Source of the DNA: an uncultured Ruficoccus sp.
Lineage (GTDB): Bacteria; Verrucomicrobiota; Verrucomicrobiia; Opitutales; Cerasicoccaceae
Assembly: GCA_965140785.1 (NCBI GenBank)
Contig: OZ223475.1
Coordinates: 128,001 to 192,000, forward strand
DNA length: 64,000 nt
Direction: 5' to 3'
Shown: one piece after another, positions 1-64,000 of the stretch
Layout of the letters: each line of letters starts with the position of its first letter
Numbering within the stretch: the first letter of the stretch is position 1
Program-made: the position numbers and the translations under genes
The notes under the pieces: generated by a model
Told to the model about the DNA's origin: nothing
The model's input: the letters and a program-made list of their open reading frames with translations, nothing else
The model's database searches: none

Positions 1-888
1 GTTGCGAACGTAGCCGATTGTCAGCCTGGGTGTTTCGAAGCGTTCGCCGGGAGCAAGCGTCCATCCAAAGTCGAAATCGTGCAGTCCAGCGTTGATGCTG
101 GTCTGTCCGTAGGTATCGCGGCGGGCAGTGATTTTCCAGTTGCCACTCCAGTGGAGCGTGCCGAACCAGACCCGGCCGCCTGACTGGGTGGCGGGAGCCA
201 CGGTTTCGTCGCAGGCAAAATAAGGCGTTGAGAATGTTCCAGACATTCCACTCCGGCTTTCCAGCGTAAGGGTCGGGTGGCTGATGCGCTGGCGGTCCAC
301 TTGAGATTCGCCAAAGGGTTTTCCGTGGAGCGAGGTCAGTTGATAGTCTGAGTTTGTGGGCAGGTGCAGGCTTGCGCTAAGTGCTCGCTCCAGACGAATG
401 GGGTCGTCGCTGCTGTTTACGATCTCGACCCAGCGGTCGATCACTGGAACGTCATCGTAAACATGATAATGCAGGAAAACCGATAGTGCCGGGTTATGTG
501 GATCACTCATGTGGACGACGAGATCGTGCTCGCCGTTTTGTTCATGTGCCTCGTACTTGAGCTCAACTGAGTCATTGCCGTCACCATATGAGACCTTCAG
601 AAGCGGTTCCTCGTAGTGTTGGCCTCCCCAGGAGGGAAATTCCTGGCGGCTGGTGAGCTCCCCGCAACGATCCCGACGAAGGCGGTGGCACTGTACTTCC
701 TTTGTGGTCGGCAAATCATCGATTTCAGTTAGACTGTCCCCCCAGTGCAGGTGGATCAGGTGACCGGTGGCGTTGATGCCAAAAGCGTAGGAGACTGATT
801 CGGTGGACTTGAGTCCGGCGTGAAGGAGGAAGCGGTGATGCAGGGCACATTCCATGCTACCGCCAGATTTGTTTTCAACGACAATCAC
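1..888 (-). CDS. Alpha-galactosidase GH36, N-terminal part (runs off window)
   Basis: Not in the ORF track. Hand translation from GTG at 888 gives SYAFGINATGHLIHLHWG, QEFPSWEGQHYEEP, LESRSGMSG and VWFGTLHWSGNWK, motifs typical of the GH36 N-terminal domain. Confidence 0.8.
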   Translation of the reverse strand, partial: MIVVENKSGGSMECALHHRFLLHAGLKSTESVSYAFGINATGHLIHLHWGDSLTEIDDLPTTKEVQCHRLRRDRCGELTSRQEFPSWGGQHYEEPLLKVSYGDGNDSVELKYEAHEQNGEHDLVVHMSDPHNPALSVFLHYHVYDDVPVIDRWVEIVNSSDDPIRLERALSASLHLPTNSDYQLTSLHGKPFGESQVDRQRISHPTLTLESRSGMSGTFSTPYFACDETVAPATQSGGRVWFGTLHWSGNWKITARRDTYGQTSINAGLHDFDFGWTLAPGERFETPRLTIGYVRN

Positions 889-925
889 GGTGTTCGTGTG
901 GTAAATGGGGCGTTAGTCGGTGGGG

Positions 926-1960
926 TTATTTGCCTTCGCAGGCGTCAAGGACGGCATCGAGGTCGCCCTCTGCAAGGCAAATGCAGGTATCGGCCGCACC
1001 GTAGTAAACACGCAGCCTGCGCGTATCAAGGTTGGCGATTGCACCTGCCGTGAACACGACATCTGGAACCGTTCCCATGTGCTCGTGAGGTAACTCCGGT
1101 GTAAGGAGATATTGCGGTGCCGAACCGATCACCTTTTCGGGATTCTCCAGATCGAGCAGTACTGCGCCGATGGAATAGCGTATGGTCCAGAAGCTGTTGT
1201 GGACGCCGTGAATGATCTCTAGCCAACCGCGTTCGGTTCTGATTGGTGGGGTGGGGCCTATCTTGAGCCCGGACCATTGGGCATGTCCTCGCTTGAGCAG
1301 AGGGCGGTGACGCCCCCAATGGATCAGGTCGGAGGATCGAGAAATCCACATGTTCGCGTAGGATTTCTCGTAAGGGGCACCCACGCTGTATGGGCGGTCG
1401 ATACGAACGTAGTCACCGTTGATTTTTTCCGGGAACAGGCAGGGGACGCGGTTATGAGGAAGGGCGATAATCTCGACAAACTCGACATTGACGAAGTCGG
1501 TTGTCTTATAGAGCAGACCGATGCAACCCCACTCGGAGTTCCCTGGTCTAATGATGTAGTAAATGTCTCCAATCTGCGTGATGCGGCAGTCGATTGTATG
1601 GTTATCCAGTTCTGGGAACGGGTGGTTGCCACAGGGCTCAAATAGGGGGGTGGCCCGAATGTCGAAGCTTATGCCGTCTTCACTTGTGGCTACATGGATT
1701 GAACTGTTTGGGTAAGTCCGGTTGGCGTGGACAATCGATATGAGAAGGAGAACTTTCCCTTGGAATATACATTGGCCTGGATTGAAAACGGCATCAGCTT
1801 GCGTCCAGGTGATGTCTTTCGGCTGAATCAGGGGGCCAGGCGTTACTCGCTTCAAGAGGGTATCGTACCTCAGAGCAGAGTCATTTGATTGGTGTGCGAA
1901 TTCTTTGTTACTCTTCTGGGAGTTTTTTACGCACTTTGTTTTAGGGTTAAAAGTATTCAT
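926..1960 (-). CDS. GH130 glycoside phosphorylase/glycosidase (beta-mannoside type)
   Basis: VFNPG, KIGPTPPIRTERGWLEIIHGV, PDVVFTAGA and VYYGAADT motifs. Confidence 0.88.
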   Translation of the reverse strand: MNTFNPKTKCVKNSQKSNKEFAHQSNDSALRYDTLLKRVTPGPLIQPKDITWTQADAVFNPGQCIFQGKVLLLISIVHANRTYPNSSIHVATSEDGISFDIRATPLFEPCGNHPFPELDNHTIDCRITQIGDIYYIIRPGNSEWGCIGLLYKTTDFVNVEFVEIIALPHNRVPCLFPEKINGDYVRIDRPYSVGAPYEKSYANMWISRSSDLIHWGRHRPLLKRGHAQWSGLKIGPTPPIRTERGWLEIIHGVHNSFWTIRYSIGAVLLDLENPEKVIGSAPQYLLTPELPHEHMGTVPDVVFTAGAIANLDTRRLRVYYGAADTCICLAEGDLDAVLDACEGK

Positions 1961-2100
1961 TGTTCTATTAAATTTAATATCTTGCAGAAGAATAATTGGC
2001 GAAAGGTTGACCTGTCAATGCGGATCGCTCTCGAATTATGTATTCGGCTGTTTGTCGGTAGTCTGATGCGCGCTGATTATGTGGCGCAGTACCGGTAGAC

Positions 2101-3141
2101 TCAGGCCGTTGCCCGTGGCTCGTCTGTAGAATCGCGAATGATTAACTTCGTGGATAGAATGTCTCTTGGGAGATTCCAATTTCCTGGGTTTTGGATCGCC
2201 TTATCGATAGCAGCAGCGGCCTGAAACCCTGCTTCTTCCAAGGGGTGCATGACGGTTGTGAGTGCTGTAAAAAGCAGGTCTGTGCCAGAGTTGTTGTCGA
2301 AACCCACGATGGAAATGTCCTTGGGGATATTTAGTCCGTGACGGTGGATAGCTGTCATAGCCCCATAGGCCATATTGTCGTCTACGGCTAGCACTGCAGT
2401 GAGTTCAGGGGCTTCATCCAGTAAGCGGTTCATTAGCTCAAACCCGGCAACACCCTTGGAGTAGGGGGCGGAATTGGGGGGGCGTGCAGGGGTACGGGCG
2501 ATCCAGTTAGGTTTTATGTGAAGATTCGATGATTTCATCGTGTTCTCATAGCCTTTGAATCGGTGTATCTGGTTAATTGATCCCTCGTGGAAAGTCAGGT
2601 ATCCAATATTGCGGTGTCCGAGTTCGATGAGATGTCTGGTTGCGGCACTGGAGCCTGAATAGGCGTCATGGTCAATGAATCCGGTGTTGGGGATAGCTAA
2701 TGGCGCGTCGAGAAAGATTACCGGAATTCCCAGGCTCCCGAGTTCAAGCTGCTCTCCATGGAAGTTTTCCGCCAGGGCTACGATGACGCCCGAGGCCTGT
2801 TGGTCTCGGATTTGCTCAAGTAGGGTGCCTTTTTGCTGACCGCTTCGTATCGTTATGCCTACTTCGATTTCATGCTTGCGGGCATAGCGCGTAATGCCTC
2901 GGAATGCTTTGCGAAAATATTCAGTCAGATCATCCTGTGGACACAGGAAAGTGATTTTAGCCGCTCGCATGCGAGGATAATCAGGTGTGAAATCATATTG
3001 TTGGAGCAGCTTCTGGATTTTGCTACGGGTCTTTTCGTTAACTCCCGTACGATTGTTCATCACTCGGGATACGGTGGAGATTGAGACTCCTGCTTCCTCG
3101 GCGATGCGGAAAATGCTGATTTCACTCTTTTTTCTAGCCAT
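2101..3141 (-). CDS. LacI-family transcriptional regulator
   Basis: HTH IAEEAGVSISTVSRVMN; C-terminal IPKDISIVGFD and LTTV. Confidence 0.95.
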   Translation of the reverse strand: MARKKSEISIFRIAEEAGVSISTVSRVMNNRTGVNEKTRSKIQKLLQQYDFTPDYPRMRAAKITFLCPQDDLTEYFRKAFRGITRYARKHEIEVGITIRSGQQKGTLLEQIRDQQASGVIVALAENFHGEQLELGSLGIPVIFLDAPLAIPNTGFIDHDAYSGSSAATRHLIELGHRNIGYLTFHEGSINQIHRFKGYENTMKSSNLHIKPNWIARTPARPPNSAPYSKGVAGFELMNRLLDEAPELTAVLAVDDNMAYGAMTAIHRHGLNIPKDISIVGFDNNSGTDLLFTALTTVMHPLEEAGFQAAAAIDKAIQNPGNWNLPRDILSTKLIIRDSTDEPRATA

Positions 3142-3234
3142 TGATATCGAAATTGAGTTTCTTTTTGATGAACTCTATGAGAAGGGCTTCTCTTGCGAAA
3201 GAAAAAATATATCAAATTTAAATGTGCGCCGTGA

Positions 3235-4662
3235 TGCACTTGCGAAAGATATTTGAGCGCGTCAGTCCTGCCAGGAATTTTTGGTCCTGTGGAGTATTCG
3301 ATTCTGTGGTTTCTTGTTCCTTTACAGCAACTTATGGTTTTTGAAAAAGTTGTCTTGAAACCGCAAGCTTTACTTCTGCTGAGCATGTTGGCAGGTTGGA
3401 TGAACCGTCAGCAGCAGCAAGTCATCGACTATTTGGTGGAGGAGAATCGAGTTCTTCGTGAGCAACTCGACATCCACGCCAAGGGCAAACGCATTCGTTT
3501 CAACGCGAACCAACGCAGGCGCTTGGCTGAGAAAGGCCGTTGCCTGGGGTGTAAGATGTTGATGAAAATCGCGACGCTCGCGACACCAGAGACGATTTAC
3601 CGCTGGCATCGTCAGATTGTTGCAATGGCTTATGCCCCGAAGGGCCGGGATCATTCCGTAGTTCATGCCGGGCGGGCTCAGCGCAATGCGCTCATCATCA
3701 AGCTGGCCGTGGAGAACTCAGGCTGGGGATACACGCGTATCCAAGGCGTGATGCAGAATCTCGGCTATCCCAAACTGAGCACTTCGACTATCGGAGAGGT
3801 GCTGCGCGAGGCGAGTATCCGGCCTTCGCCGGAGCGCGGCAGTCGCTTGAATTGGAAGACGTTCATTCGCGTTCATGCCGATCAGCTTGCTGCCACAGAC
3901 TTCTTCATGGTGCCGGTGTGGACCTTGCGCGGACTGGCCATGTGCCGGGTGCATTTCGTGATCGATCTGCTGACGCGAAAGGTGGAGATCACGCATATCG
4001 GTTGCCAATACTCCGGAGAGTTGATGCTCCAAATTGCCCGGAACCGGACGGATGCATTCGAAGGATTTTTGACCGGCAAAAAGTACATGCTGCATGACCG
4101 AGACCCGCTCTTTACTCAGGCATTTCGGGATCTGCTGCGTAGCAGCGATACGATACCTCTGAAGCTGCCACCGCGCATGCCGATGATGAACGGCTACGCG
4201 GAGTGCTTCGTCAAATCGATCAAGCGTGAGTGTCTGGATAAGATGATTTTCTTCAGCGAGGATGCTCTGCGGAAGGCCATCGCTCAATACGTGCTGCATC
4301 ACCTCCATGAGAGGCCGCACCAGGGCCGCGATAACAAAATCATAGAGCCGGATGTAGAAACCTTTAGGAATCAGGGCCCGATCCGAAAAATCGCACACCT
4401 CGGCGGGCTCCTGAATCACTACTATCGCGATCCATTACCGGAAATTGGCGAAGAGGAGGGGAGGGCTGCATGAGCTTTTCCGAGAGTCACTTTTCTTCAA
4501 AAAATGCCCGAGTCCGATGCCCGGGTGACTCCTTTCCCATCGACTCATATGCCCTGAATCGGCAAAATCATGGGTGTATGATTTCGCCCTCCAACCTGCA
4601 AGCGAAAGGACTTCTGGCACGCGCAAGTGACTGAGCGATGCGCGTCAATGCGACTGCGTGCA
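3235..4662 (+). mobile_element. rve/IS481-like insertion sequence (ends uncertain)
   Basis: Imperfect terminal inverted repeats: TGCCAGGAAT at 3269 vs ACTTCTGGCA ending 4619, possibly extending to TGCAC (3235) / GTGCA (4662). No target duplication seen. Confidence 0.55.
3253..4473 (+). CDS. Integrase-core (rve, IS481-like) DDE transposase; the only apparently intact copy
   Basis: WGYTRIQG, AATDFF (D), LHDRD (D), NGYAECFVKSIKRECLD (E), HERPHQG and LGGLLNHY. The true start may be downstream (ATG 3334). Confidence 0.88.
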   Translation: MSASVLPGIFGPVEYSILWFLVPLQQLMVFEKVVLKPQALLLLSMLAGWMNRQQQQVIDYLVEENRVLREQLDIHAKGKRIRFNANQRRRLAEKGRCLGCKMLMKIATLATPETIYRWHRQIVAMAYAPKGRDHSVVHAGRAQRNALIIKLAVENSGWGYTRIQGVMQNLGYPKLSTSTIGEVLREASIRPSPERGSRLNWKTFIRVHADQLAATDFFMVPVWTLRGLAMCRVHFVIDLLTRKVEITHIGCQYSGELMLQIARNRTDAFEGFLTGKKYMLHDRDPLFTQAFRDLLRSSDTIPLKLPPRMPMMNGYAECFVKSIKRECLDKMIFFSEDALRKAIAQYVLHHLHERPHQGRDNKIIEPDVETFRNQGPIRKIAHLGGLLNHYYRDPLPEIGEEEGRAA

Positions 4663-4763
4663 ACTCAATTACCTTAACTGAGCCTTAGTTGGCAAATAGA
4701 TGGAGTCGCTTTGTGCTGGTAATAAGCGACTTATGGATGCGAGTCCGCGTCCCGTCACCTCCA
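4620..4763 (+). repeat. att-like boundary unit 1 (arm repeats + IHF-like site + tmRNA 3'-end-like core)
   Basis: CCTTAACTGAG-CCTTAGTTGG (4672-4692), AATAAGCGACTTA, then GCGAGTCCGCGTCCCGTCACCTCCA ending 4763. Recurs at 18526, 42060, 42177 and 52201. Confidence 0.8.
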
Positions 4764-4808
4764 GTGTTGCGTTCTTCGGGTCCATGGCCTCGTTGGGGTC
4801 AGTAAGTG

Positions 4809-7223
4809 TTACCATGAGAAAAGGACGGCTCCGCTTACGCGTTCTACGGTTTCGAGCATGGGGCCGTGTTCGGTGTTGATCGTTTTGAGCTCGGGCGTTT
4901 TGCCGCCGACAAAGGGCCATTTGGGATTCTCCAAGAGCGTCGGTGTGGCATCGGTGGGCGGGAAAAAGCGAATCTTCGCTTCCTTGAGGCCATCAGCGCG
5001 TACGCGACGGGTTACGCCAAACTGGACGGACGTTTGCTCGCGGAAACTGACAACGCCGGCGTCTTGTTCGATGAAAACGCGGCACTCGTTGCGCCAGCCA
5101 CGCGCCTGATGGAAGTGCGCGATTCCGCCGCGCAGGCGTGTTTCGAGACCGAGCATCAGAGGCGCACCAAAAGGCGTGTGCAGGGAGTATTCCACGGTGG
5201 TGTCGGGCGTGTAGCCGGAGAAAAACCAGCCGTTGTCGTGCCGGTGGATGGACAGGACCGGTAGGCACTGGCTCCGTGTTTCGGCCTTGAAGCCGATATG
5301 CCAGCCAAGCTTTCCGATTGTGCGTCGAATGAGTTCTCCGAGGGGAAAGGTGGTGGCGGTGTCATCGTGGGCGGGCAGGCGATTCCTTTTTGAGAGGCCG
5401 AGTGGCAGCGGTCCGCGCACCCAGGTCAAAATGCCTCCACTCGGGGAGGTGTAGTGACTTGCCAATACACGCTCTTCGCCATTCTTCCGGGCGACAGCGT
5501 CGGTCTTAGCGCCTTCCGCTGGGCGCTCGCGCAAGGTCCCGCCGGACATGGTCGTGCGGTGGATAAAGGTGTCGGGCTCGATGCCGTCTTCGAAACGGTC
5601 GGACACCGGGAGCGTAGTGGCCGCTTCCATCGTTCCTTCGAGCGGATCCGCCAGCTCCAGTTGGAGGCGTTCGCGCAGCCGGGTAGAGTGGTCGAGGGGG
5701 CCGTAGACGAGAATGTTCTGGCCACTCTCGACCCACGCGAGCAGTTGTTCTTCGCTCGTTTTGTCAAAAGGCGTGGGGGTGATCAGCAGGCGTCCGCCAA
5801 GCGCTGCACGCTGCTTTTCGCCCAGCTCGGTAAAGGCTCGCGTGCTGATGACGGAGTTGACCGGCAGGCCATTGTTAATGGCCTCGCGCATAAACCAATC
5901 CACGTGGAAAAGCCGCTCTGGTTGCCGGGGTTCGCTAAACATGGCGTCGTGAAGCTGGTCGAAGGGATAGAGCCAGACGATGGGCCCGGCGGCGTCGGGA
6001 CGTTCGTCCCAGGCGCGCAGCAGGTGCGGGGCGCAGGTGTCGGGGACGGCGTCGGGCATGTTACCGTGGGAGTCGTCGATGGTCATCAGGCCAAGGGTCT
6101 GGGGCACTTCGGTCTTACCTTCTGCGGTGATCCGCGCCGATGCCAGCGGCAGGTAGATGTCGTGCGGCTGGCGCTCGTAGCGATCGAGCCAAGGGCTGTT
6201 CAGCCACCACGGGTCATGGGTGTAAAAACGAAACGGAAACTCCTCGCCGGGGGGGAGTTCCACGATGCGGCTGAGGTACCCGGCCAGCTCTATCCCGAAA
6301 TCGCCGTTGATGGCGGCCCAGGGTGAGTTGGGGGGAGGGGCCATGTTGAAGTCCCCGTCGTAGATTTCGCGCAGCGGAGTAGCGTCGCTGGCCAGGTCGG
6401 TTGCTGTGCCGAGGTTCGTGCCGCGGGTTTCTACACGCCGGTCCGGACACTCACGCCGAAAGTCCTTCCAGAAGGCGAGGATGCGGTCGCGCGTTTCATT
6501 TGCCAGCTCGGGCTGGAAGGTGGCACCGTCAAAGAGCGGGCCGACAGCCATCCATGTCTCCATCCCGAAGCCGAAGCCGTTCGAGAGCCATAGGTAGTCG
6601 GCGTCCAGATCGTCGGCCAGTCGCTGAAACTGGCGACCGAGAAAAGTCCCCATGCTGGTGTCCTGCGGGATGCCTTTGGGGAACCCGGCATAGTTGCGGT
6701 CATCTGCGTTGAGGATACCGTAGCAGCAGACAAAGCTGCCTTTGCCACTGGTGTCGGCGAGGCAGATCTCCGGGTGGGTTTCGTATTTAAACTTGGAGGG
6801 GGCGAACTCGCCGCTGGGGTCAAAAGTCAGCCCGATGCGTACGGGCTTGCCGATGGCGGCAACAGCCTCGCGCCAGACGGCTACGATCTCGGCAAAGCGC
6901 CGGTAGGTGATTTTTTCGACCCCGTCGCGGTAAAAATGAGGGTGTTTGTACAGGCTGACTCCCTCCGGGTCCGCCGGTATATACGGGTGGAGGTGGGGAT
7001 TGGCGTTACCCTGATAGCGGGCCCACTCCATTTCGTCGTCAAGGTTGCCGGAGTATTCCAGGATTTCCGAGCCGTCCGAGGCCCAGAACATCACTGAGAG
7101 CGTGTCGGCGCGCTCGATCAGAATACGCCACTGCCGCAGGGCGTGGTCACAGACCGCGCGGAGACCATCGTGATCGAGCCCGTAAAAGGGCTTCAGGGAG
7201 ACTTCCAAGGTGAAAATTTTCAT
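4809..7223 (-). CDS. Uncharacterised ~800-aa protein, possible carbohydrate-active enzyme
   Basis: Long ORF with GC-rich coding bias; likely start MKIFTLEVSLKPF at 7223; directly downstream of IclR; no family recognised. Confidence 0.75.
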   Translation of the reverse strand: MKIFTLEVSLKPFYGLDHDGLRAVCDHALRQWRILIERADTLSVMFWASDGSEILEYSGNLDDEMEWARYQGNANPHLHPYIPADPEGVSLYKHPHFYRDGVEKITYRRFAEIVAVWREAVAAIGKPVRIGLTFDPSGEFAPSKFKYETHPEICLADTSGKGSFVCCYGILNADDRNYAGFPKGIPQDTSMGTFLGRQFQRLADDLDADYLWLSNGFGFGMETWMAVGPLFDGATFQPELANETRDRILAFWKDFRRECPDRRVETRGTNLGTATDLASDATPLREIYDGDFNMAPPPNSPWAAINGDFGIELAGYLSRIVELPPGEEFPFRFYTHDPWWLNSPWLDRYERQPHDIYLPLASARITAEGKTEVPQTLGLMTIDDSHGNMPDAVPDTCAPHLLRAWDERPDAAGPIVWLYPFDQLHDAMFSEPRQPERLFHVDWFMREAINNGLPVNSVISTRAFTELGEKQRAALGGRLLITPTPFDKTSEEQLLAWVESGQNILVYGPLDHSTRLRERLQLELADPLEGTMEAATTLPVSDRFEDGIEPDTFIHRTTMSGGTLRERPAEGAKTDAVARKNGEERVLASHYTSPSGGILTWVRGPLPLGLSKRNRLPAHDDTATTFPLGELIRRTIGKLGWHIGFKAETRSQCLPVLSIHRHDNGWFFSGYTPDTTVEYSLHTPFGAPLMLGLETRLRGGIAHFHQARGWRNECRVFIEQDAGVVSFREQTSVQFGVTRRVRADGLKEAKIRFFPPTDATPTLLENPKWPFVGGKTPELKTINTEHGPMLETVERVSGAVLFSW

Positions 7224-7261
7224 GGGGGTGTTGAGTTTTTTTTCATGGGGGGTGTTAAGTT

Positions 7262-8080
7262 TTATAAAAGGGCGGGAGTGCGGGGGGGGCGTTCCGTTGC
7301 CAGGCGCTTGTTGGCGGGGACCATGTCCTTGCACCAGAGTTGTTCGATAGCAGCAGCGGCCTGCTTCAGGACGTTCAGGCTATGCGTGATCTGTTCCTCT
7401 TTACTGAGTCGAAGGGTGGGGGCGCTGGCCCCGATGCTGGCGAGAGTGCCGCCCCAGGGGTTACGAATGGGGACGGCCACGGCGCTGATGCCCTCGCAGT
7501 ATTCGTCGCAGGTGCGGGCGTAGCCGTCCTGCCTGACGCCAGCGAGCTCCGGGCGGAGCTTCTCGGGCGTATTCAGGGTTTGCGGGGTGAGCGCCTGCAG
7601 TTCTGTCTCGCGCAAGTAGTCCTCGAGCTCCTTATCACTGAGCGAGGCCAGCAGCACTTTGCCAAACGCGGTGCAGTAAGAGTGGCTGCTTAGCTCCTCG
7701 GGCTCCTGGACGCGCAGCGCGTGCTGAGAGGGGACGTATTTGAGGTTGATCATTCTGCCGTGCTCGATCGAGCCCAGCAGGATGCTTTCGTTTAATTGGC
7801 TGGCGACGTCATCCACGATTGCGCTCGCGGTGGATACAAGGGTGTGGCGGTAGCGGGGATGCTGCCCCAGAAGTACCAGGCGAATGCCGGGTTCGAACAG
7901 CTTGGTTTTGGGATCCTGGCGCAAGTAGCCGCGGTCACAAAAGGTCTGCGCGATATTATGCACGGTAGCGACGTTCATCCCGAGCTGTCCAGCCAGACTG
8001 CGCGTGCCAATTCCGTCCTGGCTGCGGAAGATCGCTTCTAGGATGGACAGACTTTTTTCCAGTGTGGAAACACGCGGCAT
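7262..8080 (-). CDS. IclR-family transcriptional regulator
   Basis: TLEKSLSILE...ATVHNIAQT HTH; CTAFGKVLLA and GYARTCDEYCEGISAVAVPI. Confidence 0.93.
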   Translation of the reverse strand: MPRVSTLEKSLSILEAIFRSQDGIGTRSLAGQLGMNVATVHNIAQTFCDRGYLRQDPKTKLFEPGIRLVLLGQHPRYRHTLVSTASAIVDDVASQLNESILLGSIEHGRMINLKYVPSQHALRVQEPEELSSHSYCTAFGKVLLASLSDKELEDYLRETELQALTPQTLNTPEKLRPELAGVRQDGYARTCDEYCEGISAVAVPIRNPWGGTLASIGASAPTLRLSKEEQITHSLNVLKQAAAAIEQLWCKDMVPANKRLATERPPRTPALL

Positions 8081-8670
8081 TTTTATGTTTAAATAAAATA
8101 AACAGAATGGATTGTCTGCTCGGAACAAATGTATTTAAATCGCTATGATTACTCTTAAATACTCGAAATATTCGCGTTTCAAGGAAAAATTCCAAATTTC
8201 TTGTGTTTAATATTTACGAACAGATTAGTTGTTGGGCGGTGCTTGCATTAAAACAGCCCCGGGTGGGGCAGGCAGCATATCTAGCCCGCCGACTAGCGAT
8301 TATCGGCCGCACATGGGCACAGCTAACGCGGGTCGACACTCGTAGTGCCGGAATCGGTATCGCTTGGGGACCGTTTTCAGGCAACGGTTAGGACCAAATG
8401 GCTGCGCCCGCCGAGGTGGCTTTCTGCACGGCGCGGTGCCATTCGGCTTCGCAGCGACCGAGGAATTTTTCCCAGCCATTCAGTGTGCCGTTCGAACCAT
8501 AGTCGCGCATGGTATCTTCGTAGAGCTCGCCATGCGGTCCATTTGAGTATGCTATTTTATGATTTCTCATACATTGACAGCAACTTACGGTTTTTTTGAG
8601 AAAGTGACCGTGTCCACTTAAACTGAGCCGCTTGCAAAGTTAGTCTGAGTGCTTAGAAAGGACTCAGACG

Positions 8671-8937
8671 ATGAAAGGCAAGCGATACAGTACAGAGCAA
8701 AAAATCCGCATTTTACGCGCCGCTGATGCTGGCAGAGCGATCGTGGATGTCTGCCGCGAGGCAGGGATCAGCGAGCAGACGTTCCACCGCTGGAAGCGGG
8801 AGCTTGGGATGCTGGAAGTCGATCAGGCCAAGCAACTGAAGGAACTGCAAAAGGAGAACGCTCGGCTGAAGCGTATGCTGGCGGACGAGATACTTGGTAA
8901 GGAGCTGCTGAAGGAGGCGCTCGAAAAAAAATGGTAA
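8671..8937 (+). CDS. IS3 transposase OrfA
   Basis: MKGKRYSTEQKIRIL...GISEQTFHRWK HTH and coiled coil; ends KKW*. Confidence 0.92.
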   Translation: MKGKRYSTEQKIRILRAADAGRAIVDVCREAGISEQTFHRWKRELGMLEVDQAKQLKELQKENARLKRMLADEILGKELLKEALEKKW

Positions 8938-9911
8938 GCCCTGCACACAAGCGCGAGATGGCGCAAACTCTGGTGTCGCAGGGCAGATGTTCAGCGCGGG
9001 CGGCCTGCCGTCACTTTGGGTTGCATCGCAGTACCTTCGGCTATCAGGCGAAGGAGACTACGCCCTGGTTGGCAAAGTTACGTGGGGCTTTGCGTCGCAA
9101 GAGCGAAGCGCATCCCGAGCTGGGTTACCCGAAAATCACTCATCTACTCAAGCGCGATGGTTGGGACGTAGGTAAGCGGCTGGTGCAGCGCCTGCGCCAG
9201 GAGATGGGGCTGAAGTGTCCGACTAAGAAGCCTCGTCAGCGTCGGCGCGGCCCCTCGACGGGCTTACCGACAAAGGCTACTCATCGCAACCACGTGTGGA
9301 CCTGCGACTTCGTGGCCGACCGTACGGCTAAGGGCGGATCAATCCGCATGCTCACGGTACTCGATGAGTACACCCGTGAGTGCCTGTGCATCCACGTCGA
9401 TCGCCACCTCAACGCCGCCAAGGTGCGAGCCGTCATGAGCGAGTTGATCAGTGCCTACGGCAGCCCCGAGCACATCCGTAGCGACAACGGCAGCGAGTTT
9501 ATCGAGAAGAGCCTGCGTAAATGGTACGCGGACGAGGAGATCAAGACGCTCTACATTGAGCCGGGCAGTCCCTGGCAGAACGGCTACATAGAATCCTTCA
9601 ACGGCAGACTCCGCGATGAGTGCCTCAACCGCGAGTGGTTTTATACGCTCACCGAGGCACGCGTGGTCATTGAGGACTGGAGGTGGAAATACAACAACAT
9701 CCGCCCGCACCGTTCACTCGGACTGCTCACGCCGCTCGAGTTTGCAGCCAAAGAAACCGCACCAACCCCCTTCGACATCAACTTCCAAGGCATGGGCTAC
9801 ACTCGGGCTACGCCCTCCTTGCGCCCAAGCCTTGACACCCTCTACAACCTAACCCTAAATCACATCATTAACCCGCTCAGACTAACTCTCAATGCGGTAC
9901 AGTTTGCGTAG
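8931..9911 (+). CDS. IS3 transposase OrfB (DDE), reached by -1 frameshift
   Basis: WTCDF, IRSDNGSEF, PGSPWQNGYIESFNGRLRDECLN and YNNIRPHRSL. Confidence 0.92.
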   Translation: MVSPAHKREMAQTLVSQGRCSARAACRHFGLHRSTFGYQAKETTPWLAKLRGALRRKSEAHPELGYPKITHLLKRDGWDVGKRLVQRLRQEMGLKCPTKKPRQRRRGPSTGLPTKATHRNHVWTCDFVADRTAKGGSIRMLTVLDEYTRECLCIHVDRHLNAAKVRAVMSELISAYGSPEHIRSDNGSEFIEKSLRKWYADEEIKTLYIEPGSPWQNGYIESFNGRLRDECLNREWFYTLTEARVVIEDWRWKYNNIRPHRSLGLLTPLEFAAKETAPTPFDINFQGMGYTRATPSLRPSLDTLYNLTLNHIINPLRLTLNAVQFA

Positions 9912-9919
9912 GCAGGTCA

Positions 9920-10570
9920 ATTCGTCCTGATCCCGGAGGCAAATTCCACCTGAATTGGCACTCCTTCATCGCCTCTCACATGGACGTATTAGCTGCGACT
10001 GATTTTTTCACGACCGAGGTTTGGACGCTCCGCGGACTCGTTCGCTACCACATCCATTTCGTCATTGATATGGCGACCCGCAAGGTGAAGGTGACGCATA
10101 TTTCCTGCCAGTGGTGTGGCAAGGTGATGGAGCAGGTCGCCCGCCAGATGGTTGATGCCATCGACGGCCCGTTGCTGACCAAACGCTATCTCATCATGGA
10201 TCGTGACCCGCTTTATACCACAGCCGTTCGCAAAGTCCTTACCGATGCAGGAATCAATCTTGTGCGTTGTCCACCGCAGAAACCCGTCGTCAATATTTAC
10301 GCGGAGAGGTTTGTCAAAAGCATTAAAAATGAATGTACGGACAAGCTGATATTCTTTGGCGAGAAATCGCTTCGATACGCGATTTCTGAATACATCGAGC
10401 ACTATAATTCTGAGCGCAACCATCAGGGAATCAGCAATAAATTGATCGACCCTAAGCCCGGAACCACGACCGAAGAGCATGGCTCGGATGTCATTGATTT
10501 TCAGGAGCTAATCGTAAAAAGTGGACGCCTGGGTGGGCTCCTGAATTTCTACCAGCGCAAGGCTGCCTGA
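9920..10570 (+). pseudogene. 5'-truncated, diverged rve/IS481-like transposase
   Basis: IRPDPG...LNWHSFIASHMDVLAATDFF, IMDRD, YAERFVKSIKNEC and GRLGGLLNFY. Starts exactly at the IS3 right end. Confidence 0.85.
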
Positions 10571-10625
10571 GCCTTCATTCAGTTAAGGAATCTTTTAGGA
10601 GCGAGGACAGACGGTAGGGTCCCGT

Positions 10626-10678
10626 AGCAGACCGGTCCGTTTGAGAGACATCTCGATTTTTTCATTTCCCACAAACGG
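10626..10678. repeat. 53-bp dispersed hairpin-like repeat (copy 1)
   Basis: 40/53 ungapped identity (hand count) to 58906-58958; arms CCGTTTG...CAAACGG. Confidence 0.6.
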
Positions 10679-10804
10679 CTCTCTAATATACCCAGACCGC
10701 TTGCTGACGCTCAAAAACTCTATCGCCGCTTGAAAGGGCTTTTTCAGGGACGACTAACATATTGATTCGGCGCTTGAAATTAGCCGACTTATAGCCCGTT
10801 GGAA

Positions 10805-11509
10805 CTATGCATGCTTTCGGCGTACCCACAGGGCAATCAAGGCCGATACAGCCAAGAGTGCTGGCACGGTCGAAGGCTCAGGAATGCTGGAAAGGTCGGT
10901 TGCGACAACGAAATTATCGATCGTCAACCCTGTAGAGCCCGTCCCAAACCGGACCTGTGAATATGGCCCCAGGTTATTGTCTGCCACATTCGCATCTGGA
11001 GTCCCGATGTCGCTGAGATTGCTGGGATTGACCCAAAGGGAGACCAGGTCAGGGGTTAGAGGCGTAGTTGCAGCGTTGACGTTATATTCTACATGCCCCA
11101 GGAGACGGACCGTTTCACCGGCTACCCAGGACGTGTCTGAGTAGGTGTCAGTTACAAATGGACCGTCGATACCCCAAGTCGAATGAGCGGTGTCGCGACC
11201 GAACATGAGAACCTCTGTGTCGCCGTCATAAAACGACACACCGCCCCAACTGTTTGAATCGATGGAGATTTCGAAGCTCACCCAGAAATCGGTATTGTCA
11301 GTTGCTTGAATGACATTTTCGAATGCGCGGAAATTCTGGCCAGTAGCCGAATACACGCCATCGGCCACATGGCCGGAGCCCCAGTCAGTCGAGGGTGCCC
11401 AGCCAGTGCCACCGCCTACAGTACTGAAGTCATCAGAAATGGTAATGTCACCATTTACATTATAAGCCAGCAAGGATGCTACGATAGTAGTTATTGCGAA
11501 TGCGTTCAT
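10805..11509 (-). CDS. PEP-CTERM exosortase-target surface protein
   Basis: Signal peptide; C-terminal IPEPST + transmembrane helix + RRKHA. Confidence 0.92.
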   Translation of the reverse strand: MNAFAITTIVASLLAYNVNGDITISDDFSTVGGGTGWAPSTDWGSGHVADGVYSATGQNFRAFENVIQATDNTDFWVSFEISIDSNSWGGVSFYDGDTEVLMFGRDTAHSTWGIDGPFVTDTYSDTSWVAGETVRLLGHVEYNVNAATTPLTPDLVSLWVNPSNLSDIGTPDANVADNNLGPYSQVRFGTGSTGLTIDNFVVATDLSSIPEPSTVPALLAVSALIALWVRRKHA

Positions 11510-11726
11510 AGATATACAGTAGATTGAAATTTGCAGTTATTGCTAAAACAATAATATTTGTAGATTCGAGATTAAATTAAGCAACACATTGGTAGCAACA
11601 TTTAGGTTACAAGTGTAATGTATATAAATAATACGAATGATTTATGTTTATTAAATGCCCCTCGCGCGGCCATGGTGAGTTTGAGGTATAATTATTTACG
11701 AAAGAGGCACTGTGACACCAGCTTGG

Positions 11727-14675
11727 CTAGCGGATTGATATCTGCCATAGGTAGAAGACACTTGTATCTAAGCCCAATGGCTGCGTTCCGCCGTTAACAT
11801 TATCTATGGTGGACCAAGAGCTCATGTCGTCGCTTTCTTCCAGCTTCAGGTTGACTTGGAAGCCGTCTTGCAGGGTCATGACAGCCGGTTGAGCACGCAG
11901 CCCGCCTGCGGCATCTTTTCGGTAGTACTGTAGAGCGACTTGCTCGTTGAGGCTCCCGTAGAGGTTCTGCAACAGACTCTCCGCGAGGTCTAAATTGGTG
12001 GTGGTCGGGTCGAGCCCTTGGTTGATCTCCGCTAAGTCATTGACCAAGTCACCATCTGTATCCTTGATGGTTGGCTCAGTCCCGGCAAAGTACTCGCCGG
12101 CGTTATCGAGGCCATCATCGTCCGGGTCGCTGTCACCATCATACTCCAGAGAACCCAGCATCTCCTCCTCCCACGAATCGGGCAGGCCGTCCTTATCGAG
12201 GTCAGCTCCCTTCGGCACCCTGGCGATGGCAAAGTCGCCTTCGTAGTCCAAGCGCGCCCAGACGGTATTCGACTCCGTATCTATGCCCCATGTGCCGACC
12301 GGATCACTGTCCAGCGCAGCACGCATAACGGGCTCGGAGCTTCCATCTATATCTAGGATCGCCTCAACAGCATTCACCCAGCTACCTGGTGCATCGTCGT
12401 CGGGATCGAAATCAATGAAGGTTATGAGCGCCAGTTCATCTTCATGCGCGGAGAATGCCACGCCGTTGTATCCGAGAGCGAGCGTATAGGTGTCCGTGAG
12501 TTGATTTTCCGGTTCATATTCCATGCCATGCACGCTGACGATATCCGAGGCCAGATGGGCGGTGTCATCCTCATACCACTCCTCTTGTTTCCACCAACCC
12601 GTGCTAATGTTACGGTAGCCCTCAAACCGCTCCCCCGATTGCAGGTAAACACGATTGTCATGGTTCACCCCGTTGGTGATGGAAATCGTGGTGCCGATGT
12701 ATCCCTCCCCGGCAGGAGCACTGTCCACAATGCTCTGGTCATTGTAGCTGTCGTCCTGACCGATCGAAAACTGACGCCCGTTTAGCGAGTAGATGTAACG
12801 GTCTGCCATGTACCAATCTTTGAAACCATCGCCGTTATTTACGCACATGTAGGTTTCCAGTGTAACGAAGGGGCCATTGACGTACACCATCTCGAAGGCA
12901 ATCGGGCGTCTCGTGTACGAGGTGCTGTCTACAAGCGAATTCACATGTTGACTGGATACGGGCGAACGGGTCAATCCGTAGAACTTGTAGGAGGCCGAAC
13001 CGGTCGTCATATTAAAGAATTGCGGCTCACCATCGTTCATCACCATCGAGCGATCATAGATGTGATTATGACCGCTGAACCAACCATCGATGTTGTAGGC
13101 GATACCCGACTCGATAAAGTCACTTGGACTCCCGATATACTCGACCATGGCTGCATGCGTAGAAAGGGAGAAAAGGCCTGAATGCGAATAGGCAAAGATG
13201 TGCGCATCCGGAGACTGAAGTCGGATAGCATCAAACTGCGAATCCATCCAATGGCTGTAGTTCACGTTTGATCCGCCATTCCACATATCAAGGGCCACAA
13301 GCCAAACATCCTGGCTGGGATTGAAGACGAAGGAAAAATTGTCTTCGTTGGGGTTGATCGTCGATCCGCCAGGCACATTGGTCGGATCGACCACTGCCGC
13401 TTCCCCCGTAAACAAATAAGGGAACGCTTCTTCCCAAGCGGACACATTTCTGCTAGTTTTTCTGTAAGCATTCGTGTCGTGGTTACCACGCACGGGGTAA
13501 ACGAGAATCCCCGCCTGCTGTAGGGGCGCAGTCATGTAGGTATTGAATACCTCAAGCTGGCCGAGCTTACTGTCACCACTGACATTTCCGTCCGTTACGT
13601 CGCCAACATGAATGACAAAGTTTGGCTGATGCATGAGGAGTTGCTCGGTGATCGCAGCGGTCTCCGGTACGGGAACACCATTGGTATTGCCTTGCGTATC
13701 CGGGACGACACCGAATTTAAGCGCGCCGTTTTTACCGGGCTGCAAGGCGCGTGAGAGGGACGCACGGCTTGTCACTTCGATGGAAATAACGGCAGTATCC
13801 TGGCCCTCGTCGTTATCGGTGACACCGACAATGAACTCGTTAACCCCGACATGACTGAGCGTAGGCGTCCCGGAGAGATGACCGTCTGCATCAACGGACA
13901 GCCAGTTCGGGCCATCCACCAGGTAGTATTCAATCGGATCACCGTCGCCATCCGTGGCCAAGTCAGCTATAGATGCACTGTAGAGCGTTCCCACCTTGCC
14001 CGCACTCATCTCATAGCGATCATCACCAAAGGATGGCGCATTCACGACCATTGGCACATCGCCGGGTATCGTGACGGTGTCCAGAACAACCCAACCCCAT
14101 CCTCCGCTAAAACTGTCGATAAGGTCGAGCGTGTAGCGCTCGTCAGGGGCGTCGCCGGCAGTTGCGGTGGCAATCTCAGCCTCCGTCCAGCTAATTTGCT
14201 GCCAACTGGAACCCTGCTGGCTGGAACTGCGACGGCCGCTGAGCAGATAGGCCCCATCGCTTGCGCGTCGCAAAGCGAGCCCCAAAAAACCACTACTGGA
14301 AGATGAAGTCGGCAACGCATCAAAACTATCCCCCGGACTGGCTTGTCCACCCATGCCTCCCAATAGATAAAAAGATAAGTCGCCTGCTTCATAGAGCTGA
14401 AACTCGGGAGACCTGAATACGATCGTATTATGCGAGCTATCCCGCCCCCCAAAGGGAGTGGGGATCAGCATGTACGAGCCGCTTCCGGCTTGGCCGTAGG
14501 TGCGTCCCCCGTTGTTCGCATTACTCGAGGCGTAGCCAGTAACAGAGCCACCAGGAGTCGTAACCAGCGTCCAGTCCTCCATGCTCGCATTTTCAAAGGT
14601 GTACTGCAAAGCAGCCTGCAGGCTAGCAGCAAGGCTAAGCACAGCCGAAGAGATGATCAGTGTGGATAGTTTCAT
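11727..14675 (-). CDS. Secreted calcineurin-like metallophosphoesterase with Ig-like (He_PIG) domain and Ca-binding DxDxDG repeats
   Basis: Signal peptide; PDTQ, HVGDVTD, RGNHD and SGHNH motifs; GPNWLSVDADGHLSGTP; DLDKDGLPDSWE repeats. Confidence 0.87.
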   Translation of the reverse strand: MKLSTLIISSAVLSLAASLQAALQYTFENASMEDWTLVTTPGGSVTGYASSNANNGGRTYGQAGSGSYMLIPTPFGGRDSSHNTIVFRSPEFQLYEAGDLSFYLLGGMGGQASPGDSFDALPTSSSSSGFLGLALRRASDGAYLLSGRRSSSQQGSSWQQISWTEAEIATATAGDAPDERYTLDLIDSFSGGWGWVVLDTVTIPGDVPMVVNAPSFGDDRYEMSAGKVGTLYSASIADLATDGDGDPIEYYLVDGPNWLSVDADGHLSGTPTLSHVGVNEFIVGVTDNDEGQDTAVISIEVTSRASLSRALQPGKNGALKFGVVPDTQGNTNGVPVPETAAITEQLLMHQPNFVIHVGDVTDGNVSGDSKLGQLEVFNTYMTAPLQQAGILVYPVRGNHDTNAYRKTSRNVSAWEEAFPYLFTGEAAVVDPTNVPGGSTINPNEDNFSFVFNPSQDVWLVALDMWNGGSNVNYSHWMDSQFDAIRLQSPDAHIFAYSHSGLFSLSTHAAMVEYIGSPSDFIESGIAYNIDGWFSGHNHIYDRSMVMNDGEPQFFNMTTGSASYKFYGLTRSPVSSQHVNSLVDSTSYTRRPIAFEMVYVNGPFVTLETYMCVNNGDGFKDWYMADRYIYSLNGRQFSIGQDDSYNDQSIVDSAPAGEGYIGTTISITNGVNHDNRVYLQSGERFEGYRNISTGWWKQEEWYEDDTAHLASDIVSVHGMEYEPENQLTDTYTLALGYNGVAFSAHEDELALITFIDFDPDDDAPGSWVNAVEAILDIDGSSEPVMRAALDSDPVGTWGIDTESNTVWARLDYEGDFAIARVPKGADLDKDGLPDSWEEEMLGSLEYDGDSDPDDDGLDNAGEYFAGTEPTIKDTDGDLVNDLAEINQGLDPTTTNLDLAESLLQNLYGSLNEQVALQYYRKDAAGGLRAQPAVMTLQDGFQVNLKLEESDDMSSWSTIDNVNGGTQPLGLDTSVFYLWQISIR

Positions 14676-14693
14676 TGGGCGACGGAAAAGGTG

Positions 14694-17600
14694 CTAGTTG
14701 TGTTCGCGTGTTTGGACAGATTCGTCCCAAAAATAAAACCGTTTTGAGGCTTTGATGTTCAAGGGAACCTCAATGGGCTCATCGACCTCAGACCACGAAA
14801 TCAAGTCCGTGCTTTTCATTAATTGCAGTTGAATGACCCCTTCCAAACTGCCGTCGTTCATGATCATCGGCTTGCCCTGTGAAAGCTCCTCCTGGCTGTA
14901 GAGTCCGTACTGCGCGCGCATTTCCGGCCTCTGACGCAGCATGCTAAAGAGTTGTTGCCTGAACTCTGGGTTGGCCTCAGTCGGGCTCCATCCATAGCGA
15001 GCTTCGATGCCATCATCGACCAAATCGCCGTCGGTATCGCGCAGGGTAGGGTTCGTCCCCATACCCGCTTCGGCCATATTATCTGCGCCATCAGCATCAG
15101 GGTCGTCAGTTGCACCATAGATCAGCGAGTTAAAATACTTCATTTCCCAGCCGTCGTTGAGACCGTCCCCATCCTGGTCGCCGTTAAAAGGTGCTACCTG
15201 CACCCCACCGGAATAGAGAATATAGCACCACTGCGAGACGGCCACGACCTGAAACTCATAGGTCTGACCAAAGGGTAAGCTTGGTGTCGTGTACTGCCTG
15301 GCAGAGGCAGGCAAGCTATCATCCAAAACCGTCCACTCGTTTACACCGGCGATCCGATAGCGCACCAGATAGTTGTCAATTACCCCAGTTCCATTGGACC
15401 AAGTCAACTGAACGGTGCCGTTCTCCAGGTCCTCTGCCGAGATGTCTATCCCTTGCATATGCGGGTCTATTGAGTTGTAGTTGGGCTGCATAAGAGCAAA
15501 CGCTTCGGCACGTTCGGTCTCGTTTGTAACTGCTCGCAAGCGCAGATTGTAATAGTTCGCTCCTGCACCGAGGGAAGCGACACGGAAGTAGGCAGCCGGC
15601 TGGCTGAAGCCAGGTTTCTCAAAAGGCTCGTCAAGAACAGGGCTATTCAACTCAAGCGATCCGCTTACGCCATCCCAGGCCCAGGCACGGATGCGTCCGT
15701 CATCATAATCGACCTCTCCGATGATGTGATAAGTGCCGGCCCCCACGTCGAAAGCATTCGGGGCAGGCTTTCGAGCAGTACTGCTGCTTTGACTCTTATG
15801 GTCCAGGTAATCGAATACCGCCAACCCGCTGGAAGCCGTGTTGCGGCCGATATCGACACCTCCATTGCTGGTATCATCATCCGCCGCCGTGCGCAGGCTC
15901 AGCGCAGACCAGCCGGAGTTTGAGGTGCGGCATAGCGTTCCGCTAAACATCAGACTGCCCGAGGTGACTGGGACAAATTCAATGAAATGATCTCCACCGG
16001 AGGTGTCACTCACGATGTCGAGTTGATCTGGTACAACGGGCTCCACAATGTGATTGGGCACGACCAGCAGGTGCGAAGGCACGGATCGCTCACCACCCTC
16101 GCTGGGGCTATTAACCACTCCTTCCCCTTGGATATACATGGTCGTCGAACCCCCGCCATCAAACTTGACGGCGTTTTCACACCCAAGCGCCAGCATGATT
16201 TGAGCAATCTCGTGCGCACCCAAGCCCTGCGAAGAAGACCGTCGCCCGTCGCCCGTTACCAGAAAAACCCGCCCGTCGGCAGTCGTCCCTACGGCAGTAA
16301 AGGGATAGTCGCCAAGCTGCCACCAGAAAGGTATCTCACCGGAATTCCACTGCGCGTAAGAATTACGGTAGTAATAAACTTCCTCACCATCTTGCAGCAG
16401 CAGCGGACCCGAGGCGATGGCGTTATCCCACTCCGTGAATCCAGTCCATCCGTGAACGAATTCGGGCTCCTCCTGATGTGGCCGTGGCCGCTGAATCACG
16501 CTAAACGCGGTCGAGTCATTATTAAAGACAAAGGCACCGTCATCGGCGTAATCAACCGAGACCGTCTCAGCCGTTCCGTAGTACTTATTTGGCATAGCGT
16601 GGTACTCATAGGTTTTTGCCACATCGACACCATTGACCCGGTGGTACACCGCAACGCCGTTCTGTGTTGCCTCGTCACGCGGGGGAGATTTGTCGGAAAT
16701 AATACCGCCCGTATGCCAGTAGCTTCCGTTCACTGCCGCGACCGCGCTATTTGCTTGCGCAACCGAGCTGGTGCGCTGGTAGGACGCTCCATCTGGCAGG
16801 GCGGAAATCTCAAAGTGGACGTCGGCCACGTCCGGGTCTATCTCAAGAACGCTGAGGTTCTGCCTGCGGTAGAAAAGGCTGTCGTAGGTATGAAAACGCC
16901 AGGTGATACCCGGTTGAATTTCCTTTTCGGTATCCCAATCCGTATTCTGGATCATCTGCCTGTGGGCTGTATTCCACTCGGGGATATGCGCCTTAGAGTC
17001 CTTCCAATTGTCGGTCGATGTGCCCACCGCATTTAAATGAATTGCTTGCGTGCCGAGGTCTTCGACCCGGCCATCTGCTTCCCCGTCCAGAGAATACAAC
17101 GCAACGAGCCCCTCTTCCGTGCCGGCACGAAGCTCATTGCGATGCGCATCAAGCTCTTCCTTGCTCAAGGCGCGTCTCCAAATACGTACCTCATCGACCT
17201 GCCCGTTCAAAATGCCACCACCGTCGGCATTGCAGCCGATATATATCTCAGGTGATCCCACGTAACCGATAGTCGTATCAGAAATGATTTTGTCATAGTA
17301 AAGATCACCGTTTCGATAAATACGCAGGCGGTCCTCGCTCGCACTCCAGGTAACAGCAACATGTGTCCAGCGAGAACCGGACAAGCCGTTGGTACGGTTG
17401 GTCTTGCGGACCTCAATATCAGTTTCCTCATTACCGATGATGGCGTACGGCCCAGAGCCACTGTGATTATTCAGGGAGAAACCACCGGTCTCGCCGCTGG
17501 TTCCGACCTGCACAATGGTATAGGACCCGCCATTGGTTGAGACCCAGGCTTCGACCGTCAGCTCATCCGTTGGCAGCTCAACACCGTTCAAGGAAGCCTC

Positions 17601-17807
17601 AAGGTGCTCCGATCCAGAACCATCATTCGCGTAGCAGGCCCCTGCCTGGCTTACCCAGTCAAGCACTTGCCCGTTCGCACTCGTAGCGGGCAAACCGATG
17701 ATACTGACGAACGCCGCAACCGAAGCCAGGGCGTGCTTGGCGTAGCGACACAAAAACCATACTCTCCCTATAGAAGAGTATGAAATAGGACCTGTGCGAT
17801 ATGACAT
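14694..17807 (-). CDS. Secreted LamG + phosphodiester glycosidase (NAGPA-like) + FN3 + DxDxDG-repeat protein
   Basis: WTHVAVTW...GQVDEVRIW (LamG); AAVNGSYW, SGPLLL, TAVG...VTGDGR and AVKFDGGGSTTM (NAGPA). Start uncertain (ATG 17807 chosen). Confidence 0.87.
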   Translation of the reverse strand: MSYRTGPISYSSIGRVWFLCRYAKHALASVAAFVSIIGLPATSANGQVLDWVSQAGACYANDGSGSEHLEASLNGVELPTDELTVEAWVSTNGGSYTIVQVGTSGETGGFSLNNHSGSGPYAIIGNEETDIEVRKTNRTNGLSGSRWTHVAVTWSASEDRLRIYRNGDLYYDKIISDTTIGYVGSPEIYIGCNADGGGILNGQVDEVRIWRRALSKEELDAHRNELRAGTEEGLVALYSLDGEADGRVEDLGTQAIHLNAVGTSTDNWKDSKAHIPEWNTAHRQMIQNTDWDTEKEIQPGITWRFHTYDSLFYRRQNLSVLEIDPDVADVHFEISALPDGASYQRTSSVAQANSAVAAVNGSYWHTGGIISDKSPPRDEATQNGVAVYHRVNGVDVAKTYEYHAMPNKYYGTAETVSVDYADDGAFVFNNDSTAFSVIQRPRPHQEEPEFVHGWTGFTEWDNAIASGPLLLQDGEEVYYYRNSYAQWNSGEIPFWWQLGDYPFTAVGTTADGRVFLVTGDGRRSSSQGLGAHEIAQIMLALGCENAVKFDGGGSTTMYIQGEGVVNSPSEGGERSVPSHLLVVPNHIVEPVVPDQLDIVSDTSGGDHFIEFVPVTSGSLMFSGTLCRTSNSGWSALSLRTAADDDTSNGGVDIGRNTASSGLAVFDYLDHKSQSSSTARKPAPNAFDVGAGTYHIIGEVDYDDGRIRAWAWDGVSGSLELNSPVLDEPFEKPGFSQPAAYFRVASLGAGANYYNLRLRAVTNETERAEAFALMQPNYNSIDPHMQGIDISAEDLENGTVQLTWSNGTGVIDNYLVRYRIAGVNEWTVLDDSLPASARQYTTPSLPFGQTYEFQVVAVSQWCYILYSGGVQVAPFNGDQDGDGLNDGWEMKYFNSLIYGATDDPDADGADNMAEAGMGTNPTLRDTDGDLVDDGIEARYGWSPTEANPEFRQQLFSMLRQRPEMRAQYGLYSQEELSQGKPMIMNDGSLEGVIQLQLMKSTDLISWSEVDEPIEVPLNIKASKRFYFWDESVQTREHN

Positions 17808-17945
17808 TGAATAGAGATGGATTGAATCAAAAGAGTGAAAAATGGCTAAGTCCGCAACCAACTCCAAATGCAGACAGCCCGTCAATCGTGATCAGGTCTA
17901 TACGCGAACAATTCACATCACTGAAGCCCATTTGTAACACACATA

Positions 17946-18518
17946 AAATCTCGGTTATTCTAAGCTGAGTACTTCGAGCATCGGGGAGGTCTTGCGAAAG
18001 GCTTGTATTCGCCCGTCGCCGGAGCGCAGCAGCCGTTTGGACTGGAAGACGTTTATCCGTGTTCACGCCGATCAGCTTGCCGCAACTGACTTCTTCATGG
18101 TGCCGGTTTGGACCTTGCGCGGCCTGGCTATGTATCGGGTGCATTTCGTGATCGACCTGCTGACACGCAAGGTGGAGATCACGCACATCGGTTGCCAATA
18201 CTCGGGCGAATTGATGCTTCAAATTGCCCGGAACCTGACGGATGCGTTCGAAGGATTCCTGACCGGCAAGAAATACCTGCTGCATGATCGCGATACTCTC
18301 TTTACAAATGCGTTCCGTGAGTTGTTGCGAAGTAGTGGCACTATCCCTTTCTGGCTTCCTGTGTGCATGCCGATGATGAACGGCGGGCGCTACGCCAGCC
18401 CGCCCGGCTACGCCGAGTGCTTCGTCAAATCGATCAAGCGTGTACCGAGCCTGCGAAGCGGCGACAAAGCGAAGCGCCCATGCCTGGACAAGATGATTTT
18501 CTTCAGCGAGGATGCTCT
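17946..18518 (+). pseudogene. Internal fragment of the rve transposase with two short inserts
   Basis: High identity to 3757-4268; carries inserts at 18385-18408 and 18442-18480; deleted through to the TGGCA end. Confidence 0.88.
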
Positions 18519-18525
18519 TCTGGCA

Positions 18526-18671
18526 CGCGCATGTGACTGAGCGATGCGCGTCAATGCGACTGCGTGCAACGCTACTGGTTTAATTACGCCTTAACTCGAA
18601 AATGAATGAAGTTGCTGTATGCTGGTAATCAGTGATTTAGGTGCGGATGTCCGCGTCCCGCCACCTCCACC
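18526..18671 (+). repeat. att-like boundary unit 2
   Basis: GCCTTAACTCG, IHF-like AATCAGTGATTTA and core TCCCGCCACCTCCACC (18656-18671). Confidence 0.8.
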
Positions 18672-18769
18672 GGTCTGCGTTGTGCGAACATGACAATTTT
18701 AGCAGATTCACCGTCTTGCGGCCTAGGTTCGTTTTTGGGGAAATATCTGCCTCACGAGAAGGGTAGGTT

Positions 18770-19918
18770 TCAATGGCTGCCACTGCCTGCTCCTAGGTAG
18801 TTGCCGTAGCCGACGATCAGGGTGGAGAGTATCAGGGTGGCGATTCCTGCTGCGATTAGGATGTGTGTACGCAGGCTGCTTCCTGCCCATTCTTTGAGTG
18901 CGACACCCCACAGCGTGCTGAAAATGATGATGCTTGCCATATGAAGGGTCCAGGAAGAGAACTGGAAGTCTCCCATCTGTGTCTCCCCCATGGAATAAAA
19001 GAAGAACTGAAGATACCAGGTTGTTCCTGCCAGAGCGCAAAATAAGTAGTTTGACAGTCGGGGAATACGCAGCTCTTTGCCTGAGTGCTCCAGATGATCG
19101 GGGGATGGTTCCTCATTTGGTCCCTGCGTATCGGAGGTCGTGTTTTTCGTAGCGCGATAATAGCGGCTGAAATATTCGTGACCACTCCGGTTCCTGATAT
19201 TTAAGGTCAGGCACCAGATGGCGTTGGAGGTAAACCCTCCCAGCAGGACCACGACCAGTTTGGGGAGCCCTGTCCACAGCACTCTTGTTCCGGCATCGGC
19301 GGAGAGCTTGGCTATGGGCTCGGCTGCGGCCAATCCATAGGCGAACGAAGCGCTCATGATGCCGGAGAAAATGGCGACAAGGATGCCCTTTTTAAAGTTA
19401 AACTCCTTGATTGTCTCTCTTTTCTTCTCAGCCGACATCTCGCGTTCCTTGCTGAGTCCGGCTAGTGCCGCGATCAAGATGCCGACCAGGCACACGAGCA
19501 CTCCCAGCAATGTTAGCTGGCCTCCTCTCGAGGCGGCGATCGCCGTGATCTCACCACTGAAAATAGGCGGGATCAAGGTGCCGAATGCCGCACAAAGTCC
19601 GAGAGCGACGCCCATCCCCAGGGACAGCCCGAGGTAGCGCATCGTGAGCCCGAACGTCAGGCCACCCATGCCCCACATAACTCCGAATATCCAGGCGTAT
19701 GCCAGGCTGGAGGTTGGGGCATGGCCGAGGACTTGGAACAGATCCTCTGTCATCATCAGGGCAAGTGCCCAGGGTACCATGATCCAGCTGAAAACACCGC
19801 CCACCAGCCAGTACGTTTCCCATGACCATTTACGCACCTGACGGTAGGGCACGTAGAAACTGGCGGCCGCGAATCCGCCGATCCAGTGGAAAATAACTCC
19901 GAGAAAAGGTCCTCCCAT
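18770..19918 (-). CDS. rhaT: L-rhamnose/proton symporter RhaT
   Basis: GVIFHWIGGFAAASFYVPY, WSWETYW, GLTMRYLGLSLG and WYLQFFFYSMGE...SSWTLHMA. Confidence 0.93.
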   Translation of the reverse strand: MGGPFLGVIFHWIGGFAAASFYVPYRQVRKWSWETYWLVGGVFSWIMVPWALALMMTEDLFQVLGHAPTSSLAYAWIFGVMWGMGGLTFGLTMRYLGLSLGMGVALGLCAAFGTLIPPIFSGEITAIAASRGGQLTLLGVLVCLVGILIAALAGLSKEREMSAEKKRETIKEFNFKKGILVAIFSGIMSASFAYGLAAAEPIAKLSADAGTRVLWTGLPKLVVVLLGGFTSNAIWCLTLNIRNRSGHEYFSRYYRATKNTTSDTQGPNEEPSPDHLEHSGKELRIPRLSNYLFCALAGTTWYLQFFFYSMGETQMGDFQFSSWTLHMASIIIFSTLWGVALKEWAGSSLRTHILIAAGIATLILSTLIVGYGNYLGAGSGSH

Positions 19919-20091
19919 GATCGTTATGTTTGGATTTTGTAGTTTAATTTACTATAAAATATTAGTTTGCTGTCTGCGGTGCTATTCGCCAGCCGACGCG
20001 ACATGGCATGTTTAGTGCATGCCTCGGTGAGCTTTCCTGCCAGAGTGTTGAGGCGATGATAGCCCAAATCTGGCCATGACCTTTGAAGAGC

Positions 20092-20808
20092 CTAGTTTCG
20101 ATCTACGGTCAGCAGCGTTTGGCGGTTATCCTTGAATTCCTCGATAGAATAGGAGGCCGCGTGCCCGTCGGCGTGAACGGTCAGATATTGCCCCGTCCCC
20201 CAGTCGCAGGGGTTGGGACCTGTTTGATTGTCCGGGTTGTTGATATAAGCCTGAGTTCCGATGAACCAGGCCCCCATGCCGCTGCTTACACTATGTGCGG
20301 TTACATACATGACGGTGTCGGCGGGTTTATTAAGCTCGCATTGATGAACGCGGTCATAGGCTGGCGCCTGAAACAAGAGCGTGTTGCAGCCGTAGTCCGA
20401 GACGGTGCCATGGTGTTCCTCTGCTTGTGGATCAAAGAGGACGGACAATTCCTTGGTGGCGGAGGAGTCATCGGGGACGTACGCTGAAAGGCAGGCTTCC
20501 TGGAGGGGGTTGATCCAGCTCCCAGTTTCGCTGATCTCTCGGGAGTGCGGGAAGCATCCTTGGTTGTCGTTGACGTAGAGTAGGGTGGCTGTGCCCAGTT
20601 GGCGAAGATTGCTCAGGCTCCGGATTGCGTTGGATTGTTCCCTGGACTTACTTACCGCCGCGATGATTATCGCGCCCAGGATGGAGATCACAGCAATCAC
20701 ACAGAGTAGCTCAATGAGAGAAAAGCCGTTTATACGATGACGGTAGCGCCTGCCTCTGTAGCCCTTACGGAAAAGAGCAGACATGGCTTTGGTCTTTGTG
20801 GGGGGCAT
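20092..20808 (-). CDS. Prepilin-type N-terminal cleavage/methylation protein (H-X9-DG-like C-terminus)
   Basis: GFSLIELLCVIAVISIL, SLSNLRQLGTA and C-terminal VHADGHA. Confidence 0.88.
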   Translation of the reverse strand: MPPTKTKAMSALFRKGYRGRRYRHRINGFSLIELLCVIAVISILGAIIIAAVSKSREQSNAIRSLSNLRQLGTATLLYVNDNQGCFPHSREISETGSWINPLQEACLSAYVPDDSSATKELSVLFDPQAEEHHGTVSDYGCNTLLFQAPAYDRVHQCELNKPADTVMYVTAHSVSSGMGAWFIGTQAYINNPDNQTGPNPCDWGTGQYLTVHADGHAASYSIEEFKDNRQTLLTVDRN

Positions 20809-20896
20809 CGGGGTGGAGATTGTGTTTTTATTCTATGGCAAGGAAAGTTGCCGACAAGCTCGTGGGCTTATTTTTTTCTTGTAGAGATTGATGGTT

Positions 20897-20914
20897 TATT
20901 TAATCGTGTCAATA
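20897..20914 (-). promoter_or_regulatory. Candidate LacI operator TATTGACACGATTAAATA
   Basis: Exact 18-bp match (reverse complement) to 24902-24919; lies between the divergent pilin and GH106 genes. Confidence 0.7.
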
Positions 20915-21091
20915 GAAATACATGGCTTAGTGCGGAAGTCAGCGCCTGTGGCGTCGGAGTCGCATGGTCGTGCAGCCCTTAACTCGTTAATTTACATGGC
21001 TATTTATCGTCTCAGGAACACTTCCATTTTCTTTTCGGTCGGTCGAATGCTTGCTGGCATGGGATGTCGCCGGGCTCTGCATGCTAAGAAA

Positions 21092-24000
21092 ATGACGCAC
21101 CTATTTCTTCTGCAGGCCTGCTTGTCTTTCGTGGCGTCATGCGCGGTGGCCTCCACGGAGGGTTTGGAGTCTGGATTCGAATCTCCCCCTGATGCGGCCA
21201 AGGTTTACACCTGGTGGCATTGGATGAACGGCAACGTCACCCGGGAGGGAATCCGGGCTGACCTCGAGGCGATGAAGGATGTTGGGTTGGGCGGTTTTCA
21301 GCTGTTCGATGTCCTCGGTGCTCCAGAAGGGGCGGTCAAATACGGTAGCCGCGAGTGGCGGGATATGGTGCTGTATGCGCTAGAGGTGGCAGATGAACTT
21401 GGCCTGGACGCCGGGATGCATAATTGCGCGGGATGGTCGAGCAGCGGGGGGCCGTGGGTTTCGATTGAGCAGTCTATGCAGGAGCTGGTTTTCAGCGAAA
21501 TCACTATTCAGGGGGCGGGCGAGGTTGACGTGTTGCTGCCGGTGCCCTTGACGCGCCTGGGGTATTATCGCGATGTCGCTGTATTGGCTTTCCCCTCCGT
21601 GGCCAGTGGCGATGGCACTGCCCAGGAGACTCCGTTCCTGAGCAGCAATATTGAGGGCTTTGAGGTGGCAGCCCTTACGGATGCCCTGGATGATACGGTA
21701 GTGGAGATGCTACCTCCTGCCGAGGGCAACCCGCATTATATTCAGTACGAATACGCACGGCCCTATCGGGCATGCCGGCTTTATATCGATCCAGATCCGG
21801 CCCGGCTGGGTTTCTCGGGATACCTTTCTGCCTCTGACGATGGTATTCATTTTGAGAAGATAACAGAGTTTTCATTCGACTATGGCTCACACGCAAAAAC
21901 CTTCAGTTTTCCCGAAGTTTCAGCCCGCTTTTATCGGCTGGTTGTCACGCAGGCGGCAGGTTCGCTTTCATCCTCGCGCTCGACCATGACCATCAAGGCC
22001 ATGGTGCTCGATGATGATTTCCGGCTGATGAACTACGAGCAAAAGGCTGGGTTTCAGCGGGCAGCGTATCCAGGAATTGATACACAGGCGGATCGCGTTC
22101 CCGGGAGGTTCTCGATCCCGCTGGAGTCTGTCGTTGACTTGACCGACCGTGTGGATACGGACGGGTGCTTGAGCTGGGATGCACCTCCGGGGGAGTGGAC
22201 GATCCTGCGGGTCGGGCATACTGCCATGGGTGAGGTGAACATGCCCGCCAGTGTAGGGGGACGGGGATTGGAGTGCGACAAGCTAAGCAGAGCGGCGGTG
22301 GTGGCATTCTGGGATGGCATGATGGCCAAGGTGGTAGCTGACGCAGGGCCGCTGGCAGGGACGACACTGACAAATATCCTCGTCGACAGCTACGAAAAGC
22401 GCTCCACTAATTGGACCGTCGAGTTGCCGGAAGAGTTTCGTGCAAGGTGCGGATACTCCCTGCGTAAATTTCTTCCGGCTATGACGGGGAGGATTGTTGA
22501 AGATGGGATTCTTACTGAGCGTTTCCTATGGGATTTCCGGCGTGTACTGGCAGACATGTTTGAAGAGAACTATTCGACTGTGCTGGCTGAGTTGGCAGCC
22601 GCGCACGGCATCGAGCTGGCCTTGGAGCCCGGTGGAAGCTCCCCGGCCGACGATTTGCTTTACAGCCGCCCGGCAGCGATCCCAATGATGGAGTTCTGGG
22701 TCGGTGGTGATCCTTTGTGGCGTACGCGCACGACTCCGCTGGCCGCTTCTGCCGCTCACATCTATGATAAAACCTATGTCGGTGGAGAAGCGTTTACGGG
22801 GCGTCCTTCGGTCGAGCGATGGACAAACGATCCGCATTCACTGAAAGCACTCGGTGATGCCGTCTATTGTAGCGGCGTTAATCGCTTCTACATGCACACC
22901 TTTGCTCATCAGCCCTGGCTGGATCGTGCTCCGGGCATGACAATGGGGCGCTGGGGGACGCACTTTGACCGGATGAATACCTGGTGGAGCCAGGCTTCTG
23001 ATTGGGTTGAATACATGGGCCGGGCCCAGTATCTTTTACAGTCCGGTAAGTTTGTTGCCGATGTGTTGTATTTTTACGGTGAAGGGGCACCGGTTGGTGA
23101 CCGCGCGCTCGTCCCTCCCGTTCCAGCAGGGTACCGCTATGACCGCTGTAATGCGGATGTGATTCTAAACCGTATGCAGGTTCGGGACGGTCGATTAGTC
23201 CTGGATGGAGGGCAGAGCTACCGGCTCCTCGTACTGCCGCCTGAGCGGCAGATGACCCCGGAAATGCTGCGAAAGATTCGTGAGCTGGTCATGGCTGGGG
23301 CGACGGTCATGGGACCGCGTCCGGAGATATCTCCGAGTCTGAAAGATTATCCGGAATGCGATCGTGAGGTGGCTGTTTTGGCCGGGGAGATTTGGGGGAA
23401 CTGTGACGGGCAGGTGGTAAAGGAGCACACGCTCGGCCGTGGGCGTGTGCTCTGGGGAAATAGTGTGAGTGATGTGCTTGTGGAGATGGGGGTTGAGCCT
23501 GATTTCATGATGACGCCTGAGCCGGCACCGGTTGGCTTTATTCATCGCAAGACGGATCAGGCGGATATCTATTTTGTGGCGAACGTCATGGATAGCCCAC
23601 AGCGGGTGGAATGCTCTTTTCGTGTTCATGGTAAGGTGCCGGAGCTTTGGCAGCCTGATACGGGTGGGCGGAGGCCGGCTGCCGTTTACCGCGATGAAGG
23701 TAGCCGGACCGTTGTGCCGTTGGAGCTTGGGCCTTCCGAGTCATTGTTTGTGATCTTTCGAAGGGATCAAGTTGGGGGAAATCATTTGGTGCGTGCGTAC
23801 GCTTCAGCGCCAGAGGTTGAAGGGGTGGGAATCGTCAATGCCGTGTACGAGGGAATCCAGGACCCCTCAAGGTGTGTCGTGGTGACTGCCCGGGTGGATC
23901 GTCTATTGAAAGATAATGACGGCAGTGTGTCTGTTTCCAATCGATCGCTTGGAGGAGACCCCGCCCCCGGCATGAAAAAGCAACTGCGCGTTCGATACCG

Positions 24001-24820
24001 CACGGATGGACTTGAGAAAGAGGCGACGATTAGTGAGGGTCTGGAGCTGTCGCTTGCGGATTTGTCTGGAGGGGGGACTTCACCATCATTTCGGGTTGAG
24101 GGTCTCGACGCAGGGCGGGTTGAGTTGACTGCCTCCGGTGCCGGTACGTTTTATCTGGAGTCGGCGGGTGGGGAGCTTTGCGAGGTCGTCATCGATCGGC
24201 TGCCGCCCCCGCTGGAAATTTTAGGAGGGTGGACGGTTGAGTTTCCAGAGGGGAAGGGGGCTCCTGATTCTATTGTCCTCGATCGATTGATGTCATGGAC
24301 GGATTATCCTGAATCAGGCGTGCGGTATTTCTCGGGCACCGCGACATACCGGAAAACCTTTGAACTGCCAGCGGACATGACTGGTGATGGTCTTGAGCTG
24401 GATTTGGATCTGGGGGAAGTAAAAAATATCGCGCGGGTGTGGTTGAATGGGGTGGACCTTGGTCTGCTGTGGAAGGCGCCGTTCAGGCTAGATGCCTCTG
24501 GAGTCCTTCGGTCCGGGCGTAACGATCTCGTGATCGAAGTGACGAATCTGTGGCCGAACCGATTGATCGGCGATGAGCAATTGCCCTCGGATTGCAACTG
24601 GAAAAAGGGCAGGGGGGCGAGTGAGGGGTCATATTTGACGCAGTGGCCGCAGTGGCTCCTCTACGATATGTCCAGCCCGTCTGGACGTGTGACGTTTTCG
24701 AGTTGGAAGCATTGGAACAAGGATGACGGGCTGTTGCCGTCCGGTTTACTGGGACCGGTAAAAGTGCTTCCTCAAGCAAGGCGAATCGTGGTTCTGGGTG
24801 AATTTTCGCCTAGCCGGTAA
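21092..24820 (+). CDS. Alpha-L-rhamnosidase GH106 with inserted discoidin-like and lectin-like modules
   Basis: TWWHWMNGNVTREGIRADLEAM, GWSSSGGPW, GLECDKLS, LVDSYE and VTNLWPNRLIGD. The ORF is open from 20888; the signal-peptide start at 21092 was chosen. Confidence 0.9.
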   Translation: MTHLFLLQACLSFVASCAVASTEGLESGFESPPDAAKVYTWWHWMNGNVTREGIRADLEAMKDVGLGGFQLFDVLGAPEGAVKYGSREWRDMVLYALEVADELGLDAGMHNCAGWSSSGGPWVSIEQSMQELVFSEITIQGAGEVDVLLPVPLTRLGYYRDVAVLAFPSVASGDGTAQETPFLSSNIEGFEVAALTDALDDTVVEMLPPAEGNPHYIQYEYARPYRACRLYIDPDPARLGFSGYLSASDDGIHFEKITEFSFDYGSHAKTFSFPEVSARFYRLVVTQAAGSLSSSRSTMTIKAMVLDDDFRLMNYEQKAGFQRAAYPGIDTQADRVPGRFSIPLESVVDLTDRVDTDGCLSWDAPPGEWTILRVGHTAMGEVNMPASVGGRGLECDKLSRAAVVAFWDGMMAKVVADAGPLAGTTLTNILVDSYEKRSTNWTVELPEEFRARCGYSLRKFLPAMTGRIVEDGILTERFLWDFRRVLADMFEENYSTVLAELAAAHGIELALEPGGSSPADDLLYSRPAAIPMMEFWVGGDPLWRTRTTPLAASAAHIYDKTYVGGEAFTGRPSVERWTNDPHSLKALGDAVYCSGVNRFYMHTFAHQPWLDRAPGMTMGRWGTHFDRMNTWWSQASDWVEYMGRAQYLLQSGKFVADVLYFYGEGAPVGDRALVPPVPAGYRYDRCNADVILNRMQVRDGRLVLDGGQSYRLLVLPPERQMTPEMLRKIRELVMAGATVMGPRPEISPSLKDYPECDREVAVLAGEIWGNCDGQVVKEHTLGRGRVLWGNSVSDVLVEMGVEPDFMMTPEPAPVGFIHRKTDQADIYFVANVMDSPQRVECSFRVHGKVPELWQPDTGGRRPAAVYRDEGSRTVVPLELGPSESLFVIFRRDQVGGNHLVRAYASAPEVEGVGIVNAVYEGIQDPSRCVVVTARVDRLLKDNDGSVSVSNRSLGGDPAPGMKKQLRVRYRTDGLEKEATISEGLELSLADLSGGGTSPSFRVEGLDAGRVELTASGAGTFYLESAGGELCEVVIDRLPPPLEILGGWTVEFPEGKGAPDSIVLDRLMSWTDYPESGVRYFSGTATYRKTFELPADMTGDGLELDLDLGEVKNIARVWLNGVDLGLLWKAPFRLDASGVLRSGRNDLVIEVTNLWPNRLIGDEQLPSDCNWKKGRGASEGSYLTQWPQWLLYDMSSPSGRVTFSSWKHWNKDDGLLPSGLLGPVKVLPQARRIVVLGEFSPSR

Positions 24821-24901
24821 ATGGATGCACGGCCAGGAGTGTCGAGCTTTGGGGTGTTTCAAAAACTCAGGAATAACTTTTCCGTTAATTACACGCTTGT
24901 G

Positions 24902-24919
24902 TATTGACACGATTAAATA
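24902..24919 (+). promoter_or_regulatory. Candidate LacI operator overlapping a TTGACA -35 box
   Basis: TATTGACACGATTAAATA, 25 bp upstream of GH78. Confidence 0.7.
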
Positions 24920-24944
24920 GCGTAAATAATTTTCCATCCAATCT

Positions 24945-27356
24945 ATGAGCCGACCGACCGTAAAGACTGCGCCACTGTCCGATATGGAGACCGGGCCCTC
25001 CTTCCGGGCTGAGCGCATGTTTTTACCCGACCGGGCCATATATACAAATTGTGGTGAGCCCGCCCGTTATCCGATTGAGGAGGCCTCGTGGGTTTGGGCA
25101 TGCGTCAGTGATGAGCAGTCTGCGCAGGTGGTCCGGTTTTTTCGTAACGTTCATTTTGATGGTGGGAAACTGCTTGTTCATTTAAGCGCTGACCAGCGCT
25201 ATGAGTTCAGGCTGAACGGGTGCTTGCTCGGTGATGGTCCGGAGTCGGGCTCGCCGGCCTTTTGGCCTTTTTCTTCTTATCGGCTTGAGCTTGAGCCGGG
25301 TGACTACCGTTTTGAGGTACTGGCATGGTGGCTGGGCGAGCACGCTCCGCTCGCTCATGAGACTCACCGTCCGGGGTTTATTTTCAAAGCTGAAGGAGAG
25401 CTCGACAGTGAACTGACTACGGGGCGAGCCCGTTGGCAGGCCGAGGAACTCGGGGGCTACTACTTCGATGAGTCGAGGCGCTTGCCGGGCGCTCATTATG
25501 TGGGGGCCGGGCTCGTGCTGGATGCTGCTGCGCGTCGGCAGATGACCAGCGAGGTCGATGTCAAGGTGGTTGAGGAAGCCCTCGTCGCCAATGACTTTGG
25601 TCGGATGCGAATGGCATGGGAACTAACACCGGCGATGCTGCCTGATCAGACTCGAAAACTGCTAGACCCTCCAGTGGCGCGTGCCATGCTCAGGCGCTGG
25701 ATCGAGGATGAATCCTTCCAGCCCGAATGGGAAAACCCGGATGGTGGCACCGATTTCAATACATGGGGTGCGGGCGGATTTGGAGTGGACGCCGATTCGG
25801 AGCTCACGCTGCTGTTGGATTTTGAGCAGATTGTTTGTGCGCGCCCGTGTCTTGATCTTCGGGGCGGAAGAGAGGCGCGTATCGATATTTCATGGGCAGA
25901 ATCACTGATTACCGAATCTTGGATGCAGAGCAACAATCTCATTCAGTTGAAGGGGCTGCGTTCGCAGATTGCAGGAAAGCGCTTCGTTGGATTTGGGGAC
26001 TACTTCATGCCCTCGGGTGAGGACGGCACAGCGCTTGAGGGGCTGTGGTGGAGATCTGGGCGATATGTTCTTGTGCGTATTAAGACGGCAGAGGAGCCGT
26101 TATATATCGATCAGCTGTCTTTTGAGTCCACGGGGTATCCGCTGCGAGAGCAGGCCCGGCTCGAGTCGCCGGATCCGGATGTGTCTGCAATCGCGGATAT
26201 CTGTCGTCGCAGCCTGGTTGCTTCAGCTCACGAATTTTTCGCAGATTCCCCGGCGTATGAGCAACTGATGTACTGCGGTGATGCGCGGATTCAGGCGCTG
26301 TGTCATTATACCATGGGCCAGGACGATCGTTTGTGCCGGCGGGCTATCCGCTTGTTTGATCGTTCGAGGCTCGCGGGGAGGGGGCTGGTTACTTCGCGCT
26401 ACCCGTCTCGCCGGATACAGATTATTCCGGGCTATTCGCTGCTGTGGATAGGGATGAATTACGACTATCTTTTGTGGCGAGGTGACGCCGAATTTGTGCA
26501 GGCTAACATTCCGGGGATGCGGTCGGTGCTGGATATCTTTGACTCATTTCGTGGCGATGAAGGCTTACCGTGTGGCTTACCCGGTTGGCGTTTCATGGAC
26601 TGGATTCCCTCTTGGAAAAACGGTACGCCTCCGATGGCAGGCGGGTATGACCTGCATTTATCTCTGTTGTATTTGATTTCCCTTCAGCAGGCCGTGCGTA
26701 TTGAGCAGTGCCTTGGTTCACTGGAGCGGGCTCATGAGTTCTCCGGACGCGCTGGCGCGGTCTCTGCTGCGGTTAAAAGATTATTCTGGCATGCCGATGA
26801 GGAGCTGTTCCGGTGTGATGCCTCCAGGGATGTGCATGCCCAGGCTCTCGCTGTGATCGCTGGTTTGTTTGATGACAAGGACGTCGCCCGAAAAGCACTG
26901 GGGCGGGAAGACCTAGCGGGTACCTCACTGTATTTCACACACTATGTGATGGAGGCCTGGCGGCTGCTTGATCGAGAGGATTTTCTTCCGCTGCTCGAGC
27001 CCTGGCGGAAAATGCTGGCACTCGGCCTGAGCACAACGCCCGAGTGCGAGGAGCCGGCCCGATCTGATTGCCATGCCTGGAGCGCTCATCCTCTATTTCA
27101 TTTCTATGCCACTGTCGCGGGAGTGCGTCCGGCTGGCCCCGGCTTTTCTGCGGTGGAGGTCGCTCCCCGGCCCGGCCCTTTGACCCATTTGAAAGTGGAG
27201 ATGCCCTGGAAGGCCGGCTCAATCGGGATGGATGCGATGTTCTCGGCGGGAACGGTTCAGGCGACGCTTGTTTTGCCTGATGGATTGAATGGCTGTTTCT
27301 GTTGGAAAGGCAGGCGCCAGCCTTTGATGCCGGGGCACAACTATATCAGCCTTTAA
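24945..27356 (+). CDS. Alpha-L-rhamnosidase GH78
   Basis: HLSADQRYEFRLNG, DSPAYEQLMYCGDARIQAL, FMDW and TTPE...RSDCHAWSAHP. Confidence 0.9.
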   Translation: MSRPTVKTAPLSDMETGPSFRAERMFLPDRAIYTNCGEPARYPIEEASWVWACVSDEQSAQVVRFFRNVHFDGGKLLVHLSADQRYEFRLNGCLLGDGPESGSPAFWPFSSYRLELEPGDYRFEVLAWWLGEHAPLAHETHRPGFIFKAEGELDSELTTGRARWQAEELGGYYFDESRRLPGAHYVGAGLVLDAAARRQMTSEVDVKVVEEALVANDFGRMRMAWELTPAMLPDQTRKLLDPPVARAMLRRWIEDESFQPEWENPDGGTDFNTWGAGGFGVDADSELTLLLDFEQIVCARPCLDLRGGREARIDISWAESLITESWMQSNNLIQLKGLRSQIAGKRFVGFGDYFMPSGEDGTALEGLWWRSGRYVLVRIKTAEEPLYIDQLSFESTGYPLREQARLESPDPDVSAIADICRRSLVASAHEFFADSPAYEQLMYCGDARIQALCHYTMGQDDRLCRRAIRLFDRSRLAGRGLVTSRYPSRRIQIIPGYSLLWIGMNYDYLLWRGDAEFVQANIPGMRSVLDIFDSFRGDEGLPCGLPGWRFMDWIPSWKNGTPPMAGGYDLHLSLLYLISLQQAVRIEQCLGSLERAHEFSGRAGAVSAAVKRLFWHADEELFRCDASRDVHAQALAVIAGLFDDKDVARKALGREDLAGTSLYFTHYVMEAWRLLDREDFLPLLEPWRKMLALGLSTTPECEEPARSDCHAWSAHPLFHFYATVAGVRPAGPGFSAVEVAPRPGPLTHLKVEMPWKAGSIGMDAMFSAGTVQATLVLPDGLNGCFCWKGRRQPLMPGHNYISL

Positions 27357-27370
27357 GTTTTCTACACACT

Positions 27371-29056
27371 ATGGATATACCCTCTGCCCAACTGGGGACT
27401 GGTTTTTGGATTATTACCGTCTCGTTTACCCTCGTGCTTATCGGCGTCAGCCTGTACCTCACGCGACGCATTAAAAGCAGTGATGATTTCTTCCGCGCTT
27501 CCGGAAAGGCATCCTGGTGGATTAATGGCCTGTCATTTATCATGGCGGCGTTTTCGGCATCGGTCTTTGTCGCCAACGCGTCGCTGGCCTATAACCGGGG
27601 TGGGCTGAACGCACTGTTAATCCTGGCGCAGTTACCGGTTTTCGTGGCCGGGTTTATGTTCTTTGCGCGCTTATGGCACCGCAGCGGCGTGCACACAGCC
27701 GTCGAGTTCATCGGAAGCCGGTTCGGGCAACCGACCGCGAAGTTCTTTCTCTACAGCGGGGTGCCCATTCGCATTCTCGACAACGCGAACCGCCTCTACG
27801 TAACGGGTGTCTTGATCGAGTGCCTGATGGGGATTCCCTTATGGCAGGGAGTGGCTTTCGCGGGTATTGTAGCTGTATTGTTCACGGTGGGCGGCGGTTT
27901 TATGGCCGTGCTGGTGACGGATGCCATTCAGGCGTTGATTCTCGCGGCGGTGAGTGTCGTCATCGCGGTTGCTGCGGTAATCCGGGTGGGTGGCGTGCAT
28001 GAGTGGATGGCCAAAGTTCCTGAAGGGTACTGGTCGATGCAGATGCCCGGCTCTGATATGAATATCTGGCTGATTATGGCATGGGTTTTTGTTGGCCTGT
28101 TTGCCTGGAACGGGAACTGGGCGCTGGTCCAGCGCTATGTTTCCGTGCCCACAGAGCGCGACGCGACCAAGGTCACTCTCATGGCGGGCATCTCCTACTA
28201 CATCATCTTTCCATTGCTGGCGATTCCGCCGATGGTGGCGGTTGTGCTGCTTCCGCAGTTGCAGGGGGCGATCGGAGGTGAGCGCTCCTATATCCTGCTG
28301 GCCCAGACGCTGTTGCCCGCCGCCTTGCTTGGGCTGTTGAGCTTTGCCATGCTGGGAACGACCGTGACGGCCGTGGGCTCCGAGCTCAACGTCATGGCTC
28401 AAGTCCTGGTGGAAAATTTGCTGGTGCGGATATTCCCGACACTTGGTGAAAAGGCAAAGCTGACGATTGGCCGGTGTCTGATCGTTATCTTGATGACGCT
28501 TTGCCTGACCATTGCTCTGCAGATTCGGAACTTTGGCGGTGCCTTCAAGTACTTGATGACAATCCTCGGAATGACCTCACTGCCGGTTTACATGCCGATG
28601 CTCCTGGGGCTCCTGGAGAAACGAGCGCCGGGATGGGGGGCGGTCAGTTCCTGCTGCGCGGGGATTGTCGTATCAGTGCTGATGAAGTTTGTCTGGGGGG
28701 CTCCGCTGGCTGCAGTTATCTTTACCAACGGGCTGGTTACCCTGGCTGTCTATTTTATCTCGGGCTGGATATCCCCGTCGCGACTGGGCTTCTCCATGCC
28801 TAAGCGCGCTGCGGTGGTGGCGCCCGCTACCGAGGAGGAGATTGCCGCATCAGTCGAGCAACAGCGTAAGTCCTTTAACCGACCGATTGCCTGGAGTCTT
28901 ACGGGGATGGCGCTGGTATTGCTTGTCACCGCATTGCTATCCGGAATGAGCGGCCCAGATCTTGCCCTGGCCTTGGGTACCGTCGCGATTTTGCTGATCT
29001 TTACTTTTGTTATCAGCTGTCTGCCCAAGTGGTTAAAACCCTCGATACCTTCCTGA
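27371..29056 (+). CDS. Sodium:solute symporter (SSS/SLC5)
   Basis: Multiple transmembrane helices; DDFFRASGKASWW, GGFMAVLVTDAIQ and LVQRYVSV. Confidence 0.9.
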   Translation: MDIPSAQLGTGFWIITVSFTLVLIGVSLYLTRRIKSSDDFFRASGKASWWINGLSFIMAAFSASVFVANASLAYNRGGLNALLILAQLPVFVAGFMFFARLWHRSGVHTAVEFIGSRFGQPTAKFFLYSGVPIRILDNANRLYVTGVLIECLMGIPLWQGVAFAGIVAVLFTVGGGFMAVLVTDAIQALILAAVSVVIAVAAVIRVGGVHEWMAKVPEGYWSMQMPGSDMNIWLIMAWVFVGLFAWNGNWALVQRYVSVPTERDATKVTLMAGISYYIIFPLLAIPPMVAVVLLPQLQGAIGGERSYILLAQTLLPAALLGLLSFAMLGTTVTAVGSELNVMAQVLVENLLVRIFPTLGEKAKLTIGRCLIVILMTLCLTIALQIRNFGGAFKYLMTILGMTSLPVYMPMLLGLLEKRAPGWGAVSSCCAGIVVSVLMKFVWGAPLAAVIFTNGLVTLAVYFISGWISPSRLGFSMPKRAAVVAPATEEEIAASVEQQRKSFNRPIAWSLTGMALVLLVTALLSGMSGPDLALALGTVAILLIFTFVISCLPKWLKPSIPS

Positions 29057-29057
29057 T

Positions 29058-30911
29058 ATGAAAATGCTTGTTCTTGCGGCAGTGCTTACTGCCATGTCTT
29101 CTTTGACTGCGTTTGAGCGTACTAGCGATGGGGTTCGTATTCCCCATGTTGGTGTCGATACGGCGGGTACATGGTTTGGGCGTAATGGAGCTTATGGCGG
29201 AGCTGGCTGGGAGTATCCGGCTTTTCGAGACGCCTTGAAAGAGCTGGGCATCGACTTGCTGATCGACCATTACCTCGAAATACCCGAAGGAGACGATGCG
29301 GAGGCCAATGCCCAAAAAATGCATGAGAGTATCCTGACGCTGGAGCGCTATCTGGAGGCGGCTGGTATCGACTACTGGTGGAATCTGGAAATCGCTAACT
29401 GGCGGCCTGCCATTTTCTATGTGCCCGGTCAGAACCTACTCGACTACAATGGTGCGCATTTCCTGATGTTGCCGCCGGACATCTGTGGATGGATGGAGGA
29501 GAGCCCGCGGATTCACGGTGTGGTCTACGATGAGCTGGAGCATATGGTCCTGAGCCGTACATTCAGCACCAACCGCGCTCAGAATGCGGAGTCTCCTGCG
29601 ATTGTCGAAACCGATGGTCTGAAGCTGGACGAGGCTTACGAAACCCTTTACGAGGAGCTTCAGTTCATCCGCCAGAATTATGGCAGTGACAAGCTGGGAT
29701 GCGCGGTGGAAATGGTCTGGCCGGTGATGCCTCATATATTTGCCCGGGCCGGCTGGACGCTCAGCCCGAAGCTCATGAAAGAGGGCTGGACGCCAGTGCC
29801 TGTCGCCATGTCGCTCGGTGCTGCTGTTGAATATGAGCACAATGGGGCCAACTTCTGGCTGACGCCTGACTTGTGGTTCTGTGGCCACTATCCCGGGCAT
29901 GGTGTGGAGGAACTGCGCAGCGCCCTGGTGGCGGCTCATTGGCTGTGTGCGGAGAGCATCTATGTCGAGAATCTCGATTACGTTCACCTGGCGCGTGCCA
30001 TTCACGACCCTAAGGCTGCCCGAAAGGTCGGGCTTGAAGGACGCCCGCAGGGTAAGCATCACCCCGATGCCGAAGGCTTGGCCGGGTCTTTGGTGAGCTT
30101 TACCAGTGATACCGAGTACTCGCTGACTGCCTATGGAGACGTACTGCGTCAGTACGCGGGGGCGTACCGCTGGGAGCATCCGCGTCCTTATCGCTGGCGC
30201 GATGCGAGGTGTACCGTGGCCATTGTCCGCTTCCCGGATTCAAACTGGGGGCAGGAAAACAGCTTTATGCCCAAGACGTTACTGGGGTCCAAAACCGAGA
30301 CATCCACGCCTCAGACACAGGCTTGGTACCAGATATGGAACGTTCTGTCTCTGGGGACGATTCCGCCTACGGGTCTTTCCTTTCACTGTCGTGATGTAAA
30401 GGGAAAGATCCCGCCACGCTTTTTTGTTCCAACGCCGCCTGTGCTTGTCTTTGATCATCGGGTCGGTGACGAGCATCCGGATTTTGACTTCCGCGGAGCA
30501 GGGCTAATCTACCTGACGGGGGTCGCGGTCACGCCAGCTACCTTGGAGGCTGTATCAAAAGCGGTCGAGCAGGGCGCAGTCTGCATCACGCTGCCGCACC
30601 TGGCCCCGGATGAGCTTCGCAGTGCCTATGGCAATCAGGACTTGACCAGTTGGGCTGCGCCTCAGGGGAAGGGGAGATGGCTGTTGACGGACCGGTTCGA
30701 TAGGCCTGAGGCAGTGGCGCTGGCGGAGCCATTCCTGCCCGAGAGGGATGAAATGCAGTACCGGTTTGGATCCACTGAGGTTGTCTTTCGCAGAGTCACC
30801 GGCGACCAGATACAAGTGTTGGTCGATGGTAAGGTTGTTCACGAACCGCCGGTGGATGCCGCCCATCGGAACATCCAGTGGGTGGATGGAGTACTGCAAG
30901 TGGCCGAGTGA
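29058..30911 (+). CDS. Secreted uncharacterised protein, possible glycoside hydrolase
   Basis: Signal peptide; starts 1 nt after the SSS stop; contains GVVYDELEH; no family recognised. Confidence 0.78.
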   Translation: MKMLVLAAVLTAMSSLTAFERTSDGVRIPHVGVDTAGTWFGRNGAYGGAGWEYPAFRDALKELGIDLLIDHYLEIPEGDDAEANAQKMHESILTLERYLEAAGIDYWWNLEIANWRPAIFYVPGQNLLDYNGAHFLMLPPDICGWMEESPRIHGVVYDELEHMVLSRTFSTNRAQNAESPAIVETDGLKLDEAYETLYEELQFIRQNYGSDKLGCAVEMVWPVMPHIFARAGWTLSPKLMKEGWTPVPVAMSLGAAVEYEHNGANFWLTPDLWFCGHYPGHGVEELRSALVAAHWLCAESIYVENLDYVHLARAIHDPKAARKVGLEGRPQGKHHPDAEGLAGSLVSFTSDTEYSLTAYGDVLRQYAGAYRWEHPRPYRWRDARCTVAIVRFPDSNWGQENSFMPKTLLGSKTETSTPQTQAWYQIWNVLSLGTIPPTGLSFHCRDVKGKIPPRFFVPTPPVLVFDHRVGDEHPDFDFRGAGLIYLTGVAVTPATLEAVSKAVEQGAVCITLPHLAPDELRSAYGNQDLTSWAAPQGKGRWLLTDRFDRPEAVALAEPFLPERDEMQYRFGSTEVVFRRVTGDQIQVLVDGKVVHEPPVDAAHRNIQWVDGVLQVAE

Positions 30912-30932
30912 GTCCCCGGTCTGAGCGGGGTC

Positions 30933-32009
30933 TTATTGGGGGGCGGGGCCGGTGGAGGCGCGGACGACCAATTGGGTTGGGAGTGATTCCGTATAGCTGC
31001 TTCCAAAGGGTCTCGTGCCTTCGGATATTTCAATCAGGCATTGTGCTGCGCGTGCTCCCAACTGCTCAGCGGGAAGGTCAACCGAAGTAAGTGGAGGATC
31101 AGTAAAGTCGCACAGCGGCAAGTTAACAAAGCCTGTTATCGAAATGTCCTCTGGCACGCGAAGACCCGCTTTCTGGAGCGTAAAAAGTACGCGCAGGGCG
31201 CTGGGATCGGTGTCGCAGAAAATCGCTGTGGGACGGGGCTTGAGTTCAAGAAGCGAAAGAACCTCACTCGCAATTTTATCTGGGTTGAACTGTCCTTCGC
31301 GGAAGTACTCTTTAGGCATTTGAATACCGTGTGTCTTCAGGGCGGCGACAAATCCCTTGCGGCGTAGTACGGTCGAAGAGTATTGGCGGGAGTTAAAAAT
31401 CCCACCAAATGTCCGGTGTCCGTGGGATATGAGATGGTCCACCGTTTCACGAGTGCCCGAGGCGTGGTCTGCCAGCACTGAGAGGTCGCTGACATCGCTG
31501 AAGGCGTCACCTACCTGCAGAAGGGGGATCTCTGCGACTTTCAGCTCCGAGGATAGTTGGCGGAGGAAAGGTCGTGTCAGGTTCAGGGTTATGATGCCAG
31601 CAGCCATCCGGTTGCGGGCCAGTGCGACAATCTCCTGAGCGCTGGTGCCGGTGGGAGATATTGGCAGAAACTTCAATTGGTACCCCTTGGAATATGCCTG
31701 TACGGAGGCTCCGTGCACGACATTGATATTTGACTCCCAGCGTAGCCGAGGGGTGAGGATAAACAGGGTGCGGCTTTTTCCGGTGCGTACGGCGCGGGCA
31801 GCGTCGTTGGCCACGTATCCCATCTTCTGCGCGATCTTGGTGACCCTGTCGATCGTGCTTTTACTTAGAAAATGCTTCAGCGGGGCATCATTGAGAACGT
31901 ACGAGACGGATGCCCTGGAAACGCCGGCGGCCTCGGCGATATTTGCCATGGTCGCCATTTTTTTCCGCGGGCTTTTCTTGGGTGAAGATGTGGATGCTTT
32001 CGTGGCCAT
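30933..32009 (-). CDS. LacI-family transcriptional regulator
   Basis: TMANIAEAAGVSRASVSYVLN; RVPEDISITGF and PPLTSV. Confidence 0.95.
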   Translation of the reverse strand: MATKASTSSPKKSPRKKMATMANIAEAAGVSRASVSYVLNDAPLKHFLSKSTIDRVTKIAQKMGYVANDAARAVRTGKSRTLFILTPRLRWESNINVVHGASVQAYSKGYQLKFLPISPTGTSAQEIVALARNRMAAGIITLNLTRPFLRQLSSELKVAEIPLLQVGDAFSDVSDLSVLADHASGTRETVDHLISHGHRTFGGIFNSRQYSSTVLRRKGFVAALKTHGIQMPKEYFREGQFNPDKIASEVLSLLELKPRPTAIFCDTDPSALRVLFTLQKAGLRVPEDISITGFVNLPLCDFTDPPLTSVDLPAEQLGARAAQCLIEISEGTRPFGSSYTESLPTQLVVRASTGPAPQ

Positions 32010-32082
32010 GAAGTGTTTATGTGCCAAGATGATGGCATTGATTGTGACGATGAATAAACAGTAAAATGCGGTATGGCGAATA

Positions 32083-32097
32083 TATTGACTCGATTAA
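32083..32097 (+). promoter_or_regulatory. Candidate LacI operator TATTGACTCGATTAA
   Basis: Same motif as 24902; upstream of lacI (autoregulation). Confidence 0.65.
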
Positions 32098-32319
32098 GGT
32101 TAAAACGGTATTTTTGCCCCTGATATTGTGTATATTTCCTTATTGTTCAAGGCTGGCATGCCATTTCAGGATCACTATCAGGAGTGATCGTAGGGAAAGC
32201 AACTTCAGTGCTAAATCTTGGCTTGGATCACTCGCTTTAGCTTTTGTGGCTCCTTGGTAACGCAGATTTTTACTGCATAAGCGATTCGTGTTATCGAATT
32301 TTAAAAAAAATCTTGATTT

Positions 32320-32335
32320 TATTTACTCGATTCAA
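32320..32335 (+). promoter_or_regulatory. Candidate LacI operator TATTTACTCGATTCAA
   Basis: Motif variant upstream of the PEP-CTERM gene. Confidence 0.6.
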
Positions 32336-32376
32336 TTGAGTTGTTGCATCTCGAACCCCATACAAAGGAAAACAAG

Positions 32377-33408
32377 ATGAATACGTCATTGAAATGTGCA
32401 GTGCTAGTGGCGATTGGCTTCAGCACAGCAAGTGTATCTAATGCAGACTTCCGGGACTTTAAGATGACTGGAGTGGGTACTGACAGCCAGTGGAGTACGC
32501 TGGCGAATTGGGAGGAGAGTGCGTTCCCGACCTCGGCAGATTCAGCTCGTATTGAAAAGGACTGTTACGTCGCCAATGGCGTGACGGGTGAGGCACTGAA
32601 GCTGTCGGTGGCTGGCTTCAGTAGTGATGTCTCGATGTTTGTTGAGGCTGGTGGTATATTGACTGCTGGTACAGGTGGTGTAGAGATCGCCTACTCGCGA
32701 AAGAATGGTGTGCTGGATGTGTCGGGAACCCTTAATAGTACCGGGGATATCAAAATGGGGCTTAGCACGACGTATAGTGCCAACGGTACGCTGATTGTTC
32801 GGAACGGAGGCGTTGTTACCGGGGCAAACCTTATCGCAGGGGCCAGCACAACGGGTGGTTCGTTTATCGTCGATCAGCTGGGGGGCAATATTACCCTGAC
32901 GGGAGCAGTGACGCTGGCTGACGTTGAAGGCTCGACGGCGAGCGCAAGCTATACAATCAGTGGAGGTGTTCTCAGTGCAACCCGCCTGAATATGGGAGGG
33001 ACGGGGACCACGGAGGCAACTTTCACCGTGAGTGGCTCCAGTGCTCAGGTTAATTTCAGCTCGACCTCATGGATCAGTGGGGATTCAACCATTGCTTTCA
33101 TTCTTGACGCGGCAGGTGTGAGTGCGGTGACGATGGATGGCGGATATACGCTTGCCTCGACTGCCACGCTAATTGTCGATGCGTCGCTCTATGAGGGGAA
33201 TATTGGCAGTGGGGTGTTGCTGATCGATGTCAATGAGGGTGATGAACTAGCTACTTTCGAAAATCTCAATATCACGGCCGGCTACTCGTTGGACTACCGC
33301 GCCGGGGACGGTCTGTATCTTGTCCCAGAGCCAGCGGAGACTGTCACGTATATGATGGGGGTAACTCTTCTTGGCCTGCTGTTTTATCGTTCACGGCGTC
33401 AGCGATAG
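32377..33408 (+). CDS. PEP-CTERM surface protein (Gly/Thr-rich, beta-helix/adhesin-like)
   Basis: Signal peptide; WSTLANW; C-terminal VPEPAE + transmembrane helix + RSRRQR. Confidence 0.92.
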   Translation: MNTSLKCAVLVAIGFSTASVSNADFRDFKMTGVGTDSQWSTLANWEESAFPTSADSARIEKDCYVANGVTGEALKLSVAGFSSDVSMFVEAGGILTAGTGGVEIAYSRKNGVLDVSGTLNSTGDIKMGLSTTYSANGTLIVRNGGVVTGANLIAGASTTGGSFIVDQLGGNITLTGAVTLADVEGSTASASYTISGGVLSATRLNMGGTGTTEATFTVSGSSAQVNFSSTSWISGDSTIAFILDAAGVSAVTMDGGYTLASTATLIVDASLYEGNIGSGVLLIDVNEGDELATFENLNITAGYSLDYRAGDGLYLVPEPAETVTYMMGVTLLGLLFYRSRRQR

Positions 33409-33467
33409 CTTCGGCTGTTGACTGGATCGATGGTGTTTTTGTCCTGATATTCCACGGAGGATTTGTG

Positions 33468-33497
33468 GCCGCTCCCCTTTGTCCAGGGGAGGGCGGC
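33468..33497 (+). terminator. GC-rich hairpin, possible terminator
   Basis: GCCGCTCCCCT...AGGGGAGGGCGGC downstream of the PEP-CTERM gene; no clear U-tract. Confidence 0.35.
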
Positions 33498-33624
33498 ATT
33501 GAGGCATGTTATCGCAATATCACTCTCCGAGTGTTCCACTTGCTTATTATGTGCCCCGCCGTCGGTTGGAAGCGCGTAAGGCGCTACGCTTTTTCTGTAT
33601 GAATGTTGACTTTGTTTTGAGTTT

Positions 33625-33639
33625 TATTTACTCGATTAA
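33625..33639 (+). promoter_or_regulatory. Candidate LacI operator TATTTACTCGATTAA
   Basis: Motif just upstream of the GH3 start and downstream of TTGACT. Confidence 0.65.
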
Positions 33640-33653
33640 CTGATTTTAGATTG

Positions 33654-36600
33654 ATGAAAAAATATTTCGTTACCGCCCTCTGCTTGTTTGCCTGGTTTGG
33701 GTGCCCCGTGTATCTGTTGGCCGGAACGCTTTATACTAGTGATTTTCGGGACGGCACCTTAAGGTCACCTTTGCGCGTATACGCGACGCGAGGCATTGAC
33801 GTGAAGGTTGAGGAGTCTCGCCTGCGTATTGACTGCGGTAATGGAAATAACTTCGCAAAAGGATTTGTCTATCTTGACGGCGAAGCAGGCGACTCCTGGG
33901 GGGCGTCAGATGACTTGAATTTCTTTAAGCACCCCTTGGTTTTAGATATTCGGGGGATTGCGTTTTCCCGTACGCCGGCGGAGCACGAGGCTTACGACTA
34001 CTACGCCTTGCTAGGGGTTCCTTTTGAGGGAAAGAGTAAAAACCTGACCCCGCGTGATGCGTTTACGGGAGCATATGTGCGTCTGAGTCTTAACGAGGCG
34101 GGGGAGTATTCACTGATTGTTGGCGAGCGTGTGATCGGAGGCCTGGCCGTGGGAGATATTCAGCGCCTGACGGGGCGGCCCGATGGTCTGACACTGGTTC
34201 TGGATCGTGATCGTTGGTTGGTGACGCTGAGTGGCTCCCGGTTTATTGATAATGGCATGCCGTCCCTGCAGGGTTGTTTTGAGCAATTGAACTCAAAGAT
34301 ACTGGCGGGGGAAGGCGTTTCATTTGCTACCGGTCTGATCAATTATTGTGATATGAAGGAACCGTACGCGGTGTCATTGAGCGGATTTGAAATCAGCACC
34401 GATATTCCTTCTGGACTCGCCGCCTGTCTAAAGGCGCCCTCCGGAAAAAAAACACGGGAGGTTCAGGCCACTGCCAGTGCATCGGTGAGGGCTTCGAGGC
34501 CGATTGACGCGATCGACGGCGAAGCCACGATGTGGAAGGCACCCTCCGGCGAGCAGTGGTACCAGCTTGATCTGGGCGAGATGGTGCCCATTGACACTAT
34601 CCATGTGGAGTGGACGGTAAACTGCGCGCGTCAGTACGTGGTAGAGGTTTCTGATGATGGTGAGGACTTTCGCGTGGTGGCGCAGGAGGATGATTTGGAG
34701 GTTGATGCGAACCGGAAATGGTTACGTAAGCCCGGCGAGCAAATGTATGCGCTTGAGAAGCCGATTCCAGCTCGGTATGTGCGGCTCCGATTGAGGGAGG
34801 CATCGCATCCGGAGATTGGTTACGAGCTGACGGAAGTACTCATCAACGGTAGCGTCCCCATATGCTTTGCACCGGTTGAAAATACGGGAATGCTTCGCGA
34901 TGAAAGTATCCCGCTGGATGAGCGTGTGGACGCGCTGTTGTCGATGATGACCTATCGCGAGAAGCTCCATCTGGCTGGCGGGTACGACAAGTTCAATATC
35001 GACGGGCTGCCGCGTTTCGGACTGAGCATGGTCCAGATGAGCGATACGACCTCGGGGGTGAAACTGCGGGAGAAATGTCGGGTCCTGGATGAGTCCACGA
35101 GCTTCCCCACGGCGATAGCGTTGGGGGCGACCTGGCATCCGGAGTTGGCGTACGAGATGGGGGAGGCGATTGCTCAGGAGTGCCGCGCGAATGGATCACG
35201 TATCCTACTGGCCCCCGGCATTAACATCTATCGCTCATCGACCTGCGGACGTAACTTCGAATACTTTGGCGAAGACCCGCTCCTGACTGCAGACATGGCC
35301 GTGGCCTACATTCAAGGGGTTCAGTCTCAGGAGGTCATCGCCACGGTGAAGCACTTCATCGCCAACAATAATGAGTTCCTGCGGCACCAGAGCAATGCGG
35401 TGATTGATGATCGTGCCTTGCACGAGATTTACCTGCCGGCCTTTAAGGCGGCGATCCAGCAAGGGCAAACGCGTGCGCTGATGTCTTCCTATAACTGGTT
35501 CAATGGGGAAAAGTGCGGTGAAAGCGAAACTCTGTTGACGGATATTTTGCGTGATGAACTCGGCTATGAGTGGATGGTGATGAGTGACTGGGGAGGGACG
35601 AAGGATTTAAGTAAGGTTCCTGGCTCCGGACAAAACATCGTGATGCCGGAGAAGAAGCTTTTGCACTCGATCATGATGAAGCGCTACGCGCAGAACCCGC
35701 AAGCGGCAGACGCTGAATTAACAGCGATGGTACGCCCCACGGTGAAGACGCTGCTGGATACAAAGGCCTGGTTTGCGACGAATGAGGGAGAGCCTGAGTT
35801 TCTTGAAATATTTCCGGTGCATAAAACCGTTGCACGTCGCGTCGCGACGGAGGCTGTCACCCTGCTGAAGAACGATCACATTCTCCCGCTCAAGAAGACG
35901 GACGAACTTCTGGTCATGGGAGAGGAGGCAGCTGTGAAGGACGCCCAGTCCGGAAGCGGCTCCGGCGAGGTCAAGGGCTACGACCATGTCAGCTATCTGG
36001 ATGGGCTGATGAAAACATTCAGCCATGTGACCTATAAAAGTGATGCTTCGGATCAGGAGATCAAAAGGGCAGGAACTATCATATATTTTCTGGATACAGG
36101 TGGAGGAGAGTCGGAGGACCGTCCATTTGAGTTGGATGCGGCGCTGGTGACGGATATTCGCCGGGTCGCTGCGCTGAATGCACGGGTTGTCGTGGTGGCT
36201 TCCTCGGGGTCGGCATTCAGTACTGATTGGGTTGACGATGTCGAGGCGCTGGTCCTGGCATACTATCTTGGGCAGGAGCGTGGGTCGGCACTGGCTGCCA
36301 TCCTTTCCGGTGACGCCAACCCATCGGGGAAGCTGCCTTTCTCCTTTGAGGTCCGTTTCGAAGATTCTCCGGCCTATGGTAGTAATGTTATCGACGGAGT
36401 CGAGGTCTGGCAGGGCAATGACAAACGCTTTAAGGATGACACCTACGACGTTAAGTATACCGAGGGAGTTTTTGTCGGCTACCGCTGGTATGAGGGGCGA
36501 GACAAGGAAGTTCGATTCCCGTTTGGTTATGGATTGTCATACACAAGCTTCCGTATCACCGGAGCGGAGGTGTCGCGCCAGGATGTTCTCGGTGACGGGC

Positions 36601-36923
36601 CGCTTGAGATCCGTGTGTCAGTCAAGAATACGGGGCCAGTTGCAGGTGCTGAAGTTGTGCAATGCTATGTGAACGATGTGGTAAGCAACGTGCCGCGCCC
36701 CTACCGTGAGTTGAAGTCCTTTAAAAAGCTGTTCCTCAATCCCGGGGAGGAGAAGACGGTGGTTTTGTCGCTGGAGCCGGAAGACTTTGCCTATTGGGAT
36801 ACGGATCAACGCCGCTGGGTGATTGAGCCCGGAGCCTTCAACCTGCTCATCGGTAATTCGAGTCGGGATGTTCAGCAGACGATTTCGGTGAAACTCGATA
36901 GAGACGAGCCCGTCGCGCTGTGA
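33654..36923 (+). CDS. Secreted GH3 beta-glucosidase-like enzyme with F5/8 (discoidin) domain and unknown N-terminal domain
   Basis: GRNFEYFGEDP, ATVKHF, VMSDWG, PSGKLPFSF and FPFGYGLSYT; QWYQLDLG (discoidin). Confidence 0.93.
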   Translation: MKKYFVTALCLFAWFGCPVYLLAGTLYTSDFRDGTLRSPLRVYATRGIDVKVEESRLRIDCGNGNNFAKGFVYLDGEAGDSWGASDDLNFFKHPLVLDIRGIAFSRTPAEHEAYDYYALLGVPFEGKSKNLTPRDAFTGAYVRLSLNEAGEYSLIVGERVIGGLAVGDIQRLTGRPDGLTLVLDRDRWLVTLSGSRFIDNGMPSLQGCFEQLNSKILAGEGVSFATGLINYCDMKEPYAVSLSGFEISTDIPSGLAACLKAPSGKKTREVQATASASVRASRPIDAIDGEATMWKAPSGEQWYQLDLGEMVPIDTIHVEWTVNCARQYVVEVSDDGEDFRVVAQEDDLEVDANRKWLRKPGEQMYALEKPIPARYVRLRLREASHPEIGYELTEVLINGSVPICFAPVENTGMLRDESIPLDERVDALLSMMTYREKLHLAGGYDKFNIDGLPRFGLSMVQMSDTTSGVKLREKCRVLDESTSFPTAIALGATWHPELAYEMGEAIAQECRANGSRILLAPGINIYRSSTCGRNFEYFGEDPLLTADMAVAYIQGVQSQEVIATVKHFIANNNEFLRHQSNAVIDDRALHEIYLPAFKAAIQQGQTRALMSSYNWFNGEKCGESETLLTDILRDELGYEWMVMSDWGGTKDLSKVPGSGQNIVMPEKKLLHSIMMKRYAQNPQAADAELTAMVRPTVKTLLDTKAWFATNEGEPEFLEIFPVHKTVARRVATEAVTLLKNDHILPLKKTDELLVMGEEAAVKDAQSGSGSGEVKGYDHVSYLDGLMKTFSHVTYKSDASDQEIKRAGTIIYFLDTGGGESEDRPFELDAALVTDIRRVAALNARVVVVASSGSAFSTDWVDDVEALVLAYYLGQERGSALAAILSGDANPSGKLPFSFEVRFEDSPAYGSNVIDGVEVWQGNDKRFKDDTYDVKYTEGVFVGYRWYEGRDKEVRFPFGYGLSYTSFRITGAEVSRQDVLGDGPLEIRVSVKNTGPVAGAEVVQCYVNDVVSNVPRPYRELKSFKKLFLNPGEEKTVVLSLEPEDFAYWDTDQRRWVIEPGAFNLLIGNSSRDVQQTISVKLDRDEPVAL

Positions 36924-36961
36924 CCTGACCGGTTCTCTCTCGGAATGCTGAAACTTACCCT

Positions 36962-38941
36962 ATGAACATACTGGAAATAATCCTTTTTATTGCAGCCGTT
37001 GTAGGCGTGATTTCGCTCGGCATATGGAAAAGCCGGGGTGAGCGGCTGGAGGGGGAACAGGGGGCGACGGATTACTTTCTTGCCGGGCGTGGGCTGACGT
37101 GGTGGCTGGTCGGGTTCTCGCTCATCGCGGCGAACATCTCCACGGAGCAGTTTGTGGGGATGTCAGGCTCGTCGGCTAATTGGCTGGGGATGGCCATTGC
37201 CTCTTATGAATGGATGGCTGCGATAACGCTGGTGGTGGTCGGGTTTTGGTTCCTGCCGCGTTTTCTGCGCGCGGGCTTGTATACCATTCCAGAGTTCCTG
37301 GAGTATCGTTTTAATGGAGTGGCGCGGTTGGCGATGGCCATACCCGCCGTGCTGACATTGGTTTTTGTCGCAACATCATCGGTGATCTTTTCGGGGGGCA
37401 AGTTTGTGTCCGAGTATTACAACACCGTCCCCGTGCTGAGCAACCTGACCGCCACCTGCTGGATCATTGCCATCTTTGCGGCCGTGTATGTGTTTGTCGG
37501 TGGCCTGAAGGCATGTGCCTGGACGGATTTGGTTTGGGGCTCTGCGTTGATTGTCGGAGGCATCATCGTGATGGTCCTTGCCTTTGGTAGGCTTTCCGAG
37601 CGTCCCGCTGAGGATTTGATACAGACCAAGGTCGCGAATTCCACTGCGACAGTTTCCGGGTTGGAAAATGCCGGAGCCTGGGAGCGCTTCATGCTGCTCA
37701 ATGACGGCATCGAGGGTGAGGCTGAGGCCGTAAACGGCACTAACGGCAGCGGTGGCAAGGTCCATATGGTGCGACCCAAGGAAGATAGCGATCTTCCGTG
37801 GACGGCGTTGCTGATCGGCTTGTGGATTCCTAATTTCTTCTATTGGGGGCTGAACCAATACATTGTGCAGCGCACCCTTGGGTCGAAGTCGCTGGCGGAA
37901 GGGCAGAAGGGGATCGTTTTCGCTGCCGGCCTGAAGCTGCTTATCCCGTTTCTTGTGGTGATACCCGGGATACTGGCTTTTAACCTTTTCAGGCAAGACC
38001 TGCACGCCTGCGCCGACTCACAGAACTCAGCGATTATGCAGCAATTGCGGGCGGATCAAGTCGTCCGGGTTGACGAGGAATTTGTGCGTTTGAAGCCGGC
38101 AACGGCGCTCGAGCTCTATGCCCATAACGCTGCTGCGTCTGGTGAGATGGGCCCGTCGAGCACGTTTGATCAGGATACCCCTCCGGTTGAAATGGCTGCC
38201 GCTATAAATGCCCTGGCCAACGTCTCCAAGGGGGATGGTGCGGCCGTGGCCGGAACGTTGAAGGGGTATGACTACGATGCCGCGTTTCCAGTCCTGGTGC
38301 GCAACCTGGTCAAGCCGATGCCGCTGGTATCGTGGTTTATTCTGGCGGCGCTCGCTGGGGCGGTGATCAGTTCGTTGGCTTCGATGCTCAACTCCGCCTC
38401 AACGATTGCTACCATGGATCTCTATGCCAGGTTTACCGGAGAAAAAGACTCGGCCAGGCTGGTCAAAGTCGGCCGGGCGTTTGTGGTGATTTTTGTCATC
38501 CTGGCAGCCTTAGTCGCACCCAGTCTCGATAGCTTCACGAGCATATACGCGTATATCCAGGAGTTTCAGGGTTTTATTTCTCCCGGTATCCTCGCGGTCT
38601 TTATTCTGGGTTTCTTCTCGCCTCAAACCCCGCGTTACTTTGGGGCTCTAGGTATAGGAATAAATGTCATCTGCTATGCTGCCATGAAGTGGCTGGTGGG
38701 GCCGTGGTTTGTCACCCGTGGTTGGTGGTACTCCGACCAGATCGCCTTCCTTGATCGCATGGCCGTATGCTTTTTTGTCGTCCTGTTGTCCGGCGTGCTT
38801 GTCACTATAATCAACCCCATGAAGCAAGTGGTGCAGATGCCCGTCAATGACCAGATTGAGCTGAAAAATTCACCGGTCGCCAAACTGTTCGGGGGTGTCG
38901 TTGTTGTTGCCACCATCATGCTCTACGTGATCTTTTGGTAA
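36962..38941 (+). CDS. Sodium:solute (sugar) symporter SSS
   Basis: DYFLAGRGLTWW, AANISTEQFVGMSG, FYWGLNQYIVQRTL and SSLASMLNSASTI. Confidence 0.94.
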   Translation: MNILEIILFIAAVVGVISLGIWKSRGERLEGEQGATDYFLAGRGLTWWLVGFSLIAANISTEQFVGMSGSSANWLGMAIASYEWMAAITLVVVGFWFLPRFLRAGLYTIPEFLEYRFNGVARLAMAIPAVLTLVFVATSSVIFSGGKFVSEYYNTVPVLSNLTATCWIIAIFAAVYVFVGGLKACAWTDLVWGSALIVGGIIVMVLAFGRLSERPAEDLIQTKVANSTATVSGLENAGAWERFMLLNDGIEGEAEAVNGTNGSGGKVHMVRPKEDSDLPWTALLIGLWIPNFFYWGLNQYIVQRTLGSKSLAEGQKGIVFAAGLKLLIPFLVVIPGILAFNLFRQDLHACADSQNSAIMQQLRADQVVRVDEEFVRLKPATALELYAHNAAASGEMGPSSTFDQDTPPVEMAAAINALANVSKGDGAAVAGTLKGYDYDAAFPVLVRNLVKPMPLVSWFILAALAGAVISSLASMLNSASTIATMDLYARFTGEKDSARLVKVGRAFVVIFVILAALVAPSLDSFTSIYAYIQEFQGFISPGILAVFILGFFSPQTPRYFGALGIGINVICYAAMKWLVGPWFVTRGWWYSDQIAFLDRMAVCFFVVLLSGVLVTIINPMKQVVQMPVNDQIELKNSPVAKLFGGVVVVATIMLYVIFW

Positions 38942-39104
38942 GGCAGCTTATCGCGTTGCTTCCGTATGGCCTGTGAGAACTGTAGCTTGCTATGCAAAGC
39001 TCGTCGGCCATTAGATGCAATGCTCGGCAGCGGTCGTAAGGGGCACATGGCTGGACGGAGAATCCGCCAGAGCGTGACGGACTCTTGTATAGGCCGTAGC
39101 TAAA

Positions 39105-39139
39105 AAGAAACGCCCCGCCTTAAGGGCGAGGCGTTTCTT
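39105..39139. terminator. Rho-independent (bidirectional-type) terminator
   Basis: AAGAAACGCCCCGCC-TTAAG-GGCGAGGCGTTTCTT after the SSS gene. Confidence 0.75.
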
Positions 39140-39326
39140 GATGCACGGCCTCCGGGCGTCCCTTGTCTCCTTCAGTTCACCCCGGCCTGTACGTCGAGGA
39201 GGCGGTGGAGCTTTTCGGTGGCGAGGGGAGGAGGTTGAGGTTACCTTTGAGGGCTTCGGTGAAGGCGCTCTGGAGGGACCAGAGGGTGCGTTCACGGAAG
39301 CAGGGGTGGACGGGGTGGCGCCACTT

Positions 39327-40525
39327 GAGTATCAGATTTTCTGGTTTTCTTGTACCTTGGGAGCAACTTGCAGCTTTTCGAGAAAGCTGGCTTGAGCCCG
39401 CAAGCTTGAGTTTTGCTGAGCATGTTGGCGGGGTGGGGGAAGCTGCGAAGCGCTGTCCTATGAACCGTCATCAGCAGCAAGTCATTGAATACTTGGTCGA
39501 GGTACCGAACTGAGGCATAGCCTCGGTGACAAAGCGCAGCGCCCAAATCGTATTCTTCGTGAGCAACTCGACATCCACGCCACGGGCAAACGCATTCGCT
39601 TCAACGCGAACCAGCGCAGGCGTTTGGCCGAGAAGGTCGCTGCTTGGGGCGTAAGATATTGATGAAAATCGCGACGCTCGTGACGCCGGAGACGATCTAC
39701 CGCTGGCATCGTCAATTCGTCGCGATGGCCTATGCTCCTAAGGGTCATGATCATTCCGTTGTCCATGCTCGGCGGGCCGAGCGCAATGCGCTCATCATCA
39801 AGCTGGCGGTTGAGAATTCGGGCTTTGTATACACGCGTACCCAATATTTGATACATAATTTCGGCTATCCCAAGCTGAGCACTTCGACCATCGGAGAGGT
39901 TCTGCGCGAGGCGGGTATTCGCCCGTCGCCGGAGCGCAGCACTCGTCTGGACGGGAAGACGTTTATCCGTGTTCACGCCGATCAGCTTGCAGCCTCGGAC
40001 TTCTTCATGGTGCCGGTGTGGACCTTGTGCGGCCTGGCCATGTGCCGGGTGCATTTCGTGATCGACCTGATGACACGCAAAGTAGAGATCACGCACATCG
40101 GTTGCCAATACTCCGGAGAGTTGATGCTTCAAATTGCCCGGAACCTGACGGATGCGTTCGAAGGATTCCTGACCGGCAAGAAATACCTGCTGCATGATCG
40201 GGATACTCTCTTTACAAATGCGTTCCGTGAGTTGTTGCGCAGTAGTGGCACTATCCCTTTCAGGCTGCCTGTGTGCATGCCGATGATGAACGGCGGGCGG
40301 CGAGCCAGCCCGTCCGGCTAAGCCGCGTGCTTCATCAAATCGATCAAGCTTGTACCGAGCCTGGGAAGCGGCGACAAAGCGAAGCGCCCATGCCTGAACA
40401 AGATGGTTTTTTTCAGTGAAGGTGCTCTGCGAAAGGCCATCCGTGGATATGCTCTGCATTACCATCATAAGTGGCCGCATCAGGGCCGTGACAACCAGAT
40501 CATCGAGCCGGACGTGGAAACCTTT
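39327..40525 (+). pseudogene. Degenerate rve/IS481-like transposase with four short hairpin inserts
   Basis: Colinear with 3292-4365; frameshifts and stops; inserts at 39437, 39502, 40295 and 40352; cut by IS3 at 40526. Confidence 0.88.
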
Positions 40526-41836
40526 CGACGTGCTCCCCCCCAAACAGTCCGTTATTGAATGAGAGTTCTGTGTCCTTAAACCGAACAGAACCATGTCTAA
40601 AGGAAAACATCACAGCGAAGCAGAGATCATCCGCATATTAAAGGAGGCCGCAACGGGGATGCCGGTGGCCGATCTTCTTCGTGAGCACAACATCTCACAA
40701 GGAACGTACTACCGATGGAAGAGTGCTTACAGCGGGATGCAGGTAAACGAACTGAAGCGCCTCAAAGAGCTTGAGAAGGAGAACGAGCGTTTGAAGCGTC
40801 TGGTGGCCGATCAGGCGCTGGACATTGTCATGCTCAAGGACATCAACTCAAAAACTGGTGAAGCCTGCAGCCAGACGGGTCGCGGCAGATTATCTGCAAA
40901 GCGATTATGACGTCGGCGTAACCCGTGCCTGCGGGCTGATCGGAATCTCACGTAGCAGCTACCGCTACCAATCCTGCCGTGGCGATGATGCCCCGCTGCG
41001 CACAGCGATCCGCCAAAAGGCCCAGGAGCGTAAGCGCTGGGGCTACCGACGGTTGCAGGTGTTGCTGCAACGCGACGGATACATGGATAATCACAAACGT
41101 ATTTACCGGATCTATCGTGAGGAGGGACTGCAAGTGAGGAAGCGCCGCCGTAAACGTGCTCGCTCCAAACGCAGCTTTGAGCTGTTGCCCAGCAGTGGAG
41201 CCAACCAACGCTGGAGCATGGACTTTATGCACGACAGTACGGCCTCGGGTCGCAAGCTGCGCATCCTTAACGTGGTCGACGACTACACGCGGGAGGCTCT
41301 CTGGATGGAGGTTACCTCCTCGATTAGTGGCCAATACGTCACCCGTGTGCTGGACCGTATCATAGAACTACGCGGCAAACCCGAATGCCTGCTCACAGAC
41401 AACGGCCCCGAGTTTGCCGGGGCAGCTCTGGATGCCTGGACTTACGAGCGAAAGATCAAGCACCAGTTCATCCAGCCCGGTAAGCCCAACCAAAACGCCT
41501 ATGTCGAAAGCTTCAACGGTAAGGTCCGCGACGTACCGAGCCTGTGCCATCGGCACGGCGACACTCAAGCGAAGCGAAGACATGCCTCAACGGACACTGG
41601 TGGCGCAATATCGACCATGCCCGTCACTGTATCGAGCGCTGGAGGGAAGACTACAATCAGGTCCGACCGCACAGCTCATTGAAAAACCAAACCCCGCAAG
41701 CCTTCGCACAAAAAACGCGAGCCCCCCCCCTAGGGGGGCTACAGACCAGTAACAGGCTTGCAACTACAAACCCAAATACACAACCTAACTACCCAGCACT
41801 CTCATTTTGATCGGGACTAAAAAGGGGGGCACGTCG
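40526..41836 (+). mobile_element. Second IS3-family element (different type), degenerate
   Basis: Inverted repeats CGACGTGCTCCCCCC / GGGGGGCACGTCG. OrfA starts at 40593 (MSKGKHHSEAEIIRIL); OrfB has WSMDF, TDNGPEF and QNAYVESFNG. The slippery run appears one A short, and a 50-nt insert at 41533 frameshifts OrfB. Confidence 0.88.
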
Positions 41837-41837
41837 G

Positions 41838-42053
41838 AACAACATCCGAACTCACCGTTGCCTCGGACTGCTCACGCCGCTCGAGTTTGCGGCCAAAGAA
41901 ACCGCACCCGAGCCCTTCGAAACCAACCTCCAAGGCATGGGCTACGCCCTCCTTCCGCCCAAGCTTTGACTCCCTCTACAACCGAACCCTTAATCACATC
42001 ATTAACCCGCTCAGACTAACTCTCAATGCGGTACCGTTTGCGTAGGCAGGTCA
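41838..42053 (+). mobile_element. 3'-terminal remnant of the IS3 type at 8605-9919
   Basis: Matches 9694-9919, including the right end CGTAGGCAGGTCA. Confidence 0.85.
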
Positions 42054-42059
42054 CATTTT

Positions 42060-42262
42060 AATGCGTCTGCGTGCAACTGGATTACTTTAACTGAGCCTTA
42101 ACTAGCAAATGGATAAAGTTGCTGTTTGCTGGTAATCAGCGACTTAGGTGGTAGTGCCCACGTCCAGCCACCTTCAATCGCCTTAGCTGGGCCTTAATTG
42201 GAAAACTTCTTTTCGTGTTAGTTAGCGACTTATGAATGCGAGTCCACGCCCCGACACCTCCA
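42060..42262 (+). repeat. att-like boundary units 3a and 3b in tandem
   Basis: Arm CTTTAACTGAGCCTTAACTAG, AATCAGCGACTTA, core CCACGTCCAGCCACCTTCA (to 42176); then CCTTAGCTGGGCCTTAATTGG...GCGAGTCCACGCCCCGACACCTCCA (to 42262). Confidence 0.75.
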
Positions 42263-42316
42263 GCCGGGGAAATATGGGCTTGTCGTCACTCGACACTCAC
42301 GAAAAAGTAATCCGCT

Positions 42317-43411
42317 GTGAGTAAAGCGGCCAAGCCTACAAAAACGTCAAACCGGGCCATCGCATGTCGTACCGGGATGACGATCCGGCAGTTTGCGGAG
42401 CGTATCGGATTTTCGTATGTGACGGTTTCCCGGGCGATCAACGATCATCCGCTCGTCAGCAGCGAAACCAAGGAGCGGATTTTCCAGGCAATGGACGAGT
42501 ATGGCTTTCGCCCGAATCCGTTGGCCCGTGGGCTGAGGGGAGGCGGTTCGGGGTTGATCGGAGTGTGCTTTGTCGATCTGCATTTACCGATTCTTGAGAG
42601 TAAGCTGTACTGGCTGCAGAAATTCCTGCGGGCTGAGCGCTTACGTGGACTGGTGGAGATATCCGAGCGCAGTCCCGAAAGCGAAACACGTATTATCCGC
42701 GACTTTTTGCAAATCGGCGTGCAGGGTGTGATCCTTGTCAATTCAACCCTCGGTCCGGAGGAGAGCCGGCGGCTCTGCAAGGGGGTGGCCGCCGTCCATG
42801 CAGATCCGATGATCGTCCAAGATATGCCGTCCGTGGTGCCGGACCGGTACGCAGCGACCCAGCGCCTGCTCCAGATACTTTACGATCTGGGGCATCGCCG
42901 CTTCGCGTTGCTGGGTTTCGACGAAAGCAATGAGAGCCGCTGGCCGCCGATCAGCGATCTGGCCCGTCAGCTCGACCTGGACCTCAAACGTGATTTTGTC
43001 ATCATCCCCAAAACCGGAACCGCGCAGTCGATTTCAGCCGGGCGCGAGATGGCTCTGCGCCTGCTCGCATCAGGCCCACCTCCCACGGCGGTTATCGCAT
43101 TAAATGACGAAGTCGCCCTTGGGGCCATTCTCACTTTTCTCGAGCAAGGGTGGCGCGTCCCCGAAGACATTTCTGTGACGGGATTTGACAACCTGGAAAT
43201 CGCACGGGAATTGCACCCGACGATCACCACCGTCGAGCAATACCCCGAGATGCTGATGCGCTACACCGTAGAGCTTTTAATTCAGGAAATCGGGGCAGAA
43301 CCCACCGCTCGCGGAGCCAAACCTGTCCGGCGTGTGGATTTGCAAGTGATTGAAGGAGAATCCACTGCAAACGCTTCTGCCCGTGCCTCTGCCGCGTCCG
43401 TGCGCTCGTGA
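42317..43411 (+). CDS. LacI-family transcriptional regulator
   Basis: TIRQFAERIGFSYVTVSRAIN, FRPNPLARGL and RVPEDISVTGFDN. Confidence 0.94.
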   Translation: MSKAAKPTKTSNRAIACRTGMTIRQFAERIGFSYVTVSRAINDHPLVSSETKERIFQAMDEYGFRPNPLARGLRGGGSGLIGVCFVDLHLPILESKLYWLQKFLRAERLRGLVEISERSPESETRIIRDFLQIGVQGVILVNSTLGPEESRRLCKGVAAVHADPMIVQDMPSVVPDRYAATQRLLQILYDLGHRRFALLGFDESNESRWPPISDLARQLDLDLKRDFVIIPKTGTAQSISAGREMALRLLASGPPPTAVIALNDEVALGAILTFLEQGWRVPEDISVTGFDNLEIARELHPTITTVEQYPEMLMRYTVELLIQEIGAEPTARGAKPVRRVDLQVIEGESTANASARASAASVRS

Positions 43412-43444
43412 TTTTTTGCTTGAAGGAGGAGTGAATGCGTGCAA

Positions 43445-43460
43445 TGTTAAACGTATATCA
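43445..43460. promoter_or_regulatory. Candidate LacI operator TGTTAAACGTATATCA
   Basis: Imperfect palindrome centred on CG; its core recurs inverted (ATACGTTTA) at 44199-44207 before the next gene. Confidence 0.5.
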
Positions 43461-43502
43461 TTTGTATGTCTTCAACAACCTCAACCGCAAGAAAACCCTA
43501 CT

Positions 43503-44192
43503 ATGATGACCCCAAAACTCCTCACCGCACTCGCGATCACCACGCTGTGCTTATCTCCTCTGCGCGCCTTTGTCGTCTCCTCGATCAGTACAAGTGCGCC
43601 GACCGAAAACATCGTTTTCAGCCAACCTGACTATACGAGCGGTCTCGGATGGTTTAATACCGATACGAGTCGTCGTGATGTCGGTCAGTCCTTCTTGGCT
43701 ACGAGCAATTTTACCTTGGAGGCCATCACCTATACGATGGGAGGTTTCTTTTCTTCGACCACGTCCACGTCGGACTACACAATCAACATTTATTCAACAA
43801 GTTCGCTCGAGGCCGCGCCGAACACCGGGACTCTTGTCAGCAGCCAGAGTGGAACCTTTACCTTTGAGGACCAGGATGGTGGTAATGACACCTTCCTGAC
43901 TTTCGATATCGAAGACGTCTCTCTGTCTTCCGGTAAGTACTACACGATCATGCTTGTTTTGGATGATAACATTGCCGGTAATTCGATCACGCTGAAGCAG
44001 AGCAGTGGCAGCGTCTACGCTGACGGTTATCGCTGGCTCTATAACGGTACGGACTACAGCAGCAGCACGACGTCCGATATGACCCTCTACCTGACCGGGT
44101 CGACGATTCCGGAGCCCTCTGGTGCGATGATCTTTCCGGCGATCGGCGGCTTGCTGGCTGTGCTGATCTGGAAGCGCAAGCAGCGGGCTTAA
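43503..44192 (+). CDS. PEP-CTERM surface protein
   Basis: Signal peptide; IPEPSG + transmembrane helix + KRKQRA. Confidence 0.92.
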   Translation: MMTPKLLTALAITTLCLSPLRAFVVSSISTSAPTENIVFSQPDYTSGLGWFNTDTSRRDVGQSFLATSNFTLEAITYTMGGFFSSTTSTSDYTINIYSTSSLEAAPNTGTLVSSQSGTFTFEDQDGGNDTFLTFDIEDVSLSSGKYYTIMLVLDDNIAGNSITLKQSSGSVYADGYRWLYNGTDYSSSTTSDMTLYLTGSTIPEPSGAMIFPAIGGLLAVLIWKRKQRA

Positions 44193-44231
44193 CCCGGAAT
44201 ACGTTTAGTTCCTCAAATATCCTATTTACCC

Positions 44232-45956
44232 ATGAGCGTTGCAAAAGCTTATTTTGCAGCGACAGCGTTGCTGTCGCTGGTGTCGGCCTCAGCCGATGAG
44301 CGGAGCTGTGATTTACCCTCAGCGGAGACTGCCTTTGAGGTTGTGCAGTCCAGCGCGACGACGGTGATCCCGGCGGGTACTTATCGGGTGGAGGAGGGGG
44401 GTATCCGCCTCAAAGGGTTGCGTGACGCCGTCATTGACGCGCGTGGGGTGACGCTACTGGCCTCCGATCACCGCTCAAGTGCCCTGACGATCAGCGATTG
44501 CGAAAACCTGACCTTGCGCGGCTTCACGCTCGACTACGATCCTTTGCCGTTTACGCAGGGTACGATTACTGCGGTTGATCCGGACAAGCGTACGGTGGAC
44601 ATCGCCCTGCACGCGGGCTACCCGGCGCTTTCGACCTTTGAGAAGCTGCGCCCGCTCAATCTCTTTGATCCGGACGGACGCTGGAAGATCGGCGTTCCAG
44701 AGTACTATATGAAGAAGATCGAGGATCTGGGTGGGCATCAGGCGCGGGCCTACTTTTCCAAGGGGGCGGGCGGCTTTGATCTCTTTACGGTTGGGGATAA
44801 GGTGGCCATGAACGTGCGCGGTTTTGCCGGGATCAAGATCACGGATTGTTCCAGCGGTATTCGGCTGGAGAACGTGACCATCTACGCCGCACCGGGGATC
44901 GCCGTGATCGTGCGCTTTGCCGAGGATGGAGGGGCACTGGAGCGGGTGCGTGTCGTTCCGGGTCCTCCGCCGGAGGGTGCGACAGAGCCGCGTTTACTAT
45001 CCTCCTCGGCCGACGCGCTGAATGTCGCTTACACGCGGGGAGGGCTGGTTGTGAGCGGATGCGAATTTTCCCACATGGGCGACGACTCCATCAACCTGCA
45101 TGGGGTGGCGCTGCCGGTGCTGAAGTGGATCGACCATAAAACCTTTCTGACCATGCGCCCGTACGCCGGAGAGGACTTCGATAAACTGCTGCATGCCGGG
45201 GACGAAATCCATTTCCTGTCGGACACCGACTACAGTCAGTTGCAAACCGCACGCCTGGCCCAGGCCCGCAAGACGGAGGAGAAAGCTGAGGATTGGGCTG
45301 ACGCGTTGAAAAAATTCTGGCCGCACGCTTCCAAGCACAATGAATCGAGCTTCTTCGTTATTGAGCTGCAGGAGCCGGTAGCGGATGTTCCCGCCGGAAG
45401 CTACACAGAAGTGCCCGCGACGAACGCCTCGGGCTTCACCATCCACGATAACTACTTCCACGATCACCGGGCGCGGGGACTGCGCCTGATGAGTACGGAT
45501 GGCGTGGTAGAGAACAACCGCTTCGAGCGGATAAAGGGCGTGGCGATCAGCCTGGGGCCGCAGTTTACCTATTGGGCTGAGGCCGGTTGGTGCTCGGACA
45601 TCACCATCCGCGGAAACACGATCCTCGATGTGGGCGAAGGGGCTGCCATTTGTTCAGCCGAGAGTGAGACGCTGGGTGCGATCTCCATCGCCTGTCGTAT
45701 GCTGACACCCGAGGCGACGAACAATCTTCCCGCCGGTAACCACAACATCACCATCACGGATAACCTGATCGACGGCTGCTCGGTGGCGGGCATCAGCGTA
45801 AGCGCCGCCCGTGATGTCGTGATCACCGACAACACGATCCGTCGGGTCAACCAGCGGGCTTGTCCCGAGGCTGGAAGTCGGCAGGGACTTCACTCTGAGG
45901 ACCCGATCACGGTCATTCAGGCCGAGGTCACGATTGAAGGAAACACGGTCGAGTAA
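44232..45956 (+). CDS. Secreted right-handed beta-helix enzyme, GH110-like
   Basis: LDYDPLPFTQGTITAV, LLSSSADALN and CEFSHMGDDSINLHG; parallel beta-helix repeats. Confidence 0.8.
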   Translation: MSVAKAYFAATALLSLVSASADERSCDLPSAETAFEVVQSSATTVIPAGTYRVEEGGIRLKGLRDAVIDARGVTLLASDHRSSALTISDCENLTLRGFTLDYDPLPFTQGTITAVDPDKRTVDIALHAGYPALSTFEKLRPLNLFDPDGRWKIGVPEYYMKKIEDLGGHQARAYFSKGAGGFDLFTVGDKVAMNVRGFAGIKITDCSSGIRLENVTIYAAPGIAVIVRFAEDGGALERVRVVPGPPPEGATEPRLLSSSADALNVAYTRGGLVVSGCEFSHMGDDSINLHGVALPVLKWIDHKTFLTMRPYAGEDFDKLLHAGDEIHFLSDTDYSQLQTARLAQARKTEEKAEDWADALKKFWPHASKHNESSFFVIELQEPVADVPAGSYTEVPATNASGFTIHDNYFHDHRARGLRLMSTDGVVENNRFERIKGVAISLGPQFTYWAEAGWCSDITIRGNTILDVGEGAAICSAESETLGAISIACRMLTPEATNNLPAGNHNITITDNLIDGCSVAGISVSAARDVVITDNTIRRVNQRACPEAGSRQGLHSEDPITVIQAEVTIEGNTVE

Positions 45957-45970
45957 GCCAAGTTTACCCC

Positions 45971-47635
45971 ATGTTCACGATGAAACCCCACCTGATGCTC
46001 CTCGCCCTGATCGGCTGTTGTGCCTGCCTGAGTGCCCCCGCAGCAGACGTTACGTCCCGCTCGATTGCCGGGCTGCCTCTGATCGAGAAAAACGTGTCCA
46101 ACGCGGTTGCGCCCACTGACGCCAAGGGAATGGCCTGGCGCTGGAGCCCGGAGGGTCGCCGCGATGTCGGACAGACTTTTGAAGTGATCGAGCCGTTCAC
46201 GGCACGGGAGCTGGCCATCGAGATACGTTCGTCCATGAAAGACGCCCGTCCCGAGGCCCCTTTCTCTCTGGTTTTCACCCGTTGCGATCCGACCGGTTCG
46301 ATTACGGGTGCACCTATCGCAACATTCACCGGTGTGCTCCCCGGGGCTGCTGAGAAGCTCAGGAGCGGGTGCTGGCTGGACTTGACCTTCCCGCCTTTGC
46401 CTCTGGAGCCGGGCCGCTACGCGTTTGTTCTCAGCTTCACCGATGGGCCTCTGCCAGGGCAGGGGGCGGTTTTCGTCGTCGATGGTGCCAGGCAGGCCGA
46501 GCAAACGGGGCTGCGCGGGATAGGTGGACAGAGCACTCATTATAAGGTCAGTGCGCCCTTGAGTTTTATTCTCTCATCGGGAGCGAGTGTCCTGGACACG
46601 CACGAGCCGCGCGAACTCCTTGTCGATCAGCGCGGTGGCGCTCCCTACCGGACGCTGCGTGCGGCGGTGGCCGACGCGAAGCCGGGAGACACCATCCGGC
46701 TGGCCCAAGGCAGCGGCCCGTACCGTGAGATCCTTTATATCCCGCAATCCGGGACGCCAGAAGCCTGCATCACGGTGGACGGCTCTGGCGAGACGGTGAC
46801 GGGCTTTGAGCCGCTGGAAGGATTTGTGCGGGACGGTCAGGTGTGGACGTGCGATCTGACACCTTACCTTTCAAGGATCAAGCATGTGCAGGGCTTTACC
46901 CTGAAGGACGGGCGTTGGCAGAGCGAAGTTTTCCCGGCAGCCTTCCCGTCCGTGCTGACCTACCGCGGCGAACGCCTGCGGCAGGATGCGATCAGCGGTG
47001 ATTTCACGCGGTACGCGCACCTGAGTGATGATGGTCAGGCGCTCGTGCTGGAGGACGGTGTTTCGCCCGAGGGGTGGGAAATCGCGCTACGGCCCTTTGC
47101 GGTGCGTGTCCTCAATGCCTCCCACCATTGCTACCGGAACCTCCGCGCCTCGGGCAGTCTCAACGACGGATTTAACCTCCACGGTAACGGTGAAGACCTG
47201 CGTTTCGAGCACATAGAGGGGTTTCAAAACATCGACGAGGGCTTTTCCGCACACGACGATATCCGCTGCTCGATTGTGGGCGGCAAGTTCTGGGACAACG
47301 ATAACGGCCTCTACGGCGGCCAGGCTGAGATCGTCCTGAAGGATGTGGATATTTATGACAACCTCGGCTTTGGTTTCGGCATCACAAAGGGGGAAGGAAA
47401 CTTGGCGAAGGTGCGCATTTGGGGCAACGGGATCTGCCAGTTTATTCAGTCTCCCGGCACCCGCCTGAGCTGCGAGGATGTCGAGGTCTATGCGTTGGGT
47501 AACCCTGGACGCCAGTGGATTTCCGTGCAGGAGTCGCGCCGCTGGGCGGAGCCCGTCCAGACCCGTATCGATGTGACCGGTCCCGGTGCCGCCGAACTCA
47601 ACCTGCTCCCTTCAACCACTCCGGCCAAGCTCTGA
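45971..47635 (+). CDS. Secreted two-domain protein with C-terminal beta-helix (pectin-lyase-like fold)
   Basis: PYRTLRAAVADAKPGDTIRL, NDGFNLHG and DEGFSAHD. Confidence 0.78.
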   Translation: MFTMKPHLMLLALIGCCACLSAPAADVTSRSIAGLPLIEKNVSNAVAPTDAKGMAWRWSPEGRRDVGQTFEVIEPFTARELAIEIRSSMKDARPEAPFSLVFTRCDPTGSITGAPIATFTGVLPGAAEKLRSGCWLDLTFPPLPLEPGRYAFVLSFTDGPLPGQGAVFVVDGARQAEQTGLRGIGGQSTHYKVSAPLSFILSSGASVLDTHEPRELLVDQRGGAPYRTLRAAVADAKPGDTIRLAQGSGPYREILYIPQSGTPEACITVDGSGETVTGFEPLEGFVRDGQVWTCDLTPYLSRIKHVQGFTLKDGRWQSEVFPAAFPSVLTYRGERLRQDAISGDFTRYAHLSDDGQALVLEDGVSPEGWEIALRPFAVRVLNASHHCYRNLRASGSLNDGFNLHGNGEDLRFEHIEGFQNIDEGFSAHDDIRCSIVGGKFWDNDNGLYGGQAEIVLKDVDIYDNLGFGFGITKGEGNLAKVRIWGNGICQFIQSPGTRLSCEDVEVYALGNPGRQWISVQESRRWAEPVQTRIDVTGPGAAELNLLPSTTPAKL

Positions 47636-47641
47636 TCCGTC

Positions 47642-48289
47642 ATGATACGCGCCCGTCACACATCCCCGTCTGGCTTCACGCTGGTTGAGCTGCTGACTGC
47701 AATCGCAGTTATTGCCGTGTTGGGGGCGATTCTCATCGCGGCCATGCCGGCGGCTTCCCGCAGTGCGCATCGCACCGAGTGCGCAAGCAACCTGCGGCAA
47801 CTGGGGCAGGTGTTTAGCCTTTACGCCATTGATCACAGCGGGATGCTTCCGGCGCCCAAGGACAATTATCTGAACGAGAATGCCCCCTCGGTCTCTTGGA
47901 TGACCATTGCTCAGGAGTACATTGAGGCGAGGTTTCCCAAGGTGGGCGAACGGAATATCCTGTTATGCCCATCCGCGCAAGACACCTTCCCGGACGGCAA
48001 GGCGCGCCGCAGCTACGGCATGAACGCGGCGGGCACCGATGGGAAAACGCCATTCCGGCTCTCCTCGATCGATGACCCCGCGCAGACGCTGCTGCTCGCC
48101 GACACCCGTGAGAACGGGGCGGGGCAGGGCGACGGGGTCAGCCGTTTCGGGATCAACAACTACAGCACGACCGTGGAGTTCCGGCATGACGGCCAGCTCA
48201 ACGCCCTGTTTTTCGACGGGCATGTCGAATCCATCGACGAGAATGATCCCGCCAAGCTCCGTAAGTACGTCGAGAACTTGATTCCCTGA
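47642..48289 (+). CDS. Prepilin-type N-terminal cleavage protein with H-X9-DG motif
   Basis: GFTLVELLTAIAVIAVL, CASNLRQLG, SYGMN and RHDGQLNALFFDGHVE. Confidence 0.92.
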   Translation: MIRARHTSPSGFTLVELLTAIAVIAVLGAILIAAMPAASRSAHRTECASNLRQLGQVFSLYAIDHSGMLPAPKDNYLNENAPSVSWMTIAQEYIEARFPKVGERNILLCPSAQDTFPDGKARRSYGMNAAGTDGKTPFRLSSIDDPAQTLLLADTRENGAGQGDGVSRFGINNYSTTVEFRHDGQLNALFFDGHVESIDENDPAKLRKYVENLIP

Positions 48290-48297
48290 TTTTTACC

Positions 48298-49761
48298 ATG
48301 AACGACATTGTTACGACTGAGCCGCAAACGGCCTCCGCAATCACCAAGCAACTGATGCCGCTGGACAACTACAGCGACTCCGAGGCCAGCGCATGGACCG
48401 GCGAGAAAGTCCGCGTGAAGATCGCCTATATCGGCGGCGGCAGCCGCGAGTGGGCGGTGAAGTTGATGGCCGATCTCGCACTCTCTGATCGTATCTGCGG
48501 TCAGCTTGATCTCTACGATATCGACGCCTCCGCCTGTGCGCAGAACAAGGCATTGGCTGACGCGGTTTTTGCGCACGAGCAGGCCCGCACGCGTTTTGAG
48601 GTGCGTGTAGCCCCCGACTTGGACTCCGCCCTGCGGGACGCTGACTTCGTCATCGTATCCATCGAACCGGGACCGGTCACGCACCGCCATGCGGACCTGG
48701 AGATACCCGCGCGCTATGGGGTGCTCCAAACGGTGGGCGACACCACCGGACCGGGCGGTGTCCTGCGGGCCATGCGGAGTGTGGCGACGTTTGAGCAGTT
48801 CGGGCGCAGCATCGCGGAGTGCTGCCCGGAGGCCTGGGTGATCAACTACACCAATCCGATGGCAGTTTGTACCGCCTCGCTCTTCCGTTATGCGCCGCAG
48901 TTGAAAGCCTTCGGATGCTGCCATGAAGTGTTCGGCACGCAGGAGATGCTGGCGAAAAAAGTGGCGCAGTGGTTCGATGTTCCGGTGCCCGCGCGGACAC
49001 AGATCCAACTGGAAATCGCCGGGGTCAACCACTTCACCTGGGCGACAGCGGCACGCTGGCGCGGCCATGATTTGTTCCCCTACCTGGAGAAGCTGGTAGG
49101 CGATGACACGCTGTTCGCTTCGCGCTTGGAGGATGCTCAGCAGAAGGTTAAGGATGGAAAGTGGTTCTCGTCGCACCACCTGGTGGCACTGGATCTGTTC
49201 CGTCGCTTTGGAGCGCTCGGGGCCGCCGGAGACCGGCATCTGTCCGAGTTTCTGCCGTGGTACTTGACGAGCGAGGAAGAGCTGCACCGTTGGGGCGTGC
49301 TTCGCACGCCTTATGCCTGGCGGGTTGAGCGTACCCAGGGGCCTCGCAAGCAGGCCGACGAAGTTTTTTCGGATGCGCTATCGGCCTCAGGTGAGGAGGG
49401 CGTGCTCCAGATGGAGGCTCTTCTCGGCCTGCGTGAACTGACGACGAACATCAACCTGCCCAATCGCGGGCAGCTCCCCTGTGCTCCCAAAGGAGTCGTG
49501 GTTGAGACCTATGCGTCCTTCCGGGAAAACGCCATCTGCCCGCTCATGGCGGGTGAGGCACCTGCCGGTGTGCGCGCATTGATCGCCGATGCCGCTCACC
49601 AGCAGGAGGTGCTTTTAGAAGCGCTCTTCAATCGCCGCCTGGAAGCTGCCTTTGAGGCGATGCTTCTGTCGCCCCTGGTCACGATCCCGACGGACAAGGC
49701 CCGAGCGATGTTCCAGGAGATGGTCGCGGCAGTGGAGCCCATGCTCGGAGACTGGCGTTAG
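48298..49761 (+). CDS. GH4 NAD-dependent glycosidase, alpha-galacturonidase (LplD-like)
   Basis: IAYIGGGSREW, QTVGDTTGPGG and INYTNPM, plus the CHEV motif characteristic of GH4 alpha-galacturonidases. Confidence 0.88.
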   Translation: MNDIVTTEPQTASAITKQLMPLDNYSDSEASAWTGEKVRVKIAYIGGGSREWAVKLMADLALSDRICGQLDLYDIDASACAQNKALADAVFAHEQARTRFEVRVAPDLDSALRDADFVIVSIEPGPVTHRHADLEIPARYGVLQTVGDTTGPGGVLRAMRSVATFEQFGRSIAECCPEAWVINYTNPMAVCTASLFRYAPQLKAFGCCHEVFGTQEMLAKKVAQWFDVPVPARTQIQLEIAGVNHFTWATAARWRGHDLFPYLEKLVGDDTLFASRLEDAQQKVKDGKWFSSHHLVALDLFRRFGALGAAGDRHLSEFLPWYLTSEEELHRWGVLRTPYAWRVERTQGPRKQADEVFSDALSASGEEGVLQMEALLGLRELTTNINLPNRGQLPCAPKGVVVETYASFRENAICPLMAGEAPAGVRALIADAAHQQEVLLEALFNRRLEAAFEAMLLSPLVTIPTDKARAMFQEMVAAVEPMLGDWR

Positions 49762-49867
49762 CGCCCGTTCGGTCCCCCCCCACAAACATTGACGGCAAGT
49801 CCGCGCCGGTGGTGACACCGCAGCGCGTGGGCTTTGCCATGCAAACTCAAAGAGAAGAAGACATTGG

Positions 49868-51817
49868 ATGAGACTGGAAACGATTGATTGGGTTATTGTG
49901 GGCTTGGCGCTCGCAATCGTTGCAGGGGCGGCCCTGTATACGAAGCGTTACCTCAGGAGCGTGGTTGACTACATGGCCGGTGGGCGCTGTGCCGGGCGTT
50001 ACATGCTGTGCGCCGCCCGCGGGGAAATGGCCTCCGGCGCGGTGGTGTTTGTCTCTCTGTTTGAGATTTTCAGCAACTCCGGGTTCACGTTGGTATGGTG
50101 GCAATGGTTAAGTTTTCCGGTCATCATCCTCGTCGCGGTGTCCGGCTTTGTCATCTACCGCTACCGCGAAACGCGGGCGCTGACGCTGGCTCAGTTTCTG
50201 GAGATGCGCTATAACAAGAGCCTCCGTGTTTTCTCCGGTATCCTGAGCTTTTTCGCGGGGATTCTGAACTTCGGGATCATCCCGGCCGTGGGGGCGCGGT
50301 TCTTCGTTTACTTTATCGGCCTGCCCACGCAGACACCGATCTTCGGTTTCAGCGTGCCGACGTTTGTCATTGTAATGGTCTTGCTCATGAGCGTGACGAT
50401 TTTTCTCACCCTCTCGGGCGGGCAGATATCCGTCATGGTCTCGGACTGCATCTCCGGGCTGATGGACCAGTGGCTGTTTCTCATCATAACAGTGGTGCTG
50501 ATGGGGATGTTTACCTGGTCGCAGGTGACGGATGTGATGCTGGTTCAGCCCGAGCCCGGGCACTCGCTCATGAACCCTTTCGATGCGATGGGACTGGACG
50601 ACTTTAACCTGTGGTATGTCCTCATGGAAATGACGCTGGCAGTGTATGGCACGATGGCCTGGCAGAATGCCAGCGCCTACAACTCCGCCGCGCTCAACCC
50701 GCACGAATCACGGATGGGCAACGTGCTCGGGCGCTGGCGTGAGTTCGGGCGGATACTGGCGATCACCGTGCTGGCCATCGCCGGCATGACCTACCTCGGG
50801 CATTCGGACTTTGCGCACGACGCGGCCTCAGTGCGCGACATTCTCAGCAATATGACGAATGAGCGTCTGCAAGGCCAGATGACGATCCCGACGGCTCTCT
50901 CGTTTCTGCTCCCGGTGGGCATCAAGGGGCTTCTGTGTGCCGTGCTCATCACGGGCGTCTGGGGTGGCGACACGACACACCTGCACTCTTGGGGCGGCAT
51001 TCTGGTGCAGGACGTGATAATGCCCCTGCGCCGCAAACCCTTTAGCCAGAAGGCGCACATCTTGGCCCTGCGCCTGAGCATGTTTGGCGTGGGGCTGTTT
51101 GCCGTGCTCTTCGGAGCCTTTTTCACACAGACTGAGTACATCACCATGTGGTTCAAGATCACCACGGCGATCTTTGTCGGTGGGGCTGGGTCGGTGATCA
51201 TCGGCGGACTCTACTGGAAAAAAGGCACCGCCGCCGGGGCCTGGACCGCGATGCTCAGCGGCTCCCTCCTGGCGACTTCAGGTATCCTCGTACGTCAGGT
51301 CTATCCGGACTTCCCGCTCAACCCGGTGCAGATTTCGTTCGGTTCGGCCCTGATCTCGATCAGCCTGTACGTGGTTGTTTCGCTGATAACCTGTAAGGAG
51401 GACTTTAACATGGACCGCATGCTCCACCGTGGCAGGTATGCGGTGGGGGAGGTAGAATCTCCTGAACAGCAGGCTGACGATTCTGTGCCCCCGACGAAAA
51501 AGAAGTTTAGCTGGTTGAAGCTGATTGGGGCGGAGGGTGACTATCCCGTAGCGGACCGTTGGATTTCTGGTATCATTACCGGATGGCTCATGACGCTGAC
51601 CGGTATTATGATCGTCGGAACCATATGGAATCTTATCTCGCCCTGGTCTGACGAAACCTGGTCCACATTTTGGCTGTGGCTGGGGATTGTGATCCCGCTG
51701 GCTATTAGTGTCTGTACTGCGGTCTGGTTCACCATCGGAGTCGTACGTGACTTGCGGGTATTTTTCCGTTTACTCAAATCTGAAAATGTGAACGAACACG
51801 ACGATGGTACCGTCTGA
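49868..51817 (+). CDS. Sodium:solute symporter family protein
   Basis: Many transmembrane helices; DYMAGGRCAGRY and YRYRETRALTLAQFLEMRY. Confidence 0.88.
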   Translation: MRLETIDWVIVGLALAIVAGAALYTKRYLRSVVDYMAGGRCAGRYMLCAARGEMASGAVVFVSLFEIFSNSGFTLVWWQWLSFPVIILVAVSGFVIYRYRETRALTLAQFLEMRYNKSLRVFSGILSFFAGILNFGIIPAVGARFFVYFIGLPTQTPIFGFSVPTFVIVMVLLMSVTIFLTLSGGQISVMVSDCISGLMDQWLFLIITVVLMGMFTWSQVTDVMLVQPEPGHSLMNPFDAMGLDDFNLWYVLMEMTLAVYGTMAWQNASAYNSAALNPHESRMGNVLGRWREFGRILAITVLAIAGMTYLGHSDFAHDAASVRDILSNMTNERLQGQMTIPTALSFLLPVGIKGLLCAVLITGVWGGDTTHLHSWGGILVQDVIMPLRRKPFSQKAHILALRLSMFGVGLFAVLFGAFFTQTEYITMWFKITTAIFVGGAGSVIIGGLYWKKGTAAGAWTAMLSGSLLATSGILVRQVYPDFPLNPVQISFGSALISISLYVVVSLITCKEDFNMDRMLHRGRYAVGEVESPEQQADDSVPPTKKKFSWLKLIGAEGDYPVADRWISGIITGWLMTLTGIMIVGTIWNLISPWSDETWSTFWLWLGIVIPLAISVCTAVWFTIGVVRDLRVFFRLLKSENVNEHDDGTV

Positions 51818-51866
51818 GTGTTGATTCTGGTTTGACCCGTTTCCCGCATTCAAGGAGTGAGGCAGC

Positions 51867-52200
51867 ATCTCGGCTATCCCAAGCTGAGCACTTCGAGCAT
51901 CAAGGACGCAATAACAAGATCATCGAGCCGGACGCGGGGCCCCTTTCACAATCAGGGCTCGATCCGAAAAATCGTATACCTCGGCGGGCTCCTGAATCAC
52001 TCCTACCGCGAGCCATTACCGAAAATTGAGGAAGAGGAGGGGAGGGCTGCATGAGCTTTACCGGCAGTTACTTTTCTTCAAAAAATGCCCGAGTTCGATG
52101 CTCGGGCGACTCCTTTCCCATCGACTCATAGGCCCTCAATCGGCAAAATCATGGGTGTATGATTTCGCCCTCCAACCTGCAAACGAAAGGACTCTTGGCA
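51867..52200 (+). pseudogene. Internally deleted rve transposase remnant plus its 3' end
   Basis: LGYPKLSTS fused to the C-terminal ...LGGLLNHSYREPLPKIEEEEGRAA; 3' region near-identical to 4474-4619. Confidence 0.85.
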
Positions 52201-52514
52201 CACGCATGTGAATGAGTGATGCGCGTCAATGCGACTGCGTGCAACTCAATTACCTTAACTGAGCCTTAATTGGCAAATAGATGAAGTCGCTTTGTACTGG
52301 TAATAAGCGACTTATGGATGCGAGTCCGCGTCCCGCCACCTCCAATTTTTATTTGTCCTAAATGGCTATTATTACGCAAGTTGCGTAATAGTAACGCCTT
52401 AATGCGCGACAGGAAGCCTGTCCGAATACCCCTCAATACGACTCAAATCCCCCATTTTGCCTTAACTGGCTTTAACTGAGCGTTAACCGGGGACAGGTTT
52501 TGGATAAGGACAAA
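52201..52514 (+). repeat. att-like boundary unit 4 with arm repeats on both sides of the core (attP-like)
   Basis: Left CCTTAACTGAGCCTTAATTGG; core TCCCGCCACCTCCA 52331-52344; palindrome TATTACGCAA-G-TTGCGTAATA 52370-52390; right CCTTAACTGGCTTTAACTGAGCGTTAACCGG 52460-52490. Confidence 0.8.
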
Positions 52515-52563
52515 AACTTGAACCTTTTCAGGGGACTTTGAGTGTGGAAAACTCCAAATCGTA

Positions 52564-53112
52564 ATGCGACGTGAACTAAAGACGTACAGCAAATTTCTTA
52601 GCCTGGTTCTTCGCCATGATCCATCTGTCATCGAAATTGAACTGGATGAATCGGGATGGGTCGAAGTTTCTATTTTGCTTGCTGCTATTCAGCGTAAATT
52701 CCCAGACTTCACATTCGACACCTTGATCGAGATTGTCGAAACCAACGACAAGCGTAGGTTCGCATTGTCTGACGACTCTTCGAAAATCCGAGCTTCTCAG
52801 GGACATTCGATAGGAATTGACTTGAAGCTTCGTCCACAGACCCCTCCTGATGAGCTTTTTCACGGAACGGCAATATTGAGTGTGCCCTCAATTAAAGAAA
52901 AAGGCCTAATCCGTGGGAAACGGGATTTTGTACATTTATCCTTAGACCATGAGACTGCCAAGCGGGTTGGATCTCGACATGGCAAGCCGATTGTATTGCT
53001 TATAAAAGCGAATGAAATGGTTAAAGCAGGCTATTTATTCTATCTCTCAGAAAATGGCGTCTGGCTTACGTCAGAAGTCCCCTCATGTTTTATCGTGTTC
53101 CCCGATGGCTGA
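52564..53112 (+). CDS. kptA: RNA 2'-phosphotransferase (Tpt1/KptA)
   Basis: SKFLSLVLRH, NDKRRF, IRASQGHS, LFHGT, VHLS and VGSRHG. Confidence 0.94.
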   Translation: MRRELKTYSKFLSLVLRHDPSVIEIELDESGWVEVSILLAAIQRKFPDFTFDTLIEIVETNDKRRFALSDDSSKIRASQGHSIGIDLKLRPQTPPDELFHGTAILSVPSIKEKGLIRGKRDFVHLSLDHETAKRVGSRHGKPIVLLIKANEMVKAGYLFYLSENGVWLTSEVPSCFIVFPDG

Positions 53113-53686
53113 CTCTCTTTCCGAAATATATTTTCACGAGGACGATTACTGCCAGCAGGAGATACTGCCTCTCTCGTCGTTCGAATTTTGCCGTGAGCAG
53201 GTTAACGAGATCGATGGATTTTCTGAGCAGCATAAGTGTCCTAACGGACTGGGGTGGACTGACGTATTCGTTCGAAAAAATTCGCCTGAATCTCTTGGCA
53301 GTTTGGCGATTAGCCTCAACGATCTTCGTGATGCTTTGGGTGATGTCCTGCCGGAGATTCCAGTTATCTACACGGGGTATAGCACCTATCGAGAAAAGTG
53401 CACCAGAACGGCTGGGTTCGGCTTTGATGACGATTGCGTTGTCTACGCGGATTGGAATGATTCAGGGCATATCGAACACTTATGGACATCCCTGTTTACT
53501 ACTGAATCCGGGAAGCTAGAACGAGCCGTTGATGCCATTCAAAACTTTGGAAAATCCTTCCCACTTCTATATGTGGATTGGGCGTGGGGATTCGCAACAC
53601 CTCTCGACCAATCGCCATCTCTCTTGAATCGCATCGAGTCTAAGATCAAAGATATTGAAGGAAGAAGGGCCGGAATTAATACTTAG
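53105..53686 (+). CDS. Hypothetical acidic protein, overlapping the kptA stop
   Basis: MADSLSEIYFHEDDYCQ...; ATG lies within the last codons of kptA. Confidence 0.75.
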   Translation: MADSLSEIYFHEDDYCQQEILPLSSFEFCREQVNEIDGFSEQHKCPNGLGWTDVFVRKNSPESLGSLAISLNDLRDALGDVLPEIPVIYTGYSTYREKCTRTAGFGFDDDCVVYADWNDSGHIEHLWTSLFTTESGKLERAVDAIQNFGKSFPLLYVDWAWGFATPLDQSPSLLNRIESKIKDIEGRRAGINT

Positions 53687-53726
53687 ACCTATGATTGTCC
53701 GCTCACTCTGGTAGAGTTAGAGTGAG

Positions 53727-54926
53727 ATGGAAATCCGAATAGCCTACCAATCGTATCGCAAGAAACCCTACGTCGCCCGTTGGTCGGAAAATCGCAAGAG
53801 CCGCAACCGGTTCTTTGCCACGGAGAAAGACCGGGCGCAGTTCATCGAGAGCTTCCAGCGGAACGCCACCCGTCAGGATGCCTCGATCCCACTCATCGAG
53901 CCGCGCAAGCTGATCCGCTGGCAGGAAGCGGTTAAACTCGATCCAGCCGCCGACCCGGTGGAGGTTTACCGCTTCTGGCTCCAACGTAAACCGGCACAGG
54001 CTCGGGATATCCTGCTCTCGGATGCCAGCCGAGCCTACCTGCGGATGATGATGGAAGTCGGTCGCGACGTGAACTATACCGGCCACGCCCGCAAGGCGCT
54101 TGAAGATTTCCGGGGCGGGGTAGGGGACAAGCCGATTCACACCTATGATGCCGAAGCGCTCCGGGAACACCTCTACGGTCTGCCCTACACTGCAGTGACG
54201 ATTCGCCACCGGCGCAGCCACCTTCTCTGCGCTTTCGCCTGGTGGGTGGAACAGGGATGGCTTTCCGAGAACCCGGTTGAAAAGGTGAAACGTCCACAGG
54301 TCGTCACAGACGAACCGGGTATCCTGAGCGTGGACGATATGGCCCGCCTTTTCCGAATGAACCAAAAGGTCGATCCGGAGATCTGCGGACTGCTGGCCCT
54401 CGGGGCATTTGCAGGGATGCGGACCTCAGCCATCGTCAAAGTGGACTACGAGGAAATCGACTTTGCCCAGCGCGGCATCCTGACCCCGGCCAGCAAGACG
54501 AAAAAGCGCCGCCGCCAGTGGATCGAGGGACTGCCGGATAACCTCTGGAAATGGCTGAAACGCACGCCTAAAGAGGCTTTTGAGATGGATCAACGGCAAA
54601 TCCTCCACCGCCGGGCCGAAGCCTACAAGCGGGCGGGCCTACTGGTGGAGTCTGACGACATCGCCTACGAAAACCGCAAGCGACAGGAAAAGGGCAAGCC
54701 CCTGGTGAACTGGAAGCCCAAGTTCCCGCCCAAAAACTGCCTGCGTCATAGCTTTGCCACCTACCACGTCGCCCTGCACCGCGACCCCGGCAAAACCGCC
54801 CTCATCCTCAGCCATCGCAACCAGGAAGTCCTTTACCAGCATTACCTAGGTATCGCCACCAAGAAACAGGCGGCACGGTACTTCAATATTATGCCATTTA
54901 CGTTGAGGAAGAGATACGGAGAGTAA
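53727..54926 (+). CDS. Tyrosine recombinase / phage-type integrase
   Basis: WLSENPV, GAFAGMRTS (R), SKTK (K), KNCLRHSFATY (R), ILSH (H) and QHY (Y); N-terminal beta-sheet arm-binding-like segment. Confidence 0.92.
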   Translation: MEIRIAYQSYRKKPYVARWSENRKSRNRFFATEKDRAQFIESFQRNATRQDASIPLIEPRKLIRWQEAVKLDPAADPVEVYRFWLQRKPAQARDILLSDASRAYLRMMMEVGRDVNYTGHARKALEDFRGGVGDKPIHTYDAEALREHLYGLPYTAVTIRHRRSHLLCAFAWWVEQGWLSENPVEKVKRPQVVTDEPGILSVDDMARLFRMNQKVDPEICGLLALGAFAGMRTSAIVKVDYEEIDFAQRGILTPASKTKKRRRQWIEGLPDNLWKWLKRTPKEAFEMDQRQILHRRAEAYKRAGLLVESDDIAYENRKRQEKGKPLVNWKPKFPPKNCLRHSFATYHVALHRDPGKTALILSHRNQEVLYQHYLGIATKKQAARYFNIMPFTLRKRYGE

Positions 54927-55021
54927 CATTGATGTTGAACGAGTTACATTTTTTCGATGCAAGCCTTGGCGTGAAGATAAACCATCGAAATGGTATGACA
55001 TTAGTCTCGTGTGCAATAGAG

Positions 55022-55597
55022 CTAGGATGCGGGTCTTTTTATGGGAAACAAAATATGATGAAGTATAAAATTTTTACCTTCCCGTAAGTGTTGTGTGTCG
55101 GCACTAAACTTATAGTCTGATGCTGTATGTGATGGCGAGGTAAAGGCATTCTCTGGTGTTAGTTGAAGCGCTGCCTTTTGTTTCTTTATTTGTCCGCACA
55201 GCGACTTAAATGCCTTGTCAGTTTTTCCATCCATTACGTATCCGAGCATTGCTCCACATGGTAGATTTTGCGAGTAACGATTGGTTATAAACCGCATAGC
55301 CCCCTCGTTTAAATACTCTCCGATGAGGGTGTTATAAGAGGTGTGTAGGCGTTTGCATTCAACTGTAAAAAAAATCGTTTGTCGCTTGTGTGCAATTGGG
55401 TAAAAGTTTAGGTCATTTCGGCCTAGCTCGGTTCCGTAGTTTGGATCGCTAATCGGGTCTTCTAATGCAATAAATGAAATGCGATTAGGGTCGTAGATGG
55501 AAAGGACGGTGTTACGGAAAAGAGCTGTAAGAGGTGTTTCTTTTGTGACTACATCAGGAGGGGTGAAATGTCTCCAGGCTTCAAGAATTAATGCCAT
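55022..55597 (-). CDS. AT-rich hypothetical protein, possible PD-(D/E)XK nuclease; may be 5'-truncated by IS3
   Basis: GRNDL...FTVECKRL motif; begins 19 bp from the IS end. Confidence 0.6.
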   Translation of the reverse strand: MALILEAWRHFTPPDVVTKETPLTALFRNTVLSIYDPNRISFIALEDPISDPNYGTELGRNDLNFYPIAHKRQTIFFTVECKRLHTSYNTLIGEYLNEGAMRFITNRYSQNLPCGAMLGYVMDGKTDKAFKSLCGQIKKQKAALQLTPENAFTSPSHTASDYKFSADTQHLREGKNFILHHILFPIKRPAS

Positions 55598-55616
55598 TAC
55601 CTCGCCCGAAAACCCC

Positions 55617-56930
55617 TGACCTGCCTACGCAAACTGTACCGCATTGAGAGTTAGTCTGAGCGGGTTAATGATGTGATTTAGGGTTAGGTTGTAGAGGGTG
55701 TCAAGGCTTGGGCGGAAGGAGGGCGTAGCCCGAGTGTAGCCCATGCCTTGGAAGTTGATGTCGAAGGGGGTTGGTGCGGTTTCTTTGGCTGCAAACTCCA
55801 GTGGTGTGAGCAGTCCGAGTGAACGGTGGGGTCGGATGTTGTTGTACTTCCATCGCCAGTCCTCGATGACGACGCGTGCCTCGGTGAGCGTATAAAACCA
55901 CTCGCGGTGAGGCACTCATCGCGGAGTCTGCCGTTGAAGGATTCTATGTAGCCGTTCTGCCAGGGACTGCCCGGCTCAATGTAGAGCGTCTTGATCTCCT
56001 CGTCCGCGTACCATTTACGCAGGCTCTTCTCGATAAACTCGCTGCCGTTGTCGCTACGGATGTGCTCGGGGCTGCCGTAGGCACTGATCAACTCGCTCAT
56101 GACGGCTCGCACCTTGGCGGCGTTGAGGTGGCGATCGACGTGGATGCACAGGCACTCACGGGTGTACTCATCGAGTACCGTGAGCATGCGGATTGATCCG
56201 CCCTTAGCCGTACGGTCGGCCACGAAGTCGCAGGTCCACACGTGGTTGCGATGAGTAGCCTTTGTCGGTAAGCCCGTCGAGGGGCCGCGCCGACGCTGAC
56301 GAGGCTTCTTAGTCGGACACTTCAGCCCCATCTCCTGGCGCAGGCGCTGCACCAGCCGCTTACCTACGTCCCAACCATCGCGCTTGAGTAGATGAGTGAT
56401 TTTCGGGTAACCCAGCTCGGGATGCGCTTCGCTCTTGCGACGCAAAGCCCCACGTAACTTTGCCAACCAGGGCGTAGTCTCCTTCGCCTGATAGCCGAAG
56501 GTACTGCGATGCAACCCAAAGTGACGGCAGGCCGCCCGCGCTGAACATCTGCCCTGCGACACCAGAGTTTGCGCCATCTCGCGCTTGTGTGCAGGGCTTA
56601 CCATTTTTTTTCGAGCGCCTCCTTCAGCAGCTCCTTACCAAGTATCTCGTCCGCCAGCATACGCTTCAGCCGAGCGTTCTCCTTTTGCAGTTCCTTCAGT
56701 TGCTTGGCCTGATCGACTTCCAGCATCCCAAGCTCCCGCTTCCAGCGGTGGAACGTCTGCTCGCTGATCCCTGCCTCGCGGCAGACATCCACGATCGCTC
56801 TGCCAGCATCAGCGGCGCGTAAAATGCGGATTTTTTGCTCTGTACTGTATCGCTTGCCTTTCATCGTCTGAGTCCTTTCTAAGCACTCAGACTAACTTTG
56901 CAAGCGGCTCAGTTTAAGTGGACACGGTCA
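55617..56930 (-). mobile_element. IS3-family element (copy 2) with a 1-bp frameshift in OrfB
   Basis: Inverted near-identical copy of 8605-9919. OrfA 56598-56864; OrfB from 56604, frameshifted near 55908 (CTCAACCGC to CTCACCGC). Confidence 0.93.
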
Positions 56931-58358
56931 GTCATCCCCGGCTACGCCAATCCGGACCTCTCCGGGGACGTGTGTCCCATTCACGCCGCCATCGAACTGG
57001 CCACGCACCCGCGCTACGGCCTTGGCATCTATCTGTCCGACTTCGACGGCAGCGGCGAGGAAACGTCTGCCAAACTAGTGGAGGCCGACATGGGCATCTC
57101 CCCGCTCATCAACAACGCCCAGTCGCTCCCGCAGTCCCTCGCGGAAATGCTGGGTTACTTCGACGGCTTTCTCTATCAAAAGAACGGTAAGTACCGCTTC
57201 GGTTCGGCCTCGCTGCCGGTGGACTTTTCCGAAGCCCCGATCATTGATACCGCCGATCAGACTGACTTCCCCGAGATCGACAGCGACGCGTTCAGTCAGG
57301 TGAGCAGCGAGACCCGGCTCGTCTATACCGACCGGGATCGGGAGTTCAAGGAATCGGTCGCTATTCACCACGATGCCGCCGCTCATGCCCTCAACGGGAC
57401 GCAGGAGCCCATCACGTTCCAACGGCGCTGGATCACTCGGCAAAGTGTCGCCAACGCCCAGGTGGCCAAGGCGGGACGTCGGGCCGCACTGCCCGAGGTC
57501 GGCGGCAAAGTCATGGTGCATTATTCCAAGGGTATCGGGCTCAATCCCGGCGATCCGATCCGTCTGCGTCCCTTCCCGCAGGCGAACTACCTGCTCAACT
57601 GCCGAGTTACGGGCATTGTCCACCGCCGAAGCGATGATGCCGAATTGGAGCTTCAGTTCGTGCTCGATGTGGCCAATCAGGTCTCCGGCGTCACCCCCGC
57701 CCCCTACACGCCGCCCGAACAGCCGACTTACGACGCCGACCCCATGCCCTTCGAGGCGGTCTTCATCCTGCCCGCCGCCTTGTCCGGTGTCATGGAGCCG
57801 GAGGTCGCGCTGGCACATCTCGGCGTGCGGGCCCACAGCCTCATCACGGGCTACAACGCTTTTCATTCCACCGATGACCTGAACTACGCCTTTCTCTCAC
57901 AGGCACGGTTCTTCGCCGTTACCGGCACGCTGACGGCCGATTTATTGGAAGACGGGGTCGATGCCGTGATTGACGCGCACGCCGTTGACCGGGCTACACT
58001 GGCCACGCAAACGCCGGAGCAGGCTGACGCTGACACCGTGCTTCTATTCCTCGGTGATGAAATCCTGTCTGTCGAAGGCTACGTGGTGGGCGCGGACGGC
58101 ACCGTGACGCTGACCAACCTGCGGCGCGGACGCTTCGGCACGCTGGCCGTGGACCACGAAGTGGGGGAGCGGGCGTTCCTCATGAGCCGTGATCACCTGC
58201 ATGTGCTGCGCAAGGACGCCTTTGTTCAGGGCAGCACGCATTACTTCAAGTCCACCTCCTACACCATCGCCAAGGAACAGGACATCGCCACCGCCCCTGT
58301 AATACAATTGGAGATCCCCGAGCCCGAGCCTCCGGTTGACAATCCCACAGAAGAGTAA
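56931..58358 (+). pseudogene. Phage tail tip/host-specificity protein, 5'-truncated by IS3
   Basis: HPRYGLG, RLVYTDRDREFKES, LNPGDPIRL and GDEIL...LTNLRRGRFGTLAVDHEVGE resemble phage/GTA tail (baseplate hub) proteins. The ORF start lies inside the IS end. Confidence 0.75.
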
Positions 58359-58377
58359 CCTCAACCCAAGGATCATT

Positions 58378-58842
58378 ATGGACCCGGTCATCACGGAAAT
58401 GGCGGCGAGCGCCGTCGCAGGCGGACTCTTTCAGGGAGTCTCGGAAGTCTTCAAGCTCGGTCAGGGCTTCATCACCACGCTGCGAGACGTGGCGATTTCC
58501 AATAACGAACAGGCCCGCAAGAATGCGGAACTGGACAACAAGAACGCCAATGCCGCTGCCAAGCGCACTCAGCCCTGGCTCACCGCCACACTGGCCATTA
58601 TCGTGATCGTGGCGGCGTTCTTGCTGCCCTTCGTGGCCGGTTGGATGGACATGCCCACGCAAATCGTCAGCAACGAGGAACCGTTCTCCATGCTCTGGGG
58701 GCTGATAACCTTCGGTGGCGGCAAGATCGTCACGCAGGCCCAGGGCTTCGTCCAGGGACCGGAGTTCTGGAGCACCGTCCGCATGGTCTCAGGCTTCGTC
58801 TTCGGCGTGAAGGCCGTCTCCACCGGCACACGGTTGTTCTGA
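58378..58842 (+). CDS. Small phage-type membrane protein (holin-like)
   Basis: Two to three hydrophobic segments; follows the tail gene with the same codon bias. Confidence 0.55.
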   Translation: MDPVITEMAASAVAGGLFQGVSEVFKLGQGFITTLRDVAISNNEQARKNAELDNKNANAAAKRTQPWLTATLAIIVIVAAFLLPFVAGWMDMPTQIVSNEEPFSMLWGLITFGGGKIVTQAQGFVQGPEFWSTVRMVSGFVFGVKAVSTGTRLF

Positions 58843-58905
58843 AAGGCAAACCACCATTAAAATACAGAAGTCTTCTTGTTTATCTATGTTCGTGTAGGCT
58901 CACTC

Positions 58906-58958
58906 AGCAGAACGACCCGCTTGAGAGACACCCGGATTCTTCCAGTTTCCGCTAACGG
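58906..58958. repeat. 53-bp dispersed hairpin-like repeat (copy 2)
   Basis: 40/53 identity to 10626-10678. Confidence 0.6.
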
Positions 58959-59071
58959 GCGTGAGCTATTATAAAAAAAGATGCCGTTATGTCTGTAATC
59001 GTATTTTTGCTGCGATCAGAGGCGGAGTCTTGCCACTGTACGGAAGGTTTTGTATCTATCGATGGAGTAAA

Positions 59072-60127
59072 TTACTTATCCTGCCTTATGGTTGGACCTG
59101 AAAACCAGTCACCAGTAATCTGGATCGAGCGGGGATGAGATGGAATGCCGTAGGTGTTGAAGTTGATCTGTTCGATGACAAGATGGGCGGTGGCCTGTCC
59201 GACTTCGTAGTGGTTTGGCCGAATCCCAGCCAGATCTTCCCATGGGGTTTCGAGGTAGAGGTGAATAAAACCGATGTCTTCCGGTGTGCGTAATCCTTCT
59301 TCGTGCAGATAGGTCAACGGGACACGCTCGGTAGCTATCACCACATCAGGATGGTATTTGTTTAGCCATCTCGAAAACTCTTTCCGGTTCCATGTCTCCG
59401 TCCAGAACGGAGGGGGAGCAGCCTTACCCTTTCGGTTTGATTGCATTGTCCAAGCCTGAAACGCAGCTAACGCTCTATAGTCAGAGCGTACAACGTGAGG
59501 GACTCGTGACATCGCGAGGCCAATGCGGCTATAGCCAAGTCGGGCAAGGATTTCCATGGTAATCCAGGTATTGCGATATTCATCAGTACTTGCAAAATGG
59601 CAGGGTAGATTGATTCGGCGGTTCCCGACTGAGGCTAACGCATAGTTCTCCCAGCCGGACAGACACCATGGGGGGACGTCGCCCCCTTGGAATACGACTC
59701 CCGGTACACATCGTGCCCGCAAACTTGAGAAGAGGCGGCGAGATGACCCCTCAAATTCATCCCAAATAAGTTTTTCGAACAAAAAACCCGCTTGTTTACA
59801 TCCTGCCTGAAGTCCCTCGAAATGTTCTCGCTGCGATGAGCGCTCTTCTATGAGTTTTTCCGTTTGGGTGGACATCAGACAGACGATAATCGCCCGCATT
59901 TGTCGCCGATCTGTAGATCGGCGGTGTTGGGTCATCAAAGCGGTAACGAGGGGGTTGGGACGATATCCTGCGGCCTCGGCTATGGCCTTAATATGTGCGC
60001 GACGTTCCGCTGATATCCCCGGTCGATTACGTAGTGCGCAGCTTACAGAAAATACGCTAACTCCAGCCAGCTTAGCGATGTCTCGGTAGGTAGGGCCTGG
60101 CGAGGTAGAATCGGAAAACGTATGCAT
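59072..60127 (-). CDS. LacI-family DNA-binding regulator
   Basis: PTYRDIAKLAGVSVFSVSCALRN, GYRPNP and RTPEDIGF. Confidence 0.92.
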   Translation of the reverse strand: MHTFSDSTSPGPTYRDIAKLAGVSVFSVSCALRNRPGISAERRAHIKAIAEAAGYRPNPLVTALMTQHRRSTDRRQMRAIIVCLMSTQTEKLIEERSSQREHFEGLQAGCKQAGFLFEKLIWDEFEGSSRRLFSSLRARCVPGVVFQGGDVPPWCLSGWENYALASVGNRRINLPCHFASTDEYRNTWITMEILARLGYSRIGLAMSRVPHVVRSDYRALAAFQAWTMQSNRKGKAAPPPFWTETWNRKEFSRWLNKYHPDVVIATERVPLTYLHEEGLRTPEDIGFIHLYLETPWEDLAGIRPNHYEVGQATAHLVIEQINFNTYGIPSHPRSIQITGDWFSGPTIRQDK

Positions 60128-60171
60128 TGTATATCTTTTTATTGCAGATCAGGCTTCATATGGCAACTGGC

Positions 60172-60185
60172 AATAACGTGTTATT
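60172..60185. promoter_or_regulatory. Palindrome AATAAC-GT-GTTATT, candidate operator
   Basis: Lies in the divergent lacI/pilin intergenic region. Confidence 0.45.
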
Positions 60186-60357
60186 ATTCCTTGTGCTTGT
60201 GTACAGCGGTCCGGTCTGTTTTATTTCTGCTTAAGGATATGCGAATTTAGCTACGTACATGATTGGTGCGCAAACCTGATCCATTTCCGAACATCAACCC
60301 CACATACTGACTTCAGAGGCTCACTGCATCGCCTGCCTGTTTTTCTCATGACGATTT

Positions 60358-61122
60358 ATGCCCCCTTTCTATCCATATTTTCGATTTCGTGGCTTTACGT
60401 TGATTGAATTTCTAGTCGTCATCGTGATCGTTGGCATTGTCGCTGGAATTATCATTCCTGTGCTTGGCAAGGTTCGCGAGTCCACAGAGTGCGTAGATTG
60501 CGCCAACAATATGCGCCAAATCCATTCAGCTCTTATGCTCTATGCGGCTGACCACAATCAGTATTTTCCGCCGATATCTTCACAATGGCCACCCGGATCG
60601 GTCTCTGATCATAAATGTGCCTGGCAGTGGGCTATCTGGACTTATGCCGGATACGAGGACGACGCTTATGACCTAGCGGTAAATGGTTGGTTTTGTGGTG
60701 AAGTGCGGGGCAAGTTCTCGGCAAGCAATAACATCTTCCAGTGCAAAAGCTCCATGCGTGAATTTAAGCCGGTTCCTAATGCCAGTGTTCGTACTAGCGG
60801 TACTTGCTATGGTTTGAATACAGGGCCGATTCAATCTCATGTTCCTTCAGGTACGACATTCGACGCTCAGGTAACAGTGCCCATGCCCTTGGCCTATGTT
60901 GAAGTTCCCCCGAAGACCGTGATGCTGCTCGAAAGTGCGTTTTATTGCGCGACCCAATGGGGCTACCTAAGCGAATGGGGTCTGTTGCCGCACAATGGAG
61001 CCACGAATATTGTTTTTTACGACGGTCATGTCGAAAACTGGCCCTGGGAGAAGTTTCAAGAGCGGGGCCTGGACGACCTAGGCAAAAAAACTACTTTTTG
61101 GAGAGGAAGTGGTGGGTCATGA
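60358..61122 (+). CDS. Prepilin-type N-terminal cleavage protein with H-X9-DG motif
   Basis: GFTLIEFLVVIVIVGIV, CANNMRQI and PHNGATNIVFYDGHVE. Confidence 0.92.
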   Translation: MPPFYPYFRFRGFTLIEFLVVIVIVGIVAGIIIPVLGKVRESTECVDCANNMRQIHSALMLYAADHNQYFPPISSQWPPGSVSDHKCAWQWAIWTYAGYEDDAYDLAVNGWFCGEVRGKFSASNNIFQCKSSMREFKPVPNASVRTSGTCYGLNTGPIQSHVPSGTTFDAQVTVPMPLAYVEVPPKTVMLLESAFYCATQWGYLSEWGLLPHNGATNIVFYDGHVENWPWEKFQERGLDDLGKKTTFWRGSGGS

Positions 61123-61257
61123 CGCAAGCAGTCACATTATATAGGTGTGTTTACTTCCTGCGTTATGCTGGTGGTCATGTTGCCCGAGGCTAATATTATT
61201 ATATGCATTTCCATGGATATAAGTATGAATAGTTAATCAATAAACAGTAAAACAGTC

Positions 61258-62013
61258 ATGGCAAAAAACAAATCAATTAAGGGCATGTTGTATGCCCTAT
61301 TTACTGCAACACTTGTCGGCCTGCCTATTTATCTTCAGGCTGCGACCTATGAGGTTGATATAGCTGCATGTAATTATATGTATGACACCTATCCATTTAG
61401 CGGTACTGCTGATGGTTCTTATGCAACTAATACGCCTCTATATGTAGGAGATCAGTACTACTCATCGGTACACCGCCTCGACCGAGGAAGGGTTGTCTTT
61501 GAGTTGCCTGAAATATCCAGTGATGAGGTTATTACTTCCATAACATTGGTGCTCACTATTTCTGGGGTTTCAGCAAACAGCGATGGACTCATGGAAAATT
61601 TAGTCCTGTACCATTCGCAGACGGATAACGGCACAACGGCCACACCTTTTGGGCCCTACAGCGACACAAGCTATACCGATACTGGGATTGTCCTCGCCAC
61701 GCCAGAAACCAGAGATGATGCTCCCGTGACTCTTGAATATGACGTGATGTCTATTGTTATGTCTGATTATGACCTCGACCCGACTTCAGACCAAGTGGCG
61801 GCTTTCCGCTTGCAGGTTGATGGTTTAGACATAGACGCAATTCTCGATACGACCACCAATCACCTCTATGTCGTGGGGGGGACTAACAATCCGGATGTGA
61901 GTCCGAAATTGATTATTGAGACCGCGCCTGTTCCTGAACCTGCCACCGTTGGAATATTACTTGGCCTGTGTGCATTGGGCCGAGTGTTGATTCACCGTCG
62001 TTCTCGCGGCTGA
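61258..62013 (+). CDS. PEP-CTERM surface protein
   Basis: Signal peptide; VPEPAT + transmembrane helix + HRRSRG. Confidence 0.92.
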   Translation: MAKNKSIKGMLYALFTATLVGLPIYLQAATYEVDIAACNYMYDTYPFSGTADGSYATNTPLYVGDQYYSSVHRLDRGRVVFELPEISSDEVITSITLVLTISGVSANSDGLMENLVLYHSQTDNGTTATPFGPYSDTSYTDTGIVLATPETRDDAPVTLEYDVMSIVMSDYDLDPTSDQVAAFRLQVDGLDIDAILDTTTNHLYVVGGTNNPDVSPKLIIETAPVPEPATVGILLGLCALGRVLIHRRSRG

Positions 62014-62370
62014 TAGAGCTTTAATCTTTTTCTGAAAGCATGAACCTATGATAGCTGAGGTATAGCGATCCCAGCGTTCGCTGTACCCATTGAAAACCTA
62101 CCTGAAATCGTGACTATACAGAGTGTGCTCCGATCGGATATTGTGATCGGTATCACCTGAGCCTTAATCCTTTACAGGTTGCTCATCTTTCCGAGGCGTC
62201 GTGTCCCCATGACGGTTTAGTCTCTTTTTGTCTGTTAGGCTCCTGACGTGCGCTGGCTTTCGTTTCTTATAAACGCATATTTATTTATACCAATCAGACA
62301 CTTTACTTTTATGTTTTATTATCAAAAAAGGTTTATATTAACACGACGTCTTAAACAGTGTTTTTACCTG

Positions 62371-63657
62371 ATGCTAAAGTGTGCTCTAGGCTTATTAACT
62401 GGCACTTCGTATAGTTTTACCGAAGCCAACGAACGGTGTAAATTCAACTTCCAAAAATCGTTAGTATACACGTTATTGACATGTGTATTCACTGTATGCT
62501 TCTCCCTGACTGTTTCTGGTGAAGAAGGAACTTTTATGGAATCCAAGGGCGTTATCTCACGGGCTTTCCTCTCCGATGGAAACCAGGAACGTTTGCGCAT
62601 GTTTTTCAGTAAGGCCGAGGCAGGAGAATCACTGACAGTGGGTGTTCTTGGTGGCTCGATCACTCAAGGAGCCGCTTGCTCAAATCCTGAATCTCGCTAC
62701 CATGGGGTGTTGCTTACATGGTTACGTAAGACGTTCCCAAACGCACAATTCAATCTTATCAATGCCGGTGTCGGTTCGACTGGTTCCGACTATGGTGCCT
62801 TGCGGGCGGAACGTGATCTCCTGTCCCGAAAACCAGATCTGGTGATTCTGGAATTCGGTGTTAACGACAAAACCCGCGATTACGCTGAAACATATGAGGG
62901 CTGCGTTCGACAAATCCTGAGTGCTCCGAATAAGCCGGCGCTCATCCTCCTGTTCATGATGTGGAAAGATGGGAGTAATGCCCAGGAGTGGCAGTCGAAA
63001 ATCGGATATCATTACCAACTGCCCATGATCAGTTATCGTGATGCTTTGTGGCCTGAAATTCAGGCAGGCCGTATTCGATGGACTGACATCAGTCCTGATA
63101 TCGTACACCCGAATCCGGTCGGGCACACTTTTGCGGGGGAGATTCTCTGTGCTTTTATGGAAAAGTCGTTACGCGCGGACAAACAGAACATATCGTCTTT
63201 TCACCCAAGCGTAGAGCTACCTTCGCCTCTGTTCAGTGATCTGTACGGAAACTGCGTATTGCTAGAGGGGGAGTCCTTGCAGCCGCTTGTGAACGAGGGA
63301 TGGGCTTTTGAATCCGGCCAAGATGGGACTCCGTCCGGTTGGACGAGTTCAAAGCCCGGCAGCGTTATTGAATTCGATGTTCCGGGCTGCATGATTCTAT
63401 TTTCATATTGGCGTACCCAAAAAGAACCCATGGGCAAGGCCACTGTAAGCATTGACGGAGGTGCCCCGGTCGTTGCTGACGGTTGGTTCAGTGAGAGTTG
63501 GGGTGGGAAACGTTGGACACTTCGCCTTTTGCCCGAACAGTCGTCCGATCTGCATCGTGTGCACATTGAGCTGGTCCAGGATAAAAATCCTCAAAGCGAA
63601 GGGCATGAATTCAAAATTCTCAGCATCGGTGGAGCTGGTGTGAATAGTTTTAATTAA
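62371..63657 (+). CDS. SGNH/GDSL hydrolase (probable carbohydrate esterase)
   Basis: LGGSITQG, NAGVGSTGS, EFGVND and DIVHPNPVGH; start uncertain. Confidence 0.9.
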   Translation: MLKCALGLLTGTSYSFTEANERCKFNFQKSLVYTLLTCVFTVCFSLTVSGEEGTFMESKGVISRAFLSDGNQERLRMFFSKAEAGESLTVGVLGGSITQGAACSNPESRYHGVLLTWLRKTFPNAQFNLINAGVGSTGSDYGALRAERDLLSRKPDLVILEFGVNDKTRDYAETYEGCVRQILSAPNKPALILLFMMWKDGSNAQEWQSKIGYHYQLPMISYRDALWPEIQAGRIRWTDISPDIVHPNPVGHTFAGEILCAFMEKSLRADKQNISSFHPSVELPSPLFSDLYGNCVLLEGESLQPLVNEGWAFESGQDGTPSGWTSSKPGSVIEFDVPGCMILFSYWRTQKEPMGKATVSIDGGAPVVADGWFSESWGGKRWTLRLLPEQSSDLHRVHIELVQDKNPQSEGHEFKILSIGGAGVNSFN

Positions 63658-63671
63658 AATCACCCTGTTAA

Positions 63672-64000
63672 ATGAAATTATATTTTCTGAATACGATTAT
63701 TTGTCTCGCTCTTGCGATTTTCTCATCGCCCGAAGCTTGGGCGTGGGGACTTCGAGTCGATCTCGACGGAAGCAGCGATGAAATGGAATTAACTCCAGCC
63801 AGGGCAGGCGGGGATAGTTCGTTGAAAAATGTCCTTTGGGGAGATCCCACGTACCAACAAAGTCATTTGTTTTTCCAGAGAAACAACCTCCCTGACGGCC
63901 AGGCGGCTGAACTCGAATTCAGCTTTGTTTCACACCAGAGCGGGTATGTGACGATACGCTTGAATGGATGTTGGAGTAGCGATCCGACTTCGGCTCAATG
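63672..64000 (+). CDS. Secreted protein, N-terminal part (runs off window)
   Basis: Hand translation MKLYFLNTIICLALAIFSSPEAWA-WGLRVDL... is open to the window end. Confidence 0.7.
   Translation, partial: MKLYFLNTIICLALAIFSSPEAWAWGLRVDLDGSSDEMELTPARAGGDSSLKNVLWGDPTYQQSHLFFQRNNLPDGQAAELEFSFVSHQSGYVTIRLNGCWSSDPTSAQ

Follow-up and report, generated by a model that had tools for sequence, protein, structure and literature searches.

tmRNA-like ends of a transposase module separate co-oriented sugar-utilisation segments downstream of ssrA in an uncultured Ruficoccus

In glycan-degrading Verrucomicrobiota, the sets of sugar-utilisation loci are large and specific to the strain, and their acquisition is poorly understood. 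The 64,000-nucleotide stretch of an uncultured Ruficoccus sp. analysed here (hereafter the window; C4:128001-192000 of the source contig, + strand) raises this question in a concrete form. Sugar-utilisation loci stand in a row between repeats that resemble the end of a tmRNA gene, and a tyrosine integrase gene follows the last repeat. A sequence-only reading had taken the repeats for att-like sites left at ssrA, and the row for an integron-like platform serviced by that integrase. What are the repeats, and what joined the segments between them?

A search for the pattern GCGTCCCGCCACCTCCA, with up to 3 mismatches allowed and 100 shuffles as a control, gave five matches in the window, all on the + strand and ending at 4763, 18669, 42176, 42262 and 52344; two more tmRNA-like C extend the second to 18671. 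Shuffled windows had 0.29 matches on average, and none of the 100 reached five. All five repeats are therefore present, in one orientation, at the positions previously claimed, and the spacing claimed between them (13.9 kb, 23.5 kb, 86 bp and 10.1 kb) is confirmed as well. The direct-repeat motifs reported for the unit were also found, as CCTTAACTG-type motif pairs. The block TGCTGGTAATCAGCGACTTA had four matches against zero expected and is absent from the truncated copy at 42177-42262, and AATCAGCGACTTA, earlier read as IHF-like, belongs to a conserved palindrome, AAGTYGCT...AGCGACTT, of which it forms the 3' half. Of the 59 occurrences of the motif CYTTAAYTG in the 4.36-Mb genome, 9 fall within -130 to +200 nt of a set of 11 core ends, every one on the + strand. 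The repeats are as follows.

4640..4763, + strand: repeat 1, minimal unit (pattern and profile matches, alignment), with the AATGCGACTGCGTGCAAC block, the motif pair CCTTAACTGAG/CCTTAGTTGG, the palindrome AGTCGCTT..AAGCGACT and a terminus of tmRNA-like T-arm and acceptor 3' strand that ends CACCTCCA
17947..18671, + strand: decayed module ending in repeat 2, with an internal deletion and a truncated rve ORF (17992-18540); its core TCCCGCCACCTCCACC is a 16-nt tmRNA match
42055..42176, + strand: repeat 3, minimal unit with a degraded core (CCAGCCACCTTCA; pattern, profile, alignment)
42177..42262, + strand: repeat 4, truncated unit that begins at the CCTTA motif pair and abuts repeat 3 directly
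51845..52344, + strand: last ~450 nt of the module, ending in repeat 5, ~90% identical to copy 1 and with the exact core TCCCGCCACCTCCA

ARAGORN placed an intact ssrA (tmRNA gene, encoding the tag GENEYAMAA) at C4:89785-90137 (+), 38 kb to the left of the window. An intact gene on the + strand, to the left and with a matching 3' end, was what the sequence-only reading had predicted, and the last 14 nt of the tmRNA before CCA indeed recur exactly in the repeats. The genome contains seven copies of this 14-mer, TCCCGCCACCTCCA, of which one belongs to the tmRNA and six to units, while 0.03-0.08 occurrences would be expected by chance. Exact identity between repeat and tmRNA spans 14-16 nt. Over the last 25 nt of an ungapped MAFFT alignment, repeat 5 agrees with the tmRNA at 21/25 positions and a copy from another genus at 22/25; outside the terminal ~25 nt the unit sequence has no relation to tmRNA. 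Rfam at gathering thresholds and ARAGORN yielded no tRNA, tmRNA or other Rfam match in the window; the units themselves are thus neither tRNA nor tmRNA genes. The repeats are copies of the end of the host tmRNA gene. A 411-aa ORF on the minus strand adjoins ssrA where an integrase might be expected; searches against Pfam, PHROG and NCBIfam gave no match for it, and it does not resemble the integrases.

Copies also continue beyond the window, a point that the sequence-only reading had left to be checked: an nhmmer profile detected 12 units genome-wide (seven on contig C4, four on C26 and one on C49). All seven C4 units lie on the + strand, downstream of ssrA and in its orientation, and so carry its 3' fragment as a displaced copy. 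The boundary at the 3' edge of the core is sharp in 12/12 units, and one unit truncates an SDR gene. A regulatory element or small RNA gene before sugar operons, resembling tmRNA by chance and marking no boundary of mobile DNA, would fit the position of the units between functional gene clusters, as well as a palindrome that by eye tolerates T.G pairs on the + strand in some copies. Nevertheless, this explanation is very improbable. The missing Rfam match and the truncated SDR gene count against it, and it is effectively refuted by the 14-nt tmRNA match together with the physical continuity of the units with a transposase gene in several genera.

At 52.7-55.4%, the GC content of C4:102.7-230 kb is below that of the genome as a whole (59.0%) and of the flanks (59.2/59.5%), and a unit at C4:230053 lies close to the point where the low-GC block stops. 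Within the window, the segments carry the following cargo.

4764..17946: interval 1, with an 841-aa protein, an IclR regulator, an rve paralogue fragment, an IS3-family IS (8605-9919), a metallophosphoesterase/Ig protein and a NAGPA-domain protein
18672..39326: interval 2, with RhaT, GH106, a second rhamnosidase, two SSF transporters, LacI and a GH3 with an F5/8 domain
42263..51844: interval 3, with LacI, a beta-helix protein, a protein with a prepilin-type N-terminus, GH4 and an SSF transporter

Compared with four sister genomes, the cargo of the three intervals has paralogue-level matches only (64-75%) and no syntenic counterpart; the homologues of the 841-aa and IclR proteins in two of them (G001 and G002) are 68-74% identical, again at paralogue level, and lie in other contexts. 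The window is part of a large, horizontally acquired block that starts at the 3' end of ssrA. The earlier interpretation of accretion at ssrA thus holds for the ssrA anchor, the co-orientation and the accessory low-GC cargo, but not for its integron-like and bare-att parts. A block of ~120 kb with similar loci lies on C26 and starts near a tRNA-Ser; neither C26 nor C49 carries a tmRNA gene. This tRNA-Ser and one on C8 were rejected as sources of the core, their 3' ends being unlike it.

Each repeat turned out to be the last 120-155 nt of a discrete ~1.47-kb module with an rve-type transposase gene, which is intact ahead of repeat 1 and decayed ahead of repeats 2, 3 and 5. Besides the copies listed above, its parts in the window are these.

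3290..4763, + strand: intact rve module with left end TGGAGTATTCG and a 290-nt non-coding tail that ends in repeat 1
3400 (ATG) to 4473, + strand: transposase ORF of 357 aa with D/D/E candidates ATDFF, LHDRD and NGYAECF
39327..40527, + strand: rve-module remnant, ~75-85% identical to copy 1, with one stop
40825..41682, + strand: IS3-family transposase remnant, an inserted or decayed element between the preceding remnant and repeat 3

Because every repeat is the right end of a transposase module, the intervals are not recombinase-free: the claim that none of them carries a recombinase is right for tyrosine recombinases, but an rve transposase gene or its remains are present. In the same way, the repeats do match the tmRNA 3' end as att-like sites would, but they are module ends and not bare att scars. 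The transposase matches rve_3 (5.9e-11) and a PHROG transposase (2.3e-15), and its D/D/E candidates are intact. It falls outside both families named by NCBIfam, since its scores of 76 bits lie below the IS481 and IS3 equivalog cut-offs of 224 and 160. The module termini are inverted (TGGAG...CTCCA here; an 11/14 inverted-repeat match in MAG copies), and the end lies at the identical nucleotide in at least seven contexts in this genome and three in MAGs of other genera, where the module is found as well. Copies within the genome share 80-91% nucleotide identity (dS 0.5-0.7), with intact ORFs at 2 of ~15 loci, and a dN/dS of 0.04-0.12 indicates that the transposase, and with it the module, is under purifying selection. 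Conservation of the unit is ~83% between two intragenomic copies with a dS of 0.62 between their transposase genes; the unit is therefore under constraint, too. Furthermore, metagenome contigs, which may be chimeric at repeats, contain 100% identical module copies of 842-1483 bp with differing flanks, including identical 1465-bp copies with two left and three right flanks, and on this ground the module apparently can move by itself.

These properties suggest an alternative in which the module is a plain IS with tmRNA-like inverted repeats, whose own DDE transposase made the co-oriented cargo pattern, the tyrosine integrase being irrelevant to the internal boundaries. The route would be IS26-like translocatable units inserting beside another copy or beside a tmRNA end that mimics the IS end, or else local transposition. 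We regard this as possible although rather unlikely. The discrete ends, the intact DDE candidates under selection and the differently flanked identical copies all fit it, as does the C26 array, which has no ssrA on its contig. No target-site duplication was seen by eye at the window copy, a MITE-like copy, four MAG copies and two metagenome copies; together with the direct orientation, this resembles IS26 arrays as far as these are described in the accounts considered (PMC4196232, PMC7885326). A tRNA or tmRNA gene lies within ~400 nt at 4/22 loci of distant homologues, which suggests a family-wide affinity for tDNA ends, and at 0/7 of the closer MAG loci. The sequence-only reading had named, as a finding that would tell against it, repeats that are part of an IS and scattered in both orientations; they are indeed part of an IS, but scatter in both orientations was not seen. 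On the other hand, the transposase is rve-type and does not belong to the IS6 family, and we know of no conservative targeted reaction for rve-type transposases. The intragenomic copies are old, unlike the active IS3-family IS of the same genome. Nor would transposition explain the CCTTAACTG motif pairs shared on both sides of the core, or the way in which an integrase arm is joined to tmRNA and module cores alike.

That arm lies at the right-hand side of the array, where the window contains the following features.

52345..52504, + strand: 165-nt arm with the TTACGCAAGTTGCGTAA hairpin and the CCTTAACTGG/CTTTAACTGAG motif pair
52564..53112, + strand: Tpt1/KptA-family RNA 2'-phosphotransferase gene, between arm and integrase
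53727-54926, + strand: tyrosine integrase gene with visible R/K/RHSFAT/SHRN/YQHY motifs
55617..56931, - strand: active IS3-family IS with 11 copies of at least 98.9% identity in both orientations

The tyrosine recombinase that had been claimed just past the last core was identified as the product of 53727-54926 (PHROG integrase, E=3.5e-16; Pfam PF00589 at 25.1 bits, just below the 27.1 cut-off). It is the sole PF00589-type gene in the window, and no PF00589 match was found between ssrA and repeat 5 (C4:90138 to C4:180344). The IS3-family IS parts the integrase gene from a truncated phage tail gene (56898-58358), and one identical copy of it sits 1.4 kb downstream of ssrA.

In two sister genomes (G003 and G004), ssrA directly abuts the same 165-nt arm, followed by an integrase gene 91-94% identical at the amino-acid level to that behind repeat 5. 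By this comparison, ~90 kb, including window positions 1-52344, intervenes between ssrA and the arm and integrase in the present genome. The sequence-only reading had proposed comparing related strains for breakpoints at the cores, and this between-species breakpoint does fall at a core. The order is tmRNA, arm, integrase in G004, and tmRNA, arm, integrase (94%), phage tail genes, rve, unit and a second arm and integrase in G003, whose island is canonical. The arm also follows units on C49 and, twice, in G003, and in another genus a 62-76% homologue of the integrase follows a unit. The position of the junction 'core | TTTTTATTTGTCC...' is the same to the nucleotide whether the core belongs to the real tmRNA, as in G003 and G004, or to a module, as at repeat 5, on C49, twice in G003 and in the MAG of another genus with the integrase homologue. 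This indicates that module-borne cores have served as attachment sites.

Three of the sister genomes bear units (two, one and three per genome). One unit in each lies on the ssrA contig and strand, downstream of the gene, at distances of 71.6 kb in G003, 13 kb in G002 and 14.5 kb in G001. The content downstream of ssrA in G001 and G002 is different and ends in a unit, and the junction 'tmRNA end | tail gene' in G002 has CCTC microhomology only. When the right-hand chromosomal border of the array was sought by synteny, almost no genes proved common to this genome and either G001 (~100 kb downstream of ssrA) or the stretch of G004 that was examined. Among the assembled contigs of two sequencing runs, one run holds the whole stretch and the second 56% of its words; neither excision nor strain polymorphism was observed in these contigs, and the joints listed match other genomic copies, such as the MITE-like copy on C26.

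Tandem islands could also have decayed in place, if every interval began as a complete island or prophage with an integrase of its own at ssrA, and ordinary deletions later took away all arms and integrases except the last. The two complete arm-integrase modules in tandem in G003 offer a model, phage tail remnants occur both beside ssrA and right of the integrase, the identical IS3 copies could drive deletions, and part of an integrase (93% aa) survives on C26, broken off at the left end of a module. However, random deletions are unlikely to have stopped at the 3' edge of the core each time, as the sharp boundaries of all units would require, and no arm or integrase remnant was found at the left ends of intervals 1-3. 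Decay of this kind is accordingly improbable.

We instead favour growth of the array by integrase-catalysed recombination at the tmRNA-like cores, in trans, in a CIME-like accretion, and hold this to be about evenly poised between right and wrong. The block consists of segments of cargo plus one rve module, all pointing one way. In support of this reading, the eight module loci of C4 all follow ssrA on its own strand, and the seven on C26 share one orientation. Each module combines the DDE (rve) transposase gene, a ~120-nt arm with the CCTTAACTG-type pairs and the palindrome, and a last stretch of ~25 nt copied from the tmRNA T-arm and acceptor 3' strand; arm and core together are in effect a portable attR-like site. 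Repeated site-specific recombination at the real ssrA end or at a module-borne core would have made the array grow, catalysed by the tyrosine integrase family that 53727-54926 represents and acting in trans on segments without an integrase of their own; IS3 activity and deletions may have eroded the array later. We infer that the internal segments were joined by the integrase, not by the transposase of the module itself, and that they came in singly. Some observations run against integrase accretion. The left ends of intervals 1-3 have neither arm nor integrase remnant, and lambda-type integrases normally require both arms. Units occur on C26 and C49 without a tmRNA gene on the contig, and one in G001 lies 1 Mb from ssrA. 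Moreover, the module has its own DDE transposase and inverted termini. Either the integrase or the transposase may thus have built the array.

Among work on tandem tDNA island arrays, the 2003 article 'Traffic at the tmRNA gene' by Williams reportedly belongs as well. In streptococcal CIME/ICE accretion, att-flanked segments without an integrase stand in tandem with an integrase-bearing element and are co-mobilisable. CIMEs are bounded by plain att sites, whereas the boundaries here are transposase modules, and no conjugation module was seen here. As in an accretion array, four core-to-core intervals without a tyrosine integrase are followed by an arm and an integrase.

The closest precedent is provided by the ssrA island arrays of Dehalococcoides. 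In the account of McMurdie et al. (2011, PMC3146451), these are tandem islands downstream of a single ssrA, with direct repeats of its 3' end and strain-specific catabolic genes; many have no integration module, and the integrase-less islands were proposed to be cis-mobilisable elements built by accretion. According to the same account (PMC3146451), the recombinase there is a serine recombinase (DsiB), the boundary is no more than a 20-bp fragment of ssrA, and the repeats are all confined to 100 kb, whereas here the candidate is a tyrosine recombinase, the boundary is an rve-module terminus with a ~120-nt arm, repeats also occur on contigs without ssrA and the cargo consists of multi-gene glycan-utilisation clusters. 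The boundary element here is unusual.

Islander, as outlined by Hudson, Lau & Williams (2015, PMC4383910), takes an intact tDNA and co-oriented displaced 3' fragments as marks of island ends; there, the tmRNA gene is the most enriched island target and attP bears a tDNA fragment from the T-stem region. The present locus likewise has an intact target gene, a displaced co-oriented fragment and a breakpoint at the core in related genomes. In a tandem array as treated in that source (PMC4383910), each member needs its own integrase and fragment; here, the fragments are present and the tyrosine integrase is absent from intervals 1-3.

An IS26 translocatable unit comprises one IS and adjacent DNA, and IS26 arrays hold cargo between directly oriented copies, the internal ones without target duplications, in the description by Harmer, Moran & Hall (2014, PMC4196232). 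In that description (PMC4196232), IS26 belongs to the IS6 family and its copies are perfectly identical, whereas the module here is rve-type (IS481/IS3-like, below both NCBIfam cut-offs) with copies 80-91% identical and an end that mimics a host RNA gene. We did not assign the array to the IS26-type translocatable units, the transposase being rve-type and not of the IS6 family. A search of titles and the beginnings of abstracts, not a thorough one, gave no match for an IS with tmRNA-like inverted repeats.

Integrons share with this array co-oriented segments stacked at one platform beside a tyrosine recombinase gene. Their cassettes are promoterless single genes, whereas the segments here are 10-23 kb long and multi-operon, with regulators of their own. 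The integron integrase model scored 22.1 bits against a cut-off of 265, and there are no attC hairpins and no attI/Pc. Stacking of cassettes one by one in the manner of an integron, serviced by the integrase at 53727, is thus unsupported.

A further, more speculative proposal, which we consider doubtful, would link the two enzymes: the rve module may be a mobile attachment site, that is, an IS that has, at its right end, both the arm and the core used by an integrase system specific for ssrA. If so, a transposing module would plant a landing pad for tyrosine-integrase elements and for integrase-less circles of cargo plus module, which would account for the array on C26, away from ssrA, as well as for the one at ssrA on C4. 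At this locus, the interplay of a transposase with a site-specific integrase takes a concrete form that can be tested. The boundary element is a selected, multi-genus transposase module with a terminus that copies a host RNA gene, and integrase arms adjoin this terminus at the very nucleotide where they adjoin the real tmRNA gene. At least 90 kb, and probably ~140 kb, of sugar-utilisation loci extend from this tmRNA gene as segments of one orientation. Should these segments be mobile as units, they would offer a route by which entire catabolic loci are exchanged, much as with the dehalogenase islands of Dehalococcoides, and a mobile attachment site would give marine Verrucomicrobiota a modular means to collect and exchange whole glycan-utilisation loci.

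The five repeats proposed by the sequence-only reading were recovered, with a 17-nt core pattern matching five times in the window, always on the + strand and ending at 4763, 18669, 42176, 42262 and 52344 (0.29 matches expected from shuffles), and a 20-nt block adjoining the core matching four times (0 expected). Read directly, the repeat consists of a CCTTAACTGAG-type motif pair, AATCAGCGACTTA and a T-arm-like stretch with the end CACCTCCA. A profile built from the five window copies and searched against the 4.36-Mb, 50-contig host genome found 12 copies: seven on C4 (the contig holding the window, at C4:128001-192000), four on contig C26 and one on contig C49. The genome has few CYTTAAYTG motifs (59), of which nine adjoin the 11 cores, on both core sides. 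ARAGORN placed an intact tmRNA gene (ssrA), the single credible one in the genome, 38 kb left of the window on the + strand (C4:89785-90137), as had been predicted, and its 3' end (...GCGGGTTCGACTCCCGCCACCTCCACCA) does match the core. Of seven genomic occurrences of the 14-mer TCCCGCCACCTCCA, one is in the tmRNA gene and six are in repeat units; chance alone would give 0.03-0.08. When 18 units and the tmRNA end were aligned with MAFFT, the last ~25 nt of the units aligned without gaps (repeat 5 matching at 21/25 positions and an other-genus copy at 22/25), and the other ~100 nt bore no relation to tmRNA. ARAGORN also called a permuted 'tmRNA*' with a 29-residue tag on contig C47 (85482-86080), which bears no likeness to the units and is probably a false positive.

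A blastn search with window 2900-4900 as the query revealed that each unit is the tail of a larger module of ~1.47 kb (3290-4763), which recurs in whole or in part on C4, C26, C49 and contig C48. The earlier picture is partly supported: its ssrA anchor and its accessory, co-oriented array hold, while the view that the cassettes lack a recombinase, have bare att scars as boundaries and depend on the integrase for servicing was not supported. The module product (357 aa) has rve/rve_3 domains, matches a PHROG transposase family and shows candidate D, D and E residues; its scores against the IS481 and IS3 NCBIfam models fell under the cut-offs. Reduced copies precede three of the repeats:
Before repeat 2: module copy with an internal deletion
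Before repeat 3: module remnant, split by an IS3-family element
Before repeat 5: final ~450 nt of a module copy
The left end, TGGAGTATGCGATTT, starts at the identical nucleotide in at least seven unrelated contexts, and one on C26 interrupts a 93%-identical integrase fragment. One module copy has a MITE-like internal deletion. The termini are TGGAG...CTCCA, and no target-site duplication was seen at any module copy examined.

By DNA, the unit was confined to the same genus among 30 relatives searched, with two, one and three copies in the sister species G001, G002 and G003, respectively, and none in a fourth, G004. MAGs labelled Puniceicoccales, from another genus, carry transposase homologues 67-69% identical in protein sequence; a unit of this kind, with TTCGAGTCCCGCCACCTCCA at its end, lay 3' of the gene in 5 of the 10 MAG loci examined, and the left end of the MAG copies, TGGAGGGTGCGG, is an 11/14 inverted match to the right end. 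The dN/dS of intact genes (two from the host genome, one from G003 and three from MAGs) was 0.04-0.12 and the dS between copies within one genome was 0.5-0.7; the transposase gene is therefore functional and its copies old. Scanned with the 21-nt core, metagenomes yielded six contigs, and five of these hold a 1465-bp module (99.6-100% identical) between two left and three right flanks; metagenome contigs can be chimeric at repeats, and with this caution we take these flanks as evidence of a discrete mobile element. A tRNA or tmRNA gene lay within ~400 nt at 4/22 distant homologue loci and at 0/7 closer MAG loci, and an association with tDNA ends may extend to the whole transposase family. The four distant homologues concerned (35-50% identical in amino acids) lie 157-372 nt from tmRNA, tRNA-Leu, tRNA-His or tRNA-Gln genes, at the following loci:
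L075 and L063, both in genome G273
L056, in genome G236
L051, in an Opitutae MAG

The units are strongly linked to ssrA. On C4, every one of the eight module loci is downstream of ssrA and on its strand, and the seven on C26 are co-oriented with one another; by simple arithmetic, random orientation would give (1/2)^8 and (1/2)^6, respectively. In the three unit-bearing sister genomes, one copy per genome shares the contig and strand of the tmRNA gene and lies 3' of it (G003, 71.6 kb; G002, 13 kb; G001, 14.5 kb), with the remaining copies (one in G001, two in G003) located elsewhere. An arm of ~165 nt directly adjoins the tmRNA gene, straight after ...CACCTCCA, in G003 and G004; this arm contains the hairpin TTACGCAAnTTGCGTAA and a CCTTAACTGG/CTTTAACTGAG pair and is followed by an integrase 91-94% identical to the tyrosine integrase of the window (53727-54926). 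The same arm and integrase come after repeat 5 in the host genome, so that, compared with the sister junctions, ~90 kb (C4:90138-180344) lies between ssrA and the arm. G003 has a textbook layout of tmRNA, arm, integrase, phage tail genes, rve gene, unit, and second arm with integrase. The core-arm junction recurs after module cores, once on C49, twice in G003 and once in an other-genus MAG with an integrase homologue (62-76%), and we read this recurrence as evidence that module-borne cores have acted as attachment sites.

The ssrA site appears to be used by different integrases in the genus. In G001 (C1:2688144 onward, locus L024), the tmRNA gene has behind it a different tyrosine recombinase of 588 aa and a 14.5-kb island; at the end of this island stand a diverged unit and the initial ~45 nt of the 165-nt arm. 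Between arm and integrase, the window carries a gene for a Tpt1/KptA RNA 2'-phosphotransferase (52564-53112), where the DNA of G003 differs. A weak match to the arm profile (E=8.8e-5) lies on contig C8 (4226-4324, - strand) downstream of tRNA-Ser(tga) (C8:4478-4565), and the sequences downstream of this gene and of tRNA-Ser(cga) on C26 are alike over ~100 nt.

In the host genome, ssrA is followed 3' by a diverged arm, a 411-aa ORF, an IS3-family IS and phage tail genes. The ORF (C4:90287-91522, - strand; L001:4287-5522 in our extract of this locus), at the position expected for an integrase, had no Pfam, PHROGs or NCBIfam match. The IS (1315 bp) has 11 copies at least 98.9% identical, in both orientations on six contigs:
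Window 8605-9919
Window 55617-56931, right of the integrase
C4:91495-92809, 1.4 kb downstream of ssrA
Eight other places
The copies near ssrA and right of the integrase are 100% identical, and related phage tail genes follow both of them, a pattern suggesting that two related prophage-like elements underwent deletion or rearrangement mediated by the IS. The two tail remnants (88% identical in nucleotides) encode tape measure, tail assembly, minor tail and tail (phrog_1101) proteins:
Window 56898-58842, behind the IS copy right of the integrase
C4:92.8-102.7 kb (L001:7237-16676), near ssrA, also with a Fic/DOC gene

The block is accessory. The genome has a GC content of 59.0% and the flanks 59.2/59.5%, against 52.7-55.4% in C4:102.7-230 kb; this low-GC block stops close to the C4:230053 unit. 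Window intervals 1-3 carry RhaT, GH106, a second rhamnosidase, GH3, GH4, SSF transporters and LacI/IclR regulators among other cargo, and this cargo had single-gene matches only (64-75%) in the four sister genomes. A similar low-GC block on C26 (~68-190 kb) holds all four C26 units together with GH88, GH127, GH4, GH42 and GH31 genes, sulfatases, a heparinase-like protein and many LacI/GntR/IclR/AraC regulators. A GFO/ADH-type gene pair at C26:70000-72179 recurs at C26:130363-132542 (99.8%) and C4:214850-216227 (98.6%), which is a recent segmental duplication within and between the two blocks; one copy stops precisely at an rve module's left boundary. A small protein whose N-terminus bears a prepilin-type methylation motif (PF07963) is also encoded in each sugar cluster:
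Window 20092-20808
Window 47642-48289
Window 60358-61122

Two enzymes could have built the co-oriented pattern of cargo plus module. The reading we favour, at about even odds, is that the tyrosine integrase acted in trans on segments, in a CIME-like accretion at tmRNA-like cores for which the module would supply a portable arm-plus-core. The canonical attL that sister species have at ssrA, the junction at one and the same nucleotide in tmRNA and module cores, the motif pairs flanking the core on both sides and the sharp boundary at the core edge in 12/12 units all argue for it. That the module's own transposase built the array, as an IS26-like translocatable unit or by local hopping, is a possible but rather doubtful alternative, favored by the termination of every segment in a module, its inverted termini, the lack of target duplications and of arm or integrase debris inside the intervals, the arrays away from ssrA, and the tDNA proximity of those four distant homologue loci. 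It is improbable that the intervals are once-complete tandem islands that have since decayed. An integron was also considered for the array and rejected.

The closest precedent is the set of tandem ssrA islands of Dehalococcoides, which carry strain-specific dehalogenase genes and are delimited by ssrA repeats of 20 bp that lie no farther than 100 kb from ssrA; in that study 16 of 31 islands had an integration module, and those without one were read as cis-mobilisable elements gathered by accretion (PMC3146451). The Islander principle of an intact tDNA plus a displaced fragment, under which tandem arrays are recognised, covers the anatomy of the Ruficoccus array (PMC4383910). In a literature search too thin to establish absence, no account turned up of an IS with an inverted repeat copying the tmRNA end. 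Compared with these precedents, the array has a tyrosine-type integrase, multi-operon glycan-utilisation clusters as cargo and a host of a Verrucomicrobiota lineage; the chief difference is that, in Ruficoccus, the displaced fragment and arm together form the terminus, kept under selection, of an rve-transposase module that several genera share.

Follow-up and report, generated by a model that had tools for sequence, protein, structure and literature searches.

The question raised by this locus, a 64,000-nucleotide stretch of DNA from an uncultured Ruficoccus sp. (GCA_965140785.1 OZ223475.1:128001-192000; hereafter the window), is whether the short hairpin-bearing inserts that interrupt its transposase genes represent an undescribed mobile element or the scar left by some transposase-disabling process, the two possibilities left by an earlier note on the sequence. 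The inserts described there as a discrete, recurrent and apparently undescribed ultra-short family were recovered as such, with fixed ends and no match in Rfam or the literature, and transposase genes are disrupted by them in the source genome. The features of the window are collected in Table 1.

Table 1. Inserts, host elements and the intact paralogue in the window (coordinates counted from its first nucleotide)
Feature	Position	Strand	Remarks
Module, subtype A, 38 nt	18443..18480	+	AG of Glu codon replaced in KR/E/CLD
Module, subtype A, 38 nt	40353..40390	+	Second copy of the IS hosting 18443-18480; site identical
Module, subtype A2, 43 nt	39503..39545	+	AG replaced in second Glu codon of LVE/E/NRIL
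Module, subtype B, 49 nt, tail ...GCGAAGACA	41534..41582	+	AG of Glu codon replaced in RD/E/CLN of IS3-family orfB
24-nt in-frame hairpin insert, candidate member only	18385..18408	+	7-bp stem; GCGTAGC on opposite strand
Degenerate copy of the 18385-18408 24-nt insert, second IS copy	40295..40318	+	
23-nt insert AGC-T-GCGAAGC-GCT, candidate member only	39437..39459	+	Directly 5' of transposase start codon
rve-type (distant IS481/IS3-like) transposase gene copy, 5'-truncated	17947..18540	+	Two inserts
Second, degenerate copy of rve-type IS	39327..40555	+	Four inserts, extra stops; ends by eye from alignment
IS3-family element	40556..41810	+	Ends by eye from inverted repeats
orfA of IS3-family element	40593-40910	+	
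orfB fragments of IS3-family element	40795-41532 and 41583-41807	+	
Intact rve-type transposase paralogue	3235..4470	+	412-codon open frame

The four long inserts are genuine. A pattern built on their shared frame found 4 matches in the window against 0.00 expected from 100 shuffles, and the inner hairpin varies in sequence while its pairing is kept (GC-GAA-GC, GAGGC-ATA-GCCTC, GTGCC-ATC-GGCAC), as had been claimed from the sequence; the coordinates first given for the long inserts corresponded to the module plus the preceding target G. The folding energies of the window inserts were unexceptional relative to shuffles (z from -1.5 to +1.7). The modules were present with 0 differences in contigs of the public runs X1 and X2, which may be the source assembly's own sample, and are therefore no artefact of the source assembly. 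An X2 contig lacks exactly the 43 nt at 39503-39545 and an X3 contig from another organism, with 8 differences from the window IS3 over 208 bases, lacks exactly the 49 nt at 41534-41582, 'AG' standing in place of the module in both. The intact rve-type paralogue (3235-4470) is empty at 4/4 sites (3390-3407, 3435-3451, 4183-4199 and 4222-4237), two of which (3435-3451 and 4222-4237) are by alignment those of long modules, the latter matching the module at 18443-18480 in its truncated rve-type transposase pseudogene. The module at 40353-40390 differs from that at 18443-18480 by a single hairpin change (GGGAAGC), the A2 module at 39503-39545 supplies an in-frame TGA, and the 3' end of the degenerate rve-type copy (39327-40555) is cut off by the IS3 element. 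The short inserts (23-24 nt), which have the look of a stem, T or TG and GCGNAGC, are likewise real indels when set against the intact copy, but were not supported as independent members of the family: they occur in the same IS at the same site only, as single events in one IS lineage, and follow a different rule, that of pure insertion with no AR replaced.

Alignment of 41 distinct module sequences revealed invariant TAC.GA and AGCG.AGCG blocks flanking the variable hairpin. The module, 29-50 nt in size (about 70-90 nt in tandem forms), reads 5'-TACCGAR, a variable hairpin, YGACA, a linker of 1-9 nt, the mini-hairpin box AGCGNAGCG and then CCCA or AAGACA-3', the variable hairpin being free in sequence, closed by G-C and often carrying tandem G.A. 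The insertion rule was read from empty alleles at 7 sites (the window, X2, X3, G073 and the G095 family): the target is S/AR/N, where S is G and rarely C, and the TA...CA module takes the place of the AR dinucleotide. Near-identical empty alleles show that in coding targets the last two bases (AG or AA) of a Glu, rarely Gln, codon are replaced, the empty allele having AA at LID/E/Y in G073 and AG, AA and AG at GS/E/F, PW/Q/N and RD/E/C, respectively, in the G095 family. No target duplication was found at these 7 sites, and the terminal sequences TACCGAG and GCGCCCA bear no inverted-repeat relation to each other; we know of no transposase chemistry that matches the loss of 2 nt on insertion. 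The 5' junction is fixed (G/TA) and the 3' junction (CA/N) is variable, with CA, AA or TA at the module end. Of the 10 coding site classes, 9 are in codon phase 0, for which the background is 0.43-0.47. The local target S/AR/W holds only about 5 bits, and the choice of host is unexplained by it. Subtypes recur at unrelated sites, A2 in the rve-type gene and at FTR/E/CL of an IS3 element, and B at RD/E/CLN, RWKR/E/LG and LID/E/Y.

A census of the source genome was carried out with nhmmer, which returned 28 matches, namely 26 family members in IS elements and 2 noise matches; no stand-alone small-RNA gene for the module was seen. Enrichment in IS genes, which the earlier note had proposed as a check, was confirmed: rve-like DNA amounts to 39.4 kb (0.90% of the genome) yet houses 24 of 25 modules, the 25th lying in an orfA. 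The accompanying claim that the inserts occur only inside transposase genes holds for the source genome, where rve/IS3-type transposase genes hold 26/26 copies, each on the sense strand, but not for the family: in other Opitutales the module also occupies domain I of group II introns, T- or D-loops in tRNA-gene fragments that have been duplicated, and intergenic repeats, the copies there sitting within larger repeats. Among the IS3 copies of the source genome, blastn aligned only stretches of 53-89 nt across the module, with 83-95% identity, and deletion derivatives with hybrid modules were located at C26:99297, C26:178767, C10:469905, C39:139356, C48:103174 and C10:410203. Module copies are degenerate in the source genus, and there is therefore no sign of current activity there.

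The module pattern was detected in 32/401 genomes, against 5 control matches in total, with the highest per-genome counts being 51, 50, 40 and 33 and up to 4 modules in one gene. Sense orientation was also seen in the examined tRNA loci and in three Rfam-confirmed group II introns, where, against the RF02001 matches, the module stands as inserted sequence within domain I; forward and reverse strand counts (17/7 in the source genome, 22/28 in G073) show that orientation tracks the host gene and not the genome strand. The tRNA-linked copies are accompanied by duplicated 3' ends, trailers and an antisense T-arm. Simple insertion does not account for these additions. The modules themselves lie in duplicated fragments next to an intact gene, and the sole interrupted tRNA-Ser(GGA) gene has an intact twin, which argues that the module is disruptive.

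Copy dynamics were followed in G073, G095 and G046. In G073 at least 36 module-bearing copies of an IS3 element show 100% identity across 1328 nt, about 38 of about 42 copies are filled, two otherwise identical copies are without the module and two are without the orfA insert. No transposition event was observed directly, and presence or absence among identical IS copies could reflect recombination alone. The 33-nt GS/E/F module has 0-2 differing positions across 6 IS lineages at dS 0.06-0.32, and these sequences, like the blastn alignments of the source-genome IS3 copies, show the modules to be younger or more constrained than their hosts; the presence matrix of 5 inserts by 8 lineages is a mosaic.

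An alternative is an intron-like or recoding element, tolerated because of its removal from RNA or its bypass by the ribosome, which would leave module-bearing transposase genes and introns functional; we consider this reading unlikely. At least one insert occurs in every one of the 8 IS lineages of G073, G095 and G046, 5 of the 8 are otherwise open once the inserts are removed in silico, pairwise dN/dS is 0.14-0.37 in 28/28 pairs, and among the identical module-bearing G073 copies, in which both inserts are in frame with a single TGA, none was seen free of both. The sense-only orientation is consistent with this reading, as is a host range of tRNA loops, an intron and mRNAs like that of archaeal protein-spliced introns, and at LVE/E/NRIL the AAC that precedes the TGA, together with an AAT directly after the module, would allow a hop to restore the frame. 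However, take-off and landing codons are unmatched at most sites, excision of TA...CA leaves one extra G, and when the G is excised together with the module the frame survives in just 5 of 8 site types, those of 39, 51, 45, 39 and 36 nt, and is lost in those of 44, 38 and 38 nt, as it is in that of 34 nt at GS/E/F. The tRNA-linked modules lie in duplicated fragments and their intact counterparts remain, EndA (PF01974) was found in 0/5 and RtcB in 2/5 module-rich genomes, the purifying selection may antedate recent insertions, and two orfB-intact G073 copies could mobilise the others in trans. Archaeal BHB introns of tRNA, rRNA and mRNA transpose between sites and resemble the module in size, non-canonical tRNA-loop positions, occurrence in few mRNAs, related copies at different sites and sense orientation; the module differs in being bacterial, without EndA in the genomes just mentioned, with no evident bulge-helix-bulge, and with tRNA copies that are pseudo-fragments. 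Bypass elements (T4 gene 60 and the mitochondrial 'byps') are likewise structured coding inserts of 27-55 nt, often with a stop at the hairpin start, whereas the take-off and landing codons of the module match at only 2 of the inspected sites and non-coding RNAs are also hit.

The concentration in overwhelmingly selfish hosts bears on the 'scar of a process' of the earlier note, in which a host or third-party defence would use a templated system to write the module into transposase genes, group II introns and targets of that sort and so disable them. The targeting of conserved Glu/Gln codons in one phase and the accumulation of several modules in a single gene point the same way, and the 2-nt replacement might be likened to the target loss of target-primed reverse transcription. 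This mark is nevertheless improbable: no candidate system was found, the module-bearing genomes G019, G035 and G011 have no reverse transcriptase (RT) match, tRNA genes are also struck, a hit that would amount to self-harm, IS elements with a module nonetheless reach about 40 copies in a burst, and the subtypes diverge as lineages of a replicating element, unlike copies of one template. Even less probable is insertion at the RNA level, in which ligation or RT template switching would join a small RNA into broken loops in RNAs that are abundant or retro-transcribed, followed by recombination of the cDNA with the gene. The sense-only orientation, a host range that takes in group II intron RNA as well as tRNA loops (at G57/A58 and in the D-loop), the variable 3' and fixed 5' junctions, the CCA that terminates many tails and between-module deletions resembling RT copy-choice would all fit it; on the other side, the same three genomes have no RT match, the tRNA duplicates carry 3' trailers and no added CCA, IS3 elements have no RNA stage, the filling of nearly all G073 copies is hard to attain via cDNA recombination, and no stand-alone small-RNA gene is visible in the source genome.

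A REP- or PATE-like hairpin element that an HUH enzyme (RAYT or IS200/IS605-type) would mobilise as single-stranded DNA, the link drawn by the earlier note, was not supported and is also quite unlikely. Like REPs, the module is a short G+C-rich hairpin repeat without inverted ends or target duplication; it carries a bulged T, the target G plus module gives a GTAC start near the GTAG of REPs, and its tail box AAGCGNAGCGC is listed in Table 1 of PMC2817692 as the loop of enterobacterial REPs. The REP tags GTAG or CGTC are nevertheless missing from the module, which starts TACCGAR and yields GTAC only with the target G; REPs are extragenic, high-copy and arranged as BIMEs, whereas the module is intragenic in all source-genome copies and unpaired, replaces two bases and takes its orientation from the host transcript. 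In REP systems a RAYT gene co-occurs and usually has its REPs on either side; here Y1_Tnp was matched in 24/41 relatives without tracking the module (the module-bearing G003 and G011 have no match), and although the source genome has two Y1_Tnp genes, and one tRNA-linked module (L072) has a Y1_Tnp-like ORF at a distance of about 430 nt, the inverted repeats flanking the former are unrelated to the module. PATEs and IS608-type ends share sub-terminal bulged-T hairpins, duplication-free insertion and non-autonomous miniatures, but have a fixed 4-5-nt target and lose nothing, while the module loses AR, has no TnpA/TnpB partner and totals 29-50 nt; no conserved tetramer or pentamer stands 5' of it, the upstream tetramers varying (GCGT, CGAG, CGAC, GCGC, TTCG and others). 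RVT_1 likewise does not track the module, TnpB-type genes (PF07282) occur in 0/5 module-rich genomes, and no mobilising gene was found among the HUH/RAYT, RT, TnpB, EndA and RtcB candidates.

Comparison was extended to other described families. Searches of Rfam and the literature left the module unmatched: Rfam, self-cleaving ribozymes included, gave 0 window matches at the gathering threshold, and E-value scans of 43 loci returned nothing beyond tRNA, group II intron and chance rows that fell short of the gathering score, none for the module itself. Group II introns and twintrons share its host range (IS elements and other introns), sense orientation and lack of target duplication, and a group II intron, a six-domain ribozyme, was rejected on the absence of such domains, termini unlike GUGYG...AY and the lack of an Rfam match to the module. 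Rejected too were a TIR-type MITE, both terminal inverted repeats and target-site duplication being missing, and an integron attC site, the R''/R' cores (RYYYAAC...GTTRRRY) being absent from the 41 aligned modules and the junctions being G/TA and CA/N as against G/TT. Rickettsia palindromic elements and intragenic MITEs are also small repeats within protein-coding genes, sometimes in frame, and at 100-150 bp are set apart from the module by size.

The reading we favour, with slightly better than even confidence, is that the long inserts are a family of ultra-small non-autonomous mobile insertion modules of Opitutales (Verrucomicrobiota), the window copies being best read as old relics that interrupt IS elements already in decay. 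The placement of all copies on the sense strand suggests that insertion is coupled to transcription or proceeds via RNA. After the first insertion, modules would spread with the host repeat and among paralogues by recombination or homing-like conversion, which would explain their near-restriction to multicopy or conserved sequences. Two modules within one gene recombine, with loss of the intervening DNA. A more specific version, which we regard as possible though doubtful, is a bacterial mini-element that invades transcribed selfish and structured RNA genes by a codon-phase-aware, sense-only insertion at Glu/Gln codons, coupled to transcription or RNA, and is either removed or bypassed in RNA or homes among repeats.

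If mobile, the module would be among the smallest mobile units known and a parasite of parasites, residing in transposase genes, group II introns and tRNA-gene fragments. Its signature, two bases replaced on one strand only, matches no described transposition chemistry and could flag an unknown enzyme activity, be it one that writes short structured DNA in a strand-specific way or a bacterial removal or bypass of short mRNA inserts. Annotation pipelines will label module-bearing IS elements and tRNA genes as pseudogenes, and the module makes deletion hot spots within IS elements. Should the more specific version be true, these inserts would constitute a new mobile-element class, with members of about 40 nt that are parasitic on other mobile elements.

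The four long inserts of the window share one layout, which opens with TACCGAR, continues with a hairpin that differs in sequence from insert to insert, YGACA, a short linker and AGCGNAGCG, and closes with a tail whose last bases are CA. Their positions (see table) agree with those of the earlier note, except that the preceding target G is left out of each span. The frame said there to be shared was searched for as the pattern GTACCGA, gap, GACA, gap, AGCGMAGC, which yielded four matches in the window against 0.00 expected from 100 shuffles. Folding of the window inserts revealed no excess stability, and a hairpin-versus-shuffle count over 105 inner segments, which mixed chance matches with family members, was kept out of the evidence. 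These sequences were taken as inserted rather than native because empty alleles exist, including those of the intact paralogue of the rve-type host gene in the window. Read support was obtained from contigs of public sequencing runs: the modules were found with 0 differences in Logan contigs of two same-organism runs (X1 and X2), which are possibly the assembly's own sample; one contig of run X2 lacks exactly 39503-39545, with AG in place; and a contig of run X3, from a different organism and with 8 differences to the window's IS3 element over 208 bases, lacks exactly 41534-41582, where AG restores the motif RDECLN. While the long inserts were confirmed, this was the case only in part for the short ones. 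The 24-nt and 23-nt inserts are real indels and do have the described look (stem, T or TG, GCGNAGC, which forms a stable mini-hairpin, and stem), with the motif on the opposite strand in one of them as stated. They are pure insertions in which AR is not replaced, and with blastn-short each recurred only in copies of one IS and at the same site. Each is a single event, and membership of the family is unproven.

Location of the inserts, their comparators and further loci (positions without prefix are those of the window)
Feature	Position or genome	Details
Long insert	18443-18480	preceding target G left out of span
Long insert	40353-40390	preceding target G left out of span
Long insert	39503-39545	preceding target G left out of span
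Long insert	41534-41582	preceding target G left out of span
Short insert, 24 nt	18385-18408 / 40295-40318	
Short insert, 23 nt	39437-39459	
Intact paralogue of rve-type host gene	3235-4470	open frame of 412 codons; all four sites of the gene empty
Run X1, record 1	39487-39613	
Run X1, record 7	41481-41591	
Subtype A	G000 (genome holding the window)	KR|E|CLD
Subtype A2	G000	LVE|E|NRIL and IS3 FTR|E|CL
Subtype B	G000	RD|E|CLN and RWKR|E|LG
Subtype C'	G000	WR|E|YN
Subtype C	G000	PW|Q|N
Stretch just upstream of IS copy	39172-39325	79-81% identical to two stretches of contig C43
Two stretches of contig C43	G000:C43:222749-222903 and 226892-227046	flank a 309-codon Y1_Tnp (HUH) gene
tRNA-Gly(GCC) locus	G000:C48:337513-337790	
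tRNA-Ser loci	G000:C8:4478, C13:39788, C26:68274, C48:175018	
Congener copy of the window's IS3 (L194)	G002:C74:68679-68978	192-nt deletion; no module
Insert in IS3 orfA, 28 nt (G073)	L148:968-995	tail-box-like ACGAGCGCAAGCG; no TACCGA head
Y1_Tnp-like ORF, Puniceicoccaceae MAG	L072:309-1067	Pfam E 2.8e-7, partial match

In the genome holding the window (G000), 15 copies were identified with the strict pattern, 37 matches with a looser one (25 read as family members) and 28 matches with E up to 20 using an nhmmer profile of 41 diverse modules (26 family members and two noise). All 26 modules lie on the sense strand of rve-type genes of the IS3 family and a distant IS481/IS3-like family; Pfam transposase domains were found in 22 of 39 flanking fragments, the remainder being mostly short pieces. 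Transposase-like DNA occupies 39,418 bp in 43 blocks, or 0.90% of the genome, and holds 24 of the 25 modules listed, the 25th lying in an orfA; in this genome the modules are thus enriched in IS genes. No module was found in the 48 tRNA genes predicted by ARAGORN. Confinement to transposase genes holds in G000 but not elsewhere, where tRNA loci, group II introns and intergenic repeats also serve as hosts. Five subtypes were distinguished in G000, several of them at more than one unrelated site; sites are named by the host peptide with the interrupted codon's residue in the middle. The IS3 copies with subtype B have diverged so far that blastn aligns only a stretch of 53-89 nt that spans the module (83-95% identity), which makes the module either younger than its hosts or under stronger constraint. 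Deletion derivatives account for six copies, in each of which a hybrid module joins an upstream and a downstream site of the same gene, and degenerate modules occupy RD|E|CLN in the congeners G001 and G003. The copies in this genus look old and their host IS elements are decaying; the window modules are relics, sitting in dead IS copies that they disrupt. The deletion in a congener's copy of the window's IS3 (L194) runs between native GARTGCCT repeats at KPE|CL and RDE|CL; the sequence favoured by the module is also a slippage site.

The pattern was present in six of 41 relatives, a count that includes G000 and one match in G012 read as chance, and across the order in 32 of 401 genomes, with five matches for the reversed control pattern; counts per genome were highest in G035 (51), G073 (50), G095 (40) and G052 (33). 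A contig scan with one genome per species returned 81 loci, of which 22 were read as family members, all from Verrucomicrobiota (Puniceicoccaceae, Opitutaceae, Opitutales, Pelagicoccus, Cerasicoccus and strain DG1235) save one Lentisphaerae MAG. The remaining loci, one conserved enterobacterial gene among them, were put down to chance, as were 11 matches in viral contigs, none of which has the hairpin. Further hosts are IS3 elements in other genomes, intergenic repeats of 150-400 nt and group II introns. In the introns, subtype C is inserted into domain I by comparison with RF02001, and related introns have it at one of two positions (L067/L184 versus L089). Tandem forms were seen at L177, L179, L153, L154, L158, L160 and L181 (G052, G137 and others), consisting of a full module, CAG or AG, a second half-module (TACCGAG or TTTCGAG, hairpin, GACA and linker) and an ATAACA end, and the 3' end motif varies by subfamily as CCCA, AAGACA or AATAACA.

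At tRNA loci the module interrupts a T-loop at the G57/A58 junction (GGTTCG|AATCC). The T-loop is part of a duplicated 3' fragment, which lies 40-60 nt downstream from an intact tRNA (Ser, Arg, Gln or Pro). These fragments often form tandem units of approximately 110 nt, and each is preceded by the reverse complement of the T-arm. At one locus a duplicated 5' fragment carries the module in its D-loop, and one tRNA-Ser(GGA) gene is itself interrupted, an intact one being present in the same MAG. No integrase was found among 110 ORFs scanned within 1.5 kb of the tRNA loci. The tRNA-Gly(GCC) gene of G000 is followed by a terminator, an antisense T-arm, the 5' half of a pseudo T-arm, a unique structured 86-nt insert at the same T-loop G|A position and a duplicate of the tRNA 3' end. 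The module-bearing tRNA loci elsewhere have this architecture too, although the insert is unrelated. All four tRNA-Ser genes of G000 are followed by a common element of approximately 130 nt that terminates with a decayed tRNA-like 3' end (GTTCG...CCGCCA), which looks as though the original 3' end at each locus had been displaced by a small unit. In the tRNA-Ser genes at L014, L057 and L024 (Puniceicoccaceae and Opitutaceae MAGs), the natural sequence of the variable arm and T-stem is GGTACCGAGGGTTCG; it contains the module head TACCGAGG directly before the T-loop module site, which may be a coincidence or point to where the module came from.

Wherever an empty allele is available for comparison, the module (TA...CA) replaces AG or AA after G, rarely after C, and target duplication and inverted ends were both absent at these sites, which comprise two window sites, the two contig joints of X2 and X3, LID|E|Y in G073, and GS|E|F, PW|Q|N and RD|E|C in an IS family of G095, G046 and G073. 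Where the host is a coding sequence, positions 2-3 of a Glu codon (Gln at PW|Q|N) are lost to the module; this phase was counted in nine of ten coding site classes, against a background of 43-47% of S-A-R motifs in two intact transposase ORFs, and is treated as a lead and not a test because the classes were defined after the fact. The orientation is sense wherever the host strand is known (by our own count, approximately 13 site classes). The module has fixed ends and is a discrete unit, with a single insertion rule and a single orientation. The sense-only orientation points to coupling with transcription or to insertion through an RNA stage; against the latter, the tRNA duplicates include trailers and no reverse transcriptase match was found in G019, G035 and G011. 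Movement by an HUH enzyme, as suspected in the earlier note, is very unlikely given that there is no fixed target, that two bases are lost and that Y1_Tnp is not co-distributed with the module; nor was co-distribution found for RVT_1, TnpB-type genes, EndA or RtcB. The Y1_Tnp gene on contig C43 and its twin on C10 have their own inverted repeats. A Y1_Tnp-like ORF lies approximately 430 nt upstream of a module-bearing tRNA-Arg locus at L072, and none is present at L090, a tRNA-Arg(TCT) locus of the same layout in another genome.

An active host family was found in G073, where an IS3 element of 1328 nt is present in at least 36 copies, 100% identical over the full length, all with a module of 44 nt at LID|E|Y and, in orfA, an insert of 28 nt, both in frame and with a single TGA each. 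Two otherwise identical copies are free of the module, with GAA in place and orfB open for 346 codons, and retain the orfA insert; two others retain the module without the orfA insert, and in one the module is 14 nt shorter. Empty-site patterns were matched at 9 and 42 places in G073, and no copy free of both inserts was seen among the 40 of 161 candidates scored. The orfA insert, which replaces one A and is present or absent in otherwise identical copies, may be a partial module or one of a second kind. Across eight lineages from three genomes, the presence of five inserts is a mosaic with at least one insert in every lineage; once the inserts are taken out in silico, orfA and orfB are open in five of the eight lineages, and further frameshifts are left in three; pairwise dN/dS is 0.14-0.37 in 28 of 28 pairs, and the 33-nt GS|E|F module has 0-2 differences among six lineages with dS of up to 0.32. 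These patterns imply that modules are gained repeatedly, by mobility or homing, or kept by selection, and gain or loss is fast relative to point mutation, with recombination between modules. The burst of the IS, the purifying selection on the hosts and the lack of a fully intact copy among those scored would fit a module that is intron-like or bypassed. This is nonetheless unlikely, as simple excision fails to restore the frame at several sites, the modules at tRNA loci lie in pseudo-fragments next to an intact gene, and EndA was found in none of five module-rich genomes. Ribosome hopping fits only two inspected sites and was rejected as a general reading, as were hammerhead-like, group II domain V-like, integron attC-like, serine- or tyrosine-recombinase core and TA-duplication (IS630-like) readings, which do not fit the junctions.

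We infer that the module is a non-autonomous mobile unit. It would enter host sequence by strand-specific insertion and later spread along with the host repeat and through recombination or homing among paralogues, which the near-restriction to multicopy sequences fits; simple insertion does not account for the antisense T-arm and the duplicated tRNA 3' ends. The interpretation in the earlier note is, overall, partly supported.

The nearest known kinds are REP/RAYT elements, IS200/IS605 miniatures, intragenic MITEs (RPEs), archaeal mobile BHB introns and bypass elements, and the module fails every testable defining feature of these. Of the literature found, only Table 1 of the RAYT paper (PMC2817692) has a string, AAGCGAAGCGCC, in common with the module, and the loop of some enterobacterial REPs in that table is identical to the module tail box AAGCGNAGCGC, an identity that may reflect only the stability of the GCGNAGC mini-hairpin. 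As the note had anticipated, no described family was matched: Rfam gave 0 matches in the window at the gathering threshold and no family for the module in E-value scans of 43 loci, and no description was found in literature searches on miniature hairpins, tRNA T-loops, Verrucomicrobia repeats, module strings and tRNA partial duplications. The module is placed among the small non-autonomous repeats, with a real chance that its mechanism is new, and it is the wider family, more than the relics of the window, that is of interest.

Follow-up and report, generated by a model that had tools for sequence, protein, structure and literature searches.

Small inserts that replace a GAR triplet in transposase genes of an uncultured Ruficoccus sp.

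REPs are imperfect palindromes of 20–40 bp with a GTAG or CGTC tag at the foot; they are mostly extragenic and usually present in more than 100 copies. REPs and REPINs are mobilised by RAYT (Y1 HUH) transposases, the RAYT gene being flanked by its repeats. The palindrome-associated elements derived from IS200/IS605 move as a single strand by 'peel and paste' and are inserted 3' of a conserved 4–5-nt target, none of which is lost. Site-specific elements that occupy safe havens include R2 in rDNA, the retrotransposons and integrases that target tRNA genes, and the group II introns found in IS genes. End-to-end template switching and target-primed insertion give fixed ends, no duplication and the loss of a few target bases. 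Among the short inserts known from coding genes are the Rickettsia palindromic elements, the 27–55-nt 'byp' gaps of Magnusiomyces mitochondria and the gap in gene 60 of phage T4, the bypass of which involves a take-off codon, a stop and a hairpin at that point, and a matching landing codon.

This study concerns a family of small inserts, here named E, in the genome of an uncultured Ruficoccus sp. (G000), a 4.36 Mb draft of about 60% G+C. The window, by which we mean the whole stretch of 64,000 nucleotides that was analysed, corresponds to positions 128001–192000 of contig C4. E is filed here with the small structured mobile repeats, among which it stands out in its target rule and its host range. 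The literature on REP/RAYT systems, including REPs inside genes, comprises PMC2817692 and PMC3733652. The listings and abstract openings returned by a full-text literature search held no description of an E-like element.

Element E and its copies in the window

A profile made from 16 regular-expression matches was used to search the genome with nhmmer, copies being accepted at E-values up to 0.058. Twenty-five copies were found, 19 of them with E-values below 2e-7, and four of the 25 lie in the window. The gapped pattern of the element gave no match in 100 shuffles, which together with the copies found genome-wide by nhmmer excludes a chance origin. The length of E ranges from 37 to 52 nt and four subtypes can be distinguished: A (39 nt, n=5), B (44 nt, n=10, one of them truncated and two recombinant), C (50–52 nt, n=6) and D (38–39 nt, n=4). 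The truncated B copy, at C10:448165, came to light in a scan of G000 for solo halves of E.

At its 5' end E opens with a GTACCGA box, which is followed by a variable hairpin, then by a GACAMA linker and a GCGNAGCG mini-hairpin; its 3' end reads CC(C)A or, in subtype C, GAAGACA (a GACA end). The stem of the variable hairpin measures 7–8 bp in B and C as well as in the forms of the related genome G019, whereas A and D have hardly more than GC-GNA-GC, with G.A mismatches on its sides. There are 23 distinct variable regions in 29 copies, with at least four unrelated stem sequences, and since all of these are able to pair the hairpin is a conserved feature of E. The covariation of the stems was judged from the sequences and from single folds, the MAFFT alignment having misaligned the subtypes, and the RNA folding energy is unexceptional against shuffled sequences (z from -1.8 to +1.3). 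The two ends (GTACCGA.. and ..GCGCCCA) do not form terminal inverted repeats, and no match to E was obtained in the window with Rfam 15 at E-values up to 5. E is probably a family of non-autonomous mobile inserts without coding capacity, its range, so far as the searches reached, being the Opitutales-type Verrucomicrobiota.

The copy at 41533..41582 (+) belongs to subtype C and has 50 nt, other C copies having 51. It lies in an IS3-family element that is present as a single copy in the genome (40593..41762, +) and comprises orfA (40593–40910, +; HTH_Tnp_1) and orfB (from 40825, +; HTH_21, rve and rve_3), the insert being in orfB. As described in an earlier, sequence-only reading of this DNA, a 50-nt variant breaks the Glu codon of ..VESFNGKVRD-E-CLN, leaving ..VESFNGKVRD on one side and CLNGHWW.. 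on the other, with a net gain of 47 nt. The empty site is represented by a homologous gene on a contig of public run X4, which has G+AG at the place of 41533/41583. Since orfB has 246 open codons ahead of E and 75 behind it, E is the sole visible lesion of this IS3-family element.

Two further copies share a decayed rve_3-family IS copy (39163..40560, +) that has 14 stops between its two E sites. The first of them, a 44-nt subtype B copy with an 8-bp hairpin (39502..39545, +), is flanked by ..QQQVIEYLVE and NRILREQL and occupies the second Glu codon of YLVE-E-NRILREQL. Its empty paralogues and the database homologues read YLVE-E-NR, which bears out the earlier view that this insert, too, had entered a Glu codon. 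The second, a 39-nt subtype A copy (40352..40390, +), has entered that decayed gene at K(R/L)-E-CLN.

The fourth copy in the window, also of subtype A and 39 nt long (18442..18480, +), has aagcgt to its left and tgcctg to its right, and is contained in a 5'-truncated rve_3-family transposase ORF of 182 aa (17992..18540, +). It occupies the Glu of ..KSIKR-E-CLDK, so that KR-E-CLD becomes KR-VPSLRSGDKAKRP-CLD in frame, with a net gain of 36 nt, just as first read. An intact gene of the same family, encoding 406 aa (3253..4473, +), has both E target sites empty, with GAG at 3442–3444 (LVE-E-NR) and GAG at 4228–4230 (aagcgt-GAG-tgt; KR-E-CLD). TGCCT, to which attention had been drawn before, directly follows the insert at 18481, 40391 and 41583. 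In a protein search for the VPSLRSGDKAKRP peptide, a check of the kind that had been suggested, there were none in the 120 best of 177 longer homologues above the threshold, and among 95 near-length homologues the peptide was present in the window's own protein alone, this being a search that may miss split ORFs.

The window also contains an active-looking IS3-family element, 'ISX' (8605..9919, +), of which there are 11 copies with 98.5–100% identity. Every E target site of the ISX copy in the window is empty, namely GAG at 8800–8802, 9378–9380 and 9618–9620 (the last being RD-E-CLN) and GAA at 9686–9688.

Insertion rule and host genes

Uninterrupted paralogues in the genome were compared for seven site classes and each time a GAR triplet was found to have been replaced by E. 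The corresponding empty sites are aagcgt-GAG-tgc, gtcgag-GAG/GAA-aay, caggac-GAG-tgc, acccgt-GAG-tgc, aagcgt-GAG-ctt, ctg-GAA-gta and gtg-GAA-ata. E starts with G and finishes with A, and there is no target duplication; the swap of a codon for G+insert+A that had been read from the window is thereby upheld against empty sites carrying GAR. The replaced GAR is the sole invariant feature of the targets. One of these triplets, the GAA at IEDWRW|YNN, straddles two codons (tgG AAg, Trp-Lys) and so lies out of frame, which indicates that the GAR rule acts at the DNA or RNA level and not on codons.

The sequence-only reading had further proposed GAATGCCT as a specific target, to be checked by collecting all genomic copies and reconstructing the empty sites. 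When the 25 copies were collected genome-wide and their empty sites rebuilt from paralogues, a preference for GAR followed by TGYC[TA] emerged. As a preference the proposed target is real: it is present in six of the ten site classes, compared with 4 of the 128 GAR triplets of the background; as a requirement it fails, since four classes do without it (VE|NRILREQL, RWKR|LGM, IEDWRW|YNN and, in a relative, DNGP|FAG). The background consisted of 3,408 coding bases of intact IS genes with 128 GAR triplets on the sense strand, 68 of them in frame and 4 followed by TGYC[TA]. Relative to this, the presence of TGYC[TA] next to the triplet in 6/10 classes has P = 1.8e-7, with the qualification that four of the six are the homologous Glu+9 site described below, so that the classes are not fully independent. 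The insertion is in frame in 9/10 classes (P = 0.018) and on the sense strand in 10/10 (P = 0.004), biases that are largely due to the asymmetry of the Glu-Cys-Leu target, the other four site classes being too few for a test of orientation or frame.

The preferred context, GAR and then T(G/C)CCT, encodes in rve/IS3-type transposases a conserved Glu-Cys-Leu, the Glu of which is at +9 from the catalytic Glu; it also resembles the T- and D-loops of tRNAs. The genome contains 716 GARTGYCW and 288,774 GAR sites, and the sequence target alone therefore cannot account for a location in IS only. In G000 the subtypes keep to their own sites, A being found solely at KR|CLD and D solely at YNN, which makes a single trans-acting enzyme an insufficient explanation. 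Targeting of hairpin loops was considered and rejected: in DNA folds of the 10 empty sites the full GAR was in a loop in two and part of it in one.

All 25 copies in G000 are inside rve-type transposase genes. Such genes give 27 matches in the 4.36 Mb, or about 1% of the genome, and the IS repertoire is practically rve only (27 rve, two DDE_Tnp_1 fragments and no Transposase_mut). The hosts are a single-ORF, rve_3-only family of about 360–400 aa and several IS3-family lineages. When an intact IS3-family OrfB was aligned to the retroviral integrase core, ..yiEsfngrlrdEcln fell on ..lvErtNGiiKn-lLn, the catalytic Glu being that of ..yiEsf... The interrupted conserved Glu lies nine residues further on in this alignment and the catalytic Glu itself is spared, in keeping with the location in the helix just past the catalytic glutamate that had been put forward. 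This Glu+9 codon is occupied in four lineages (AECFVKSIKR|CLD, VESFNGKVRD|CLN, (M)ESFHN.LQD|CLK and VESFNEKFRR|CLN), by subtype A in the rve_3 family and by subtype C in the IS3 lineages of the window, C4:241720 and C26:99794. The idea that one insert family hits the homologous Glu codon of different transposase lineages thus proved sound for the rve_3-only family and at least three IS3-family lineages. To judge from the right flanks of recombinants (CLNREWF), a fifth lineage, the fourth of IS3 type, may be occupied at the same codon. A second Glu-Cys-Leu, in TR-E-CLC after the first catalytic Asp, carries E in two IS subfamilies. Five copies (C26:99296, C26:178766, C10:469904, C39:139355 and C48:103170) combine the left flank of one site with the right flank of another and are deletion derivatives between two E copies of one IS.

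Most copies shift the frame or bring in stops, the exceptions being the 39-nt type and one 51-nt copy, which are open in frame. Several E-bearing host genes have no lesion besides E, and its insertion is likely to inactivate the transposase in most cases.

Copies of E at the same site are 96–98% identical (378/390, 258/264, 126/132 and 113/117), and the identity of 300 nt of flanking IS DNA between same-site copies is 69–81%. The host genes have pS values of 0.33–0.55 and dN/dS of 0.03–0.10; in the rve_3 family the stretch from one E site to the other has a pairwise dS of 0.43–0.98 and a dN/dS of 0.03–0.10, and in two E-bearing copies its frames are open or nearly so. Since E is 96–98% identical while its hosts differ at a third of their synonymous sites, the insertions were recent and repeated. 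The simplest reading of these comparisons is recent, repeated and precise insertion into IS copies that had already diverged. The young ISX, with near-identical copies in which the target sites are present and E is not, counts against ongoing activity.

Relatives and tRNA loci

In a set of 41 genomes comprising G000 and its relatives the E pattern was present in four, with 22 matches in G000, one each in G003 and G011, and three in G019; a reversed control pattern gave 0–1 matches in this set. Among 401 genomes sampled from the phylum, 13 had a match and only G000 and G071 (six matches) had more than one, single matches being about as common with the control pattern. The copy in G003 is of subtype B and is at the same LVE|NR site as in G000, while that in G011 is of subtype D and is at DNGP|FAG of an IS3-type gene.

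Over the relatives as a whole, the same insert and the same GAR rule were met at eight tRNA loci and at one intergenic site. The copies in a tRNA context come from G019, G071, two Opitutaceae MAG records and three metagenome contigs, the last of these, obtained in a metagenome scan with the D-type pattern, representing one and the same tRNA-Ser unit. The intergenic copy, in a Pelagicoccus record, is antisense to the neighbouring genes. In the tRNAs the targets are TTC-GAA/GAG-TCC of the T-loop and GTC-GAA-TGG of the D-loop, the GAR being replaced every time. A second tRNA-Ser(GGA) copy, at locus L038, has E directly in its T-loop. The remaining T-loop copies of E are in partial 3' tRNA copies contained in one or two tandem units that follow an intact tRNA, these units measuring 105–135 nt where their length is readable. 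The tRNAs concerned in these partial copies are Ser-GGA, Ser-GCT, Ser-TGA, Arg-TCT, Arg-CCT, Pro-CGG and Gln-CTG. Locus L158 has partial 5' copies in front of a tRNA-Ser, and here E occupies the D-loop. When four loci of relatives were compared with Rfam, tRNAs were the sole matches.

The tRNA units possess an extra 40–55 nt upstream of E that is common to different tRNA loci of one genome and that, in some units, pairs with the tRNA piece downstream of E. A hammerhead-like reading of GA(U/C)GAGAAC, also upstream of E in these units, was rejected on account of a core misfit seen by eye and the lack of an Rfam match.

A scan of species genomes returned at least 119 stretches; among the matches listed, almost all were chance ones in unrelated phyla, and five loci pass nhmmer, one of them doubtful. 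Viral contigs gave 26 pattern matches, none of which is a copy of E (0 nhmmer matches).

Explanations and comparison with known systems

On balance, we favour the interpretation of E as a site-specific, non-autonomous selfish element. It would find safe havens in sequences that are conserved, multi-copy and dispensable, and would mostly knock out the transposase in which it resides. Conceivably E moves as a folded single strand that is handled by an enzyme given in trans. GC-GNA-GC motifs form very stable mini-hairpins as single-stranded DNA, and this stability is the one reason for leaning to a single-strand DNA route. Insertion takes place with fixed ends and in one orientation relative to the asymmetric target. 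The swap of a triplet, the absence of duplication, the fixed ends and the subtype-specific sites fit no transposition chemistry that was tested, so that a novel enzyme, or guidance by RNA or DNA, may be behind it. If this main interpretation is right, E would be a hyper-parasite of about 40 bases, resident in the transposase genes of other mobile elements and disabling them through recognition of a conserved coding motif; in related bacteria tRNA loops would take the place of the transposase motif. E would also constitute a natural marker with which to date IS activity in these genomes.

A mobilising gene for E was not found among the Y1/RAYT, reverse transcriptase, retron and parent-element searches. 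Y1_Tnp is present in G000, G019 and G071 and was not found in the E-bearing G003 and G011; there were also matches in the E-free G002, G007 and G009. The two Y1_Tnp loci of G000 are accompanied by other repeats, none of them E-like, and no match to E was obtained at six Y1 loci in G019 and G071. A RAYT or Y1 transposase was accordingly rejected as the partner of E, its presence not tracking that of E and its loci being devoid of it. Reverse transcriptase was not found in the E-bearing G011 and G019, and the sole one in G000 belongs to a type IX retron, the non-coding RNA of which is unlike E; on these two grounds a reverse transcriptase or retron was discarded as the source. A longer parent element with the ends of E was discarded as well, there being no genuine solo 5' or 3' halves in G000 and the solo 3' motifs looking like chance.

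It is rather unlikely that E is tolerated at expression and inherited with a functional host gene, whether through intron-like removal or as a coding gap that the ribosome reads through or hops. Two E-bearing rve_3 copies with open frames between their E sites have a dS of 0.44 and a dN/dS of 0.06, as might be expected of such inheritance, but two differences in 83 nt are too few for a dS of 0.44, about 15 positions per copy being variable in the family. The A and B types co-occur in the rve_3 family, three copies having both and two having neither. All five subtype A copies are in frame and open, as is one subtype C copy with a frame of 384 aa, whereas the D-type copies and five of the six C-type copies have stops or frame shifts. 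In the B type at LVE|NR, AAC and then TGA stand at the foot of the hairpin and AAC or AAT is the first codon past E. This bypass-like layout of the sequence is present in 4/4 non-recombinant B copies at that site but in 0/3 at TR|CLC, where the B type has no matching landing codon. Every IS and tRNA copy is sense-oriented, although this would be the trivial result of an asymmetric Glu-Cys-Leu target. Furthermore, excision of E, with or without its terminal G and A, restores neither GAR nor the frame in this genome, no Rfam match exists for E, and the E-bearing IS never have near-identical copies, unlike the E-free ISX.

Unlikely, too, is the broader proposition that E is a harmless invader of bacterial genes, placed on a conserved Glu codon or in tRNA loops, which is removed, read through or hopped, so that the E-bearing transposases function while carrying it. 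This would explain the strong purifying selection on E-bearing genes, the open A copies and the stop plus hairpin of the B type with its AAC...AAC. If true, it would make E a bacterial counterpart of the mitochondrial byp elements or of mobile mini-introns; with removal or bypass during expression, E would represent a coding-gap element of a new type in bacteria.

We consider it quite improbable that E goes back to a small RNA, similar to the 3' half of a tRNA ending in CCA, of which it would be the DNA copy, having been joined to transcripts or cDNAs through ligation or reverse transcriptase template switching and then recombined into the genome. Such an origin is suggested by the CCA end of most subtypes, by a size equal to that of tRNA halves, and by the 5' GTACCGAGG of E, which is the segment just 5' of the T arm in a tRNA-Ser of a relative. 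It also accords with fixed ends, no target duplication and the loss of 2–3 target bases, and with targets that are transcribed, multi-copy genes. However, it leaves the invariant GAR target unexplained, the scan of G000 yielded no master gene for E, and the Pelagicoccus copy is both intergenic and antisense. The reverse transcriptase results given above, for G011 and G019 as well as for the type IX retron of G000, also argue against it.

No more probable is a history of one or a few ancient insertions, copied by IS transposition and by gene conversion between paralogues, in which the specificity would be mere homology. Copies of the same subtype do occupy homologous sites of paralogous IS, E is solely in repeated DNA (IS genes and tandem tRNA copies), and four Glu+9 sites share TGCCT(C/G)(A/G)A microhomology. 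Yet the flanks diverge 3–10 nt from E, and one subtype can be at unrelated sites, as with B at LVE|NR and TR|CLC and D at YNN and in tRNA loops. The E-bearing rve_3 copies are not mutual closest relatives, being no closer to one another than to empty copies. Within 40 nt of the junction the identity of pairs that both carry E equals that of E/empty pairs, which indicates that there was no co-conversion, and gene conversion was rejected as the spreader of E.

That E is the trace of a host system writing a cassette into transposases in order to disable them is very improbable: in G000 it is confined to IS genes, with several copies per old IS and the young, active ISX untouched, but relatives have E in tRNA genes and intergenic DNA, no candidate machinery was found, and the subtypes evolve like a selfish repeat family.

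Taken as a selfish element, E resembles the REP/RAYT systems in being tiny, non-coding, hairpin-bearing and non-autonomous, in causing no target duplication and in having subtypes with covarying stems. On the 5' side of the hairpin each has a short conserved tag, which is GTAG in REPs and GTAC.. in E, but the tag of E is GTACCGA and its stem starts 1–3 nt beyond it. The most widespread subtype, D, possesses the GC-GNA-GC mini-hairpin only, with 0–3 predicted pairs. In contrast to REPs, the copies of E (n=25) are all inside transposase genes rather than extragenic and are never paired doublets; they replace a GAR triplet, are site-specific for a coding motif and have no RAYT linked to them.

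With elements of the IS200/IS605 type E has in common its asymmetry, subterminal hairpins at both ends, the lack of inverted terminal repeats and of duplication, and a strict target orientation. Its 5' flanks, however, are unconserved (ending in cgt, gag, gac, cgc, ctg, gtg, ttc or cct) and the GAR is lost. E differs from a MITE of a DDE transposon in having neither terminal inverted repeats nor target duplication, and the ends of IS3 (TGACC..) are unlike those of E. Group I and II introns and small ribozymes are set apart from E by the absence of an Rfam match and by its 37–52 nt, which is too small. An archaeal-type bulge-helix-bulge intron has two 3-nt bulges 4 bp apart that are formed with exon sequence, and calls for a splicing endonuclease. 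To judge by eye, the first bases of E in the T-loop copy of L038 form no 4-bp helix with the 3' exon; the flanks of E at different IS sites are unrelated to each other.

The safe-haven elements are similar in that they have a highly conserved, multi-copy target and in that insertion into mobile DNA is cheap for the host, and R2, like E, makes small target deletions; E, on the other hand, has 40–50 nt, encodes nothing, matches no Rfam ribozyme and has no reverse transcriptase or integrase linked to it. The Rickettsia palindromic elements, byp and the gap of T4 gene 60 are, like E, short mobile inserts in coding genes, and some copies of E are in frame and open. At LVE|NR the B type has a stop and hairpin after a codon that is repeated just past the insert. 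Most copies of E break the frame, and E targets a defined triplet and prefers transposases.

Rearrangement borders at the small insert

Several rearrangements have borders that coincide with E, the 37–52-nt structured insert found in the rve-type transposase genes of this genome (G000). These are deletions between two E copies within one insertion sequence, together with one truncated E, and they lie at C26:99296, C26:178766, C10:469904, C39:139355, C48:103170 and C10:448165. At 41838 in the window, the start of a 3' fragment resembling ISX (an IS3-family element) falls only a few bases from where E is located in other copies. A 21-kb metagenome contig from the public run X3 carries a homolog of the window's E-bearing IS3 element with a 197-nt deletion corresponding to window nucleotides 41386–41582. 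At the junction, the E site is fused, at its right border, to KPE|CLL.. (GAATGCCT, at about 41380); TGCCT is common to both sides, and the deletion spans from one preferred target site to another.

Other elements in the window

ISX itself is present at 8605–9919 and, on the minus strand, at 55617–56930. Its 11 copies share 98.5–100% identity and have typical ends (TGACC...GGTCA), and E was absent from all of them. The element is probably active at present.

A second tiny insert was observed in the rve_3-family copies at 18379–18414 and at about 40285–40320. It is a 24-nt in-frame stretch, palindromic and GC-rich, which converts ..MMNGYAECF.. to ..MMNGGRYASPPGYAECF...; it was absent from the intact rve_3-family copies and from database homologs.

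Tandem units beside tRNA genes

Tandem units adjoin intact tRNA genes at loci L040, L042 and L043 (related genome G071), L004 and L006 (related genome G019), L126, L158 and L166, the unit length being 105–135 nt where it was readable. Each unit contains one partial tRNA copy, split by E at the T- or D-loop, and a common segment of 40–55 nt (motif GA[TC]GAGAAC..GGTTC) whose possible pairing partners are the tRNA fragment and the 5' end of E. The units may have arisen by tandem duplication and decay, may be integration scars, or may represent a longer form of E.

Further features of G000 and G071

In G071 a multi-copy element occurs at 26 places, many of them contig ends, and matches the Y1_Tnp profile in its N-terminal half only; no E was found near the three copies examined. 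The 44-kb contig C9 of G000 has a G+C content of 39% versus 57–63% in the nine other contigs listed; it may belong to a plasmid or phage, or be a foreign contig. The same genome possesses a type IX retron (L174; C39:272375–275941), in which an HTH_IX gene occurs together with a structured non-coding stretch and the reverse transcriptase RT_IX (PADLOC, 1.9e-117).
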